From Prionailurus viverrinus (taxonomy: Eukaryota): a stretch of DNA of 64,000 bases. The notes below the pieces were generated by a model that worked only from the letters and a program-made list of their open reading frames with translations, had not been told where the DNA came from and ran no database searches. This document shows, piece by piece, positions 1 through 64,000 of this stretch. The stretch lies in contig NC_062566.1 in the NCBI RefSeq assembly GCF_022837055.1, positions 66,798,464 through 66,862,463 on the forward strand. Direction: 5' to 3'. The translations under genes were made by a program, and so were the position numbers. Numbering within the stretch: position 1 is the stretch's first letter; each line of letters begins with the position of its first letter.

Positions 1-401
1 ATAATTATATTGAAAGACACTGAAGAAGTCTTAAATAAATCAAGAAAATTATGGATAAGAAGATTCAAAGTATATAAAGATGTCTAGTCTTCCTAAATCG
101 ATCTATAAATGGAATGCAATCCTAATCAAAATCCTAGAGGAGTTTTTTGTGAAAATTTACAAGATAATTCTAAAATGTAAATGGGCTGCTTGCTCAGAAC
201 AACATTGAGGAGCTTCTCTGATCAGATACTGACTTCTTATAAAGCTATAAGATGATGTAATATGGGCATAGAAATAAACAAGTAGATCAGAAAATATCAG
301 AATAGAGACCTCAGAAACAAATAAAACAAAAAATATATAATACACATATTACATATATATGTAATATCATGGAGATATAGATAGATATACATATATATGT
401 G

Positions 402-417
<16 letters not shown>

Positions 418-456
<39 letters not shown>
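418..456 (+). repeat. (AC)n microsatellite, preceded by a (TA)n-rich stretch at 340-417
   Basis: The run reads acacacacacacacacacacacacacacacacacacac. Confidence 0.95.
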
Positions 457-459
<3 letters not shown>

Positions 460-1397
460 GTTTAAGACAGGGCTTTAAAGATCAGTGGTTAAAAGATAGA
501 TTCCTTAATAAAAGACGCTGGGCCAATTAATTATTCATTAAGAAAAAAAGTATATACCTACACCACAACATAAAGAAATGTCATAATGAAAGAAAAAGAT
601 GAAAGCATAAAACAACAGAGGGGAAATATCTTTATGACTTCAGGACAGGAAAGGACTTCTTAAAACACAAACAGCACTGACCATAAAAGACTGCTAAATT
701 CAGTAACACTGAAATTAAGATCTGTTCAACAGAAGATCCAGTATGGAGATTACAAAACAAAAGCAACCATTAGATGATGTTTGCAGCACATAAAATGACA
801 AAAGATTAGTATGAAGATAAGTCCTACAAATCAATTTGAAACCCAGTAAAGAAGTGGTCAAAGACACAACAGTCCTTTCACTGTGAGAAATATTAGTAGC
901 TCATAAATACACGAAAATATGCTCAAACCCATTTGTAGTGAGAGAAACGCAAGTTAAGGCCACGAGGGATATCCTTCAAACCTCCCAAATCTGTGGTCCC
1001 TAAAAAATAAGACAAATACAAAATATAGAAGAGAGTAAGGAGCATTAGGAAGACTCATCCACTGACTGTAGAGACATAAATTGGAATGGCCACTTTGGAA
1101 ATGTTTGGTATTTCTCAAAAAAGTTGAAAAAAAAAAAAAAAAAGTTGAGCATGTGTATATTCTGAGACCCAGCAATTCTGCCCTCATGCTAATACTCTGA
1201 ACAGTGCTTCTCACACATTAGTGTGCATCAGAATCCCAGAGAGGGTTTGTTAAACACAGATTACTGGACTCTTCCCTGAGTTTCTAATTCATGGATTGGG
1301 GCTTAAGACTTTGCATTAAAAGAAGTTGCAGGTGGTCTTGATGCTGTTGGTCTGGGGACCACTCTTCTGAGAATCATTGCTATAAAAGAAACTCTTG

Positions 1398-1579
1398 GGG
1401 TGCCTGGGTGGCTGTCAGTTAAACCTCCGTCTGACTTTGGCTCAAGTCATGATCTCACAGCTCGTGAGTTGGAGCCCCATGTCAAGCTCTGTGCCGACAG
1501 CTCAGAGACTTCCCTCCCTGCCCCTCCCCCACTCGCACTCTGTCTCTCGTTCAAAATAAAATAAAAACATTAAAAAAAA
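1398..1579 (+). mobile_element. Carnivore tRNA-Lys SINE (Can-SINE), older copy. TSD aaagaaactcttg at 1385-1397 and 1812-1824 flanks this element together with the nested young SINE.
   Basis: The head is GGGGTGCCTGGGTGGCT...GTCATGATCTCAC and the tail is ...CAAAATAAAATAAAAACATTAAAAAAAA. Confidence 0.85.
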
Positions 1580-1585
1580 TTTTTT

Positions 1586-1802
1586 GGGGGGCGCCTGGGT
1601 GGCGCAGTCGGTTAAGCGTCCGACTTCAGCCAGGTCACGATCTCGCGGTCCGTGAGTTCGAGCCCCGCGTCGGGCTCTGGGCTGATGGCTCGGAGCCTGG
1701 AGCCTGTTTCCGATTCTGTGTCTCCCTCTCTCTCTGCCCCTCCCCCGTTCATGCTCTGTCTCTCTCTGTCCCAAAAATAAATAAACGTTGAAAAAAAAAA
1801 AA
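1586..1802 (+). mobile_element. Young CpG-intact SINEC (felid-type) copy inserted into the A-tail of the preceding SINE. TSD aaaaaaaatttttt.
   Basis: The sequence GGGGCGCCTGGGTGGCGCAGTCGGTTAAGCGTCCGACTTCAGCCAGGTCACGATCTCGCGGTCCGTGAGTTCGAGCCCCGCG... is nearly identical to the copies at 26234-26457, 37266-37482, 42988-43216 and 48629-48847. Confidence 0.9.
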
Positions 1803-2513
1803 TTTTTTTTTAAAGAAACTCTTGCACTTACTTATCAGGACACATGCAGGATATTAATAATGTACTTCCTTGATACAAACAAACCTAAACATCATTTAAC
1901 AGAATAACTAAATTATGGTGTAATCAGTGAGATTATATAACTGTGAAAACAAATGAGATCAGAGAGAATACAAGGGCTTCTAAGATACAAATTAATGTTC
2001 TAGTTTTGAAGCCAGGTGGACATTTTCAGATATTCTAATCACTCTTTAAACTGTACATACATGTTTTTCACATTCACTTGTCCATGTATTTCATCATAGA
2101 ATCTTTTCTGCTTCACTCTACCACCTACTGGCCATTTTTCTACTGCCTGGCCCTACACAAAGTATGTCAAATCAGGACTTGAGTAAAAGGAAAATAGTTA
2201 CCTGGTCTCATCTGTCTACTGACTCTAATGCACACACATTGCACCAGCCCCACTTTCTCCCCAGTTGCCCTCAACCACTTCTCAAGATATTTTACACCTT
2301 TCAAGTTCCTGATTGCTCTTCCATGACTGTAGGTCTCAAAATCAACACCCAGAACTGAACACAAAGCTCCACATGTGGTCTGACAGACACTGTATCAAGA
2401 CCTCTTCTCCCTGGCTGCTACAGATTCATTGGTACAGCCAAAACAGTGTTTTTGCAACCGTATCGTATTGATTACTCATACTAACTTTATCTACTAAAAT
2501 TCTCAGCAATTTT

Positions 2514-2760
2514 GGAGCAGCTGGGTGGTTCAGTCCACTAGGTGTTCGGCTCTTGATTTTGGCTGAGGTCATAATCTCACAGTTCATGGGTTTGAGACCC
2601 ATGTTGGGTTTCATGCTGACAGCACAAAACCTGCCTGGGATTCTCCCTCCGTCTCTCTCTCTCTCTGCCCCTCCCCGACTCCCCCTCAGCCCACCCCCAC
2701 CACTACTCGTACACGCACAGACATGCGCTCTCTCAAAACAAAAATATACTTTAAAAAAAT
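2514..2760 (+). mobile_element. Can-SINE, diverged copy
   Basis: The head is CTGGGTGGTTCAGTCC...GTCATAATCTCACAGTTCATGGGTTTGAGACCC, followed by a CT-rich body and an A-rich tail. Confidence 0.8.
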
Positions 2761-3980
2761 TCTCGATAATTTTTCATACATAATGCTAAAGATACACCTG
2801 GAAAGTTGGCCTCTTCAGACCAAAAGAATGGACTTCAAACTTTTATCTTAGATTCAGCCCTTATAACATTCTTAGATAGATAGATGCTGATTTTATTACC
2901 CATTCTCTGAGGATTCCTCTATGCTTTAGATTCTTCATAGAATGAATGAGCCACCAATGATATTCAAGTCACTGATAAAGTTCAAAAGGACCAGACAAGT
3001 ACAAAGACCTGAGCCAGATCACCAGAAGTCTTCCAAATTTATCTGTATCCATTAATGTACTCTCTGGTTACAGCCATCAGTTGGCTATTAATCCTCCTTC
3101 ACATTTTCCCATTTTTCCTCAAGGGTATTAAGAGAAACTATTACAAAATGTATCACTAGAATCTAAAGAAACTGAGTATCTGGCACTCTCTGGTCTTTCA
3201 GCCTAATAACACTATTCGAATAATATTGCTGCCATCTTGCACCACGAGGGCCACCCCCAAGGATGACAGAATGGGAAAATGGTTGGAAGCTGCTTCCCAG
3301 TGACTTTTTGTGGAGTTGCCATTCCTGCCTTGGGATACCTGTTGCCAGAAATCTTTTAACTGGAAGAGAAATAAACTATTTAGTGTAAAGAAAAAAAAGG
3401 GGGGGGGGGGATTACAATAATGGATTGAAGTGATCCTAAAACCAAAATCTAAGCTTGAAGAGAATGAAGCCAAACTATACAGTATTTTTTCTCCAAACAA
3501 ATTTAATTCTGTTCCAGCCCCAAAGAAGGGGAAGGACCTAATGTTTAAAAATAAAATAAAAGTTGCAAAAAAAACAAGCCATTAAAAAATCAAGCCCCCT
3601 CCCTTAGCAATAAATACTGCAATGATATATACACATGAGGCTCAGGAAGGAGGCAAGAACGAAAACCGTGGGGACTCTGTCCCACGACAAGATGCCAACA
3701 CTTCTACCAATTCCATGCTCTTTGCCTAAAACACAGAAGAGCGATGAAAGAGGCAGGAGAGATTACACCAGGGAAGTGTGTGGCCACAGAGAACCTGAAC
3801 ATGTGAACAGGAGAGAAAGACGAGACACAAAGTGTCCTACAGGGCAGGGGAAGGGAAAGTCATCATCTACAACATCCCCCCTTCCTGGCTGAGTCACTGG
3901 GTGGAGCTGGCCCAGCTGCTGACGGTCTTGAGCTTATCCTCTCGCCTCCGCTCCTTCTTCAGCATGCAAGTCAAGGACGG

Positions 3981-4100
3981 TCATTCGCACTGTGGCCGTG
4001 ATGCCACTGTGGCAGCGGCCTGACTGCTGGAGCCCTGGGGCTTCCCGTTCACCACCAGCAGGAGGGGTGTCTCCACACGAATACTGCAAAAGGAATAGTC
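3981..4100 (-). CDS. TTC5: TTC5 exon 10 (last coding exon, includes TGA stop at 3981-3983): [39 protein letters not shown]
   Basis: On the minus strand the acceptor reads cttttctag|GACTATTCC. The translation matches the remembered human TTC5 C-terminus, and the stop codon TGA is present. The summed CDS length of all 10 exons is 1323 nt, giving 440 aa. Confidence 0.85.
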
Positions 4101-5467
4101 CTAGAAAAGACAGACAGACAGAGGTTCATTACAGATCCTAAGGTAGAAGCACAGGGAAACACATCTGTGACTTTCTCCCTCTTCCTATCCCCTCAGTGTA
4201 TATGCTCCTTCCCTTCGTCTCACGTCAAATAAATAAAGCTGAGTTTATTTTTATATATCCCCTAACAAAGGGGATATAATTTTCCCCAAGTTTTCAATCT
4301 TCAGAAGGACAGTCTGGGGTAGGTAAGATGCCAGTAGTTTCACCACAAGAATGGGGCAAATCTCTGAAAAATGACAGGTGCCGCTGCTGCCTAACTAGAG
4401 GGTGCCACCAGCCTTCACAGAATCTGCCCGTCCCAGTGTCTTCTGACAATGAAAACCAGACGCACACAGCCACCAGCGAGAAGCCTGAGAAACTCTTAGT
4501 GCCAGTGTTTGTAAGGCCCTAAATTAACTTGCCAAAGATAAATTCAAGTTAATTCTCCCTTCTTCCTCCCTATCAGGGGGAAGAAACAGAATGTGTTGTT
4601 TAGACATTCCAATAATAACAGAAAAGACAGCCCACTTTACCAGTTCAAATGTACTTTAGACCATAAAACATGTTGTTAAAACATCTTCATCCAAAAACTA
4701 TTGTCCCACTCGGAGTTGTGAAGGAAGCGCTTTTAAGTCAAAGTGAAGATGTGAATTAAACAGTTCTCATAAGTCAATTTTTTAAATATCCTAACAGGAA
4801 TATGGGCAATGACAAAAAAATGCCAATTTATAAAAGGAATATAAACAGCCAATAAACTTGATAAAATATCCAACCTCACCAATAATCAAGAAACCAAAGC
4901 AAAACAATACCGATGCTGTATTTCTTCGTGTAAAATCAGCATTTAATTTTTCAAAGGTTTCTACCCAGACTTGAAAAGAAAACTACAAAGAAGCAATTAC
5001 ATCTGCTGTTGGTATTAACTAGTCCCACATTCCAAAAAATAACTTGACAATATGAATCAAAAGTCTTAGAATTCTGCATATCTTCTGGAACCAGAATTCT
5101 ACCTTAGAAATTCACTTAAGTAAATAATCATGGATATAGGCAGATAGAAAATTTTTTTACTACAGTGCCTTTATAATTGGGAAAAACTAAAAATAATCTA
5201 GATCTGAGAGAAGTAAATTTTTTCTGTAGAGGGCCAAATAATAATTAATTTAGGCTTTGTGGGTCATATGGTCTCTGTCACAGAAGAAGTATTCAACCCC
5301 GACCCCATAGTGCAAAAAGCAAACACAGACAAGAGTAAACAAATAAGTGTGGCTCTGTTCCCAAACAAATTAACTTTTTGGACACTGAAATTTGAATTCC
5401 CTATAATTTTCATGTATCACCAGTTATTCTTCTTCTTTCAATTTTTTCATTTAAAAATATAGAAACT

Positions 5468-5680
5468 GGGGAGCCTGGGTGCGTCAGTTAGTTAAGCATC
5501 TGACTTTGGCTCAGGTCATGATCTTGCAGTTAGTGAGTTCAAGACCCACATCAGGCTCTGTGCTGACAGCTCAGAACCTGGAGCCTGCTTCAGATTCTGT
5601 CTCCCTCTCTCTCTGCCCCTCCCCTGCTTTTGCTCTGTCTCTCACTCTCTCAAAAATAAATAAACATTAAAAAAAACAGA
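5468..5680 (+). mobile_element. Can-SINE. TSD aaaatatagaaact at 5455-5468 and 5687-5700.
   Basis: The head is GGGGAGCCTGGGTGCGTCAGTTAGTTAAGCATCTGAC and the tail is ...CAAAAATAAATAAACATTAAAAAAAA. Confidence 0.85.
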
Positions 5681-6705
5681 TAAATAAAAATATAGAAACT
5701 ATTCTTATATCACAGGCTATACAAAACAGTCAGGGAGCCAGATTTGATCAATAGGCCAGTTTTCCAACCCCTGATCTAAATGGTGAAAAAGTGGTGAAAC
5801 TGCTACTCTTAGAAGATTTCTGTGTTTATTACATGAGCCAGTATAGGCAATAAACCTCTTAACCCAGCACCCAGCAGTCAGTTAAGGTGTTAAGGAAATG
5901 TTAACTGTCATCATCATCTTCATCACCACCTTTGTGTGTCAATTCAAAACAATGCTGTTAGAATATGTTAAACTGCAGGAAATGTTCACAAACACTGCAT
6001 ATAATATTCCACTCATTAAAAATATACATATGAATGTACATATATACGCATACATATATGTATATACTATAAATAATATATATAAATAAATATATAATTA
6101 TAAATATGTTTATAAATGTATATATGTATATATACATATTTATGAAAAAAGACTGTAGGTATATATAAGAAACTAATATCTGAGTGATAATATTTCAGTC
6201 CATTTTTAAAAAAATTTTTTATAGAAATAATTGACATCTAACATGTATAAGTTTAAGGTGTAAACATGTTTATTTAATACATTTATATATTGGAATATGA
6301 TGACCACCATGGTGTTAGGTAACACCCCATCATGTCATACAGTTACCACTGCTTTTTTGTTGTGGGAGCAATTAAGATTTGTTCTCTTAGCAACTTTGAA
6401 GTATATAATACGATACTGTTGTCTGTAATCACTGTGCTGTGCATTAGCTCTCCAGGATTTATTTACCTACTAGTTCCAAGTCTGCACCCTTAAACAACAT
6501 CACCCCAATTTGCCCACCACAACCCCAGCCACTGGTAACCACTATTCTATTGTTTTCATGAGTTCAGCTTTTTTAGATTCCATATATAAGTGTTATCATA
6601 CAGTATTTTTCTCTGTCCAGTCCATTTTTTAAATTCTTATTTACCAGTAGGTTCCCTTTTTAGTAAAAAAAGTATATACATCATATATGAAAATATGTGT
6701 GTATA

Positions 6706-6706
6706 T

Positions 6707-6751
<45 letters not shown>

Positions 6752-6762
6752 GCATTACCTTA
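6706..6762 (+). repeat. Compound (CA)n(TA)n microsatellite
   Basis: The run reads cacacacacacacacacacacacatatatatatatatatatatg. Confidence 0.95.
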
Positions 6763-6839
6763 CATATTTATTAAAAGAGATAAACTTGGTCCCACTTTCA
6801 GAGCCTATAAGCTGGGAAAAAATCCTGGCCATCACTCAC

Positions 6840-6984
6840 TTTTCCTTTGTGCTGAATTCGGTGAAGCCGAAGATTGGGCTCAGGAATGGCTACGGAGTCC
6901 CCAATGAGCACTCCCCAACTCTGTACCATATTATACACCATCACTGCACAGCAAGGTCCATCTGAATCTACCAGGCCAAATGTA
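6840..6984 (-). CDS. TTC5: TTC5 exon 9: (F)[48 protein letters not shown]
   Basis: The minus-strand acceptor is aacctggcag|TACATTTGG and the donor is GGAAAA|gtgagtg. The reading frame is continuous with exon 8 (phase 2). The translation matches the human TTC5 OB-fold region. Confidence 0.85.
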
Positions 6985-8419
6985 CTGCCAGGTTAAGACG
7001 GGTTAAGGGAAGGGTGGGGAGGAAAGCAGGCAGGAAAGAAAAGCAAAAACAGTGGTTTTAGAATACCAGCAAAATTAACAAATGCTTTCTCAGTTAGTTA
7101 CTTAGAAAACTTAAGACAGGTACCATCATCTACCATCTGAGTCCTCATTTGTCTTACATATGTAATATCTTTAAAGCATATGCACAGGACTCATCAGTCT
7201 GTCACTTGACCAAGAACTTGAGACATCTGCACACTGAGACCATTCAACAAATAATAATGAACCAGCTCAAAATGTTGCAGCTGTGACATTATTCCTGGTC
7301 TATCAATTTAACCATCACAACCTTCCAACTCTCTAACCACCATCACTGTCGATTTAATTCAGTCCCACAAACTTTCCCTGAATGCCTCTTATGCGTCAAG
7401 CTTTGTGCTTAGCAATAAGACACTGATCCAGCTATGAGTGAGTTTACAGTCAAGCAGGAGTCAGACAGTTAAACCATCACTTACAGGACAAATGTGACAG
7501 GTGCCAGAATAGTTTTTCCCTTGCGATGAGTTCAGTGAGGCCAAAGATTGGACAGTGGGAACCCAGCGGAGAAATGTTCAAAACTAGAAGGCAGGGAAGA
7601 TTTCCTTGAGGAGGAGACCCTCAAACTGAATTGTAAAGGATGAAAAATTATCTGGGTTAAAAAAGGAAAACTACTCCTCAGTAGAAATAAAGAACCTCTG
7701 AGGGAATGAGAACAGGGACTGACTGGGAGGGAACATGAGAAAACTTTCCGAGGTGCTGGTAATTACTGTTCTCTATCTTGACAGGTGTTTGGGTTACACA
7801 GCTGTACGTGTTAGTCAAAACTCAGCAAATGTACACTAAGATTTGTATACTTCATTCTATGTAAATTTTTACGTAAAAAGAAGAAAACTGTAAAAAAAAA
7901 AAACAAAAAAAAAACACCAAACTCTAGTTAATGACTATACGCTGGAGTATTCAGAGGCAAGTATATAGATCTCTACAATTTACTCTGAAATGTACCAAAA
8001 TAAGATGGATCAATGGATAAATAAGCAGATAGATAGACATGTGATACACCAAGTATAGTAACATAGTAGAAGAATACAGGTGGTTGGGTACACAGATACT
8101 CACTGTAAAATTCTTTCAATTTTGCTGTGTTTGAAAATTTTTATAATAAATGTTGGGGGGAAAATGTTATCTATATCAAGAAGCAGTAAAAGGATTACCC
8201 AGACAGACACAGGAACAGTGTGTAAAGGCACAGAGGCATAAAAATAGCTGTTCTGAAACCCACAAAATAATCCCATGATGGTAACAAAAGGCACAAGTGG
8301 GAAAGTGACAGACAAGGAGTAAATTATGAAGGGTTTTTGCATGCTAAGCCAATCTAAGGAGTTCAAACTTTATCCTAAAAGTACCACAGCAGCAGTAAGG
8401 GATTTTAGATAAGAAATGG

Positions 8420-9010
8420 CGATGGTCGGTTTTGCATCGGGGAAATATTTCTCTGCACTGTGGAACACTGGAGGAAAACAAGGAGTCAGAATATGTGTCT
8501 GGAGAAGCAATAAGGAGCTATATTAAGTCAGTAGAGATAGAAAGGTAGGGACCAAAAAACCCAAAACAAATGTATGGACGTGGTGAGCACCACAATGCAG
8601 GAGAATGGAGAATTCTAGAACTTCTAGAAGTCTTAAGAGACTGAGCAGAAGTGGTACCACCGATTGGCAAGGAATGCAGGGAGGAGAAACAGTTTAGAGA
8701 GAAAGAGGAAGTGAGTAATTTTGAACCTACTGAGTTAGAGATTTCTGATTGGAGCCCAGAGGCAGTTGGATATAGGAATCCAAAACTTGGAAATGAGGCC
8801 TGGGCTGGAGATCCACCTGTGAGCATGGTGAAGGCAGCCAAAGCCTTGGGCTTATATGACATCACCAAAAGAGATGATCTATAATGAGATGGTGAAGAAC
8901 TGGTACACATGCCATCACTTGACACACCTGAATTCATAGCCAACCTGCAATCAAGCCCAACATTCTCTTGGTGGATCCAATCAAAGCCTCAGAATCCTTC
9001 TACACAGTAA
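8420..9010 (+). mobile_element. Possible ancient LINE (L2-like) remnant, with residual open reading frames on both strands
   Basis: The ORF track shows 8518..8943 (-) at 141 aa and 8651..8884 (+) at 77 aa. There is loose resemblance to L2 3'-region motifs, no resemblance to any host gene, and the region lies inside TTC5 intron 8. Confidence 0.25.
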
Positions 9011-9555
9011 CTTGGGCAGCTGCTGCCAAGTGATAAAAGTTAGCACCTATTTGCCATCCTGGTAAAGAGAGAAAAGAGAGTCCTCCTGGAACTTAACATT
9101 TAGAAGTTAAGAAAAAGAGAAACCAAGGAGTGACAAAATATTTGTTCTCAAGGCCCCCTAAAATCCACCTTTGTCTGAATTTCCTTCTCCTTCCTCTTAG
9201 CTCTAGGGTCTGCTCTAGTTAACAAAACTTTTCTCAACCATCTTCTTGCTCTTCAACCCATATGTCTCTAGAAAACACCATGGAGAAAGCTCGGGCATAT
9301 TATGGGAAGTGTTTCTGTTTGGATGAAGCAGAAGGGATATGAAAAGGAATAAACAGTGAGAGATAAGACAGTGTTGTGGAAACACATAGTGGAAGCCAAT
9401 GGACCAGACACTGGTGAGGCTAGAAAAAACAAATCCAGTAGAAAACAGAAAAAGGAAACCAGTCAACAAGGGATTAGGAAGTGAGTGAAGAACCAAGGAC
9501 TGATGGCACAGACTAAACCCTAATTTTTCAAGGCTTAAAAATCTTCTAAGTAAGG

Positions 9556-9652
9556 GGTGCCTGGCTGGCTCAGTCAGTAGAGCATGCAACTCATGATCTT
9601 AGGGTTGTGAGTTCGAGCCCTGTGCTGTAGTGCAAAGAGAACTTAAAAAATT
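9556..9652 (+). mobile_element. Short Can-SINE, a tRNA-like head only (the variant with TCAGTCAGTAGAGCATGCAACTC)
   Basis: The sequence reads GGGGTGCCTGGCTGGCTCAGTCAGTAGAGCATGCAACTCATGATCTTAGGGTTGTGAGTTCGAGCCC. Confidence 0.75.
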
Positions 9653-10216
9653 TAAACCTTTAAGAACATTTTTTTTCTAGGTGAATGTTCTTAACTCATA
9701 TCCTCTACTAGACTGTAAGCACCTTCACTTGGATCCTTTACATTTCACTCCCTACCACACATATACCAGATGCTCAATAAATATTTGTTAAATAATATCT
9801 GAGACAATATCCCCATCAGGCCTTAAAGTCTAACTCAAAGCTAACCTTTCGGAACTGCCTAGTCATACCTAAGTCCAAACAGGACTGAAAATTTTTCCTC
9901 CTTTAACTTCTATGATCATGAAAACACAAAGAAGCAGGAGAATTTCAAGGTTTCCTTCTGTCTTCTAAAAAACACAGCAGTTCAATTTCAGCTATGGATG
10001 CAGGAATCCACAGAGCACCAAGCTCAGAGAAAAAAATGGGTGATGACAGAATCTACAGAGAGACTGTTAGGTATCACCTCAACACTCATGAGACAGTCAC
10101 AGAGGGAAGCAGAACTCACTAATCTGTGACCACAAACAATGTCCTCAAATGTCAAAGAAAGGCCAAGTGAGACCAATTCAAAAGAATGAAAAAGAGGAAA
10201 GGGAAAACAAACTCAC

Positions 10217-10431
10217 AAGGGGACTTTCTCCTCTGTGGTGAGGCTGAATACCACCTTTCCTAGGACCACAGCACCACTGTTCACACCGGGTTGTAGTGCA
10301 CTCAGGGGCTTGAGCTCCAGGGTCAACTTCTGCCCGGAGGCTGACTGGTAGCGCCCATCACCACAAGGGCCTAGATGAGCCGGGCGCAAGCTTCCCAGCA
10401 TGCTCTGCAACTTTTTGGTCTTCACCTTTCC
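10217..10431 (-). CDS. TTC5: TTC5 exon 8: [71 protein letters not shown](F)
   Basis: The six-frame ORF track has a matching ORF at 10213..10437 (-). The acceptor is (T)20 gcag|GGAAAGGTG and the donor is CCCCTT|gtgagt. Confidence 0.9.
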
Positions 10432-10459
10432 CTGCAAAAGAAAAAAAAAAAAAAAAAAA

Positions 10460-10853
10460 TCGAAAAGAATGAAATCTTGCCATTTGCAACAACATAGATG
10501 GAACTAGAGTATATTACGCTAAGCAGAATTAGTCCATCAGAGAAGGACCATATGATTTCACTGATATATGGATTTTAAGAAACAAAACAGATGAACATAG
10601 GGGAAGGGAACCAAGAATAAGAAAAACAGAGAGGGAGACAAACCATAAGAGACTCTTAAATACAGAGAACAAACTGAAGGTTGATGGCGGGGAGGTGGGT
10701 GATGGGCTAAGTAGGTGATGGGCATCAAGGAGGGCACTTGTTAGGATGAGCACTGGTTGTTATATGTAAGTGATGAAGCACTAAATCCTATTCTTAAAAT
10801 CATTATTACACTATATGTTAACTAACTTGGGCTTAAATTAAAAAAAAAAAAAA
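10460..10853 (+). mobile_element. L1 (carnivore LINE-1) 3' end fragment, ORF2 C-terminus plus 3' UTR and A-tail
   Basis: The sequence GAATGAAATCTTGCCATTTGCAACAAC...GGAACTAGAGTATATTACGCTAAGC is the same L1 tail seen at 13107-13610 and 33700-34110 ([23 protein letters not shown] motif). It ends in poly(A). Confidence 0.85.
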
Positions 10854-10856
10854 GGA

Positions 10857-11070
10857 TGGGGCACCTGGGTGGCTCAGTCAGTTAAGCATCCACTTCGGCT
10901 CAGGTCAGGGTCCCATAGGTTTGTGGGTTCAAGCCCCAAGTCAGCTGCGCTGACAGCTCAAAGCCTGGAACCTGCTTCGGATTCTGTGTCTCCCTCTCTC
11001 TCTCCACCTCTCCCCTGTTCACACTCTGTCTCTGTCTCTCTCCCTCAAAAATAAATACTTAAAAAAATAT
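10857..11070 (+). mobile_element. Can-SINE
   Basis: The head is GGGGCACCTGGGTGGCTCAGTCAGTTAAGCATCC, with the canonical CT-rich body and tail. Confidence 0.85.
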
Positions 11071-11288
11071 TTTTTAGAAACTTAAAAAAAATTTTTTTTA
11101 ATTTACAAAAAAGGAAAAATAGATAAGAAGCTGGAAGCTAGTCTGCTCTCTTTGCAAACCTATTCCTACTCCCACTTACCCACTTCTACAGGTAGGGTCA
11201 TCACTACTGAAGCCTAGTCTTTTCTTATTTTATTTGATCCACAGGGTCAGGAGGATAAAAGTACGATTTGGCCTTTTGACAACTTTAC

Positions 11289-11435
11289 CTTGCTCTCAAG
11301 GAGACTGGTTAATCTATTCAGGAATTCCAGAAGTTGTTGCTCTCGTTGCCGGGGCTCCGGCCATGCAGGGTCCAGTGCTGCAGCCCGAGAGAAGCCCTCC
11401 AGGGCCTCCCCATAATTCTCTTCGTATTTATGTAA
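11289..11435 (-). CDS. TTC5: TTC5 exon 7: [49 protein letters not shown]
   Basis: The ORF track has a matching ORF at 11247..11465 (-). The acceptor is cttgtgcag|TTACAT and the donor is AGCAAG|gtaaag. Confidence 0.9.
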
Positions 11436-11545
11436 CTGCACAAGAAGTAACCAAAAACCTCCCAATTATATGTATATTTAACACAAACTACACCGAGGGA
11501 GTAATGGCACAATGCACTAGCAATCTACGGAAATAAACTGTTTCT

Positions 11546-11708
11546 GGGGCACCTGGGTGGCTCAGTTGATTAAGCATCCAAATTTGGCTCAGGTCATGAT
11601 CTCACAGTTCATGGGTTTGAGCCCCACATCGGGCTCTCTGCTGTCAGTGCAGAGCCTGCTTTGGATCCTCGGTCTCCCTCTCTCACTCGCTGCCCCTCCC
11701 TGGCTCGA

Positions 11709-11756
<48 letters not shown>

Positions 11757-11757
11757 A

Positions 11758-11793
<36 letters not shown>

Positions 11794-11821
11794 AGAAAGA
11801 AAGAAAGAAAGAAAAAAGAAA

Positions 11822-11866
<45 letters not shown>

Positions 11867-11870
11867 AACT
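11546..11870 (+). mobile_element. Can-SINE with an expanded (GAAA)n tail. TSD aaactgtttc.
   Basis: The head is GGGGCACCTGGGTGGCTCAGTTGATTAAGCATCC, followed by a (GAAA)n run of about 163 nt. Confidence 0.85.
11706..11869 (+). repeat. Imperfect (GAAA)n tetranucleotide microsatellite of about 40 units
   Basis: The repeat is directly visible. The ORF-track entries at 11557..12012 and 11661..11921 (KKERKKERKK...) are translations of it. Confidence 0.95.
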
Positions 11871-12318
11871 GTTTCCCTTCTGCCAGCTGTTCTCCTGCTC
11901 TACAATGAACAATCTGAATAAACAGCAATGCTTTCCGTCCTTTATCCTGGCTAAGGTGATCACGAACCCCAAAGATGACATCCCTTCAAAGAAGCAAACT
12001 TCCAAATTCTAAAACAGCTAAGCTGCAGATAGTGGGTCATTCTATTTGTATACTTATAATGAACATTTCAGAAAAGGCTTCTAAACTGTCCTCCCATCCT
12101 CTATGTACCCCTCCCACCGCCTCGGTCCCTTCTCCTTTCCCACCAGACACTCCATCAGACAGTGAAGTCAAACTGAGCCAGCTCTTCCTGGAAACAATTT
12201 GGCTCTCTTCTCAAAGTTCGTACTTAACCTTATCCCCGTGAATATCCAGTTATCCTCCCAGGCTAAGACCCAGATGTCACTGTTTTGACTCAGGTGATCA
12301 CTACCCCACTCGTCTTAC

Positions 12319-12375
12319 CGTTGCCCTGTTCAGATGAAGATCAGGATTGCTGCAAGCCATCCTGTCAACTTTCTC
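12319..12375 (-). CDS. TTC5: TTC5 exon 6 (57 nt): EKVDRMACSNPDLHLNRAT
   Basis: This micro-exon was found by reverse-complementing the sequence around 12319-12375. The acceptor is ctcactgtag|GAGAAAG and the donor is GCAACG|gtaaga. The exon is in frame and is needed for the exon total to reach 440 aa. Confidence 0.8.
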
Positions 12376-12860
12376 CTACAGTGAGAGAGAAAGACAATCA
12401 GTGGATCCTATCTCACTCTTAAGGATGGTCAACATGCCCTAGACCTCTTCTTTGTCAAAATGTTACCTACACCCACCTTTTTATAGAGTAACTGCTTGAG
12501 TGGTATATTACTCAGTCCCTGACACCTCAATGATGTAGGTTTTTATGTGTACATGAAATGATGTACACTACATCATTTGTGTACATTACAATGATGTAAT
12601 GGTTTTTATGTGTACATGAAATATTAAAATATGATTATAATTTATCCATGCAATAGTATACAGATAAAATAAATGTGTAAAAGCATTCTGATAAAAAAAA
12701 TGTTTAATAGTGAGATAATGGTATAAATGAAGAAAGCCCAGAAAAGAAATTTCACTTATTTAAAGCATTTCCTCTACCCACAAGCCCAGCTCCAAATACT
12801 GGCAGAATCACGTTTCTACATTCAAGCCCCCTTAAAGCATCCATTGAAAGTCAAATTCTG

Positions 12861-13062
12861 GGGGCGCCTGGGTAGCTCAGTTGGTTGGGCATCCAACTTC
12901 AGCTCAGGTCTTAATCTCACAATTCATGGGTTCGAGCCCCTGCACTGGGCTATCTGCTGTCACCACAGAGCTGGTTTTGGATCTTCTGACCCCTCTCTTT
13001 GCCCCTCCCCTGCTCACACACTCACTCTCTCTTTCAAAAATAAACATTTTTTAAAAAACTAT
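12861..13062 (+). mobile_element. Can-SINE. TSD aaagtcaaattctg at 12847-12860 and 13074-13087.
   Basis: The head is GGGGCGCCTGGGTAGCTCAGTTGGTTGGGCATCC. Confidence 0.85.
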
Positions 13063-13106
13063 TAAGAAAAAAAAGAAAGTCAAATTCTGATTCTCTAATT
13101 TAAATA

Positions 13107-13610
13107 GATGGCCAGAAATTATGGAAAGAGCCCAAATGTCCAAATGATTAAGAAGATGTGGTGTATATATACATAATGGGATACTACTCAGTGATCAAAA
13201 AGAATGAAATCTTGCCATTTGCAACAATGTGGATAGAACTAGAGTGTATTATGCTAAGTGAAATAAGTCAAAGAAAGATCTCATATGATTTCACTCATAT
13301 GTGGAATTTAAGAAACAAAACAGATGAACATAGGGGAAGGGAACCAAAAACAAGATAGAAATAGAGAGGGAGCAAACCATAAGAGACCTTTAAATACAGA
13401 GAACAAACTTGGGGTTGTTGTAAGGAGGTGAGTATAGGGATGGGCTAAATGGGTGATGGGCATTAAGGAGGGCACCTGTTGGGATGAGCACTGGGTGTTA
13501 TATGTAAGTGAAGAATCATTGGGCTCTATTCCTGAAACCAATACTACACTGTATGTTAACTAACTTGAATTTAAAGAAATTAAAAGAAAAAAAATGATAA
13601 AAAAAAAAAG
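13107..13610 (+). mobile_element. L1 3' end fragment
   Basis: It encodes ...[50 protein letters not shown] (ORF track 13158..13358) and has an A-rich end. Confidence 0.85.
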
Positions 13611-13626
13611 AATGAATGAAGAAATG

Positions 13627-13665
13627 AATACATACATACATACATACATACATACATACATACGT
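13627..13665 (+). repeat. (TACA)n microsatellite
   Basis: The run reads catacatacatacatacatacatacatacatacg. Confidence 0.9.
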
Positions 13666-13816
13666 TGATGGCCAGAAACCACATGCAAGTGCAGACAGAT
13701 GTGCTGTGAAGAAACTGCTATGTTCCTGGCTATATTCGTTGTATTTTTCTAATTATGTTCATTGCCTAGCACATTACAAAAGTACAAACACATGAATTAA
13801 AATTGTTTAAATGGTT

Positions 13817-14040
13817 GGGTGTGCCTGGGTGGCTCAGTTGGTTAAGCGTCTGACTTCAGCTCAGGTCATGATCTTGCAGTTCGTGAGTTTAAGCCCCACA
13901 TGGGCTCTGTGCTGACAGCTCAGAGCCTGGAGCCTGCTTCGGATTCTGGGTCTCCCTCTCTCTCTGCCCCTCTCCCACTCGTACTCTGTCTCTCTGTCTC
14001 TCTCAAAAATAAATACACATTAAAAAAAAATTTTTTTTTA
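13817..14040 (+). mobile_element. Can-SINE. TSD aattgtttaaatggttg at 13801-13817 and 14041-14057.
   Basis: The element has the canonical head and tail, and a perfect 17-bp TSD. Confidence 0.9.
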
Positions 14041-14702
14041 ATTGTTTAAATGGTTGCCCCAAATATGTCTATGGTTGGGTAACAACATTAAGTTAAAAGC
14101 AACAATTTAGCAGAAGCCAAATATAAAATTTTTTAAAACTACACTATTATTTTTTAAAATGTAAACACTCACCAAAGTAAGAAATCAGACTAAAATATAA
14201 TTCCTCTGCCTTAAAGCTCCCTGACTGAAAAAAGGCCAGTCCCTAAACTACAAACATGAATATAAGGTAGGTACATTCTTTATTCTGCCACACAGAACAA
14301 AGTAAGTAATGGTAAATTAAAAAGCAAAGGTCTATGTCAAGAGAAGCAAGAAAGCAAAAAAAAGAAAAGTGTATAGGAGGCCTAAATCAAAAGTGCTCAG
14401 AAGGCCAATGTGAAGCATCTAATAGTAAGTGGCCAGGCTCTCACACCTGAAGGAAACCCCCATGTAAGTGGCTACTGATATAAAAACAGCCTGAAAGCCT
14501 ATGCAAAGCAGGAGCTCCAGTGGATTAATCCCAAGGAAATGACTGCAGAATGGGGTATATGCTGTTTTCTACTGTAGCCTGTGGGAAATCCAGAGCCACA
14601 GTATCTCATGGTTAATCTAGGGAGAGCACTTAATTTATACTTAAGTATTAGTGCTTTCATTTTTCTTTAAAAATGTACACAAATATTAATAAGCCTTATT
14701 TT

Positions 14703-14893
14703 AAATTTTTTTAATGTTTATTTTTGAGAAAGAGTGCGAGTGGAGGAGGTGCAGAGAGAGGGAGACACAGAATCTGAAGCAGGCTCCAGGCTCTGAGCTG
14801 TCATTAGGTACAGAGCCCGACACAGGGCTCAAAACCACAAGTGGGGAGATAATGACCTGAGTCAAAGTTGGATGTTTAACCAACTGGGCCCCC
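14703..14893 (-). mobile_element. Can-SINE (reverse orientation)
   Basis: The plus strand reads TTTAATGTTTATTTTTGAGA...GACCTGAGTCAAAGTTGGATGTTTAACCAACTGGGCCCCCCAAGC. Confidence 0.85.
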
Positions 14894-15080
14894 CAAGCAT
14901 TATTTTAATATACCATTATTTTAATATAGACTTTTTCCCCACTACAAAAGATGAACATGTTGGGATGGGCTCTGCGATTGGTTATACATGCCTACAGGAA
15001 ACCTGGATAATTCAAAGAGCTGTCTAGCAGTGAGGCACCCTTGCAGGCTGTTGCTAATACTCAAGTTATAAGAAGATATA

Positions 15081-15300
15081 GGGGTGCCTGGGTGGCTCAG
15101 TCAGTTGAGTGTCTGACTCTTGATTTTGGCTCAGGTCATGATCTTCTGGTTCGTGAGTTTGATCCCCACATTGGGGGGCTCTGTGCTGATAGCATGGAGC
15201 TTTGCTTGGGATTCTCTCACTCTCTCTCTCTCTCTGCCCCTCCCCTGTTTGCTCTCTATCTCTCTCTCAAAATAAATAAAAACAAACTTAAAAAAAAATT
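15081..15300 (+). mobile_element. Can-SINE
   Basis: The head is GGGGTGCCTGGGTGGCTCAGTCAGTTGAGTGTCTGAC. Confidence 0.85.
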
Positions 15301-15452
15301 AAGAAGAAATAAGTCACCCCTGCATACACAGCTTTGCAAAACCACACACACTGAACGCCACTAATGACCGCCCATGCTGCTTGCTAAAGAGCCAGATGGA
15401 AACTGCTGTTCCTACCTCTATTCATCTGGCCGGGGTGACCATAAATACTTAC

Positions 15453-15544
15453 TGCTTGGGCATAGGCACTGAGGGCTTGCTGGGAGATCTTAGGGTTCTG
15501 GCCAGTATTGAAGTAAAGAGAAAGATATGCATTCCCCAGAATAT
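15453..15544 (-). CDS. TTC5: TTC5 exon 5: (Y)[30 protein letters not shown]
   Basis: The minus-strand acceptor is ctctttcag|ATATTCTGGGG and the donor is CAAGCA|gtaagt. Its phase is consistent with exon 4 (phase 1). Confidence 0.85.
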
Positions 15545-17299
15545 CTGAAAGAGAAACAAAGGGTTTCCGGCTCCTTGTGTAAGGGGCTTGGAAGTTACCA
15601 CTCCATCCTGACAGACTGAAAAATCCTTAACTCTTCTTGGATCCAGAAGACAGGGAACAACACAGGGTAAACCACTGCCCCTAAAACTGGAGAGAGTCAG
15701 GCGAACACAGGGAGTGACCAGGGCAGACACTCACGAGCTGCAGGACCCGGTGCTGAGGTAGGCACACCTGAACTGTAACTGACAAAGTGCTGGAGGTTCA
15801 GCGTGGACAAGTCTGGGAGCAAGAAACTCCAGGGGTCCCTGTGGGGCAATAAACTTAGAGATTCCCCTGGCTTACACCAATGGGTTAACAAGGCGTAAAG
15901 AATTACAAAGCCATAGGATGTTCACACCCAAGTTTCGGTAAACAAGATTAGATAAATAAGCATAGAGAGGGCGGGACAAAGGCCCCAATACAGAACACAG
16001 ACATATGAAATAACCAAGATTAGATATTCAGGGCAGAAGCGCCCCCCAATTTAGTACTACAGCAGAAAGCTGCTTTCACAGGAGGGAAGGATCAAGTTAG
16101 ATAAACAGGTAACTAGAGCTATAGACTGCTGCCTGCCTGTGGGTGAAGCTGCCCAGAGCGGAGCTGATTAGCAAAAGAAAAAGGTGCCTTGTTAACCCTG
16201 AGGTTACTTGCTCTATCTGTCTCATCCCCTAGGCTACCTAAGATAAACAGAGGTGCTGCCTCCCATCTGCTGTATACAACCTTCCATTCGGTGCCAGGAT
16301 TTTGTTTTATATTAACCCAAACCCCTAACCCCGAATATCTTCAAGACCCCCTTTCCCTCACATCCATGAGTTAATGTTCACACACAGTCTCTTTGTGCAC
16401 GTCCATCACCATGTTTGTAAGCCTTCTGATCCTAATAAAAACGGGGCAAAGACCCTTATACTGGGCTATTTTCTTTTCCCAGACATTAGCCATCTCTCAC
16501 TTTTAATCCTGCGTCCCATTTTCTCGCCAGACAAGAAAGATTTTCAGACTTAAGAGTCTATGACAGGTCCAGGTCCTAAGGAGGCCCCCACAATACTGTG
16601 AGATTTACCTCCAGAAGCTTCAACCAGCCAGATTCCCCCAGCAAGTATCAGAGAAAAATCCCCTCACACTTCCAGCAAGGGGAAGGGGAGAAAGAACTGT
16701 TCTGAACTACGCCAGAGATCCCTGTTCTTAACAAGGTCTGCCCTCGGCAGAAACTATCTAACCAGAGCCTAACTGATCTGAGGAAGGAAAATATCCACCT
16801 GGCTCTATCCTTGTACCTAGGAGAGGCGAAACACCCACTTCCAGCCCACTCCAGCCATCCTGCCCCTCCTAAGCAGAGAAAAAACTGAGATACATAGTGA
16901 TGAATCATCTCAGAGCCCAGGTTCAAGATATCTTATTCTGGTCACCCTCAAGGGTCTATTTGAAAGGTCCCACATCTGACAAAATCCAGTGATAACACTA
17001 TATTTAGTATACCCCGAATTCCACTGAGATAAAGAGGCAAACATAGACCCAAAGGAGAAACTTGAACAGACTGCACAAAAATCCTGCCTTGCTTATGTGC
17101 AAATAAGCGTCCTCTCTTGGATGAAACGATCCAAGAGTTCCTAGAATAGTGGCTCATCAAAATACCTTTCCGGCTTCTTCAAAACAAAGACACTTAGAAC
17201 CAGACTCAACAGCTGGGCTCCAGATGATTGTGGAGTGTAGCGATACTGAGAACCACTGCTCTAGAAAATTGGAGACCTTTTTCTTTTGAGAGCACTCAC

Positions 17300-17450
17300 A
17301 CCAGGAACGGCCATCATGGACATCCATCTGCACGGCCAACTTAGCCTGTCGGACACTGTCCATTACATGACGAGAATGTTCATCTCCAGTGTCAGTCCGC
17401 AGCTGGCGAAGCACCATGGACAGGTTTTGAAGGGAGACTTTGTTCTTGCA
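17300..17450 (-). CDS. TTC5: TTC5 exon 4: [50 protein letters not shown]
   Basis: The ORF track has a matching ORF at 17157..17510 (-). The acceptor is ccatttgcag|TGCAAG and the donor is TGGT|gtgagt. Confidence 0.9.
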
Positions 17451-17834
17451 CTGCAAATGGAGAAGACACATACTCACCCTTCCTGATTCTATTTCCCCTT
17501 TCTTATGCATCTTAATCTTCTAAATCTAATTTTTCATCTTAATTCTTACTGCCGTCTATATCTTAGACCCCTATCTACAAGGATTAACTTGATTGTTAAT
17601 CTTTCTTCACCTCTCATCTATCCCTGAACCTGATCCCATCATCTTCTTCCTTTCTCAGTCCCCTGGCCCTATTTTCCTCATCCAGGTCTGCTCCGACTCT
17701 CCCTCCCCTCTGATTTCATTCTCCTAGTTCCAGTATAGTTCTATTCTGGTATTCATATCCTAGGGAAATTCATAGAACCAAAACAACCTCATCTTTCCCA
17801 TCTGTGTTTTCCAAGAGTATAATAGATGGCTCAC

Positions 17835-18046
17835 ATGGGTGAGGGCTCCAGAGAAGCAGGTGTGGGCAGATGCAATATCCCCTTTTTTCCAGTACACCTC
17901 ACCCAGCTGGTTCCAGGCTTCCACCAGCTTGGGCTCCAGCTTCACAGCCTTGGACAGAAGTTCCTCAGCCTTAGGGCTATAGTCAGGAGTCACATTCAAT
18001 GCCTTCCCAGTCAGCATCAGAACCTGGGCCTTGCCCTGGGCAGAAC
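17835..18046 (-). CDS. TTC5: TTC5 exon 3 (TPR region): (G)[70 protein letters not shown]
   Basis: The ORF track has a matching ORF at 17760..18107 (-). The acceptor is ccacctag|GTTCTG and the donor is ACCCAT|gtgagc. Confidence 0.9.
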
Positions 18047-18877
18047 CTAGGTGGAAGGGGAAAAAGATAAAGGCAATTGGAAAAACTGAGGCAATCTTAC
18101 AGGACACTTTCTCTCAAGAAATAACCTCAGGTCAGCCCTAGGAATGAAACAGTTGAAGAAAATCTGTATGAAAAAACCACTTATTGAAAGCCTACCATAT
18201 GCAGAGTACTGTGTTAGGTAATGGGGTAACAAAGAAAGCATTATCCCTACCCTGGAGGGGCTTATTGCCCCTCTGGTAGAGAGCCGATAGAGAGAACAAA
18301 GCATATTCGTGGAAAATTAAAACAACAATGAAAAGGGGCATATGGCATATCCCAATGAATGAGCTTTAAAAAGTGAAAAGGAGAAAATTATGTAAACCAA
18401 GACAGAGAGGCAGAAACCCCTGTGGCATGTTCAAGGAAGAATTGATAGTCCAACCCAAAAGAAACAGAAAGTTCCTCTGTAAGTAAGTAGGCAGAGGGAA
18501 GAGTAGAAGAAAACAAACAGAAATGGTCAGACAATAGAGACTTGAATACCATTTTAATTCATACCAAATTAAGGTGTTGAGACTTTAACCAGTCAGCAGC
18601 AGGAATCTTTGAATACACTTGAGAAAAGAGGCAAACAAAAGGATAAGGCTAAATGCAGGAAGAAATATTTAGAAAGATAATGGCATGATCATTATATAAA
18701 AAATTTGGAAGTAAAAAAAAATTAGAAGCAGAAAGGTCAATTAAGAAGAACAGTCTCAGGAAAAAATATGTTCTTTTATTTTATGGCATTCGCTATAATC
18801 AAACTTTGGAAAACATTGTCTAGAGGACCGGTAGGCTGCCATCCTACACAGTGGCCCTTAGAAGAAATATTCTGTTG

Positions 18878-19090
18878 GGGCGCCTAGGTGGCTCAGTCGG
18901 TTAGGCATCCGACTTCGGCTCAAGTCATGATCTCATAGTTCATGGGTTTGAGCCCCGCATTGGGCTCTGTGCTGACAGCTCAGAGCCTGGAGCCTGCTTC
19001 AGATTCTGTGTCTCCCCCTCTCTCTGCCCCTCACCTGCTTGCTCACTTGCTCTTTCTCTCAAAAAGAAAAAATTTTTTTTAAAAAAAAGA
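18878..19090 (+). mobile_element. Can-SINE. TSD agaaatattctgttg.
   Basis: The head is GGGGCGCCTAGGTGGCTCAGTCGGTTAGGCATCCGAC, and the flanking sequence is duplicated. Confidence 0.9.
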
Positions 19091-19217
19091 AATATTCTGT
19101 TGTACCATCCTGCAACAGCCACAAACAATATAGCAGAGGTTAGAAAGAGAGAGCAAAACTCTGCAGCACGTTAGTTAGCCTCCCGTAGGGGGCTCCATGC
19201 TCTTTTGCGACTCGTAC

Positions 19218-19350
19218 CCACTACTTCCTCCATCTGCTGCAGGGTCTTCTCCATCTCTTCCCGCACATCCTGTTGCTTCCTTCCAGCATCCTCCACACCA
19301 TGTGTCTCGAAATAGCACTCTCGAAATGAATAGAGCTGATCCACCAGTTC
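19218..19350 (-). CDS. TTC5: TTC5 exon 2: [44 protein letters not shown](G)
   Basis: The minus-strand acceptor is cttcttag|GAACTGGTG and the donor is GTAGTGG|gtacgag. The translation matches the human TTC5 N-terminal region. Confidence 0.85.
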
Positions 19351-20953
19351 CTAAGAAGTGTAAAAAGGGTACCATTAAGAGGAGAGAACATCATACTCTG
19401 GTTTCTCTTCAGATCGTGTAAATCTTTCACCTTTTACTCAAGATTTCTGTGGAAAAGAGGAGCGAACGGCAGACAAGGAAATTTGAGACTGGCTGGCCAT
19501 ACCGGTTGGGGCCTAGAATTACTGATTCTCTATCTCACTAGGAATGACACAAGAGGCAGGCGGACAGGTCTACCAAAATGCACAGGTCATGAAGAAAAGT
19601 AGCCACTGTCCCAGGACCACTCTGGTGAAGTTCCGTGCCAGTCTGTGCACCATGATGACAGCTGTCTCTCTCCTAGCCCCAGCAGGGCTTCCAGTATGGC
19701 TAAGCACTTCATATACCATAGTCAAGAGGAGGGAAACACTTTGCAACTTGAGATAAAACAAAAAGTTAATAAGATAATCCAATATGGGACTGCCCTCCAG
19801 AATATATAAAACTTTGAAATTTCCCCTGAAAACTGGACTTCCTGACAAAAATAACCTGCTCTCTGATTTTTCCTATGCTGGTATCTGAAAATATATGACC
19901 TTTGTGAATATGATAAACATGTGAGAGCCACTGTTTTCCACAACAAACAGACCAATTTGAGAACCTTGGTGTTTTTCCAGGATTTTGTTTCTTCAAATAC
20001 TCCTATTTTTGTTTGTTTGTTTTGTTCTGTTTTGTTTTTGTCAAGTCACCTTCTGGCTCTCTTGTATTCTTCCCAAGTAAATGTTCCCTTTCCTATTTTA
20101 AATACCTCTGTCTCTGAGTCTTCCTGGGACACCAAAGCTTTTCCATTACCTGTTCTTTCCTGAAAATGAACAGCAGCAGAAATATATAACACAATTCACA
20201 ACACATCTGTCACATCTTAACTACCTCCACAACTAAATCCATCTACCTATCTCCATCCCACTAGTAATATCCTGGACTAAATCAGCACCATTACTTGCCT
20301 GGACTATTGCAATAGTTTCTTACCTGGTCATCTTGTTTCTATTCTCTCCTATTCTCCTCATTATAGTTGGAATGACCTTACAAATATATACATCACCTCA
20401 CAAACTCTCAGTTTTCCACTGTAGAATAATATCGAACTCCTAACCACAGCTGAGAAGACTGTACGATCTGACCTCACACTACTCACCCTGCTACAAACTT
20501 CACTTCTCACTCTCCCCTCTACAATACTCAAGCCACATTGGCTTTCATGGAGTTCTTCAGATTCAGCAAGCTCAGTCCCACGTTGGGAGCCTTATACATG
20601 TTGTTCCCCCTGCCTGGACATTCTTCCACCAGATCTCTGCATGACTCATTCTTCATCATCATTTAGATCTCAGTTCAATATCAACTTCTCAGAGAGGCTT
20701 TCCATGACTCCCCAAACTAAAGTAACCACTTCCACTTTTGCCCACTGTTAAATCACACTCTTATTTTTCTCCATTGTACTTATCAGTTGAAATTATGTGG
20801 CCTATACATTAGCGGTCTATGTCTGTCTCCACCACTAGAATGTAAGCTCCATGACGGGAGGGTCTTAATCTCCTGTCTCCCATGTTTAGAACTATACATA
20901 AGCACTACAACAGGATTTGGGACATGATAGGCCCTCATTAAAAATGTTGACTG

Positions 20954-21150
20954 AGGTGCGTCTGGGTGGCTCAGTTGGTTAAGTGTCTGATTTTGGCTCA
21001 GGTCATGATCTCAGGGTTCATGAGTTCGAGCCCCATATTGGATCTCTGCTGTCAGCACAGAGCGTGCTTCGAATCCTCTGTCCCCTTCTGTCTGCCCCTC
21101 TGCCACTTGTGCTCTCTCTCAAAAATAAACACTTTAAAAAAAAATGTTGA
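20954..21150 (+). mobile_element. Can-SINE. TSD aaaatgttga.
   Basis: The head is GAGGTGCGTCTGGGTGGCTCAGTTGGTTAAGTGTCTGA. Confidence 0.85.
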
Positions 21151-21780
21151 TTTAATGGTTTAATGAATCATCCCTATCTCTAACCAACAGGTTATGTGCT
21201 GTACTTAATTTAAAACCCCACCCAGAGCAAAGAGAATGGACAGTATCCTCTGTAGTAGCGATATTTTTCAAATTTTATTGTGTGCACTATTTTCAGGACA
21301 CAGCCCACAGATTCTGGTTTTAGAAGTTTTCGCAGAACTCAAATCACCTATTAACAAGCACTTTAGATGGCTGAAATGAAAATGGTCTATAAAACACACT
21401 TTGAAAAACATCCTTTTGTTACATTCCTTTTTCCCTTTTTAGGCAGAAATCAAAATGTACCACCATTCCCATAAATAGTAACATCACTATCTTTTTCCTC
21501 TCCTCTACTCCATTCCCCCCCATTCCATTCCTGCACCACTCCTGCCCACCTACCCCAAGGTACTCCCAGCATACATGCTTAATCCATCTACGACAAATGA
21601 GCCCAGGAAAAGACAGTTCTCAGCAAAACTTACAATAGAATTCCTTTTGTCCTGCAATCAGCATGGCTGCCAATTAGGAATTTTAATTAGAGAGGGTCTC
21701 ATTGTCTCATTCTAGCTGTGAAAGCAAATATGCATGAAATTGTTTAGTTTTGTTGTTTTGTTTTGCTGCAGTAAACACTT

Positions 21781-21990
21781 TTTAAATGTTTATTTATTCA
21801 TTTTGAGAGACAAAGAGCACACTCAAGCAGGGGAGGGGCAGAGAGAGGGAGACAGAGAGAATCCCAAGCAGTATCTGTGCTGTCAGCCCAGAGCTCAATG
21901 CAGGGCTCGATCTCACCAACTGTGAGATCATGACCTGAGCCAAAATCAAGAGTCAGTTGCTAAACCAACTAAACCACTCAGCTGCCCCAC
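21781..21990 (-). mobile_element. Can-SINE (reverse orientation)
   Basis: The plus strand reads TTTAAATGTTTATTTATTCATTTTGAGAGA...AACCACTCAGCTGCCCC. Confidence 0.85.
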
Positions 21991-22949
21991 TGCAGTGAAC
22001 ATTTTTAATAACTTTTTGTCTCATGGAAAAATCAATATATGTAAGGTGCTAAAATTCAAGTATGTACATGTAAAAAATACAAAGTAAGAAATTCCTCATA
22101 ATCACTCCGAACAACCTCAGGGATAACTACTGTTTAGTATACCTCTTCAGACTTTTTTCTAGACGTATCCAAATACATATATACAACGTCTCTAATATGG
22201 AGCCAGTATTGATAATCTCTGATTTCAGCAAGTCACGACAGGGAATGAAAATAAATTAATCCAAGTCAACTGGAAGTAAAATAAAGCTCACACTCTAAAA
22301 AATGTTATTTTAATAGGCTCAAGAAACAAATAAATGTCACCAATGTTTAAACTTTTTTGCATTACAAGCCTTTAGTCAAGGTATAAGCCTGTCACAGGTC
22401 TAATATTTAAATTTCAGGCTGTCTTAGAATACAAAGAACTGAGTTTCTGAGTTTTAAGGAAAATATTGGGTCATGGAAATAAGGTAAAGAGCAAGTAACC
22501 AGTTAGCTCATACCTACCAAGTACAAAAGACTAGCCCTCCTCACAACTGCAGTCAACTGTGAACTGGGTGGAGCATGGACCCTCTGCATCAGACCCCAAA
22601 CTGGAATAGCAAGTGTGCAAAAGAATCAAAACCGTGCAGTCCTGAGAGGAGTAACCAGGATACAAGGAGTGCAAGCTATTACTGTGCTTGTTGCCAATTT
22701 CAAAGCAGGTAAGTAGTAAAGAAATGGCCAATTTCAAAGCAGAGAAGTGGTAAAGAAATGGCCTTTGTGGGAATGAAAACAATACATGATAATAGCCCCT
22801 GCAGATCTGCTACATACATGTGTATACTATCTGTTATGGGTGAATCGGAAAAACAAAACAAAACAAAACTCCGTAAGAACGTTGAAGAATACATTTAGAA
22901 GCGCAAGAATAAACTTAGGAGCAACAAATCCTCTTCCAAACAGGAGTGA

Positions 22950-23400
22950 AGTTGAGTGCACGCAGGTCAGCAGCAGAAGGTCCCAACACCCCGCTGCGCC
23001 CCTTCCGTAACAGGGGAGGCTCTCCGCCAGCGGGCGAACCCTCAGGAGTTGTTATAGTAACCTCACTAACACATGCAGCGTCCTGCATGCGCCAAGTAAT
23101 TCGCTGGTAATATATACACTGGACTCCCCCCTTCTTCCCGAGTAACAAAAGCACATATAGATTTTAACCTATGACTCCCACCTGCAATTTCTGCAAGATC
23201 TGCTTGACTTCCTCGTCTTCATCAGCCATCATTTCCCAGCCAGTCTCGGCTTCTCCGCCCCCAACTTTGTAACCACAGAGACTCAGGCCCACCCCCATCG
23301 TGGAGCCAGAGCGACATCTAGGGTACTGGAGGCTTACCTGCACCTGAGTAGAGGAGCTGGTTGGTTTGGGTTTTACATGTATCCAAACATTACTTTTAAT
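22950..23400 (-). promoter_or_regulatory. TTC5: TTC5 CpG island / promoter region spanning exon 1. The transcription start site is not determinable from sequence alone.
   Basis: The region is locally CpG-rich (cgctgcgcc, gccagcgggcg, catgcgcc, tctcggcttctccgccc, agagcgac). The first ATG lies at 23232 (-), and the surrounding SINEs have lost their CpGs. Confidence 0.5.
23182..23232 (-). CDS. TTC5: TTC5 exon 1 coding part: MMADEDEEVKQILQKLQ, followed by a gtggga donor. The 5' UTR extends upstream (to higher coordinates) into a CpG island.
   Basis: The reverse complement of 23182-23232 reads ATGATGGCTGATGAAGACGAGGAAGTCAAGCAGATCTTGCAGAAATTGCAG|gtggga, which matches the human MMADEEEEVKPILQKLQ. 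Confidence 0.8.
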
Positions 23401-23722
23401 TTAAAAAAAAATGGACAAATTATACATTTGACAAATCACAATGGTAATTTACGATTTCAGGGGAAAAAAAACAAAAATTCTCCAGTTTTCTTATGAGAAT
23501 CACTATAAAGTTATAATGTAAACACATTTCTCAATGTGAAAAGGCATAAAATTTCCTTTATAGATAACGTGTCACTTATCTATCATGTAATATCAAATGC
23601 ACCTGTAATGCCTTAAAGTAAATATGATTCTTTTGAGCAAAAGGAGCCAAATCAAAGACATCATTAAGGAAAAACATGCATACGAGACTGAATTCTATGG
23701 AGGACAGAGGCCATTATTTTAC

Positions 23723-23889
23723 TTATTTTTAATTTTTGTATGTTTATTTATCTTTGAGAGAGAGGTGGGGGAGGGGCAGAGAGACAGAATCTGAAGCAGG
23801 CTCCAGGCTCTGAGCTGTGAGCACAGGGCCCCATGCGGGGCTGGAACTCACAAACCCCAAGATCATGCCCTGAGCCACCCAGGTGCCCC
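23723..23889 (-). mobile_element. Can-SINE (reverse orientation), 5'-truncated. TSD ttattttac.
   Basis: The plus strand reads ...GAGAGAGAGGTGGGGGAGGGGCAGAGAGACAGAATCTGAAGCAGGCTCC...CCTGAGCCACCCAGGTGCCCC. Confidence 0.85.
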
Positions 23890-24317
23890 TATTTTACATA
23901 TTTTTAAACTCGATAGTTCTGACAGAGCTCTCAGAACATAGTTTTTCAGTTAATGGGCAGCAAACTGACTTACTGGTTAAATTAGCAACCATGCAGCTGC
24001 CTGACAACAATTGGATAATTTAGGAGTAACTGGCTTCTGGACATTAATTTTAATTACTTTGAAAAGCCATAATTTAGTACCAAATGTTTAAACACCCACT
24101 ATAATTGCTAAGCTGTGAAGTCAGCTTTATAACAGATCAGCTATACAAAAGTCATCAATTTTCTTCAAAAAAAAAAAAAGCTAGTAGAAATCCCAAAGAA
24201 TAAAGAAAAAATTACTAAAGGTCACATTTACTAATCTAGTACCATAAGTCCAGTCTTAGGCCATCCCAAGTGGCTGCAAGGAGGAATGGCAGAAGTGATG
24301 ATGTTGGAAAAGGGTAC

Positions 24318-24362
24318 TTCGTTTATTTATTTATTTATTTGTTTATTTGTTTATTTATTTAT
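24318..24362 (+). repeat. (TTTA/TTTG)n microsatellite
   Basis: The run reads tttatttatttatttatttgtttatttgtttatttatttatt. Confidence 0.9.
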
Positions 24363-24575
24363 TAGCTTTTAGGGCATGATCTCTCCTCTCCTGAGTTTGA
24401 GCCCTGCACCTGGGTGGCTTAGTAGGTTAAGGGTACGACTTCAGCTTAGGGCATGATCTCACCTCTCCTGAGTTCGAGCCCTGCACAGGGACTCTGCTGA
24501 CATACTGTGTCTCCCTCTCTCTCTGCCCCTCTCCCACTAACGCTCTCTCTGCCTCAAAAGTAAATAAACGTTAAA
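24340..24575 (+). mobile_element. Can-SINE carrying an internal 5' segmental duplication, arranged tail-to-tail with the next element
   Basis: The segment TAGGGCATGATCTC(T/A)CCTCTCCTGAGTT(T/C)GAGCCCTGCAC occurs twice, and the tail is ...GCCTCAAAAGTAAATAAACGTTAAAAAAAAA. Confidence 0.8.
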
Positions 24576-24576
24576 A

Positions 24577-24793
24577 AAAAATTTTAACGTTTATTTACTT
24601 TTGAGGCAGAGAGAGACAGAGCGTGAGTGGGGGAGGGTCAGAGACAGAGGGAGACACAGAATCCAAATCGAGCTCCAGGCTCCGAGCTGTCAACACAGAA
24701 CCCAACGCAGGGCTCAAACCCACAGACCAAGAGATCAAGACCTGAGTCGAAGTCCGGTGCTTAACAGACTGAGCCACCCAGGTGCCCCAGAAA
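24577..24793 (-). mobile_element. Can-SINE (reverse orientation), with its tail abutting the tail of the previous SINE
   Basis: It begins TTTTAACGTTTATTTACTTTTGAGGCAGAGAG, the exact reverse complement of the neighbouring tail, and ends ...CTGAGCCACCCAGGTGCCCC. Confidence 0.85.
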
Positions 24794-25296
24794 AGGGTAC
24801 TTTTTAACCTGTGGGCCCTTTTGTGCTGTAAGGCAACACAGGATCTAGCAGAGAGGAAAATCGATGAGGTGGGAATTTAAAACAAAAGTTTTTGGTTCAG
24901 ATGGTAAGGAGGCCCTCAAGAACAGCAGAAATCAGTATATCCAGGAGGCAGGGCTGGAGTCTACTTCGTGAACTAGAGGGTTTCTTCTTGGTATCCAAGT
25001 CCCTTTTAAATTTCTTCAAGTTTTTTAGCCAGGTTTGATATGTCATAATTCTGAGCCAGATACATTCCAAACACGTTGCCAAAAGTAAATCCAAGCAGGA
25101 TCTGGAGCATGAGGTCTGCAAGGAGGGGGAGGAGGGTGCAAAGGGTGGCTAAGAGCTGGTTTTCAAGGAAGGGCACCATGGCAAACCAACTTAACCCAAT
25201 ACCTGTAGCTCAAGAGAGGCTCTATAAATCACTTTGAGTTCATAAACTTGTTTCTTTCCCAAATCCTGGAAACATACTAGTCTCAATTGCATGTAT

Positions 25297-25500
25297 ATTT
25301 TTGTTCTGTATCTTTTTATTTTGGGGGGGTAGGGGGAAGAGCACCAGCAGGGAAAGAGCAGAGAGTGGGGACAGAGGATCTGAAGCAGGCTCTGCGCTGA
25401 CAGGCTGACAGCAGCAGATGACGTGGGGCTCCAACTCACAAACCACAAAACCATGACCTTAGCTGATGTATGCCATTCAACCAACTGAGCCACCCAGCAA
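25297..25500 (-). mobile_element. Can-SINE (reverse orientation)
   Basis: The plus strand reads ...GGGGGGGTAGGGGGAAGAGCACCAGCAGGGAAAGAGCAGAGAG...CAACTGAGCCACCCAGCAACC. Confidence 0.8.
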
Positions 25501-25862
25501 CCTCTGTTCCGTATCTTTGTACGTATACCAAGATTGTATTACCACCTCCCCCTGCCAAAAAAGGACAGGTTAAGACAGTGTATGCCTGTGTTGTAAGTTT
25601 AAAATTTTGAAAGAAATTGGTTGAATATTTTCCAAACACTCAGGATGGTATCATGAAAGCCATAACTAATACACTGACAGTATATTGACACACTCTTAAT
25701 GCCAATATATTGACTACACCTAGAATATATAAGAAACAATGACACTGTCTCTGTAAAGGGAAATGGGGACCAAGAGCTGTCAGTGGGCAAACAAAATTCT
25801 TTTCCTGTGTACACTTTTGAATTTATTATGTACATGTACTACCTATTCAAAAACAATTGATT

Positions 25863-26038
25863 TTTTTTTTTTAATGTTTACTTTTGAGGGAGGGGAGGGG
25901 CAGCAAGAGAGGGAGAGAGAATCCCAACCTATCAGCGCAGAGCCCAAAATGGAGCCCGAACTGATGAACCACGAGATAGTGACCTGAGCCAAAATCAAGG
26001 GTCAGATGCTTAATCGACTGAACCACCCAGGCACCCCA
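25863..26038 (-). mobile_element. Can-SINE (reverse orientation)
   Basis: The plus strand reads TTTTTTTTTTTTAATGTTTACTTTTGAGGGAGGGGAGGGG...CGACTGAACCACCCAGGCACCCC. Confidence 0.85.
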
Positions 26039-26233
26039 GAAATAAATTTAATTTTTAAATAAAATATTAGTTGCTTCTACATAGCCTATCTCGGAGAGAG
26101 ACACAAGACACTGACAACAGTTGCTTTCAGAAAAGTGAGGTGACTGGGGGACAGGGGTGAAAGGGATTTCACTCTATGCCTTTTTTTGTACCTTGTGCCA
26201 TGTGAATATATTAAACTCAATAAGAAACTTTTT

Positions 26234-26457
26234 TTTTTTTTAAATTTTTTTTTTTTTCAACGTTTATTTATTTTTGGGACAGAGAGAGACAGAGCATGAA
26301 CGGGGGAGGGGCAGAGAGAGGGAGACACAGAATCGGAAACAGGCTCCAGGCTCTGAGCCGTCAGCCCAGAGCCCGACGCGGGCTCGAACTCCCGGACCGC
26401 GAGATCGTGACCTGGCTGAAGTCGGACGCTTAACCGACTGCGCCACCCAGGCGCCCC
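26234..26457 (-). mobile_element. Young CpG-intact SINEC copy (reverse orientation). Perfect 15-bp TSD aataagaaacttttt at 26219-26233 and 26458-26472.
   Basis: Its reverse complement is nearly identical to the copy at 1586-1802, and about 17 CpGs are retained. Confidence 0.9.
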
Positions 26458-27267
26458 AATAAGAAACTTTTTAAAAGTGACATATAATAGTCCTAATAAA
26501 GGCTCTCTTTACTTTTTAATTATAGTTCATTTGTATTTCAAACTGATCCTGTGGGGTCTGGGGAAGAAAAAAGAAAGAAAAACTGATCTTGTGAACCTAA
26601 CAAAAGAAGCAAAGGTCCAAGGCAGAAATCATGAATATACATAAAATTATTTCCCCAAACCATTTTCCAGCAAAATTTAAAACTGCTTAAGGAAGAAAAA
26701 TACTTTGCAACATAACCTATGAAATCTGTGTTAACAGCTATGAAATGGGGAGAGGGGTTTTAAAAGATTTTACCTTTTTCTCAGACACCATTTTAACTTT
26801 GGAATACAGAAAACAAATTTTTAAGTGAAGTTATATTCTATACTATTAAACGAAGAAAACATTACTTCCTTTCTATCCAATTATATAAAGCAAGGGTATT
26901 TACTTGCCTTTCTACAATTAAATATACAACCTCTTCAAATGCTTTCAGTATGACTTTATTACCCAAATAACAATGGGATTTGACATTTAGGGTAGTCCCA
27001 TTGTATTTCCTCCCAAACCAATAAAAATAAATAAAATTCAAGAGGTAGAGAAGGGTTACAAGATAATTTAATTCAGTCCTTCATTTTACAGATGTAGAAG
27101 CAAATTCCCAGAAAGTTTAAATTCAAACTCACAACCAATAGGAAAAAAACATAATTGGAACCTAGATGTCCTGCCTCTGCAATCAGTATGCTTTCAAGTC
27201 ACGCCCCTAATAGGATGTAAGGTAACTGAAAGTGTCATTCAAATTTCTTTCCTGGCTCCACATTTTT

Positions 27268-27478
27268 CAAAATTTTTTTTTAATGTTTATTTATTTTTGA
27301 GAGACAGAGCATGAGCACAGTAAGGACAGAGAGAGGAAGACACAGAATCCGAAAGAGGCCCCAGGCTGAGCTGTCAGCACAAAGCCCCACGCGGGGCTCC
27401 AACCCATGAACCGTGAGATCGTGACCTGAGCCAAATGAAGTCGGATGTTTAACCAACTGAGCCACCCAGGGCACCCCT
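27268..27478 (-). mobile_element. Can-SINE (reverse orientation), first of a tandem pair
   Basis: The plus strand reads TTTTTTTTTAATGTTTATTTATTTTTGAGAGACAGAGCATGAGC...CAACTGAGCCACCCAGGGCACCCC. Confidence 0.85.
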
Positions 27479-27489
27479 TAGCTCCACAT

Positions 27490-27700
27490 TTTAATGTTTA
27501 TTTATTTTGGGGACAGAGACAGAGCGCGAGTAGGGGAGGGGCAGAGAGAGAGGGAGACACAGAATGTGAAGCAAGCTCCAGGTTCTGAGCTGTTAACACA
27601 GAGTCCGATGTGGGGCTCCAACCCACGAACCATGAGATCATGACCCGAGCAGAAGTCGGTCACTTAACCGACTGAGCCACCCAGGTGCCCCACATTTTAA
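27490..27700 (-). mobile_element. Can-SINE (reverse orientation), second of the tandem pair. Both members are flanked by the motif gctccacatttt.
   Basis: The plus strand reads TAATGTTTATTTATTTTGGGGACAGAGACAGAGCGCGAG...CGACTGAGCCACCCAGGTGCCCC. Confidence 0.85.
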
Positions 27701-28539
27701 ATAAGTAATCTGTGATAGTAGTCAGAAATGCTATTTAATAAAGGAAAACAAGGAATAAATCTTTAAAAGTATTTTAATTAATATAATCTCTTGAGATCAA
27801 TAATATATTGTTTAAATTTTCTGCGTAAGTAGGCCCAAGGCAACTGCTGGCAAAAGGGTAAAGAAAAAGTAATTTTATTTTAAAATAAATGCCAAAAATC
27901 AACTTTACAAAATAACTTTATCAATATGAATCATTTTAAAAAAGAAATATAAGACTTCATATACATGCATCAAATTGTACTCTCATTCACTGACATGAAC
28001 ACACCTCCACAAACTAACACAAGGGCAAATAAATAAATATATACAAATAGATATACATGGCCAAATAACAAGCTACAGATTCACCTGCCATTTCCAGAGA
28101 CCAAAATCTTCTTATAAATACACTGGCAAATACAGCAAAATACCAATATAAAGGAACACATATATACATATATGCATAAATACCAGAACCCAAAGTGACA
28201 TGTAGACATATACCACAGTGCTTATATACACATACATCATAAATAAGCATGTAGTCCAGAAAGAAAACAAATGGTGATCTACAAAACAGTCAAAAATATT
28301 ATACCCTTTTCATTGCTGGTGAAAACTTAACAGTTCACAATAAAATTCAGTTTAATATAATGCTCATGTCTTAAATAATGGAAACAGAAAAAGACACTAG
28401 ACTCTAAAGCCATTCCTACAGACACTCTCTCATAAAAATATAACAGCACAATGATGGGGACTCCTACCCTAACTAGAATAAAGGTAATTTGCTAAATGAG
28501 ACCACTGAAAGTGATAAGAGAAACATTCTGTAAAATGAG

Positions 28540-28742
28540 CTAAATTCTTTTCACTTTAAAGGCCCTGCTAGAGATTTGCTGCTGCTCTACTTCACGACCT
28601 GGGGAGGCAAAACTAAAAAAGCTGTTGCTGGGTTCAGGTGCTGTGGGAGAAGCCACAAAAAATGGTCTGAACTGAAAATCTCCATCTCCACCACCCCGAT
28701 TTTGAACTGGTGTACTGTCCAAAGGAAACTTGGAGTTGTTCC
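28540..28742 (-). CDS. CCNB1IP1: CCNB1IP1 last coding exon: (G)NNSKFPLDSTPVQNRGGGDGDFQFRPFFVASPTAPEPSNSFFSFASPGREVEQQQISSRAFKVKRI*
   Basis: The ORF track has a matching ORF at 28540..28722 (-). The acceptor is tttttttcctag|GGAACAAC. The translation matches the human HEI10 C-terminus. Confidence 0.9.
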
Positions 28743-29073
28743 CTAGGAAAAAAATAAGGGGAAAACTTAAGCATCCATTTGCTTACAGATCTTTAGGTAC
28801 AAAAAGACAAAATTCATTTAATAAATATTTTAACAGAATCAATTCCTATGAGACAGTAAAATATAAACTTAATATTGGATAGAGAAAAGGGTTATGATGG
28901 CTCCTACTCCCTCCCCCAACCACAGTATATACTATACCTTCTGCTGTGATGCACTTTCCAGTAGCTATGAACTCATCACCAAAAGTAATTTTACAGTGAA
29001 ATGTTTTTTAGTATAGCCAGAATTTACAATTCATAATTTCATTCATTATCTATGTAATCTACTTCAAAGGAAT

Positions 29074-29075
<2 letters not shown>

Positions 29076-29114
<39 letters not shown>
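29076..29114 (+). repeat. (GT)n microsatellite
   Basis: The run reads tgtgtgtgtgtgtgtgtgtgtgtgtgtgtgtgtgtgtac. Confidence 0.95.
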
Positions 29115-29117
<3 letters not shown>

Positions 29118-29164
29118 CGTAATAAAGCCTTTTGTCCCAGGTTCTTTAAGAATAATTTTATTTA

Positions 29165-29370
29165 TTTACTTATTTTATTTTTGAGAGAGAGAGAGAGTGC
29201 ACCTAGCGGGGTGCGGCGGGGGGGTACATACAGAGGGAGAGAGAGAATCTTCAGCATGCTCATCTGGTGAGGAGCCCAATGCAGGGCTCAATCTCACAAC
29301 CATGAGATCATGACCTGACCCAAAATCAAGAGTCCGACGCTTAACTGACTGAGCCACCAGGAGCCTCCAG
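29165..29370 (-). mobile_element. Can-SINE (reverse orientation)
   Basis: The plus strand reads TTTATTTACTTATTTTATTTTTGAGAGAGAGAGAGAGTGCACC...CTGACTGAGCCACCAGGAGCC. Confidence 0.8.
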
Positions 29371-29636
29371 AATAAAATTTTTTTAAAATACTGCCATAAA
29401 CAGAAAATATATATCAACTATGAAAAACTGGCACATACTCGCAGTCCAAGATTAGAATAACATTAAAAAAAAAAAATCAGACAATAGATCTGATTAAATA
29501 AACATTTAACAACTTCCACCGTACCATTCTTTGGCTTCTACAAGTTTTAAATGGAGTATGTAACTAAAAGAGAATGCGGACTATAAACATGCTTCAAGCT
29601 AACAGCTGTAACAAGAGATAAAAGTAAAAAGGTTAA

Positions 29637-29860
29637 GGGGCACCTGGGTGGCTCAGTCAGTGAAGCGTCCAACTTCGGCTCAGGTCATGATCTCACGGCT
29701 TGTGATTTCAAGCCCCGCATCGGGCTCTGTGCTGACAGCTCAGAGCCTGGAGCCTGCTCCAGACTCTGTGTGTCCCTCTCTCTGCCCGTCCCCTGCTTGC
29801 ACTCTGTCTCTCACTCTCTCTTTCTCTCAAAAATAAATTAAAAAAAAAAAAAAGTTAAAA
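29637..29860 (+). mobile_element. Can-SINE. TSD aaaaaggttaag.
   Basis: The head is GGGGCACCTGGGTGGCTCAGTCAGTGAAGCGTCCAAC and the tail is ...CAAAAATAAATTAAAAAAAAAAAAA. Confidence 0.9.
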
Positions 29861-30544
29861 AAAAAGGTTAAGTGTGCATAAAAAGTGGAACAGGAAAGAA
29901 CTGATGAATATAAAGAAATCAACATAAATGTGGATTGTAACAAGGAAAAAATATCTATAATGTTAATATACAATAACACTTTGACTAAATTATAATTATG
30001 ATTAACTGAAATTTAAGCAAAAACTTGTTTTTGCTTCAATTCTTATATCTAATATTCTTCACCTTATTACTTCCTGCCTTTTCTAGGACATCTCTTCCCC
30101 TACTAAATGTTTTTCCTCAGGCTGTAATTCAAAAAACATGTATTTAGGAAATTAAGCACATGAAACTTCACTTTTTTACATTCCAAAACTAATTTATACT
30201 AATAGCATAGTAAAAATCACTTGGATTCTATTATATCAAGAATAGTATAAAGAGAACTCAGGAAGAGACAGGAGTTTCATTGCATCTGTCAAGGGACCTA
30301 ACAAGCAGAAAAGAACTGGTATCTTCCTAGATTGTGCACTTCCAGAAAGCAGGAATCCTATCTGCATAATCCTTATATTCTCATTGCCTAGGATTATGTC
30401 TAGCAGACTAGTACATGAAGTATGTTTGATAAATACTTGATGAATGAATAAACAAAAGCAAACCAACAATAACTTAAGTACTGTGCAATCAGTATTGCCA
30501 TGTGAAAGAAAATGAAACATGGACTTCTTGAGGATAGGAAATGG

Positions 30545-30710
30545 TTGAGTATGGGCTCTGAAGATAGTTCTGTAACTTGACTAATTTACTTAAACTTTCT
30601 GTGCCTCAGTTTTCTCATCTGTAAAATAAGGGTAATAACTACTTCACAAAGTTTTAAAAATAAAATGAATATATGTAATATTATAACAGTATCTAGTCCT
30701 TAGTAAGGAA
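30545..30710 (+). mobile_element. MIR (ancient mammalian-wide SINE) fragment
   Basis: The core reads CTGTGCCTCAGTTTTCTCATCTGTAAAATAAGGGTAATAACTACTTCACAAAG. Confidence 0.7.
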
Positions 30711-30996
30711 TCGAAAACTGGCAACTAGTATTACTGCAAGGAAACAGCTTTTCACTTAAAGTATCAATTTGCAAACTATTTTGAAGAGATTTACTGTTTA
30801 CAATGAAGATGTAACTTAACCACAAGCAAATAAAAATAAATAAAAGCAAAGATGTACATGTTTAGACCTGGATAAGGAATCTGGAACCTATCACCACTCT
30901 AGGCCTTTGGAGTCTCCATTGACTTTCTAGAACTGTGCAGAACACAATGTGAAAGATTTAAAGAACAGTTATTGGATATTATATGTCCTTTCTTAC

Positions 30997-31330
30997 CTAA
31001 TGGAAAGCCAAAAACACCAGATTGTGCAATCATGGATGGTTCCAGCATACTTTCTTGGTTAGCAATAGTGATGTTTCGCAGCCTAAGGCTATCATACAGG
31101 CCTTGGAGCTTTTGATACTGACGATTTCGCTCCATAAGTTTCTCAGAGATGTCACTGAACTTTTTCTTATATTCTTCTAGCACTTTCTTCATGGAGGTGA
31201 CTTCCCCCTTCATAGAGGTCAATTCTACATCCTTACTCTGTATTTGCTGAGTGTATATCTTCTCCATCTGTTTCAGATGGCCCTCAGCCTTGCTGAAATT
31301 GTATTCTTGATAGAGACGCTCCTGATGTAC
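30997..31330 (-). CDS. CCNB1IP1: CCNB1IP1 middle coding exon (coiled-coil): VHQERLYQEYNFSKAEGHLKQMEKIYTQQIQSKDVELTSMKGEVTSMKKVLEEYKKKFSDISEKLMERNRQYQKLQGLYDSLRLRNITIANQESMLEPSMIAQSGVFGFPL(G)
   Basis: The ORF track has a matching ORF at 30899..31267 (-). The acceptor is ctcggggcag|GTACATCAG and the donor is CCATTAG|gtaaga. Confidence 0.9.
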
Positions 31331-32187
31331 CTGCCCCGAGAGAAAAAGAGATTTTTAAGGTAATAAGTACAAAGTTATATATCATAAAACTTTACACAAA
31401 AAGATTTACACCAGGACATTACTAATTTAACATTTAGAACCAGATTAAGAAGCAAACAAGATGTACAATTGGATGGTTACTATAGAAAATAATACACCAT
31501 GTCACTAAACACATAAGAAAAAACTCTGGAGGAATATTCTCAAACTGCTACCATTATACCAACAAAAGTATCTATCTAACCCTGAAAAGTGACATGTAGT
31601 CTTAGTATTTTTAAAAAATATGAATGTCATATTTCAAGTAATCCATAGTATGGAGAACAGATAAGACAGTCTCCAATTATCCCTGTCTCCTTGTACTTAG
31701 ATTCTCTCCTACAATGTGGGCAGAAGCTGTGACAAGAATACAGGTAAAATGAAAGGATGCTGCTTGATATTACATAAGACTATAAAGTCGGCCTTAGCAC
31801 ACTCTCTTGCTGGCTTTGTAAAAGCAAGTAGCCATGTTGCAAAGGCCAAGGCAAGTAATTGAGTACAGCCTTTGAGCAACAGCCAGCACAATACTGAGGT
31901 CATAATGAATCTAAACATAAGACTGTACACAACCTTCACAAAAATTAACTCAAAATGGATCACAGAACTAATGTAAACACAAAACTATAAGATTCCTATA
32001 AGGTAACAGAGGAGAAAATCTAAATGATCTTGGGTTTAATGGTGACTTTTTAGATGCAACACAAAAAGGCACAATCTGTGAAAGAACTGATGAGCTAGAT
32101 TTCATTAAAGTTGAAAATTTCTGCTCTGCAAAAGACAATGTCAAGAGAATGAAAAGACAAGCCATAGAATGAGAGAAAATATCTGGG

Positions 32188-32330
32188 GGCACCTAGGTGG
32201 CTTGGTCAGTTAAGCATCCAACTTCGGCTCAGGTCATGATCTCATGGTTTATAAGTTCGAGCCCCCTTCAGATCCTGTGTCCCTCTCTCTCTGTCCCCCC
32301 ACGCTTTCTCTCTCAAAAAAAAAAGACATG
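32188..32330 (+). mobile_element. Can-SINE, internally deleted
   Basis: The sequence reads GGGGCACCTAGGTGGCTTGGTCAGTTAAGCATCCAAC...CTCTCTCAAAAAAAAAAG. Confidence 0.75.
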
Positions 32331-32410
32331 ATAAGTCTGTTATCCAAAACATACAAAGAACTCTTAGAACTCAACAATAAATAACCCAACTTAAAAAATC
32401 AGTCACAGGG

Positions 32411-32640
32411 GCAGGCACCTGGGTGGCTCAGTCAGTTGAGCAGCTGACTTAAGTTCATGTCATGATCTTGCAGTTTGTGAGTTCGAGCCCCGCATCAGGC
32501 TTTGTGCTGACAGCTCGGAGCCTGGAGCCTGTTTCTGATTCTTGTCTCCCTCTGCCCCTCCCCTGCTCACACTCTGTCTCTGTCTCAAAAATGCATAAAC
32601 ATTAAAAACTTAAAAAAAAAAAATCAGTCACAAACCTTAA
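32411..32640 (+). mobile_element. Can-SINE. TSD aaaaaatcagtcaca.
   Basis: The head is GGGGCAGGCACCTGGGTGGCTCAGTCAGTTGAGCAGCTGAC and the tail is ...CAAAAATGCATAAACATTAAAAA. Confidence 0.85.
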
Positions 32641-34110
32641 TAGACATTTCACCAAAGAAAATAAACAAATGTGAAGTAAGCATATGAAAAGATATCCCGA
32701 CAAAGCTGTAATCATCAAGACAGTATGGTACTGGCACAAGAACAGACACTCAGATCAATGGAACAGAACAGAGAACCCAGAAATGGACCCACAAACATAT
32801 GGCCAACTCATCTTTGACAAAGCAGGAAACAATATCCAATGGAATAAAGTCTTTTCAGCAAGTGGTGCTGGGAAACCTGGACAGCGACATGCAGAAGAAT
32901 GAACCTGGATGGACCACTTTCTTACACCATACACAAAAATAAACTCAAAATGGATGAAAGACCTCAATGTAACACAGGAAGCCATCAAAATCCTTGAGGA
33001 GAAAGCAGACACAAACCTCTTTGATCTTGGCCGCAGCAACTTCTTACTCAACACGTCTCCAGAAGCAAGGGAAACAAAAGCAAAAATGAACTACTGGGAC
33101 CTCATCAAAATAAAAAGCTTCTACACAGTGAAGGAAACAATCAGCAAAACTAAATGACAACCGACAGAATGGGAGAAGCTTTTTGCAAATGACATATCAA
33201 ATAAAGGGTTAATATCCAAAATCTATAAAGAACTGATCAAACTCAACACTCAAAAATCAAATAATCCAGTGAAGAAATAGGCAAAAGACATGAATAGACA
33301 CTTCTCCAAGGAAAATATCCAGATGGCCAACCGACACATGAAAAAATGCTCAGCATCACTCATCATCAGGGAAATACAAATCAAAACCACAATGAGATAC
33401 CACCTTACACCTGTCAGAATGGCTAACATGAACAACTCAGGCAACAACAGATGTTGGCGAGGATGTGGAGAAAGAGGATCTCTTTTGCATTGTTGGTGGC
33501 AATGCAAGCTGGTGCAGCCACTCTGGAAAACAGTATGGAGGTACCTCAAAAAACTAAAGGTAGAAATACCTACGACCCAGCAATTGCACTACTAGGCATG
33601 TATCCAAGGGATACAGGTGTGCTCTTTCAAAGGGACACATGCACCCCCATGTTTATAGCAGCACTATCAACAATAGCCAAAGTATGGAAAGAGCCCAAAT
33701 GTCCATCGATGGATGAATAAATAAAGAAGATGTGGTATACATATATATACAATGGAGTATTACTCAGCAATCAAAAAGAATGAAATCTTACCATTTGCAA
33801 CTACGTGAATGGAACTGGAGGGTATTATGCTAAGTGAAATTAGTCAGGCAGAGAAATACAAATATATGACTTCACTCATATGAGGACGCTAAGACACAAC
33901 AGATTAACAGAAGGAAAGGGAAACAAAAATAATATAGAAACAGGGAGGGGGACAAAGCAGAAGAGACTCAAATATGGAGAACAAACTGAGGGTTACTGGA
34001 GGGGTTGTAGGAGGGGGGATGGGCTAAATGGGTAACGGGCATTAAGGAATCTGCTCCTGAAATCATTGTTGCACTATATGCTAACTAATTTGGATGTAAA
34101 TTTTTAAAAA
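32641..34110 (+). mobile_element. L1 (carnivore LINE-1) 3' portion of about 1.45 kb, covering the ORF2 C-terminal region through the 3' UTR and A-rich end. The ORF is broken by stops.
   Basis: The ORF-track entries at 32684..32902, 32909..33157, 33290..33595 and 33451..33720 carry typical L1 ORF2 peptides ([41 protein letters not shown]..., ...WKEPKCPSMDE). Confidence 0.9.
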
Positions 34111-34139
34111 TAAAATTAAAAAAAAGAAAAGATATCCCA

Positions 34140-34600
34140 TATCATGTCATCAGGTAAATGCAAATTAAAACAAGATACTACTACACACCTATTAGAATGG
34201 CCCAAATCCAGAACACTGATAACTAGCAAGGATGTGGAGCAAAAGGAACTCTCCTTCATTGATGATAGGAATGCAAAGTTTGGAAGACAGATTTCTTGTA
34301 AGACAGATTCCTTATAAAACAGCAGTTTCTTATAAAACCAAACATAGTCTTACTATACAATCCAGAAATCATGCTCTTTGGTATTTATCCAAAGGAACTG
34401 AAAACATGTCTTGCACACAAATGTTTATAGCAGCTTTATTCATTATTACCAACACTTGTAAGCAACCAAATTGTCCTTCAGAGGTGAATGGATAAATAAA
34501 CTGTGTAAAATCTAACAACAGAATAGTATTAACATTAAAAGGATATGAACTATCAAGACATGAAAAAAGAGGAAATTTAAATGAGTATTACTAAGTCAAA
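34140..34600 (+). mobile_element. Second, older L1 3' fragment
   Basis: The ORF-track entry at 34232..34495 reads ...NMSCTQMFIAALFIITNTCKQPNCPSEVNG, which parallels the L1 ORF2 tail motif. Confidence 0.75.
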
Positions 34601-34603
34601 GAA

Positions 34604-34830
34604 GCCAATGGAGTGCCTGGGTGGCTCAGTGGGTTAAGCGTCAGACTTCAGCTCAGGTCATGATCTCACAGTCTGTGAGTTCGAGCCCTGCGTTGGGCTC
34701 TGTGCCAACAGCTCAGAGCCCGGAGCCTGCTTCAGCTTCTGTGTCTGCCTCTCCCCCCTCACACTCTGCCTCTGTCGATCTATGAAAAATGAATAAACCT
34801 TAAAAAAATTAAAAAAAAAGAAGCCAATGA
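34604..34830 (+). mobile_element. Can-SINE. TSD aagaagccaatg.
   Basis: The head is GGAGTGCCTGGGTGGCTCAGTGGGTTAAGCGTCAGAC. Confidence 0.9.
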
Positions 34831-35257
34831 AAAAGACTACAAACTGTAGGATTCCAACTGTGTGACAGTCTGAAAAAGGCAAAACTATGGAAATAGTAAA
34901 AAGATCAGTGGTTGCCAGGGGTTAGGGGAAAGGAGGGATAAAGATGGTGCACAGATTTTTAGAGCAGTGAAACTACTGTGGATGATATTATCATGGTGCA
35001 TATAAGTCATTATACATTTGTCCAAATTCACAGCATATATATACCACAGAGAGAACCCTAATGTAAACTATGGACTTGTATGACAGTGACATGTCAATGT
35101 AGGTCCACCATTTAAAACATGTGTACCATCGCGGTGGCAGATGTTGATAATGGAGGACTATACATGTATCGAAGACAACAAATATACGGGAAATCTCTCC
35201 ATCTTCCTCTTAATTGTGCTATAAACCTAACACTGCTTTAAAAATAAAGTCCCTTCG

Positions 35258-35470
35258 GGGCATCTGGGTGACTCAGTCAGGTAAGCGCCCGACTTCAGCT
35301 CAGGTCATGATCTCATGGTCTGTGAGTTGGGGCCCCACGTCAGGCTCTGTGCTGACAGCTCAGAGCCTGGGGCCTGCTTCAGATTCTGTGTCTCCCTCTC
35401 TTTGCCCCTCCCCGACTCACACCTCTGTCTCTCTTTCTCTCAAAAGCAAATAAACATTAAAAAATTTAAA
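35258..35470 (+). mobile_element. Can-SINE
   Basis: The head is GGGGCATCTGGGTGACTCAGTCAGGTAAGCGCCCGAC. Confidence 0.85.
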
Positions 35471-36778
35471 AAACAAAATAAAGAATAAAATCCTTTTAAA
35501 AAAAGTAACAAAAAATATGGCCCTCAGTTTCACATTCCACTAGGAAAGGAATGCTGCCAGCATGGGCTTGGAAGCAGATCTTTCCTCAGTTGGCCATACT
35601 GTAGCCCCTGTCAACACCTTGATTATAGTTTTGAGAATCTGAGCAGTCTATGCCTGAACTCTTGACCTACACAAACTGAGATAATAAACATGTTGTTCTA
35701 AGCCACTAAATTTGTTGATTAAGCCATTAAGTTTGTTACACATACACAACTACTATATACAGACACAAATTTTAGCTTATCTTTGGATTCACTATCCTTT
35801 ATATATTGACAAGAATGAAATATGAGCACTCACCTCTAAATTTTTTTTTAATTTGCCCATTCAATATAGCGTGATGTAACTCCACCAAGTTTGGGTTACC
35901 AGTCCCTTCTATGTAGTCCCACAGCACTCTGTACTTTCCTTATAATGTACACATTACAAATATATTATAAATGTCTGGGGTTTTTTAATCTTTATCACCA
36001 CTAAACCGTAGCCTTCTTGAAACTCATACATTTTGTTCATTACTGTATACTCAGTACCTAAGAAGGTGCATGAAATATAAATGTTTCCAGAAAATATTTG
36101 TTGAATAAATAGGAAAAAAAAAAATTTATTTCTGACTACCTTACTCATTCACTGCTTTCTACCATATTTGAAAAGATGAAAACAGTAACACATTCATGTT
36201 CAATCAGTACTATCCCCCAAATAGGAATCCACTTTAAGATATAGTGTCTATTCATTCAGTCAATAAATATTTACTGAGACTTAAGACCAGTAACTATGAT
36301 GGTCACTCAGGACCCAGAGATAAAGTATCAAAACTTGACATAAAGAACTCTCCCAACTAGAAGACATGAACAAGTATGCAGATAATTATAATACCATATA
36401 AATAATACAATAAAAGTATACATAAGATACAGGAGCATATAAGAGGGATGCCTTACCCAGAAAAATATAATGAAAGGATTAACTTGTTGACAAGCAAAAT
36501 CTTTAAAAAGCATTATAAATGTATATGCAAGATATACAATATACTCAAGGACACGATTAAAGTTCTCCACAGAAAAGTCTTTCTAAGAAGGTACCAGAAA
36601 TCATGAGTTAAGGATGTGAACTTGGTATTAAGGATGCTCATCACAGTGGTTTTAATAAACTAGAAAAAAATTATGAGACATTTCTATTATATCAAAAAAA
36701 AGACTAATAAAAGATAAATAAAAAAAGAGATAATATCTTGCAATATCTGAGTTACGTACATATAAAGAATTCTTGGTA

Positions 36779-36965
36779 GTACCTGGGTGGCTCAGTCAGT
36801 TGGGCATCTGACTTCAGCTCAGGTCATGATCTCAGTTTGTGAGTTCAAGCCCCACGATGGGCTCTGAGACCGGAGCCTGCTTCAGATTCTGTGTCTCCCT
36901 CTCTCTGCTCCTCCCCCACTCATGCTATGTCTCTCTTTCAAAAATGCATAAACATTAAAAAAGAG
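36779..36965 (+). mobile_element. Can-SINE
   Basis: The head is GGTAGTACCTGGGTGGCTCAGTCAGTTGGGCATCTGAC. Confidence 0.85.
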
Positions 36966-37212
36966 AGAGAATTCTACAAATCAATAGGGAAAAAACCTAC
37001 AGCAAGTGAAATAAGCAAACTAAAACAGGCAATTCATAAAAATACATGAAAACATACAAGAAAATGTTTTCAGCTAACCGTCATCTAAGAAGTGCATATT
37101 TAAACAAGATTTTACTCTACTCATTATCTAATTGGTGAGTAGAAATATGAACAATCAGGCACCCTCATACATTTAAGGGACACAAAAGGTCCTAACTGGA
37201 AGACAATTTTAA

Positions 37213-37560
37213 AATACTGCAATTTGGGGAGCACTTGGCTGGTTCAATCGGTAAAGCATGCAACTTTTTTTTTTTTTTTCAACGTTTATTTATTTTTGGG
37301 ACAGAGAGAGACAGAGCATGAACGGGGGAGGGGCAGAGAGAGAGGGAGACACAGAATCGGAAACAGGCTCCAGGCTCTGAGCCATCAGCCCAGAGCCTGA
37401 CGCGGGGCTCGAACTCACGGACCGCGCGATCGTGACCTGGCTGAAGTCGGACGCTTAACCGACTGCGCCACCCAGGCGCCCCAAAGCATGCAACTCTTGA
37501 TCTCAGGGTTGTGAGTTTAAGCCTCAGGTTGAGCAGAGAGATTACTTAAAAATAAAATCT
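37213..37560 (+). mobile_element. Older short Can-SINE (tRNA-like head of the AGCATGCAACTC type), split by the nested young SINE at 37266-37482
   Basis: The element reads GGGGAGCACTTGGCTGGTTCAATCGGTAAAGCATGCAACT | insert | AAAGCATGCAACTCTTGATCTCAGGGTTGTGAGTTTAAGCC. Confidence 0.8.
37266..37482 (-). mobile_element. Young CpG-intact SINEC copy (reverse orientation) nested in an older SINE. Perfect 13-bp TSD aaagcatgcaact at 37253-37265 and 37483-37495.
   Basis: It is nearly identical to the copy at 26234-26457, and the TSD duplicates host-SINE sequence. Confidence 0.9.
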
Positions 37561-37974
37561 TTTAAAAGTTAAATTAATTAACTGCAATTTTTAAAACTTT
37601 GAAATATGTATTCATCCACTTTCAGGAATTTAATATTAACAAATAATTAAATACATGAATTTGATAAGAATGCTCATCACATTTTTTTATAACTTGGAAG
37701 TAATTTATGATACAACTATTAAAATTATGATTATAAAATAACTAATTTAAAAATACTAAAATATTCTAGTAATCATAATATATCGTCAGCTGTAAATGAT
37801 ATTATCCTACTTTGGGACAAAAAATATATATATGTAAAACATATTTATGTACAAAAAAAAGTCCAGTAATACACAAAAATATCAACAATGATCTCCAAGT
37901 TATGGAATTATGGGTGATTTTTTTATTTTCTTCCCATAGGATTTCCAAAAGTAAACATATGACCTTTTCAAATT

Positions 37975-38187
37975 TTTTTTTTATTGTTTATTTATTTTTG
38001 GGAGAGAGACAGAGACAGAGCGTGAGCAGGGGTGGGGCAGAGAGAAAGGGAGACACAGAAACCCAAGCAGGCTCCAGGCTCCGAGCAGTCAGCACAGAGC
38101 TGACGTGAGACTCAAACCAACAAACCACAAAATCATGACCTGTGCCAAAGCTGGATGCTTAACCAACTGAGCCACTCAGGGACCCCT
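37975..38187 (-). mobile_element. Can-SINE (reverse orientation), about 150 bp downstream of the CCNB1IP1 RING exon
   Basis: The plus strand reads TTTTTTTTTTATTGTTTATTTATTTTTGGGAGAGAGACAGAGACAGAGCGTGAGC...CAACTGAGCCACTCAGGGACCCC. Confidence 0.85.
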
Positions 38188-38337
38188 AAACATATTACTT
38201 TTGAAAAAAAAAATTATTAAAAAGAAAGTTTTCTATATATTCACAAAAAATAAATACAAACACAGTGAAGGAAAAACATTAGAAGCCTCCACATGCCTCC
38301 AATCATACTGTCCAGAAAAACTAGCCTAAGCACTAAC

Positions 38338-38634
38338 CTGATACGTCCAGAAGGCCAGTGCACGGGAGCTAATGTCCAACACAATCTCTGGTCGAAGTCC
38401 TGCCAATACCATGGCTTTATATTCCTCTGATGGACTGAGTTCTGTGCGGACAATGTCTAGCTTTCCAGAAAGGGTACTGTTGCAGGCAGGGCAGATAGCT
38501 GGTGAACGACTAAACTCACCACTGCCATGCTGATCACAGAAGATGTGAGAGCAGGCAGTGACCCACGCATAACCAGAGAGTTTGAGACGACACTTGCGAT
38601 AATTACAAAGCAGCATGTCTTCACACAAAGACAT
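38338..38634 (-). CDS. CCNB1IP1: CCNB1IP1 first coding exon (RING domain). ATG at 38634: MSLCEDMLLCNYRKCRLKLSGYAWVTACSHIFCDQHGSGEFSRSPAICPACNSTLSGKLDIVRTELSPSEEYKAMVLAGLRPEIVLDISSRALAFWTYQ. The exon itself begins at an acceptor near 38658 (ttcttttcag|CATCTGGAG) and carries about 24 nt of 5' UTR.
   Basis: The ORF track has a matching ORF at 38326..38634 (-). The donor is TATCAG|gttagt. Across the three exons, 297+334+203 nt gives 834 nt and 277 aa, which equals the length of human CCNB1IP1. Confidence 0.9.
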
Positions 38635-39989
38635 AATAGAAAGTGAGGTCTCCAGATGCTGAAAAGAATCCTAATAAGGGGTAAATAAAAAGGCCAAATA
38701 AGTCAACTTTTAGTGAAAATGAAATAAATAGTAAATAAACAGACCATGTTTTCATTTAATTACAATAAAATAATGTATTTTACTGTTTTTGTAATTATTA
38801 TCAATGTTACATTGATTTCACTCAATATTAACTGTGTTCTTTTGTGTAAACTGCTAGAAAGTCCATGAAAAAAAATTTTAAAGAAACAAATTAAAGACAC
38901 TAGTGGTCCAAATCTTACTAAAGCCAAAAATAGTATGTACGTAGAAAATAAAGTTCAGGAACATTTTGCAAAGTACAAACAAAAGTTAATTACGCCCTTC
39001 GCCATTCCTCAATACCTAAATAAAAAAGCCAAATTTATTACTGTCCATAGTTTGCTAGCATATTTTAGTATCACTTCTCACACTTGGCAGACTTAAGTCC
39101 AGGCACTGATTTCAACCATTCTTTAGTGCAAAGTGTCTTTTAAGTTACATTTTTAGGTTTTCCATAATAAATGGACTTCTCAGATTCTTTACCTGCATTG
39201 CCTTAACTAAAAAGCCGGTAGTAATCTGCTAGTATTAAAATAATTTAATTCGTCCAAGCAAATGACTATTATGAAACCTGAACAACTGTATAAAAGCTGC
39301 TTTATCATCAAACAATTCCTTGCAAACAAATTGCAAGGATAGCATTTAATATTAATACAAATTGAATTGCTATTCAATTGCTATTGCTATTGAATGCTAT
39401 CCTTGCAATTTTTTTTAAATGTAAAACTAAATAAATACTTTTAGGTTACTTTTCAATATAGCGTCCACTCTCACTGGAGTTTTACTAACCGAGACTGGAC
39501 AGCAATATTGTGGATATATCAAAATCATATACTGTAAGAAATAATTGTGACATTTCAGTTATACACCAAGGAAAAATGTTCACATTTATCAACCGATAAA
39601 TTCTGTCAAGAATGTTGCCTCAGTCACAGGGGTCGACGAGGACGCTCTGACACCTTTGTCCCCAAAGTACCCGCTGAGGTAGGCTCCAAAGGTAAATGGC
39701 ACCTTGCAGCCAGAGTTATAAGGCTTATTTTACCTCCAGCAGGGTTAATAGGCATGGGGCGAGCAGAAAAGCTGGGACGTTTCGAACCAGAGCCTTCTCG
39801 GGCAAAGCGAGGGGAGCGGCTAATTCCCAATTTTCCCTGACTGGGGGAATAAAGCCAATTTAGCGAGCTGTCCAAGTTACTGAGGGCCAAGTTTTTGAGA
39901 ATTAGACTCACAGAAACTTCACTCTGGAGTTGTTGGCCTGCTTCCTGCGGTCTACCGAGAAAATAATAATAATACAAATAAAATATCTA

Positions 39990-40310
39990 ACCTGAGGCGC
40001 CCAGATAAAGCGCGGGAAAACACCGTTGCCGCCACAATTCCACAACTACTGTAGGGAGGGCTCGCCCTGCGGCTCTTACTACATCTGAGAGCGCATGCGC
40101 GGGGTTGCCCCGGAGCCTGCCGGGTACTGGGCACAGGGCTTCGTACCGCTCGGGATCCTGGGACCGGTCAGGCTGTGGCACCCAGACTTGGTTGGGTACG
40201 TATTCCCGGCGCAGGCGCATATCAGGCGCTATGAGGGTGCGAGTCTCACGTAGTGTGGTCTAGGTTTCCCGCTTGGGAGCCCAATGGATACAGCCATTGA
40301 GTTCCCTTCA
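39990..40310 (-). promoter_or_regulatory. CCNB1IP1: CpG island, probably the CCNB1IP1 promoter plus its 5' non-coding exon 1. A possible donor lies at CCTCAG|gttaga near 39992.
   Basis: This is the densest CpG cluster between the CCNB1IP1 coding exons and RPPH1 (gcgcatgcgcggggttgccccggagcctgccgggtactggg, ccggcgcaggcgcat). It lies about 1.4 kb upstream of the first coding exon. No other CpG island exists between 40.3 and 61.5 kb. Confidence 0.45.
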
Positions 40311-41837
40311 CTGCCCTCGACTGGCAGAAGAGTTAACATCCTAGCCCTCCTGGGTGTAACAGCAGAGGTCAGAGTCTCCCGAGGTAACAGCAGGCAAGGG
40401 GGCGAGAGGCAGTTGAGAAGCTAACAGAACCTCTGAGTACACAGGCGTGTTTGTCCTAGAAACACTTGGGGATGACAGGCTGGGCACCACATACTTCCTA
40501 AGTAGGAAAATGTCCCGGAAATGTGATGCCTGTAATTGGATAGCTATCACCTCCACATTCTAGTTCTGCCATTTTACTTTTCATCCATCTTGGTACAGGG
40601 ATCTTTATAGCTTTCACATATCTTCTAGATACATTTAAAAATAGAACTTTTCTTTAGTTTATGATGTTACCAACATTTATTACAGGGCCTGAAATGAAGG
40701 GAGGATCAGGGGTCACAGCTTTTTTGAGGTGACCTGCCTGTGTGCTCTCCTGGACCTCCTTTTAATTGTTTAAATGTTTGTGCCTGTTTTACCCTAATGC
40801 TGTCACCTGCCAATTTCGTTTCTGTTCTGTGTAACCTGTGTGGTCTTCTGCTCAATCTATAGAAGCCTATTGGAATTCATATTAGAAACTAAGCTGAAGA
40901 GGGCTTGAGGGGTCCTCAGAATACAAGCCTTAATGCTGCCTTTTGCAGCCACCTGTCCACATAATGTGTAGTAACAGATAACTACACAATGGACACCAAA
41001 GCCCTGTAAACCCCTTTATGGGTTGTAAATCTCTATTACTAACCCTTTCTTCTTCAAACAAAACCTATCCTAATTACACAACTTTTGGCTAGTTTTCTGT
41101 CAACTTCCAACTTGTTCACAGTAATTAGAAAGGGTCCTCTTAGCCTTTGTATACATTTCCTAAAATGTCGTCTGAGAGTTTACAGTGGTAACTTAATTCT
41201 GGTGGTACAAACTGGATTCAAACAAAAGTGGGTGTTCATGTGTAAACCCCTAACATCTCTTTTGCATATCTGAGCAGTTTATGCATTTCCTGATTTTAAT
41301 TATGCCAAATATACTACAAAAGTGTAGAATCTAAAGTTAGAAGCATTCAAATTCAACCAGTACCTAACTTTGTGATCTAACTTACCTTTGTACTGCAACA
41401 TGATCTCTTCCTGCTTCTTCATCAAGAGCATTGATTCCCCAAACCTTAGGGTTTCAAAACTAAGTCAGTTTCAAAGTCAGTCTCAAATTTCCTCTAGAGT
41501 CAGTTTCACATTTCCAACCCACTTGGCTAAAAACCTGTAAGAATAATATACATATTATGTGGGTGTGTATGTATACTTTTTTTTGCCAACATTTTGCCGG
41601 ATAGAATAAAAAGGGGCAGGGGGCTACAAAGACTTAGTATCCCAGTTATCTGGAACACCAGGAACTGAACTAACCTCCTTCTTAGTGGCATTGTGTCCTC
41701 TTGTTATGGCAAACCTTTCACTGCCTTCACTGGCTCTTTTCTGGAGTGCTCCTGGGGATGAGATTACTAAAATCAATCAGGGCTGAGATACAGAGACCCA
41801 TCCACCAAACAGAACTTTTTAAAATACTGGTTTTTGG

Positions 41838-42030
41838 GGTACCTGGATGGCTCAGTTAAGCATCAGACTTCAGCTCAGGTCATCATCTCCCAGTTTGTGA
41901 GTTTGAGCCCCAGATCAGGCTCTCTGCTGACCTCTCAGAGCGTGGTGCCTGCTTTGGATTCTGTGTCTGCCTCTCCCCCACGCATACTCTGTCTCTCTCT
42001 CAAAAATAAACATTAATTTTTTTTTAAATA
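41838..42030 (+). mobile_element. Can-SINE
   Basis: The head is GGGGTACCTGGATGGCTCAGTTAAGCATCAGAC. Confidence 0.85.
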
Positions 42031-42987
42031 TTGGTTTTTATTATTAAATATCAAGCATACAAAAAATGTGACGAATGACCATCATGCAGCTTTAATAAAC
42101 TGAAATCTTTCTCACACTTGATTTTCTTTTAAATGAAGTAACATATTATAAATATAACTGAAGCCTCCCCATTTTCTTCTACCTCTCCAGAGGTAAACAA
42201 GCCAGATTTTGGTATTTATCATTCTCATACATGCTTTTATACTTTTAGTATATATGTATATATCAATCTTCTTTTGCATGTCCTTAAACTACTAAAATCT
42301 TATTTTGCGTGTCCTAAAACTACTTATCATAGTATGCATCACTTTGCTATTTTATTAACTGTTTTTGACATGTAGTCATGTTAATACACATACCTTGCAT
42401 TAATTCATTTTAACAGCCAAATTCTAAAAATTTACCACAATGTATCCATTCTTCTAATGGACATTTCTTCCAGGTTTTTAAAATTAAAGACAATACTTCA
42501 ATAAACTTCCTATACATGTCTTCTTGAATACACATGCCAAGAATTCCTATAGAACATAATACCCAGAGACTGGATTTGTGTATAATCAACTTCAAATAAA
42601 TTTCACTACCACCAGCAAAGACGAGAGCACACTGCTTCAGACTTAGCAACATATGCAAGTGTCATTTTTCTGGTTTTGTTTTCATTTTTGCCCTTATGAT
42701 GGCAGTAAAATGGCATCTCAATGTTTTAACATGCCAATTCTTTGATTATTAGTGAGATTAAGCATCTTTTCAGGTGACTGACTACTCAGAGATCCTCATC
42801 TGTGAATTATTCATATCCTTTGATCATTTCTATATTTCTATGGAGTCCTTTGTTGATTACATGGTATGTAAACCTAAGTTTTAATTTTACTGTATACAAA
42901 TTTATCAATCTTTCCTTTTGGTGCTTAAGTCTATTCCAATGTCATCATATTCCTTGTTTTTCTATAGGTTTAAAGTTTTGCTTTTCA

Positions 42988-43216
42988 GGGGCGCCTGGGT
43001 GGCGCAGTCGGTTAAGCGTCCGACTTCAGCCAGGTCACGATCTCGCGGTCCGTGAGTTCGAGCCCCACGTCGGGCTCTGGGCTGATGGCTCAGAGCCTGG
43101 AGCCTGTTTCTGATTCTGTGTCTCCCTCTCTCTGTGCCCCTCCCCCGTTCATGCTCTGTCTCTCTCTGTCCCAAAAATAAAATAAAACGTTGAAAAAAAA
43201 AATTAAAAAAAAAAAA
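42988..43216 (+). mobile_element. Young CpG-intact SINEC copy. Perfect 15-bp TSD aagttttgcttttca at 42973-42987 and 43217-43231.
   Basis: It is nearly identical to the copy at 1586-1802. Confidence 0.9.
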
Positions 43217-43903
43217 AAGTTTTGCTTTTCATTTATAGATGTTTGATCCATTCTTCCTAATATAAGGATCTGGATAAACTCTGTAATTTGTGCTTACGCA
43301 TCATTTATACCATTTAATTACAGATTATCTTCACGTTTCAAAAATGATTTATCATAAAGTTTGATATTGATCTTGGGTAGATATTAAGTGTCTATCAGCT
43401 ATACTGAGTACTTATATACCACATTGCTCTAAAAATTTCAAAATAGTAATTTCTCCTGTTATTATTGAATCTTAGAATGTTAGCATGATCTAAACTAATT
43501 TGATACTTATATTCATTTTAATGGAAGAATCTTAATCTAAAAATTAGATTTCATATTATAGTGACATACCATTTCTATAATTCTAGTATGAGTATTAAAT
43601 CTCATTTCAAATCACAGGGATAAGTACTAGACTTCCAATACCTGAATTTGTATGTTATATCCCTTGCAAGTAAAATATATCCTCAGGGATATAAATATAC
43701 TATGTAGGGCAAAAAATTCTTTAAAGTATAATTTAGCCAAAACAATTATAAGTATTTCAACATTAACGATAAAGCAGAAATAATGACTTTTTAACCATAC
43801 CTGAGTGCTCTGTAAAACTTAAATCAATGATAAATGTCCAATTAAGGCTATAAATAAAATGCTCATAATAAAAGATATCCTATTAAATATCAGTAAGCTT
43901 TTG

Positions 43904-44105
43904 GGGCACCTGGGTGGCTCAGTCGGTTAAGCGTCCGACTTCAGCTCAGGTCATGATCTCACGGTCTGTGAGTTCAACCCCATGTTGGGCTCTGTGCTGA
44001 TGGCTCAGAGCCTGGAGCCTGCTTCAGATTCTGTGTCTCCCTCTCTCTCTGCCCCTCCCCTGCTCATGCTCTGTCTCCCTCTGTCTCAAAAATAAATAAA
44101 AACAT
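43904..44105 (+). mobile_element. Can-SINE
   Basis: The head is GGGGCACCTGGGTGGCTCAGTCGGTTAAGCGTCCGACTTCAGCTCAGG. Confidence 0.85.
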
Positions 44106-44119
44106 TTAAAAAAAAAAGA

Positions 44120-44285
44120 CTTCAATCGACTTCAGCTCAGGTCATAATCTCATGGTTCATGAGTCCAAGCCCTGCACTGGACTCTACTGTCAGCACAGAG
44201 CCCACTTTGGACCTTCTGTCCCCCCTCTCTGCCCCTTTGCTGCTGGTTCTCTCTCAGAAAAATAAATAAACATACATACATACAT
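44120..44285 (+). mobile_element. 5'-truncated Can-SINE with a (CATA)n-containing tail
   Basis: The sequence reads GACTTCAGCTCAGGTCATAATCTCATGGTTCATGAGTCCAAGCCC...AAAAATAAATAAACATACATACATACATAAATG. Confidence 0.75.
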
Positions 44286-44389
44286 AAATGTAGGCTTTTA
44301 TATAATTATTCCTCAAACCCAGGTTGTTTTGGCAGCCATTCTTCATTGACCCTTAAAGGATCAAGCATCATAATCAAAGTAATCTCTAC

Positions 44390-44468
44390 ACCCAGCTTGG
44401 GTCTTGAACTCACAACACTAAGATCAAGAGCAGCATGCTCTACCAATAAGCCAGCCAGGCACCCCAAG
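44390..44468 (-). mobile_element. Short tRNA-like Can-SINE head (reverse orientation)
   Basis: The plus strand reads GGGTCTTGAACTCACAACACTAAGATCAAGAGCAGCATGCTCTACCAATAAGCCAGCCAGGCACCCC. Confidence 0.7.
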
Positions 44469-44844
44469 TATTAAGACTTTTAGGTAGACTCACTGGTACC
44501 CAGATGTACCTATATATACAATGTACCTATATATACATTTTTCATCAGAGTCAAAATTTAAGTTCCAATTATTACATGTAAATAAATGTCTTGCCAAAAT
44601 GCCATTAAAAAGGGTGCCATTTTCCAGGAACTTAAAAAAATATCTAATGGAGGTTTCACTTCACATATTTTTGAGTATTCTAGGCCAGGCATTACAGATA
44701 AGGAAGTTTTCCTGCTTTCATGGAGTTTACAATCTAGCAAAGAATCTAAGAATGATGAAAGAAAATATTTTACTCTTCCTGCCTCTTACATTTTTGCAAG
44801 GTTTTTTTAACTAATTTTCTTGCATTTCTTTTAAAAAAAATTTT

Positions 44845-45040
44845 GTTAATGTGTATTTTTGAGAGAGATAGAGCATGAGTGGGGGAGGGGCAGAGCGAGG
44901 GAGACACATAATCCGAAGCAGGTCTCAGGTTCTGAGCTGTTGGCACAGAGCCCAATGCAGGTCTCGAACTCACGGACCTCGAGCTCATGACCTGAGCTGA
45001 AATCGGATGCTTAACCAACTGAGCCACCAGACACCCTGCA
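44845..45040 (-). mobile_element. Can-SINE (reverse orientation)
   Basis: The plus strand reads ...TTTTGAGAGAGATAGAGCATGAGTGGGGGAGGGGCAGAGCGAGGGAGACACATAATCCGAAGCAGG...CAACTGAGCCACCAGACACCC. Confidence 0.85.
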
Positions 45041-45129
45041 AGTTGATTCTATAAACCCTTTCTGAGGAGAAAAGTCTGTTTCCATCTTTAATTTCCATCT
45101 ACTTTCATGCTGTGAAGAAAAATACATTT

Positions 45130-45322
45130 TTTAAAAATGTTTATTTATTCTTTGAGAGAGAGCACAAGCAGGGGAGGAGCAGAGAAAGACACACAGAATC
45201 CAAAGCAGGCTCCAGCCTCTGAGCTATCAGCACAGAGCCCAATGCAGGGCTCAAAACCCGTGAGATCATGACCTGAGGTGAAGTCGGACGCTTAACCGAC
45301 TGAGCCACCCAGGCACCCCGAA
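45130..45322 (-). mobile_element. Can-SINE (reverse orientation)
   Basis: The plus strand reads TTTAAAAATGTTTATTTATTCTTTGAGAGAGAGCACAAGCAGGGGAGG...CGACTGAGCCACCCAGGCACCCC. Confidence 0.85.
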
Positions 45323-46242
45323 AAATACATTTTTAATACTAACCTAAAATGTGTAAGCAACCACTCGGTAGAAAATTGATCAGTAGAAACTCATCAGTAC
45401 AAAATGATTACACAACTTAAAATGTAAACATGAATGACTTCAGAGTTATTGTTTCAGAAACTCTCAATTTACTAAACCACTTTCTTTCATAGCCCTAGGT
45501 CAGTGCTATTCAAATACTATTGCAGTCAAAGGATTGTCAATAAACTTATACATCCTTATATTTTAATGTTAGTTTTGTTTTATTTTTTCAATCACAGGTA
45601 CATTGTCTTAACCTAGAATCACCATCTGCTTTGTAATTGTTTGACTCCGCAAAAATCAGAAGACACTAACGGACGGCCAACCCATCCCCATGGTGCCCTG
45701 AGTGAAAACAAGTCAGCTTGGATATATGATGGACTAAAATCTCACTACCTAAGCTCTAAGCAGTGAGAGGAACAGCCATCAAAATTTATCTCCAACCATT
45801 TTAATAAATGTTTTAAGAATGTTTTAATGTTTAAGAATGTTTTAAGAAATATTTTAAGAAACATTTATAAAAATAAAGATACTAAGTCATTCTTTTTTTT
45901 TCAAGTCAGTCTTAATAGGAATCAATCACTACATCTAAATTTTTAAAAAGTCAATTAAGAGCTAAATGAACCATCAAGTATCATCTGCTCCAGCTAAAAG
46001 ACAAAATGAGGAATAGGATGATAAATAACTCAGTGCCAAAACAAGATCAATCAACTAAAGAAATGTTATTGGAACAGTCACATAGAGATACACACTAGTC
46101 CTGATTATCATACTTATTACCATAATTCTAGAACTTTAAATTAGGTTTTATGTGCTGGAGATAAAGATGTCAGAAACCAGCAGGTAGAATAGTTTAAGAT
46201 AAATATGCACATGGACTTTGATGATAAAACAGCTAATATCTA

Positions 46243-46445
46243 GGGGCACCTGGGTGCCTCAGTCGGTTAAGTGCCCAGCTTCGGCTCAGGTCATGATCTC
46301 ATGGTTCATGGTTTGGAGCCCCACATCGGGCTCTATGCTGACAACTCAGAGCCTAGAGCCTGCTTCAGATTATGTGTCTCCTTCCTTCTCTGCCCCTCCC
46401 CCACTTGCACTGTCTCTATCTGAATAATAAACATCAATAAAAAAA
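46243..46445 (+). mobile_element. Can-SINE
   Basis: The head is GGGGCACCTGGGTGCCTCAGTCGGTTAAGTGCCCAGC. Confidence 0.85.
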
Positions 46446-48568
46446 AAACAGGTAATATCTATTGAACAATCACTATATGCTTAAGCAGTGTTCTAAGCCC
46501 ACAAATTTATTATCTAATCTTCAAAGTGACGTACTATTCTTTTGAATCTGGCACTATTATTCTCATAAGATATTAAGACACTGAGATGTTAAGAAACTTG
46601 CCAAGGTTACATAGCTGTTAAGTGACAAAGGATTGGTTTGAACTCAGTTTCACTCCAGAATCTATGCATAATATACTATGCTACCTCAACATCTTTGACC
46701 TTTTAAAAAATTAAATCTGTAGCAACTTAGCAGCTGGCCACGAATCCACAAAGTTGAATTTTCAAAGATTCATATGTATGTCAAAGCTTCTCAGCTTCAA
46801 CATAAGCCTTACCACAAAAGAAAAATGTTGTCATCATCTGTTGTATATCCAGGACTTACAACACCCAAGGATTCCAAGCTGGGAAAGAAGTCAGACTCAG
46901 ATCTAGTTTTGGTCTCCTGAAACGTCATTGCTGCAAAAAGACATAGCCAAAAAAGACATAGTACTTTGGATTATTTGCATTTCCTGTATTTCTCCCTCAG
47001 ATGTACGCCATTCTCTGCTGAAGCATGCAGGCACAGATAAAAAGAATAGAAGCCTGTTCTGTGTAGGTTCAATTAATACAATACATGAATATAATAAAGT
47101 CAGAAAACACAGGGTAACAGGATCACCCTTAGAATCCAATTCTAGAAACAATAATCCCTAGTATTGAGTATATCCTTTCATAAAATTTCTGAAGTAAACA
47201 TAAGTATATGAAAATATTTAAGCATAAAAGGGATTAGGCACACTGCTCTATAATTTGTTTTTAACTCAATGTATCTTGAATATCCTTCCATTTCAAAAAA
47301 GGTAAACCTGTATCAGAACTTTTAAGTGACTACATAGTGTTGCATTTTATGATCCTGACAAAATTGACTGAACCAACTCTGAAATCCTTTTAATCTTATA
47401 TATAAATTAATAAAATAGTGATTAGTTAAAAACCGCAAAGTAAAGTGGGTGATAGAATTATACCAGTTATCAGTGCTTTTTCTGTAGTGTTTGAATGTTT
47501 ACACTGAGGAAGATTCTTGACCCTGGTTCTATCTATGTCAAGAAGATATCACAAAAGGTCAAAGCACACAACAAAGTGTTGTAGTATCAGATCTGTAATT
47601 CAAAGATTTAAGATTTACCTGGGACTGGGGGGCTAGATCCCAGTAAGAATTCCAAGAAGCAGAATTCAACTCCAGGGTTTTGCCCTAGCTTTAGTCTGCT
47701 CAGAGCATGTGTTTAATCAGGGTGATCAGCTGAAACACGGACTTAACATGCATTTCATCATGGCAAACTATAGGTGACTGATGAAGGGCAAACCACCACA
47801 GGCTCCCCGTCTCTAAACTAGGAGGACACTCTTAAGGTTAGAACTAAGGCTTTTTCAAACTACCAAATTCCAGCCACTAAGGACACTGAGCCCCAAAACT
47901 TACTAGATGATTAGAAATCCAAATCAAGTAAAAAGACTTTTCTTTTACATTTACCTCTGATATCAAATCCATCCGCTTCTATCTAGAAATTAGTTGAACC
48001 ACACGATCTACCAACTACCTGCATATCATCTTTCCAAATGCATCATCTCTGAAAAATAAAGAGTAAATAATAAAGGTTATGATTACAGGACTTGAATGCA
48101 TACCAGCCTACTCCCAAGCCACATCTCTATAGCCTCAAGGAAAATTAACCTCAAGGAAAACCATTCTTTGTATCAATCGCCAACCAGTAATATAAATTGA
48201 CCCATCTATTTGGAGAATGAATGGCATGAAGTGCCCAAATGCCCAAACTCAGTATCACATTAGGACAGGACTTCTTACACAAGCTCAGATTCTTGTATAA
48301 ATTTAAAAGTTTGGGTAAAACTGTACAATAAGTTTAACCAAACTCCAAAAGTTACATGTCCAGAGTCTCACAATAAGAGAACAGTATGGAAAAGGAAGGA
48401 GCCATGTGCTGGCTGCAACCAGAGCTTTGCAGTTATGGGAACAAATTCAGTGAGATGGGGCATAAATGACATGGGTTACTGCCAACCTTTCCAAGTCCAT
48501 AGGGTGTTCAACTACAGAAAATACTTGTAACCAGTCATTAGATTCACAAAATCCTTTAAAAAAAAAAA

Positions 48569-48569
<1 letters not shown>

Positions 48570-48612
<43 letters not shown>
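48570..48612 (+). repeat. (GAAA)n microsatellite of about 10 units
   Basis: The run reads aaagaaagaaagaaagaaagaaagaaagaaagaaagaaaa. Confidence 0.95.
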
Positions 48613-48628
48613 AAAAATAAGGAAACGA

Positions 48629-48847
48629 GGGGCGCCTGGGTGGCGCAGTCGGTTAAGCGTCCGACTTCAGCCAGGTCACGATCTCGCGGTCTGTGAGTTC
48701 GAGCCCTGCGTCAGGCTCTGGGCTGATGGCTCGGAGCCTGGAGCCTGTTTCCGATTCTGTGTCTCCCTCTCTCTCTGCCCCTCCCCCGTTCATGCTCTGT
48801 CTCTCTCTGTCCCAAAAATAAATAAAAACGTTGGAAAAAAATAAATA
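48629..48847 (+). mobile_element. Young CpG-intact SINEC copy. TSD aataaggaaa.
   Basis: It is nearly identical to the copy at 1586-1802 (with ...GCGGTCTGTGAGTTCGAGCCCTGCGTCAGG...). Confidence 0.9.
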
Positions 48848-48868
48848 AATAAGGAAAGGAAAAAAGGG

Positions 48869-49032
48869 CGCCTGAGTGGCTCAGTTAGTTAAGTATCTGA
48901 CTTCGGTTCAGGTCATGATCTCACGGTTTGTGAGTTCAAGTCCCGTGTCAGGCTCTGTGCTGACAGCTCAGAGCCTAGAGCCTGCTTCAGATTCTGTGTC
49001 TCCCTCTTTCTCTGCCCTTCCCCTGCTCATGC

Positions 49033-49068
<36 letters not shown>

Positions 49069-49090
49069 AAAAATGAACAAATTTTTTTTA
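48869..49090 (+). mobile_element. Can-SINE
   Basis: The head is GGGCGCCTGAGTGGCTCAGTTAGTTAAGTATCTGAC, and the tail contains (TCTG)n/(TC)n. Confidence 0.85.
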
Positions 49091-49147
49091 ATAAAAAGAA
49101 AAAAGAAGGAAAGAGCCAGGAACTCATAAAATAAATAAGGTAATCTT

Positions 49148-49245
49148 GGGCCCATGGCTTACTCAGTCAATAGAACATGGAACTTGATCTCAAGGTTTGA
49201 GTTCAAGCCCCATATTGGGCATGGAGCATACTTAAAAAAAGAGAG
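49148..49245 (+). mobile_element. Short tRNA-like Can-SINE head
   Basis: The sequence reads GGGCCCATGGCTTACTCAGTCAATAGAACATGGAACTTGATCTCAAGGTTTGAGTTCAAGCCCCATATTGGGC. Confidence 0.7.
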
Positions 49246-49761
49246 AGAGAGAAGGTAATCCAAAATAGTTAACTTTTTTCTCAAAGCATGTTTCAATTTC
49301 ATGAGACAATACTGATTGTATTTAACGTTTACTTTTGGTAAAAATTTATCACAACAAACTAAAGAAAACTTTCCTGACATAGCAAAATTGAATTAGCATC
49401 ATTTAGAACCCAAGGCAGCCACAAGATGGCAATATAAGAAAGCATAATTTCCTCTTCCAAGGCTTCAGTGTAATCTAACTTTCAGGTGAAAGCCTAGACA
49501 CAAAGCTCATCACTGCAGGCAATCTTCAGACTATTCCCTATTATTAACTAGAAAGTTTCTTGTATTATATTTAATGATAATCTAAAACTTACTAAAACTA
49601 TTATATTTTTATCATGTTCCTTTTCATACAGCAATGTGAAGATTTTAAAATCCATAACCTCAGATACAATCTAGTTAGAAATACAAGACTGATGCAGATT
49701 AATGTCCATGGGAAGTACCAAAAAGTGGTATAGCAAGGATTGTTAAAAATAAGAATCATTG

Positions 49762-49975
49762 GTCAGGATGCCTGGGTGGCTCAGTCGATTGAACGTCTGG
49801 CTTCAGCTCAGGTCATGATCTTGCAGTCTGTGAGTTTGAGCCCTGCATCGGGCTCTGTGTTGATAGCACAGAGCCTGGAGTCTACTTTGGATTCTGTGTC
49901 TCCCTCTCTCTCTGCCCCTCCCCCACTCATGCTCTGTCTCTCTCTGGGTCAAAAATAAACATTTTAAAAAGTTAA
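49762..49975 (+). mobile_element. Can-SINE
   Basis: The head is GGATGCCTGGGTGGCTCAGTCGATTGAACGTCTGGC. Confidence 0.85.
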
Positions 49976-50102
49976 AATAAATAAGAATCATTGGTCATAG
50001 TAGTCTTCATGAAGAAAAAAGTTATGTATCTTGAATGAGCCTTAAAATAATACCATATTGTATATTTGGAAGTTGCTAAGAAAGATCTTAAAAGTTATCA
50101 TA

Positions 50103-50290
50103 GGGTGCCTGGGTGCCTCAGTTAATTAAGTGGCCAACTCTTGATTTGAGCTCAGGTCATGATCAGTTTGTTGAGTTCGAGCCTAGCATTGGGCTCTGCA
50201 TTGACAGCACAGAGCCTTGCTTGTGAGTCTCCATCTCTCTGCCCCTCCCCCACTCACACTCTCTCTGCCTCTCTCAAAATAGATAAACTG
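50103..50290 (+). mobile_element. Can-SINE
   Basis: The head is GGGTGCCTGGGTGCCTCAGTTAATTAAGTGGCCAAC. Confidence 0.8.
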
Positions 50291-50309
50291 AAAAAAAATT
50301 TAAGTCAAG

Positions 50310-50535
50310 GGGCGCCTGGGTGGCTTAGTTGGTTAAGCACCTGACTTCAGCTCAGGTCATGATACCAAGGTTGGTGAGCTCAAGCCCCACATCAGGGCTC
50401 TGTGCTGACAGACAGCTCAGAGCTTGGAGCCTGCTTCAGATTCTATGTCTCCCTCTCTCTCTCTGACCCTCCCCACGCTCATGTTCTGTCTCTCTCTCTC
50501 TCTCTCTGTCTCCCAAAAATAAAATAACATTAAAA
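50310..50535 (+). mobile_element. Can-SINE
   Basis: The head is GGGGCGCCTGGGTGGCTTAGTTGGTTAAGCACCTGAC. Confidence 0.85.
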
Positions 50536-50805
50536 AAAATTAAATAATTCTCATCACAAGAAAAAAAAATTGCACTACCCAACAGGTAACACCACATACA
50601 GCTGTTAAATTTTAAATTAAATTCCTCAGTCACATTTTAATTGCTCAATAACCACGTGTGGCTAATGGTTACCATGCAGAATACAAATATAGAACACTTC
50701 CATCACAGAAAATTCTGTTGGATAGCAGTGCCTTAAAGGATGGGTATGACTAAAATAAGCTGACGGAAAGGGAAGTAGTATCTAACATTCTTAAAAATTC
50801 CTATT

Positions 50806-51010
50806 ATCTGGGGTCACCTGGGTGGCTCAGTAGGTTAAGCATCCAACTCTTGATTTCAGCTCAGGTCTTGATCTGATGGTCCCTGGGTTCAAGACCCATG
50901 TGAGGTTCCACACTGATAGTGCGAAGCATGCTTGGCATTCTCACTCTCTACCTACCCATCCCCTTCCCCTCTTGTGCATACACGGGTACACTCTCTCTCT
51001 CTCTCAAAAT
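50806..51010 (+). mobile_element. Can-SINE
   Basis: The head is GGGGTCACCTGGGTGGCTCAGTAGGTTAAGCATCCAAC. Confidence 0.8.
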
Positions 51011-51014
51011 ATTT

Positions 51015-51215
51015 TTTAATGTTTATTCATTTATTTTAAGAGAGAGAGAGTGAGAGAGCACGAGTGGGGGAGGGGCGGATCGTGAAAGGAGAGAGAAAAT
51101 CCCAAGCAAGCTCCCCAATGTCAGCACAGACCCCAACAATGGGCTCGATCCCAAGAACCATGAGCGCATGACCTGAGCCGAAATCAAGAGCCAGATGCTT
51201 AACCCAGGCACCCCA
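51015..51215 (-). mobile_element. Can-SINE (reverse orientation), tail-to-tail with the previous element
   Basis: The plus strand reads TTTTTAATGTTTATTCATTTATTTTAAGAGAGAGAGAGTGAGAGAGCACGAGTGGGGGAGGGG...CTTAACCCAGGCACCCC. Confidence 0.8.
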
Positions 51216-51357
51216 CAAAATAAATAAGCTTAAAACAAATTACTATTCTGTCAGAAACTTTAAAAACCATTTCACTCAAACTTTATTATCCCATATTTAT
51301 TGTTAAATTTGAGGCTTAGAGAAATTAAATTAACTAGCTATTAAGACCTAAGAATTA

Positions 51358-51525
51358 GGGACACCTGGGTGGCTGTCAGTTAAGCCTCCAGACATTTGAT
51401 TTCAGCTCCAGTCATGATCTCAAGAGTTCTGAGATCAAGCCCCACATCAGGCTCTGCAAGATGATGTGGAGCCTGCTTGCGATTCTCTCTCTGACCCTCC
51501 CCCCCTAAAATAAGTACATAAACAT
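51358..51525 (+). mobile_element. Can-SINE, diverged
   Basis: The head is GGGACACCTGGGTGGCTGTCAGTTAAGCCTCCAGAC. Confidence 0.75.
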
Positions 51526-52914
51526 TTTTTTTAAAGAGGATTTAAATTCAGTTCTGTCCACTTCACCATGCTTCTTCCTACAAGAAATAGGAAGCAGAGT
51601 TACAGAAGATGGTTGGTTTTAGCATATAATGAGAATGACATACTGGCTCAGTAGATCAGAAAGAAACTGAGGTGGTTTAAAGTACCTGAGAGATATAATC
51701 AAAGTGTTATTTTACTCCCATCTGACAGTTGAATAACACTTTAATTATTTAAGGCTGTTTTCAGATGAGCAGCATATTAGATTAACTAAGGGAACATAAG
51801 TAATAAGACATGAAGTGCAAGGTTTCTACAGTTCTACCAATGGCATTCTACCAATGAAGGCCATTTCATAATTACTAAGCATTTAGGGAACTCAAGTAAA
51901 TATTTTATAAATACCCCATAAACTACCAATGACCCACTCATTTTGTCCCCTGTGACAAGTAAAAGCTTCTAAGTACTGGTATTCATGGCCAAAACATACA
52001 TTTTATGTATGGGAACAGACGCTTCATGAAAACCTGATATAAACTACAAACTGATAATACCAAATCTGATTCTTCTAAGATGACAATTGCCTATTCAGTT
52101 CCATTCCAATTACTCAATGCCCACTGTGTGCCTAGCATTATGGGAATCAACAGTAATTTAAAGAACCTATCTTTCTGAGATAGAAAAGACACATAGACAT
52201 GGGACACAGAGAACACTTTAAGGCATTATCTTAGTCAAAGTTCAAGTACTTGCTTTATGGTCCCATCAGCCTTTAACCATTCCTACCGAGAATGTCCAAA
52301 TCCAAGCCTACTTGATTGATGTTACAGATGCTTTCACGGTGCCACTTCTGGGCTGGCACATAGGCTTTCGAAGACCCAGGCCTGCGTTCCTCCATGGATT
52401 CCATCTTCAAACTGAAGCAAAAGGAAAACACAAAATTCTGCATAGGAATTAAATGCTACACTGTCACTTGGCATAGTTCTCTTTTAGAGATAGCTCTATA
52501 AGGCACTACTATCAGAAAAGATTCCAAGTTTGTTTCTCACTCACTGTCAGCTATTTTAGCCCAAAATACCAATGGTTTTAACCTCAGTGCAAGCAGAATC
52601 CACTCAGAGCATATATAAAAGTGAGGAGCTCAGAAACACAGACGGGCCATGCAGCTCATACCAAAAGACAACTATTTCACCAGGGTCACAAATGAAATAC
52701 TACCTGAGGGCTTTGGATCACAACAGCAGGAAAGAATAACTTGAAATCAGAATACAAGAGCCAGTAAAAGTCTACTCTGTTAACTTGATATTTTATCTAT
52801 TTCATAATACTTTGCCTATCTCAGAATTTACAAAGCCCTTTCTATATATTGCCTCATTTTGCAAATATAGGTCATCTCCATCTTATAGGTCTGTAAGCAT
52901 GGTTTGGAGACTAA

Positions 52915-53120
52915 TGGCAGGCACCTTAGTGGTTAACATAATGGATCTTGAAGTCAGACAAAACTGGAGCTTGACTCCCCCACCTATTTGCAACTTTTCT
53001 AAGCCTTGGTTTCCCTTTCTGTAAAATGAGGACAAATACCACCCACCTCTTAGGACTGTTGTGAAGATTAAATGAGGTAAAATAAACATAAAATACTTTG
53101 CACAGTAGCTGACATGCAAC
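52915..53120 (+). mobile_element. MIR fragment
   Basis: The sequence reads ...CCTTGGTTTCCCTTTCTGTAAAATGAGGACAAATACCACCCACCTCTTAGGACTGTTGTGAAGATTAAATGAGGTAA.... Confidence 0.75.
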
Positions 53121-56100
53121 TAAATTGTTTAACGTGTTGTTTCTATTATTAAGTGTCCAAGCTCAACCAGCTAATGAGTAGGAATGGGGATATTCTGCCT
53201 AAAAATTTCACTTTCACAGTATCTTGAAGCCCAGAAAGTCACTCCCTAATGGGAGTGACACATCCCTAATAAGTCCACTTTCAAATCCAAGATACTCCTA
53301 ACTGGAAAACTAGAGGTTTCACAAGACATGATTTTAGCCTTTTATGACTTAAAAAAAAATAAAAAAGCTTTGGTGGAATTCCCAGAAGCCTTTGTTTTGC
53401 ATATTTTCATCCCAAAAAAACATTTCTGTTTTCCCTAACTTAATGCTAAAATATGAGTTTACTCACTCAACACTGTTATTTCAGGAAGATATCCAGCATG
53501 CATTCTGCTAAGTAAACACTGGAAACATGCTCCTTCTGCCCATGTGGTTTCTCTGGTTCATGTTGCCATTCCTTCTCAACATTAAATGTGTTCACAGCAA
53601 AATAAACCATCCCTTAAACTGAAGTGGGCAAAGATCCATTCACATAAAAGCCATCAGCGTGGTTTTGCTTTTGATAAAAAATCCTTTATTGCTCAATCAG
53701 GACATTTATGGTGTTGGTTGGTTTCCAGTTATCACCGTGTACAAAATAAATATAAGTAACAGGAAGCGGTGCATGTTTAGAGTCCTTATAAACTATATCA
53801 AACCCAACTGAACTGTGGCATGTGACAACTGACTTATATACAGGGTTATTCATTTTGGGGTAAACAAGACTGTAAACTACCTAAATGTTCACCAATAAAG
53901 CTTAAATTATGGTATGCACATACATTAGATTACTGTGTAACCATCATAAAGAATATGGATGTTCTTTATTCATTTGGAAATCTCAAGTGGGAAAAGATAC
54001 ATGGTAGAGTATGTAAGAGGGGAGGGTAAAATACATATATTTGCCTATACTTACATAAAATATCTCAGAAAGTATACATAAGAAACTGTTAATGCTGTTA
54101 CTGGGTAGAGAAATTAGGCGACGTAGGAGACTTCATGATACACGCTTTGATCCCTTTTTAATTTAACCATGTAACTATTACTTTCCAAAAAAATAACATT
54201 AATTTAACAATAAAGCATAAGAATTATAAGGATGTTGAGAAGTCTACAACATTCTATTACTAAATTCCATCCACTAGTTTATTTCTTTCACATCTTCTGC
54301 CTGGAAGAATAATGAACACATACATTGTATTCAAACTAATGTATATCAAGGAGGAAAAAAAAATGGGAATCCATTTACACTCAAAGTCACCAGGCAAGAC
54401 TTTTTATAAGAAAAAATATATCCAAAATAAATTTACTTCTTACTTCTAGAAGGTATATAACATTTATTATAATGCCTGGCCTTCGTATATTTTGATTTTC
54501 AACAGCGGGGCCTCATAGTGGCCCACTGAGTTACCCAAGGTCACTGGAGGAGTAAACTGTAGTGCTAGAATTTGATTTGGGCTTGTCCCGAGCTAAGGCC
54601 CCTGATTTTTTCTTTAATAGTTCTTAGGCTTTTTAGGGCACCCTCACTACAGTGGCGACATTAAAATTGGGAGCTCCTCTGAAGGCTCACTAAAATCATC
54701 TAACTTCAGAGTTTGCTGCCTAGGCTCACTAAGAAAGCTATAATGAATGCTCTGAGCAAAGACCAGGGAAAAAACAACATTCGCTACAGCTCCCACAAAC
54801 CCAGGGAGGGCCTGGGCTCTACAGACACGAGAGAAAATGTACTAGTCTGAACCTCTTCCCAAGGTCTACCCTCCGGCCAGGGAGATCTAAGTCAAAACAG
54901 CATCAGAATAACAACAATACCTGCCCCTCCAAGCAAAAGGAATCCAGGTATTTTCCAGGAACATGGGGACTCTGTACATGAAGCAGAGTCCGTTGTTTCT
55001 GGGTCACCAGGTCTCGGGGAAGGAAGGCAGACCCAGTGCTGCAGAGGCCCACGTGGAAATAAGCCAGGCAGAGCATTTCACTGCCTTCTCCCAATCTCCA
55101 CACAGCCGAAATTAATCGCCTTGTGACTCACACACACTCTAATGTTTGCTTGAAAAAAAGGCCTGCCATCAGGATACAGGGCTCAAATGGAAAAGAAATT
55201 CAGAATAATCAGGGAGCAAAATTAAGTGCATACTCACCAGCCCACCACCAAATCGGAGAGACTAAGTGGAGAGACAGGAAGTGGCTTTGAGAAGTGGCCT
55301 CAGAGTCTGATTGGCTAATGAGTTAAAAGCAGACTCCCTCCTCCTTTACCTTAAAAGGTACCGAAATGATACAACCCCCCCCCCCTTCACCTACTTGTCT
55401 ACTTGTGTCTTTATAGAACAGTGATGCTACTTGCACTATTTTTAGAATGACCTTTTTAAACCAAGTTTCCTTTTGAGTTCAAGTACTTAACACAAGCAAA
55501 CATAGGCTAATTCAAGCTATTTATACACATGCTTGTTTAGATGGCCCTACTGTAAACAATTTTGTTCCTTTAGGATAATTTCCTAACCTTTGGACTTCAA
55601 TAGGGTTAATTTATGCAAAGTAACAGGTTTCATTATAAACAGTCTAGATCCATTCAAATTAGAACTTACCTTCAGGGTAATATTCCAGTTAACAAGCCGA
55701 GTGACTAAAAGATGGGTGTGGTTAAGCGTTTAGGCTTTGAAAATGTAGTTGTATAAACCAACCTTATTAAACTAACCCTTATCTTGGTAGCTCTTTCTTC
55801 ACCAGTTTCTACTACTAGTTCAAAGCCCTTTGTCTTTTGTCAATTCTTCACAAATTTGTCTCTTTGACTAAAAGTTTAAAAGTTTCCTACTCTGGTCACT
55901 TCTTCATTCTGTGAAGGTTCCCACGTACGTACATGTGAAAATTCAATAAAACTTGTATGTTTTCCCCCTGTTAATTTTTGTCAGTTCAATTTTCAGATCC
56001 TGCCAGGGACTCTAAGAAGGTTAAGGAAAACTTTTTCCTCCTTTAGAGTAGCAAATGAAAATCTCTATTTCAAGGTGCGGAACAGGGATATTCTGAGACA

Positions 56101-59004
56101 TTTCACATAAATTGTGATAGTTTCCAAGACATTTTCTAGCTGCACAATCTGGAATAAATTTCTTAAACTCTCTGAGACTCAATTTTCTCCTCTGTACCAT
56201 GGGGAAAGTAATACCTCCCTCCCTAACATATATACAAATATATGAAAGAGTCTAACAAAATGACTGGTCATAGTATATGGTCAATTCATGTTCTCCTTCC
56301 TTCCTTGCTCATCCTTCATTCTTATATAGAGAGGAAATGAAAAAGTAAATAACTGCTTGCAGGACGTTACTTATAAACTTCTATTTGTTTACACATCATA
56401 CAATTCTTTCAAGATATAAGAAATCAATGGAAATTAGTTTTTGCTCCTAAATTCTGTGATTACAGACCTACACTCACTCATAATGTCCTGCTTCTTAAAG
56501 TAACAAGATTACATTGCAGATTTTCTTCTTCTCCAGTGAGTGATATTAGCGGATCATTTTGGAACCCCAGAAAGATGAGTATAAGGCTCTCTGAAATCAC
56601 TGTGGAAAAAAAAACTACTTTAGTAAAGAACTTTAGAATACCAAGATGACATATAAAGGCAGAGATGCACGGACCCTACATGCTTCAAGGGTGGATAGGA
56701 AAGGCTGCCCAGTCTCTAACGTGAATTCAGGAGAAGGGAATGCTCCTCCCTGAAGCCGTAAGTATTTTTAGAGAATTCTGGGGAAGAGAGAGGCTTGTTG
56801 TTCTTAGTAAGGCACTGGGAAACAACAATCTCCCCATCCTCCACACACACTCTAAATTTGTGGAAGAGTTCATGTCAGTTACATATCTATAGTTACCAAA
56901 TGATATAAAGATTATACAGTATCACAGATTTAGCCCATTATCCCAATTCCTGCTGTACCATTATAAACAAAAACAAAAGCAAAAGAAAGCAAACAAGTTT
57001 CCCCCCAAATCACCCTTTTTCAGAAACCTCCTTTCTCAGCTCCCTCTGTAGTCACCTCTGTGGCAGCTACTCTGTTCATCTCTTTTGCTCCACTTAATAT
57101 TTCTCTTCATCTCTTCCCCACTTCCATTCTTCCATAGGATATATTTTACAAGAAGTCCTTGACCATGAGACACTCCCGGGTCCCTTTGCTGTAATCACAA
57201 TCCTTCACCAGGCTTTTCAGCTGGTTCCTTCCTTCTTCTCTGGACCTATAATTCCTTCCCCTTCCCACTTTATCCCATCAGTAGCCCTGCTGATACGTCT
57301 TCTCTTTCTTCCGCATTGGTCAGGCTCTGCGGGTCTTCTGAAACCTTGCTACTATTTCATTTCCCAAAAGTTGAACAAATTTATGATGCCACAGCAATAT
57401 GAATATTGCTGGCATGTCCATGGAAAGCATACAAAAAATATCTTAACGATTACAAGTCCGAGCAGTAAACTCACACTTACATTGTGCAAATACGACTGTT
57501 AAAATTTTTTATCCTTCTTTTTCCACTTTCTTTTCCTCCTTCTCTCTCTTCCTCTTCACTTTTCTTCTGCTCCTGCTATTTCTCCCTATATATTTTATAG
57601 ATTCTGGGATTTCAGAATTTTTTTTTAGATACTACTTCTATTCCTTCTCAGAACCCAAATAAAGAAAATAAAATCATACTTATTTCTAGATTGTTTCAGC
57701 CATTTGAGGTTTGCATGATCTTATGTATGAACTAAAAGATTCTTATCTGGACATGGGAACTAGTTACCCAGTCCAGTGGGATGCAAACCTCAACTAGTCA
57801 TTAGGAAGAGTCCTTTTCTATTTTAAAGAAGTATCTGTTTAATCTTGGGTATCACAAATCCATTTTTCACGCACTTTACTTTTTGAAATATGTAGACTTC
57901 CCCCGAAATTATGTACCTTTTATGTCTAGCTTGATTAATCAAATTTTTCCTGTCATTATGACCTGATAAAAAATGTAAATACATCTTAGGAACATCACAT
58001 TATAATCAGTAATACTACCTAAAATATTCACTTACCAGGATATGAAGTCTTGATTTGCAGTTGGCTCTTCTCTTTAATTACAGTTGTCTTGACTAATTCA
58101 TCCTTTTTTTCCATCATTTTTTCCTTAATGTATCTTCAATGTAATATGACAATTTTAAGTGCACAGAAAACTAGAGAAAAGAATATGATGGACATCTCTA
58201 CACAGATTACCTACATTTAACAATTGTCTGTATTGTACAATATTTGCTTCATTTGATTATTTTGGTTGAAGTATTTCAAAGCAAATTCCAGATATCATGA
58301 CATTTCACCCCTAATTCATTTTTTAAAGGAACTTTTTAAAAATCATAGCTACAATACCATTACCACATCTATATAAATAATCCCCTAAAATCATCTAATA
58401 TTCAGTTCATATCTGCATACCCTCTTGCTCCCAAAAGGATTTTTATTGTTGGCTTGTTTAAACCAGCATCCAAATACCAAACACTGCCTTTGGTTGTTAT
58501 GCTTGAAAAGTCTCTTTTAATTTAGAACAGTGCCAATCTTATTCTTTTATTCTTATAACAATAACTTGAAGAGAACAGGCCGATTGTCCTGTAGAATACT
58601 AATACTAATACTTTGCATTTTTATGCCATGTGAGCCTGAAAAATTTTTCCACGTCCTTGCATTTCATATTTGCAGTTTATTCATATCTTTTGTTCAGTTA
58701 TCCACAGAAAATTTTGTTTCTCTTATGACTATTAGATAGCTCTTTATGTGTTAAGTACATTGAATTCAAATTTTAAACACTGTAGCTTTCCATTGGGCAT
58801 TTTCTAAAATTCTTTCATTTTCTTTTTTAAGAATCAATAGGCAAATGTATTATTTTCCTCTGTTTTCTTGTTTTGTTTAAGACCTAAGAAAATTCTCATT
58901 CACCACACATTTGTTAAATAGTTTCTTCTAGTTATCAGTGACATGTTTTAATACTGTTTTGGTTATGTTTACTTTGTGTCTGACTATAAAAAGTTATATC
59001 TTCA

Positions 59005-59219
59005 GGGCATCTGGGTGGCTCATTCGGTTGGGCTTCCGACTTCGGCTCAGGTCATGATCTCATGGTTCATGGGTTCAAGCCCCGCATTGGGCTCTGTGCT
59101 GACAGCTTGGAGCCTGGAGCCTGTTTGGGATTCTGTGTCTCTTTCTCTCTCTGTCCTTCCCCTATTCGTGCTCTGTTTCTGTCTCTTAAAAATAAATAAA
59201 ACATTAAAAAATTTTTTTT
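59005..59219 (+). mobile_element. Can-SINE. Perfect 15-bp TSD aaagttatatcttca at 58990-59004 and 59220-59234.
   Basis: The head is GGGCATCTGGGTGGCTCATTCGGTTGGGCTTCCGAC. Confidence 0.9.
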
Positions 59220-60685
59220 AAAGTTATATCTTCAAAATATATCTCAGTAATTCTCACTGACTACCATAAAAAATAACAACTAAGAGAAGAAAAACTAAAA
59301 ATAAAAATAAATTTTTAAAAATGTGGGGGGTATGGTAATTACTACCAAGAAACTTGACAAATACAATAGTCTAGTAGATAAAAATAAACTTTGGAGTTAC
59401 ATAGATCTGACCTGCCTCTTATGAACTGGGTGTTACGGGCTGAATTGTGATCCTGCCTCCCAAATGCATATGTTTTAAACCCTCCCACGAGCTCAGAATG
59501 TGACTGTATTTGGAGATAGGACCTTTAAAGAAGTAATTAAGGTAAAACAGGTCATATGAGTGGGCCTTCATCCAGTATCACCAGTGTCCTTTTAAGAAGA
59601 TGAGATTAGCACATAGACACAGAGGGAGGATAGTGATTGGGAAGACAGGGAAGAAGACAGCCATCTACAATCCAAGGAGAAAAGCCTTAGAAGAAACCTA
59701 CACTGTAGACACCTTTATCTTGGATTTCTAGCTTTCAGAATTCAGAAAATAAATGTCTGTTGTTTGAGCCACCCAGTGTGTGAGCTAGCTATGGCAGCCC
59801 TAGCAAACAAATAGACTGTGTGAGCTTGAATAAATTACTTAAAATGTTCTAAAGCTCAAATTCTTTAGCCATAAAATGGGGACAAAAACAATACCTACCC
59901 TGTAGGGTTGTTGTAAGAATTAATGTATGTAAAGTTCATACCATAGTAAGCACCAAATAAATTCTAGCTTTTATTATTTTGAAGGTTAAATGAGATTATG
60001 CACGTTAAAGCACTTTACTCAGTGTCTAGTACACAAAGAAACCTCTGCTGAGTATTAGCTAGTTGTAATAAATTTTCCATTTTTAGTACATTTTCCTATC
60101 TCCAAACTAATGCCTTTTAGACCAGTCTAGCTTATTTGTGCTATAATTAAGTTAGATGCAACAGATTTTAACCTACCAACGAAAGAAATTAACCAAACCA
60201 ATCCCATCCAACAAGCATTTGTTGAGCATCTACATTTTGTTAGATTTATTCCCAAATACTTAATACACTTTGATGTTATATTAAATACTATCATTTCTTA
60301 AAAATTCTATTTCTATTTGTTTGAAGCTCTGTTATAAAAATGCAATTTATTCTTACAGGTTATTTTCTATCAGCCTTGTTAAACTTTCCTATTGAGTTAA
60401 AAATGTTATCCTGTAGTTTCTTCTGGATTGTTTATATTCACAATCAAACCACATGCAAACAATGAGAATTTTGTTTTCTTTTTTCTAAATTTTATGTGTT
60501 TTGATAAACAAAATTCTTTAATTTTAATGTAATTAAATGCATTAATATTTTCTCTTATACTCGGTGACTTTTGTCTTAAGAAACCCCTTCCTTACCTCAA
60601 GATCTAAAAGATATTTGTGTGTATTTTCTGCCTAAGAGTTTTCAAGTTTTATTTTTGAATATTAGTCCTTAACCCATCTGTCGTT

Positions 60686-60687
<2 letters not shown>

Positions 60688-60716
<29 letters not shown>
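60688..60716 (+). repeat. (AC)n microsatellite
   Basis: The run reads acacacacacacacacacacacacacacg. Confidence 0.95.
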
Positions 60717-60719
<3 letters not shown>

Positions 60720-61554
60720 GTAGGACAAAATATAGTTTCTAGCCTAGCTTGCTGTGGAAACTAGCTGCCTCTCCGACTGATCTCATACCACGCTTCCTTT
60801 TGCACTCATTGTTTCAGCCATTTTTCTCCCCTGTTCACTTTGTGATTCTCCAATACAGCTCAACTCCTGTCATGGCCTCAGTGATGAGTTCCGCAGTTTA
60901 CTCTCCCATTAGAACTTCCTTCCATTGTAGCTGTACTTTTGCTTCTGCTTGTGTGATTACTTGATTAATATCTGCCCGCAGCTACACTGTGAACTCCATG
61001 AAGACATGAGTTCTATCTTGGCCAAAATATTCTCTATCTTGACCAAACTATTGTAACCCCCAAACCCAGTAAGGTCCCCAATAAATATTTGTTGAAGTAA
61101 TGAATATATAAATATCTCTGTATCTATACATATAATGAAAATCACCAACACCAGGGTTGCCGGGTGTTATCGGTAAGAATGAAGACCCTCACATTCAGAG
61201 GGTCTGGGATAGGGGGCGGGGATCTGAAGTCTGTTTGTTATGCTTGTTAGGTGCACTGCCCTCACCCTCTGTGGGGCGGTGGCACCCAAATATCTGAGAA
61301 CTCCTAATGTCATCACCAAGTACCTTTGTAAAAGCCAAATGACCAGGTTTCTCTGGTCTTCAAAGTCTCCCTAGATCATTAGCATTCCCATAGCTCCCTG
61401 ACCCTTGTATCCCCCTTTCTTCCCCTAGCCAAACTCAACTTTCTGAAGCTTTCACTACTCAAACTTCCACTATTAGAGCTTTCTATTCTAGGATTTCCAC
61501 TATTAGCTAGGATTTGTAATTGTAACTTTCTCCTTGTCCCGCTTTATTTTTTTC

Positions 61555-61558
61555 AAAA
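61555..61558 (-). terminator. RPPH1: Pol III T4 terminator of RPPH1
   Basis: A TTTT run on the minus strand lies immediately 3' of the H1 RNA end. Confidence 0.7.
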
Positions 61559-61901
61559 GCAGGACGGGGGAGAGTAGTCTGAATTGGGTTATGAAGCCCC
61601 CCCGTTGGGGGGTACCTCACCTCAGCCATTGAACTCACTTCGCTGGCCGTGAGTCTTTTCCAAGCTCCGGCTAAGGAGGCATCCGCCAGGCCCCTCCTCG
61701 AGGGCGGGGTCCATGGCATCTCCTGCCCAGTCTGCCCTCGCGCGGAGCCCCGTTCTCTGGGAACTCACCTCCCCGAAACTCAGGGAGGACCCTGTTAGGG
61801 CCGCTTTTGGCCCTAGTCTCAGACCTTCCCAGGGGACATGGGGTAGAGTGACTTAAGGCACTCAGCGCGTAGCCCCACCGATGAGCTTCCCTCCGCCCTA
61901 T
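61559..61901 (-). ncRNA. RPPH1: RPPH1, the RNase P RNA component H1 (about 343 nt, Pol III transcript)
   Basis: The reverse complement begins ATAGGGCGGAGGGAAGCTCATCGGTGGGGCTACGCGCTGAGTG and ends ...GGTACCCCCCAACGGGGGGGCTTCATAACCCAATTCAGACTACTCTCCCCCGTCCTGC followed by TTTT. This is closely similar to the human H1 RNA. Confidence 0.9.
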
Positions 61902-62129
61902 GGGAAACGGTGGCCCCGCCGAGCATTTATAAGACTCCCATATCTAAAGACATTTCTCAGTTATGGTGATTTCCCACAACACACAGCAACATGCAAATAT
62001 CGAGGGGTGTACCGCCCCTGTCCTTTGTAGACGTCTTCTCTCCAGGACGCACGCGCGCTGTATTCCCGCCTTGTGACTCTAGGCGGGCGATTCCTGGGAG
62101 AGGGTTGATGACGTCCAAGTTCTGGCTTC
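61902..62129. promoter_or_regulatory. Bidirectional RPPH1 (Pol III type 3) / PARP2 (Pol II) promoter. Minus-strand elements are a TATA box at 61926-61933, a PSE at about 61951-61969 (TCACCATAACTGAGAAATG) and an octamer ATTTGCAT at 61991-61998. A CRE-like TGACGTC sits at 62108-62114, 16 nt upstream of the PARP2 ATG.
   Basis: The reverse complement of 61905-62110 aligns with the human H1 promoter (ATATTTGCATGT...GGGAAATCACCATAA...CTTATAA), and the element spacing fits TSS -30, -55 and -95. RPPH1 and PARP2 are known to share a bidirectional promoter. Confidence 0.8.
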
Positions 62130-62172
62130 ATGGCGGCCCGGCGGCGGGGGACTCGCAGCGGTAGGGCACGAG
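62130..62172 (+). CDS. PARP2: PARP2 exon 1 coding part: MAARRRGTRSGRAR(A), with a donor gttcgg at 62173. An alternative, stronger GTAGGG donor at 62161 would give MAARRRGTRS(A). Both options are phase 1 and compatible with exon 2.
   Basis: The ATG at 62130 is followed by ATGGCGGCCCGGCGGCGGGGG.... The residues SGRAR match the human MAARRRRSTGGGRAR|ALNES, which favours the longer exon. Confidence 0.6.
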
Positions 62173-63144
62173 GTTCGGAGCACATTGTAGGGGGCTAATG
62201 CTGGAGGGGCGGGGAGTCTGAAGGGAACGGTGCCCTCTGCCCTAGCCCCTCCCCTTCCGTCGCCCTTTGACCCGCCCTTAGCTATCAAGCTAGTTTAGGT
62301 GTAAAACTCTTAAAATTTCGGTTCTCAGACCTTTTTGGATTACAGAATTATGAGAAGGGCTTGCTTGTAGACATCTAATAACTAACAGTGCCAGCACTAT
62401 TTTAAACACCTAATGTCCAATTAAAAAAATTTACTTGTAAGGTGCATCATTATGTATCACTAAGAAAGGAAAAATGCTTCCAACTAAAACGTGATTCATT
62501 GCTTATATGTCATCCACTGTAGGATGCATACCAGTTTCAGAGATAGTAAAATTCAGGTTTTAGGACTAATGAGCCATCATACTCTCTGTGTACTATGTTT
62601 TTAAGTGCATAAGTCCGTCCTACAAATTATATACTATTTTTGTCATCCTCTGGATTTTACAGTGGGGGCAACTAAAGTACAAAGAGATGAAATAACTTCT
62701 ACAGGGTTTCACAGCCAGAAGAGACAGGGCTAGGCTCTAAGCTAGACAACTCCAGAGCACTCTATTAACCACAATCTCATACCACCTTAGTTTGAGGATA
62801 GATGTTGAGAACGTTTGGGGGCATGAGTAAATAGAGATAAGCAGGCTATGAGACTCTTGCCTTAGGCTATGAGCTCACAAGAGCCCGTGGGGCTCCATTT
62901 TAATTTAATTTAATTTAAGTTTAGTTTAGTTTATTATTTGGCTAGAATAGCAGTTTAGGAAGTGATTTCTCAGACTATTATCAAGAACAGTGGTATGCAG
63001 TTATTATTTCTTTGTAAATTTACAAAACCATCTTGAGCCATTTCTTTAAAAAGATGATGTTTTTTCAAAGTAGGATCGTGTTCAGTGGGTACTCATTCTT
63101 TCTTTTGGTTCTTTGCCCATTCTTTGTGCCCATAGCTTCTGTAG

Positions 63145-63297
63145 CATTAAACAAAGCTGGAAGAGTTAATAATAGCAACGTAGCTACAGAAGACTGGCCT
63201 CCTGCAAAGAAAACTCGAAGATGTGAAAGGCAGGGGGTAAAGAAGGAGCCTGTGACTGAAGGAAAGGCCAATACTGACAGGACAGAAGATAAGCAAG
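63145..63297 (+). CDS. PARP2: PARP2 exon 2: (A)LNKAGRVNNSNVATEDWPPAKKTRRCERQGVKKEPVTEGKANTDRTEDKQ
   Basis: The acceptor is ttctgtag|CATTAAAC and the donor is AAGCAAG|gtcagc. The ORF track entry at 63033..63329 contains this peptide, which matches the human PARP2 N-terminal region ALNESKRVNNGNTAPEDSSPAKKTRRCQRQ.... Confidence 0.85.
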
Positions 63298-63588
63298 GTC
63301 AGCTTCAAGTGGTAGGCCAGGGAGGCTAGCAAGAATGTCTATGGGAGGCTGCGGGTGAAGGATGTCTTGTTCTTTCAACTCTTCTTCCTTTCTCGAAGAT
63401 ATAATTAATATTCTATCCTTTGGGTGTAGTACTCATCTACTTTCTCGGAATCTTCAGTTTCATGTAGTTTAAACAGCTTGAGAACTGGGCAGATCAGGAT
63501 TGCTTGGGAAGGGCAAAGTTAATTATGACATGATAACTATTTTTGATCCTCATATAAGTAGCTGTAGTCCGTATCTGTCTTTCCTCAG

Positions 63589-63659
63589 AGTCTGTGAAGA
63601 CTTTGCTGTTAAAGGGAAAAGCTCCTGTGGACCCGGAGTGCACAGCCAAGGTGGGGAAG
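63589..63659 (+). CDS. PARP2: PARP2 exon 3: ESVKTLLLKGKAPVDPECTAKVGK
   Basis: The acceptor is tttcctcag|AGTCTGTG and the donor is GGGGAAG|gtgaga. The frame is continuous with exon 2 and the translation matches the human SESVKALLLKGKAPVDPECTAKVGK. Confidence 0.85.
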
Positions 63660-64000
63660 GTGAGAGACTCCTCTGCCCATCGGTTTCTCAGAAAGCAGTT
63701 GTTCATTTGTTACTTGGATTCTTGTCCAGAACATTGCTAGGACTCATTTTAAGAGTCCTTTCCCAAATACTGCTTGTGATTAATTTTCTCCAAGACTAAG
63801 AGATGGAAGTGGTGGAGTTTGGGGATAATAATCGGTATTTCTAACTTCTGGGGTTGTCATCAGCTTCCCACACCTCATTCTCTTTCTCAATTAGAAAATT
63901 ATACCATTATGAAGGAAGAACCATCTCTGTTCTAATGAGAAACTGCCCTGGTATGGTGTGAGTTACTGATAAATGTGAAAAGGATGTGAAGAATACAGAA

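Follow-up and report, generated by a model that had tools for sequence, protein, structure and literature searches.

The 64,000-nt stretch of Prionailurus viverrinus DNA analysed here (the window) includes the genes TTC5 and CCNB1IP1, and five closely similar full-length SINE copies, c1 to c5, lie in and around them. c1 (1586-1802, plus strand) is 2.2 kb 3' of the TTC5 stop codon, and c2 (26234-26457, minus strand) is intergenic, with the 3' end of CCNB1IP1 on one side and the start of TTC5 on the other. Mapping a Panthera CCNB1IP1 mRNA contig onto the window gave the intron numbers for the other three. c3 (37266-37482, minus strand) has the orientation of the gene and occupies its first coding intron, number 6 in the mapped transcript. 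c4 (42988-43216, plus strand) is antisense to the gene in a 5'-UTR intron, intron 3, which it shares with SNORA79, about 2.4 kb away; SNORD126 is 4.5 kb from it. c5 (48629-48847, plus strand) is also antisense and is in intron 1. An earlier sequence-only reading of this DNA had found each copy at the correct coordinates and on the correct strand, and had correctly placed c1 in the TTC5 3' flank and c2 between the genes, but its 'intron 2' and 'upstream' positions for the CCNB1IP1 copies give way to introns 6, 3 and 1.

A blastn search of the window with a 208-nt consensus returned about 45 SINE-like matches, some 40 of them besides c1 to c5, with a clearly bimodal distribution of identities. 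The five copies are 96.7-99.5% identical to the consensus (c1 99.5%, c3 99.0%, c2 97.6% and c4 97.1%). The next-best SINE, at 43903-44112, reaches 89.6% and has 4 CpGs, and those ranked below it are at most 85% identical, with 0-7 CpGs. The other SINEs are therefore more diverged and CpG-decayed, as the sequence-only reading had described them (at most 89.6% identity and 7 CpGs). Its claim of near-identity is also borne out, as c1 to c5 differ pairwise at 1.5-4.4% of a body of about 203 nt, under the 5% it had set as the limit, and the signature string said to be shared is found in all five and in no other SINE of the window. 'About 17 CpGs each' describes c1 (17), c2 (17) and c3 (16) well, but is too high for c4 and c5, with 14 each. 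The tails differ: c1 and c3 end in pure runs of A13 and A15, those of c2 (A14 TTT A13) and c4 (A10 TT A14) are interrupted, and that of c5 is degraded (A7 TAAATAAAT...).

All five copies have an A box, TGGCGCAGTCGG, and a B box, GAGTTCGAGCCC, with the exception that in c2 one nucleotide is missing immediately 3' of the B-box core. In each a CT-rich region is followed by an A-rich tail with AATAAA (CTCCCTCTCTCTCTGCCCCTCCCCC ... CCCAAAAATAAATAAACGTTGAAAAA(n)). ARAGORN folded the heads of c3 and c4 into tRNA-like structures; the same heads fell under the threshold of the Rfam tRNA model, as expected of a degenerate derivative. CanSINEs are of tRNA-Lys origin and found only in Carnivora (PMC4084570). 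Among the published diagnostics, an A>T change in the B box separates subfamily I from II, GGCTCGG in the tRNA-related region marks felid subfamily II, a single-T indel at alignment position 51 separates subtypes IIA and IIB, and a T>G change in the Pol III A box is specific to felid subtype IIB (PMC4084570). Among the approximately 31 scorable SINEs of the window, the A-box form TGGCGCAGT is confined to c1 to c5, while 26 others carry TGGCTCAGT. As this G form matches the published T>G diagnostic, c1 to c5 are assigned, on sequence, as tRNA-derived CanSINEs, putatively of felid subfamily II, subtype IIB (SINEC_Fc-type), a name taken from the published diagnostics and not from a library match. 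c1 and c5 have GGCTCGG; c2, c3 and c4 have GGCTCAG, one CpG transition away, a difference that may come from CpG decay or from variation in the source. The Repbase voucher SINEC_Fc1 clusters with subtype IIB, and all 49 of the 49 IIB loci sampled were clade- or species-specific within Felidae (PMC4084570). Membership of c1 to c5 in the youngest known, still-active felid SINE lineage is supported.

Single-copy empty sites in other felids bear out the target-site duplications (TSDs) of all five copies. c1 landed in an older SINE (1397-1577), within its A/T tail; the TSD of c1 is about A8T6, as against a longer A/T run, with the nick at TT|AAAA. The TSD of c2 is 15 bp (AAAAAGTTTCTTATT, nick TTTT|AAAAA), that of c3 13 bp (AGTTGCATGCTTT, with a non-canonical nick) and that of c4 15-16 bp (AAAGTTTTGCTTTTCA, nick TTT|AAAG). 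c5, whose neighbours are a (GAAA)n microsatellite and an older SINE, has a TSD of 10-11 bp, AATAAGGAAA, and three extra 5' bases of the insert, CGA at 48626-48628, lie between this and the 5' end of the SINE. The TT|AAA[A/G] nick fits three of the five insertion sites. The long, perfect duplications first described thus stand for c2, c3 and c4, but c5 has only its shorter repeat, offset by the CGA.

Nine felid assemblies, identified by way of PMC10206138, PMC13409816 and bioRxiv 10.64898/2026.03.10.710750, were genotyped at the five sites, with the flanking genes TTC5 and CCNB1IP1 giving access to the loci; the F. catus assembly was Fca126. The TTC5 protein beside the locus is identical in F. 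catus and Prionailurus bengalensis. Each copy proved to be empty in at least one related felid, the comparison that the sequence-only reading had proposed. c1 is filled in Prionailurus bengalensis (L003, 31915-32131), with one CpG substitution and two 1-bp indels relative to the window, and its site is cleanly empty in F. catus, Lynx pardinus, Panthera uncia and Panthera onca. c3 is filled in Prionailurus bengalensis (L001, 11155-11370) with two substitutions, shares the private variants GATCgCGCGG and GTCaGG with that copy, and is empty in F. catus, Puma, Panthera pardus, Panthera onca, Panthera tigris and Neofelis. c5 is filled in Prionailurus bengalensis (L001, 1 to about 227), with the same flank including the CGA, one CpG substitution and three CpG-site variants common to both species; Panthera pardus, Panthera onca, Panthera tigris and Neofelis are empty, with a single TTTCCTTATT, and F. 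catus and Puma are outside the coverage. The Puma locus begins just inside the c5 site. Single-TSD empty sites for c2 were found in Prionailurus bengalensis, F. catus and Puma concolor, and for c4 in Prionailurus bengalensis, F. catus, Puma, Panthera pardus, Panthera onca, Panthera tigris and Neofelis. Among the felid genomes scored, c2 and c4 are found in the window only, and F. catus is without the copy at all four sites scored there (c1, c2, c3 and c4). With a clean empty site in some relative for every copy, c1 to c5 are real insertions, and they are lineage-specific.

As c1, c3 and c5 are filled in Prionailurus bengalensis too, and agree there in TSDs and private variants, they are older than the split between that species and the window's. 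c1 and c3 date from the interval between the Felis and the Prionailurus bengalensis splits, c5 from that between the Pantherinae and the Prionailurus bengalensis splits, and c2 and c4 from after the Prionailurus bengalensis split. Substitution divergence is 0.60% between the window and Prionailurus bengalensis, 1.38% between the window and F. catus, and 1.46% between F. catus and Prionailurus bengalensis. At a distance of 1.38%, and with SINE states unlike those of Fca126 at all four sites scored, the window does not come from a domestic cat but from a cat of the Prionailurus lineage. A Logan TTC5 mRNA contig (L005, DRR619600) gave just 7-9 differences in either direction, which is too little information to place the window's species. 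If the Felis-Prionailurus distance (1.38-1.46%) corresponds to about 6.2 My, the split between the window's species and Prionailurus bengalensis dates to roughly 2.5-3 My. Between these two, the orthologous SINE copies show 4 substitutions over about 600 bp (0.66%), on a par with the 0.60-0.66% of their flanks, and CpG changes between them number 2 in about 47.

Similarity to the consensus does not follow this order of insertion. The older c1 and c3 are nearest to it, and the window-specific c2 and c4 are farther away, 2.4-2.9% off. Private copies with 97.6-99.5% identity to the same consensus are present in Puma, Lynx, Neofelis, Panthera uncia and Prionailurus bengalensis. Such near-consensus copies in several felid lineages indicate that the master sequence has been stable across Felidae, and, as one consensus gave rise to private insertions in five other lineages, identity to it does not date an insertion. 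We therefore regard c1 to c5, with high confidence, as independent germline insertions of one known non-autonomous felid CanSINE, made at different times on the window's lineage, their similarity coming from a near-unchanged active master. The resemblance reflects this conserved master and not a burst within one species. From what is known of the family, and in keeping with the anatomy of the copies, the master would be transcribed by RNA polymerase III from its internal A and B boxes. The A-tailed RNA would then probably be captured by LINE-1 ORF2p, which would nick a TT|AAAA-like site and copy the RNA by target-primed reverse transcription, an outcome of which would be an A tail and a target-site duplication of 10-16 bp.

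The sequence-only reading had drawn a different conclusion, that the present species has an active subfamily of which all five copies are very recent products, and that they are hence likely to be presence/absence polymorphisms. Their high mutual identity, 14-17 CpGs and intact TSDs fit this, as do the pure A13-A15 tails of c1 and c3. However, it is the older copies that lie nearest to the consensus, just 2 CpGs in about 47 have been lost since the split, and the same consensus has made private insertions in five other felid lineages. c1, c3 and c5 are common to Prionailurus bengalensis despite 0.60% divergence, and within-species polymorphism of these three is unlikely. Trans-species polymorphism, for which one Prionailurus locus is on record (PMC4084570), could in strict terms still explain why two species have c1, c3 and c5. 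c2 and c4 are missing from the nearest species compared, Prionailurus bengalensis, and Prionailurus species are on record as having unfixed CanSINE loci (PMC4084570), although these two copies have interrupted tails and lie 2.4-2.9% from the consensus. It is possible that they are insertion polymorphisms, and we treat them as candidates. A lookup in sequencing-run assemblies of window ORFs beside or across the c4 junction, and of its flanks, gave no match, and a literature search found no cat structural-variant paper that quantifies polymorphic SINEs. What survives of the claim is membership of the youngest active lineage, together with the lineage-specific nature of all five insertions; that c1, c3 and c5 are orthologous in Prionailurus bengalensis tells against the rest, and as an account of all five copies it seems decidedly improbable.

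The c2 target site is more complex. Lynx pardinus has its own SINE at the c2 nick, with an 11-bp TSD, AAAAAGTTTCT, and all five Pantherinae have a different SINE 46 bp from the site, with TSD GTAAAGAGA. c2 and the Lynx copy could be orthologous. c2 would then be old, and its absence from Puma, Felis catus and Prionailurus bengalensis would be due to incomplete lineage sorting or to precise excision from between the TSDs. The two have the same orientation and the same TTTT|AAAAA nick, both carry the sub-lineage variant GTCCgGGAG, and their divergence of about 2.5-3.5% is similar to the 1.8% of the flanks; near-complete SINE excision and discordant loci have also been reported in felids (PMC4084570). 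Orthology would, however, require three independent clean losses, or a polymorphism carried through three successive splits, where one extra insertion is more parsimonious. The TSD is 11 bp in Lynx and 15 bp in the window. The G of the shared variant recurs in unrelated young copies, two in F. catus and two in Lynx, and therefore marks a source sub-lineage and not shared descent. The Pantherinae SINE, as a third independent insertion only 46 bp away, indicates that the region is a hotspot, and felid CanSINE hotspots with overlapping TSDs have been described (PMC4084570). Orthology of c2 with the Lynx SINE was rejected on parsimony, TSD length and the recurrence of the shared variant, and we consider it very improbable.

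That the similarity of c1 to c5 arose from gene conversion after insertion, or from collapsed or consensus-polished repeats in the assembly, is hardly credible: nothing specific favours it beyond its being a generic possibility for high-copy repeats, the private variants of c3 and c5 are reproduced in two independent assemblies from different species, the orthologous copies have diverged at the rate of unique flanks, and each copy is bounded by its own TSD, with an intact pre-insertion site in other species.

Independent insertion from a conserved master agrees with what has been published for felid CanSINE subtype IIB (Walters-Conte et al. 2014, PMC4084570), which has the same tRNA-related head, A-box T>G change, CT-rich region, A-rich tail and TSDs, is likewise limited to single felid clades or species, and likewise inserts beside or into older CanSINEs and reuses target sites. 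Divergence among copies is low in both, with a published mean of 0.068 (PMC4084570) and 0.015-0.044 for c1 to c5. The difference that GGCTCGG is intact in just two of our five copies is not one of kind. As far as could be checked, c1 to c5 are five further loci, outside the 93 published ones (PMC4084570). They are an already-known kind of element and leave CanSINE biology unchanged.

Two better-known systems offer comparison. Dog SINEC_Cf is a caniform CanSINE with thousands of bimorphic loci, for which bimorphism within the species has been demonstrated genome-wide. It belongs to the same superfamily of tRNA-derived, L1-mobilised carnivore SINEs, has the same layout as c1 to c5 and is likewise recently active, with lineage- or individual-specific insertions in and near genes, but it comes from the other suborder and has a different subfamily sequence. 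The human AluY, Ya5 and Yb8 elements work in the same way as CanSINEs: they are transcribed by Pol III, insert by LINE-1 target-primed reverse transcription with TSDs and descend from a few long-lived master genes, and their young copies are CpG-rich and serve as homoplasy-poor phylogenetic markers. The two are non-homologous, Alu being dimeric and derived from 7SL RNA, the CanSINE monomeric and tRNA-derived, with a CT-rich region.

With their sequences verified, the five loci can serve directly as phylogenetic markers. c1 and c3 group the window's species with Prionailurus bengalensis and apart from Felis; c5 sets the same pair apart from Pantherinae, Felis being outside the c5 scoring; and c2 and c4 are candidate markers at the species or population level. 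A bolder reading, which we think doubtful, is that c2, c4 or both are still segregating and that the c2 target is a true recurrent LINE-1 endonuclease hotspot, with the identical nick used in two felid lineages and a third insertion 46 bp off. If so, SINE homoplasy in Felidae would be commoner than the assumption of a 'homoplasy-free marker' allows, and c4, within a 5'-UTR intron of CCNB1IP1 (HEI10), a regulator of meiotic crossover, might conceivably segregate as a variant that affects regulation or splicing. Where a SINE master is conserved over many millions of years, consensus identity, intact CpGs and perfect TSDs are no proof that a copy is recent enough for polymorphism; only the comparison of orthologous empty and filled sites shows this.

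Direct reading of the five intervals showed that the copies, c1 (1586-1802, +), c2 (26234-26457, -), c3 (37266-37482, -), c4 (42988-43216, +) and c5 (48629-48847, +), are full-length SINEs of ~205 nt plus an A tail, each with GGGGCGCCTGGGTGGCGCAGTCGG at its 5' end and CCCAAAAATAAATAAACGTTGAAAA(n) at its 3' end. Pairwise mismatch among them in a MAFFT alignment was 1.5-4.4%. A search of the window with their 208-nt consensus found ~45 SINE-like segments, with c1-c5 96.7-99.5% identical to the consensus, the next-best SINE at 89.6% and the remainder at ≤85%. The five near-identical copies are therefore real and far beyond chance. The sequence-only reading gave each about 17 CpGs, which suits c1, c2 and c3 (17, 17 and 16; consensus 16) but not c4 and c5 (14 each); the window SINEs at ≤85% identity carry 0-7. 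It also listed four perfect target-site duplications (TSDs), but the fourth, at c5, is 10-11 bp long and set off from the SINE by an extra CGA (48626-48628). At c1, GG (1586-1587) likewise separates the SINE's canonical start from the 5' copy of the TSD. These extra bases may be untemplated additions, or the Pol III transcript may have included upstream flank of the source gene.

The copies have the structure of the carnivore tRNA-derived SINEs (CanSINEs): the head resembles a tRNA and contains the Pol III A and B boxes, there is a CT-rich stretch and an A-rich tail containing AATAAA, and TSDs are present. ARAGORN folded two of the five heads as tRNA-like. The sequence preferred by the LINE-1 endonuclease, TT|AAA(A/G), is seen at three of the five nick sites. 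From what is known of the family, the source of c1-c5 would be transcribed by Pol III, and its transcripts inserted through L1-mediated target-primed reverse transcription. Feliform CanSINEs split into an old subfamily I and a Felidae subfamily II (Walters-Conte et al. 2014, PMC4084570). The same paper gives a T>G substitution in the A box as the mark of subtype IIB, and each of the 49 IIB loci it sampled was limited to a single felid clade or species. Among the window's SINEs, c1-c5 and no others carry the G form, TGGCGCAGT, and 26 carry the T form. Each of the five is a lineage-specific insertion from the youngest SINE subtype in felids. Earlier work has already described the family and its activity, as well as its hotspots with overlapping TSDs and its loci unfixed within species (PMC4084570).

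The orthologous locus was obtained through exact-protein look-ups from nine assemblies (Felis catus, Prionailurus bengalensis, Puma concolor, Lynx pardinus, Panthera uncia, P. pardus, P. onca, P. tigris and Neofelis nebulosa). Each site was scored from the sequence between two anchors of 300-400 bp, one in the unique flank on either side. Three copies are shared by the window and P. bengalensis. The c1 site is empty in F. catus, L. pardinus, P. uncia and P. onca (Puma, P. pardus, P. tigris and Neofelis not covered), the c3 site in F. catus, Puma, P. pardus, P. onca, P. tigris and Neofelis (L. pardinus and P. uncia not covered), and the c5 site in P. pardus, P. onca, P. tigris and Neofelis (F. 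catus, Puma, L. pardinus and P. uncia not covered). The other two are filled in the window only. The c4 site is empty in P. bengalensis, F. catus, Puma, P. pardus, P. onca, P. tigris and Neofelis (L. pardinus and P. uncia not covered), and the c2 site in P. bengalensis, F. catus and Puma. In-silico genotyping of the flanks, as the sequence-only reading had proposed, thus found empty sites in relatives for all five copies. The TSD is present exactly once at every empty site, which establishes c1-c5 as insertions and bears out even the weak duplications at c1 and c5.

At the c2 site, L. pardinus has an insertion of its own at the same nick and the five Pantherinae have another SINE 46 bp away with the TSD GTAAAGAGA, so that three CanSINE insertions from three felid lineages lie within about 50 bp (window 26458-26510; ~6776-7003 of locus L004; ~6787-7040 of locus L002). 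The L. pardinus copy could be taken for an orthologue of c2, as both lie in the same orientation at a TTTT|AAAAA nick and both carry a T>G variant (GTCCgGGAG). Against this, the TSD is 11 bp in L. pardinus and 15 bp at c2, the G variant recurs in unrelated young copies of F. catus and Lynx, and Puma, F. catus and P. bengalensis are closer to the window than Lynx, yet have intact empty sites. Parsimony favours independent insertions at a hotspot, in agreement with the published felid CanSINE hotspots.

Substitution-only distances over 42-47 kb were 0.60% between the window and P. bengalensis, 1.38% between the window and F. catus, and 1.46% between F. catus and P. bengalensis. Puma was ~1.34-1.40% from all three, and the Pantherinae ~2.0-2.2%. 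The Felis-Prionailurus split is commonly put at ~6.2 My, reportedly by Johnson and colleagues in 2006, and scaling 1.4% to that date places the split between the window lineage and P. bengalensis near 2.5-3 My. The published genome-wide figure for F. catus against P. bengalensis is 97.3% identity (PMC8006817). On these distances the window does not come from domestic cat but from a close relative of the leopard cat, probably a second Prionailurus species, and a split of that age would suit the fishing cat, for example. Insertion of c1 and c3 followed the Felis split and preceded the P. bengalensis split, c5 inserted between the Pantherinae and P. bengalensis splits, and c2 and c4 inserted after the P. 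bengalensis split. The c3 orthologues have the private variants GATCgCGCGG and GTCaGG in common, and the c5 orthologues three CpG-site changes and the CGA. Between the window and P. bengalensis, orthologous copies show 4 substitutions over about 600 bp (0.66%), equal to the unique flanks, and only 2 of about 47 CpGs have changed.

TTC5 and CCNB1IP1 exons, placed with sequence probes, lie on the minus strand. Both proteins were rebuilt with GT-AG junctions; the 277-aa product exactly matches the CCNB1IP1 records of F. catus and Prionailurus viverrinus, and the 440-aa product the TTC5 of several felids. Mapped to the window, a Panthera CCNB1IP1 mRNA contig spans 52410 to about 28206 in eight exons. 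Copies first assigned to CCNB1IP1 intron 2 and its upstream region fall instead in introns 6 (c3), 3 (c4) and 1 (c5) of this transcript; c2 is indeed intergenic and c1 in the TTC5 3' flank, 2.2 kb past the stop. Rfam placed SNORA79 (45635-45781, -) in the same CCNB1IP1 5'-UTR intron as c4, SNORD126 (47693-47769, -) in a 5'-UTR intron, with c5 one intron upstream, and the nuclear RNase P RNA RPPH1 (61563-61897, -, 267 bits) upstream. A homology search gave no felid representative because the 90%-identity cluster holding felid CCNB1IP1 has a TTC5 protein as its representative and mixes products of both neighbouring genes, the likely cause being read-through or fusion gene models.

Directly 5' of c5 lies a (GAAA)n microsatellite (window ~48560-48612; ~228-330 of the P. 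bengalensis locus L001; loci L006-L009) of highly variable length, with just some 3 units in Pantherinae, more in the window and most in P. bengalensis. A 203-bp tandem duplication, 100% identical, at 7280-7683 of L001 is single-copy in the window (40963-41174), and is either very young or an assembly artefact.

The suggestion that c1-c5 come from a very recently active subfamily and are likely to be polymorphic stands in part: they are lineage-specific, of the youngest subtype, and have empty sites in relatives, but c1, c3 and c5 predate a speciation event and are therefore poor candidates for polymorphism, expected to be fixed in both species. c2 and c4 are still candidates, each with a low probability of segregating. 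The features behind the "very recent" call had no discriminating power, as the older c1 (99.5%) and c3 (99.0%) are closest to the consensus. In a census of SINE-sized indels, five felid lineages proved to have private copies that match this consensus at 97.6-99.5% (P. bengalensis 2, Puma 2-3, L. pardinus 4-5, Neofelis 1, P. uncia 1). Consensus identity, CpG retention and clean TSDs cannot pick out copies young enough to segregate. P. bengalensis has four private SINEs in the TTC5-CCNB1IP1 interval (L001 17054-17276 and 18092-18341; L003 14468-14686 and 20061-20289), of which two match the young type (98-99.5%) and the other two reach no more than 85-89% similarity to the young consensus. F. 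catus has one in the first coding intron of CCNB1IP1, and there are several more in the Puma and Lynx intervals (sites in other felids: L014 4155-4372; L012 3696-3919 and 24101-20; four in L004). These private SINEs imply that insertions are frequent in this gene-dense region and that one or more further source types are active, and the near-consensus private copies show that the CanSINE master sequence is nearly constant and active across Felidae.

Follow-up and report, generated by a model that had tools for sequence, protein, structure and literature searches.

Can SINEs are tRNA-derived elements of carnivores, and those of the feliform type belong to the T+ class, recognizable by AATAAA signals, a polypyrimidine tract and a tail containing a Pol III terminator (PMC9599045). 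Human Alu pairs in inverted orientation are strongly depleted at distances of 24 bp or less, with an inverted-to-direct ratio of 0.076 (PMC3215922), and such pairs stall replication when their arms are similar, according to Lobachev et al. (2000) and Stenger et al. (2001) as summarized in PMC3215922 and PMC7999016. The risk posed by an inverted repeat grows with the length of its arms and with their similarity (PMC7999016). Template switching between non-identical inverted repeats leads to homogenization of the arms and to inversion of the spacer (PMC8604942), the stems being fixed and the loops inverted with the loop length maintained (PMC8794818). Short gene conversion between neighbouring SINEs is documented for Alu, as far as the account in PMC8230782 goes.

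The locus described here lies in a 64-kb window, i.e., the whole stretch of Prionailurus viverrinus DNA that was analysed, and consists of two Can-type SINEs, A and B, joined tail to tail. As the earlier note on this DNA stated, the site is intergenic between TTC5 and CCNB1IP1, whose exons flank it, and it lies about 1.1–1.5 kb upstream of the TTC5 ATG. The components of the locus and the neighbouring genes are as follows.

23182–23232, minus strand: TTC5 start-codon exon
24307–24322, no strand: left target-site duplication of B, 16 nt, window form GAAAAGGGTACTTCGT, ancestral form GAAAAGGGTACTTCTT
24323–24369, minus strand: remnant of the poly(A) tail of B, on the plus strand a (TTTA/TTTG)n microsatellite and then AGCTTT
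24369–24409, plus strand: X, a 41-nt duplicate of A positions 24446–24486, 95% identical, preceding the head of A
24406–24581, plus strand: SINE A, Can-type, felid-specific, inserted inversely into the poly(A) tail of B, with a terminal A9 run
24543–24576, plus strand: left arm of the palindrome core (3' end of A), reading CTCTCTCTGCCTCAAAAGTAAATAAACGTTAAAA, with the variants G193 and C185
24577–24581, no strand: asymmetric spacer AAAAA, the A-run plus T-run being A9T4 in the window
24582–24615, minus strand: right arm of the palindrome core (3' end of B, reverse complement), 0 of 34 columns variable among eight felids
24582–24789, minus strand: SINE B, full-length Can-type, its head adjoining the right target-site duplication
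24790–24805, no strand: right target-site duplication, window form GAAAAGGGTACTTTTT, in all other species GAAAAGGGTACTTCTT and then AAC
28543–28797 (last coding exon), 30989–31345 and 38335–38634, minus strand: CCNB1IP1 exons
45635–45781, minus strand: SNORA79, at the Rfam gathering threshold
47693–47769, minus strand: SNORD126, at the Rfam gathering threshold
61563–61897, minus strand: nuclear RNase P RNA, at the Rfam gathering threshold

The TTC5 exons were located with human query sequences, and the felid TTC5 proteins confirm the identity of the gene. The RNase P RNA, SNORA79 and SNORD126 are expected to adjoin CCNB1IP1 or to lie within it. An apparent processed pseudogene of STMP1 (C7orf73), coding for a small mitochondrial protein, occupies 24969–25104 on the minus strand, inside the open reading frames at 24897–25179; it has an in-frame stop and a frameshift before ...KRDLDTKKKPSSS, and it may be old, since its flanks align to hyena, meerkat and bear. 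A long purine-rich (GAAA/GGAA)n microsatellite at 11557–12012 gives rise to artificial open reading frames on both strands (ERKKERKK..., FFLSFFLS...). Exact look-ups of the two open reading frames adjoining the palindrome gave no match.

A and B belong to a family with 43–48 related copies in the window (blastn), matching at 70–83% for full-length B and 65–87% for A. Both elements align to the family consensus, and in both arms CTCCCTCTCTCTCTGCCCCTC... is followed by AAAAGTAAATAAACGTT and an A-run, the architecture of T+ elements. Among about 35 copies of the window the consensus tail is ...CAAAAATAAATAAAC(G/A)TTAAAA; in its longer form, ...CTCAAAAATAAATAAAC(G/A)TTAAAA, it is often followed by an A-run and a T-run terminator, and 8 of the 35 copies end in A(n)T(8-9)AA. 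As elements, A and B are in no way unusual. The window also contains five SINE copies 95–100% identical to one another (1588–1793, 26255–26458, 37277–37483, 42988–43195 and 48629–48826), with tails AAATAAATAAACGTTGAAAAAAAA..., which represent a young subfamily with recent activity; A and B, both old copies, stand apart from it. The segment 50314–50372 on the plus strand, which matches the Rfam tRNA model just at the threshold (29.2 bits), is the tRNA-derived head of a SINE and no tRNA gene.

The two elements abut directly, the plus-strand copy ending at 24581 and the minus-strand one starting at 24582, as the earlier note had it, and the centre is indeed perfectly palindromic, comprising two perfect arms of 34 nt (24543–24576 and 24582–24615) with a 5-nt spacer, AAAAA. 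This central pattern occurs once in the window and in none of 100 shuffles. Folded as single-stranded DNA, the 427-nt region has a predicted energy of -133 kcal/mol (z = -16.7), and the 73-nt core alone reaches -37.3 kcal/mol. The description of the whole as a palindrome with arms of about 200 bp was, however, overstated, as only 34 nt are perfect, the heads (the 5' 100 nt of the arms) are 67% identical and the arms are interrupted by a 26-nt gap. The heads thus stay below the 80% identity outside the tail that the same note had set as the limit for its own claim, and also below the 77% mean for random SINE pairs in the window. Globally, the arms are identical in 86% of the aligned columns, or in 70% when gaps are counted, while the 3' 75 nt or so are 92–95% identical, and an excess of 3' over 5' identity as large as this is found in only 2 of 626 other SINE pairs in the window. 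The CpG states of A and B are concordant in the core and discordant in the heads. The gap corresponds to a private internal deletion of 26 nt in A, at about 24500/24501, present in 0 of 34 other copies. The internal 5' duplication reported for the plus-strand copy is real and corresponds to X. The start of the SINE pair had been placed at 24340, a position that falls inside the (TTTA)n tract, i.e., in the remnant of the poly(A) tail of B and outside the plus-strand copy. The (TTTA/TTTG)n tract at 24323–24363 is the displaced rest of this tail, B having been split by the insertion of A. A 13-nt exact repeat, GAAAAGGGTACTT, found in the window only at 24307 and 24790, brackets both SINEs, which suggested one insertion site holding both.

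The order of events can be read from the orthologous loci, which were obtained with their upstream flanks by a TTC5 protein search and subsequent exact look-ups of felid and other carnivore proteins. An exact look-up with Lynx canadensis TTC5 gave no match, and a CCNB1IP1 protein search with its cluster listing yielded no carnivores. Metagenome scans gave no match for the target site and, for generic tail-to-tail SINE centres, only three unrelated AT-rich bacterial hairpins. The felids comprise, besides the window species, Lynx pardinus, Acinonyx, Leopardus geoffroyi, Panthera pardus, Neofelis nebulosa, GCA_016509475.2 and GCA_023721935.1; we take the last two to be the leopard cat and the snow leopard, respectively, and GCA_023721935.1 has three indels in common with Panthera and Neofelis. 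The distances between the same flanking anchors fall into three classes.

Brown bear: 13 nt, empty site
Meerkat and hyena: 239–243 nt, B only
Eight felids: 448–497 nt (496 nt in the window), B and A

Base-level alignment reveals an empty site in the mink as well. In both bear and mink there is a single ...GTTGGAA(G/A)..TAGTTCTT abutting AAT..., the empty target, from which it follows that the true target-site duplication is 16 nt long and reads GAAAAGGGTACTTCTT. The CG that follows the left duplication in the window is a mutated base of the duplication and not SINE sequence. The nick site is TCTT/AA on the plus strand, fitting an L1-type insertion in minus orientation, and with a duplication at its ends and an empty orthologous site B has both marks of retrotransposition. 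In hyena and meerkat, B is present with both copies of the duplication and with an uninterrupted T-run, i.e., the poly(A) tail, extending from the left copy to AATGTTTA; in base-level alignment neither A nor X nor (TTTA)n is found at this locus. In 8 of 8 felids A is nested in the tail of B, 4 nt past the ...AAACGTT of B, and its ancestral head, GGGGCGCCTGGGTGG, is intact in four of them. Any target-site duplication of A itself has become unrecognizable, having been lost in the homopolymer tail of B. Hence B came first and A second, by two independent insertions. The earlier note had named such a comparison of carnivore loci as a check and had argued against two independent insertions; it is that argument which the empty site in bear and mink, B alone in hyena and meerkat and both elements in all eight felids contradict. 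As the hyena and the meerkat are one clade, the lack of A there could formally be due to one precise loss, but the intact poly(A) tail of B in both argues against it. Going by published phylogenies, the insertion of B presumably falls on the feliform stem and that of A on the cat stem, earlier than the crown radiation some 11–14 million years ago.

Two further differences at this locus concern its edge and the head of B. At 24802–24803 the window species alone has TACTTTTTAAC, all other carnivores having TACTTCTTAAC, and owing to this C-to-T change the right duplication resembles a canonical TTTTT/AA site. The three pantherine-type assemblies have a 4-nt insertion in the head of B (GGTGCCCCACCCAG), aligned at about 24785, and a 2-nt deletion (GACAC--AATCC), both being clade markers.

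The tail common to both arms had been regarded as an unusual variant, GTAAATAAACGTT. As a whole it is the consensus tail of the family, and only two of its bases are rare, namely G193, an A-to-G change, and close to it C185, a T-to-C change; each occurs in 2 of 34 other copies, none of which has both. The string joining the two variants reads TGCCTCAAAAGTAAATAAACG, as against AAAAATAAAT in a consensus-type tail, and TGCCTCAAAAGTAAATAAAC occurs only in these two arms when the window and eleven other loci are searched. B of hyena and meerkat already has the CAAAAGTAA(A/G)TAAAC variant; G193 (AAAAGTAAAT) is present in both, so this private variant of B predates A, and A carries it too. At C185, B of hyena and meerkat has a deletion of 4–8 nt, and the polarity is readable for G193 only.

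We infer from these variants that a short exchange took place between the arms, covering about 35 nt next to the centre. The exchanged tract would have been short, since just outside the core the arms of the parsimony-reconstructed felid ancestor are only about 83% identical, an ordinary value, and an equally old private variant of B, at consensus position 155, is absent from A. The core is common to all felids, which places the exchange before the cat radiation; the pre-exchange form of A occurs in no species sampled. Exchange shows no sign of going on in living felids, in which no change in one arm has its mirror image in the other. The local gene conversion or hairpin-mediated repair proposed in place of separate insertions is thereby retained for the core, on account of G193 and the unique combination, and given up for everything beyond it.

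The locus has the form of a quasi-palindrome, an imperfect inverted repeat with a short spacer, its ancestral centre being A8T4 between ...AAACGTT and AACGTTT.... Template switching is the most likely mechanism for the core, and short gene conversion between neighbouring SINEs appears equally compatible with these data. Since the tract is short, central and between inverted copies, intramolecular template switching fits better than interlocus recombination.

Taken together, the data give a history in four steps, which we hold with good confidence; the first, second and fourth are shown by the data, and the third is a probable one. First, L1-type target-primed reverse transcription placed B at TCTT/AA in minus orientation, generating the 16-nt duplication; this was after the split of feliforms and caniforms but still in the common ancestry of cats, hyenas and mongooses. 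Second, on the cat stem, an unrelated Can-type SINE, A, entered the poly(A) of B in plus orientation, 4 nt past ...AAACGTT, so that the two tails came to form a quasi-palindrome centred on A(n)T4. Third, before the radiation, about 35 nt would have been copied between the arms, from B to A in the case of the G variant, most likely by DNA-polymerase template switching or by an equivalent short gene conversion or hairpin-heteroduplex correction, and this would have produced the perfect 34-nt arms. Fourth, small lineage-specific events followed, i.e., the duplication X, inversion of the spacer in the leopard, a central duplication of about 11 nt in the Iberian lynx and changes in run length.

Two readings that dispense with the third step are unlikely, and about equally so. 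According to one of them, two independent insertions suffice, the source of A having already had the tail variants of B, and the identity of the core is a matter of inheritance plus chance. The family tail is in fact highly stereotyped, the last 34 nt are identical in 5 of 626 pairs in the window, and 4 of the 6 departures from the window consensus shared by A and B are common polymorphisms or CpG states. All five pairs with identical tails are, however, young and at least 95% identical in the 5' region too, whereas the head and the outer 3' region of A do not come from a B-like source; moreover, the rarity of G193 and C185 and the absence of their combination from the rest of the window and the eleven loci speak against chance. 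The other reading has the identity of the core made during the integration of A. Synthesis primed from the nicked tail of B would have snapped back, or jumped, to the 3' end of B as template before continuing on the A RNA, or else the terminal U-run of a Pol III transcript would have paired with the AAAA in the tail of B. In favour of it are the position of A exactly 4 nt into the poly(A) of B and the T4 of the plus strand, complementary to the AAAA of B and at the same time located where the family has its T-run terminator, as seen in the 8 of 35 copies with A(n)T(8-9)AA tails; also in its favour, the 26-nt deletion of A is as old as A in all felids, and the strand to be nicked for A is a purine run, apparently not a canonical L1 endonuclease site. 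In the outgroups, nevertheless, the tail of B consists of A residues only and cannot fold back on itself, and the outer 3' region of A shows private differences of its own as close as about 40 nt to the centre. Improbable to a somewhat higher degree is a related proposal for the tail-to-tail arrangement, non-canonical priming, in which the Pol III transcript of A, ending in the U-run of the A(n)T(n) terminator tail of the family, would have been reverse-transcribed from a nick in the resident poly(A) through U:A pairing. If true, it would predict systematic A(n)T4-centred SINE palindromes in carnivore genomes, perfected afterwards by template switching, and would bear on the integration of terminator-bearing (T+) SINEs.

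It is very improbable that the structure arose from a single SINE by fold-back, i.e., inverted duplication through hairpin-primed repair. The perfect palindromic centre with its short loop and the shared rare variants are what such an origin would give, but the divergence of the arms is not uniform, being 67% identity in the heads (less than in random pairs), about 83% in the ancestral outer 3' arms and 100% in the core; in addition, A differs in internal structure and has a whole head of its own, and in the outgroups B ends in an intact poly(A) tail and lacks any partial arm. Palindromes are known to cause artefacts in libraries and assemblies, yet a chimeric fold-back read or mis-join can be discounted almost entirely here, given that eight independent felid assemblies besides the window have the structure with lineage-consistent differences and that the diverged arms are bounded by a target-site duplication whose site is empty in caniforms.

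Several other candidates were considered and rejected. A copied tract of about 81 nt, ending at the 26-nt deletion of A, disagrees with the identity of about 83% in the outer arms and with the lack of the position 155 variant in A. Neither CGTTTATTTA nor the 17-nt repeat D2 is the target-site duplication of A, as the CG is the mutated base of the B duplication and the rest is microsatellite. One complex event for both the 41-nt duplication and the core fails, because the duplication is younger and clade-restricted. B did not have a T9 terminator of its own, its tail in the outgroups being plain poly(A), and read-through or 3' transduction of a composite transcript is contradicted by the loci that have B but no A. 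A younger third-party donor for the core was dropped, since the excess of 3' over 5' match to the consensus is not unusual (5–6 of 34 copies equal it). Ongoing concerted evolution of the arms was likewise dropped, there being no mirrored change and no significantly low variability of the core.

The later history of the locus in felids consists of small changes. X is present in the window species, GCA_016509475.2, Acinonyx and Lynx and absent from Leopardus, Panthera pardus, Neofelis and GCA_023721935.1, in which the head AGCTTTGGGGCGCCTGGG is intact. Its junctions bear the microhomologies AGCTT and GC(A/G)C, which fits a single microhomology-mediated duplication; given the phylogeny of the cats, X presumably arose after the ocelot lineage had branched off. 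The repeat number of the microsatellite in the remnant of the tail of B differs among felids. The central run is A8T4 in Acinonyx, Neofelis and GCA_023721935.1, A10T4 in GCA_016509475.2 and A7T5 in Leopardus. In Panthera pardus it is A4T8, as against A8T4 in Neofelis, GCA_023721935.1 and Acinonyx, with a total of 12 in each, so that the leopard displays an inversion of the spacer with its length maintained. Two slippages of equal size could in principle have given A4T8, which is less parsimonious than inversion. Lynx pardinus has a tandem duplication of about 11 nt in the spacer and a C-to-A change in the arm of A, which leave it perfect arms of 7 nt.

The earlier note had pointed to long, closely spaced inverted repeats as hotspots for deletion. 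Loss or truncation of the structure is seen in 0 of 8 felids, only small central changes having occurred, and perfect arms of 31–35 nt are kept in 7 of the 8, so the locus is not a demonstrable deletion hotspot. Among the eight felids 3 of 68 columns of the core are variable, compared with 21 of 276 in the heads and flanks (P = 0.23), i.e., the variability indicates neither a hotspot nor significant constraint. Fragile palindromes combine arms of hundreds of bp and high identity with a very short spacer; this locus has the latter (5 nt here, 2–6 nt in six other felids) and not the former, only 34 nt being perfect, and its persistence is probably explained by the divergence of the arms outside this core. 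In about 200 kb of non-redundant carnivore DNA with 142 SINE copies, the closely spaced pairs comprise seven tandem, two tail-to-tail and no head-to-head ones. The only other closely spaced tail-to-tail pair in that DNA lies at positions 2–329 of the mink locus and has a 55-nt spacer.

Though well resolved, the structure is an ordinary case of known processes. The element gives no indication of a cellular function and is best described as passively inherited, moderately hairpin-prone junk DNA. Its value lies in being a clean and datable example of how a SINE inserted into the tail of another SINE creates a quasi-palindrome that is then partly perfected and whose spacer is occasionally flipped, the perfecting and the flip both counting as marks of template switching during replication. 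A second point is that a spacer of only 5 nt does not keep a SINE pair from persisting throughout the cat family once its arms have diverged, and the view of such pairs as hotspots for deletion is moderated accordingly.

Compared with the described systems, both arms conform to Can SINEs in the GGGGCGCCTGGGTGGCTCAG head, the CT-rich tract, the AAATAAATAAAC(G/A)TT tail and the A-rich end. B conforms also in its target-site duplication, with the empty site restricted to non-feliforms, while A departs from the type in its private 26-nt deletion and, in part of Felinae, in the 41-nt 5' duplication. With the PATRR palindromes (PMC7999016) the locus shares an AT-rich centre predicted to form a hairpin (-37 kcal/mol for the core); PATRRs, however, are several hundred bp long, near-perfect, more than 90% AT and subject to recurrent translocations, whereas here the perfect stem is only 34 bp and rearrangements are absent. 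The inverted Alu pairs of Lobachev et al. (2000) and Stenger et al. (2001), as presented in PMC3215922 and PMC7999016, resemble A and B in the tail-to-tail arrangement and the spacer of a few bases; the experimental Alu arms, in the same accounts, were near-identical, unlike those of A and B, which are diverged beyond the 34-nt core and have been kept as a pair in eight felids. The Alu gene conversion of Aleshin and Zhi (2010), as cited in PMC8230782, is similar in being an exchange after insertion that leaves shared non-diagnostic variants, and differs, as far as that citation describes it, from the tract inferred here, which is short, located at the centre of symmetry and situated between inverted copies. 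The closest likeness is to the template-switch mutation of quasi-palindromes (PMC8604942, PMC8794818, PMC7954356): a contiguous stretch by the loop appears to have been perfected, the donor state of G193 is ancestral, and in one lineage the spacer is inverted with its length kept (A8T4 to A4T8). The stretch of about 35 nt, if copied in the event we envisage, would be at the long end of the usual descriptions, and the repeat itself was made by the insertion of a transposon and not from a native short inverted repeat.
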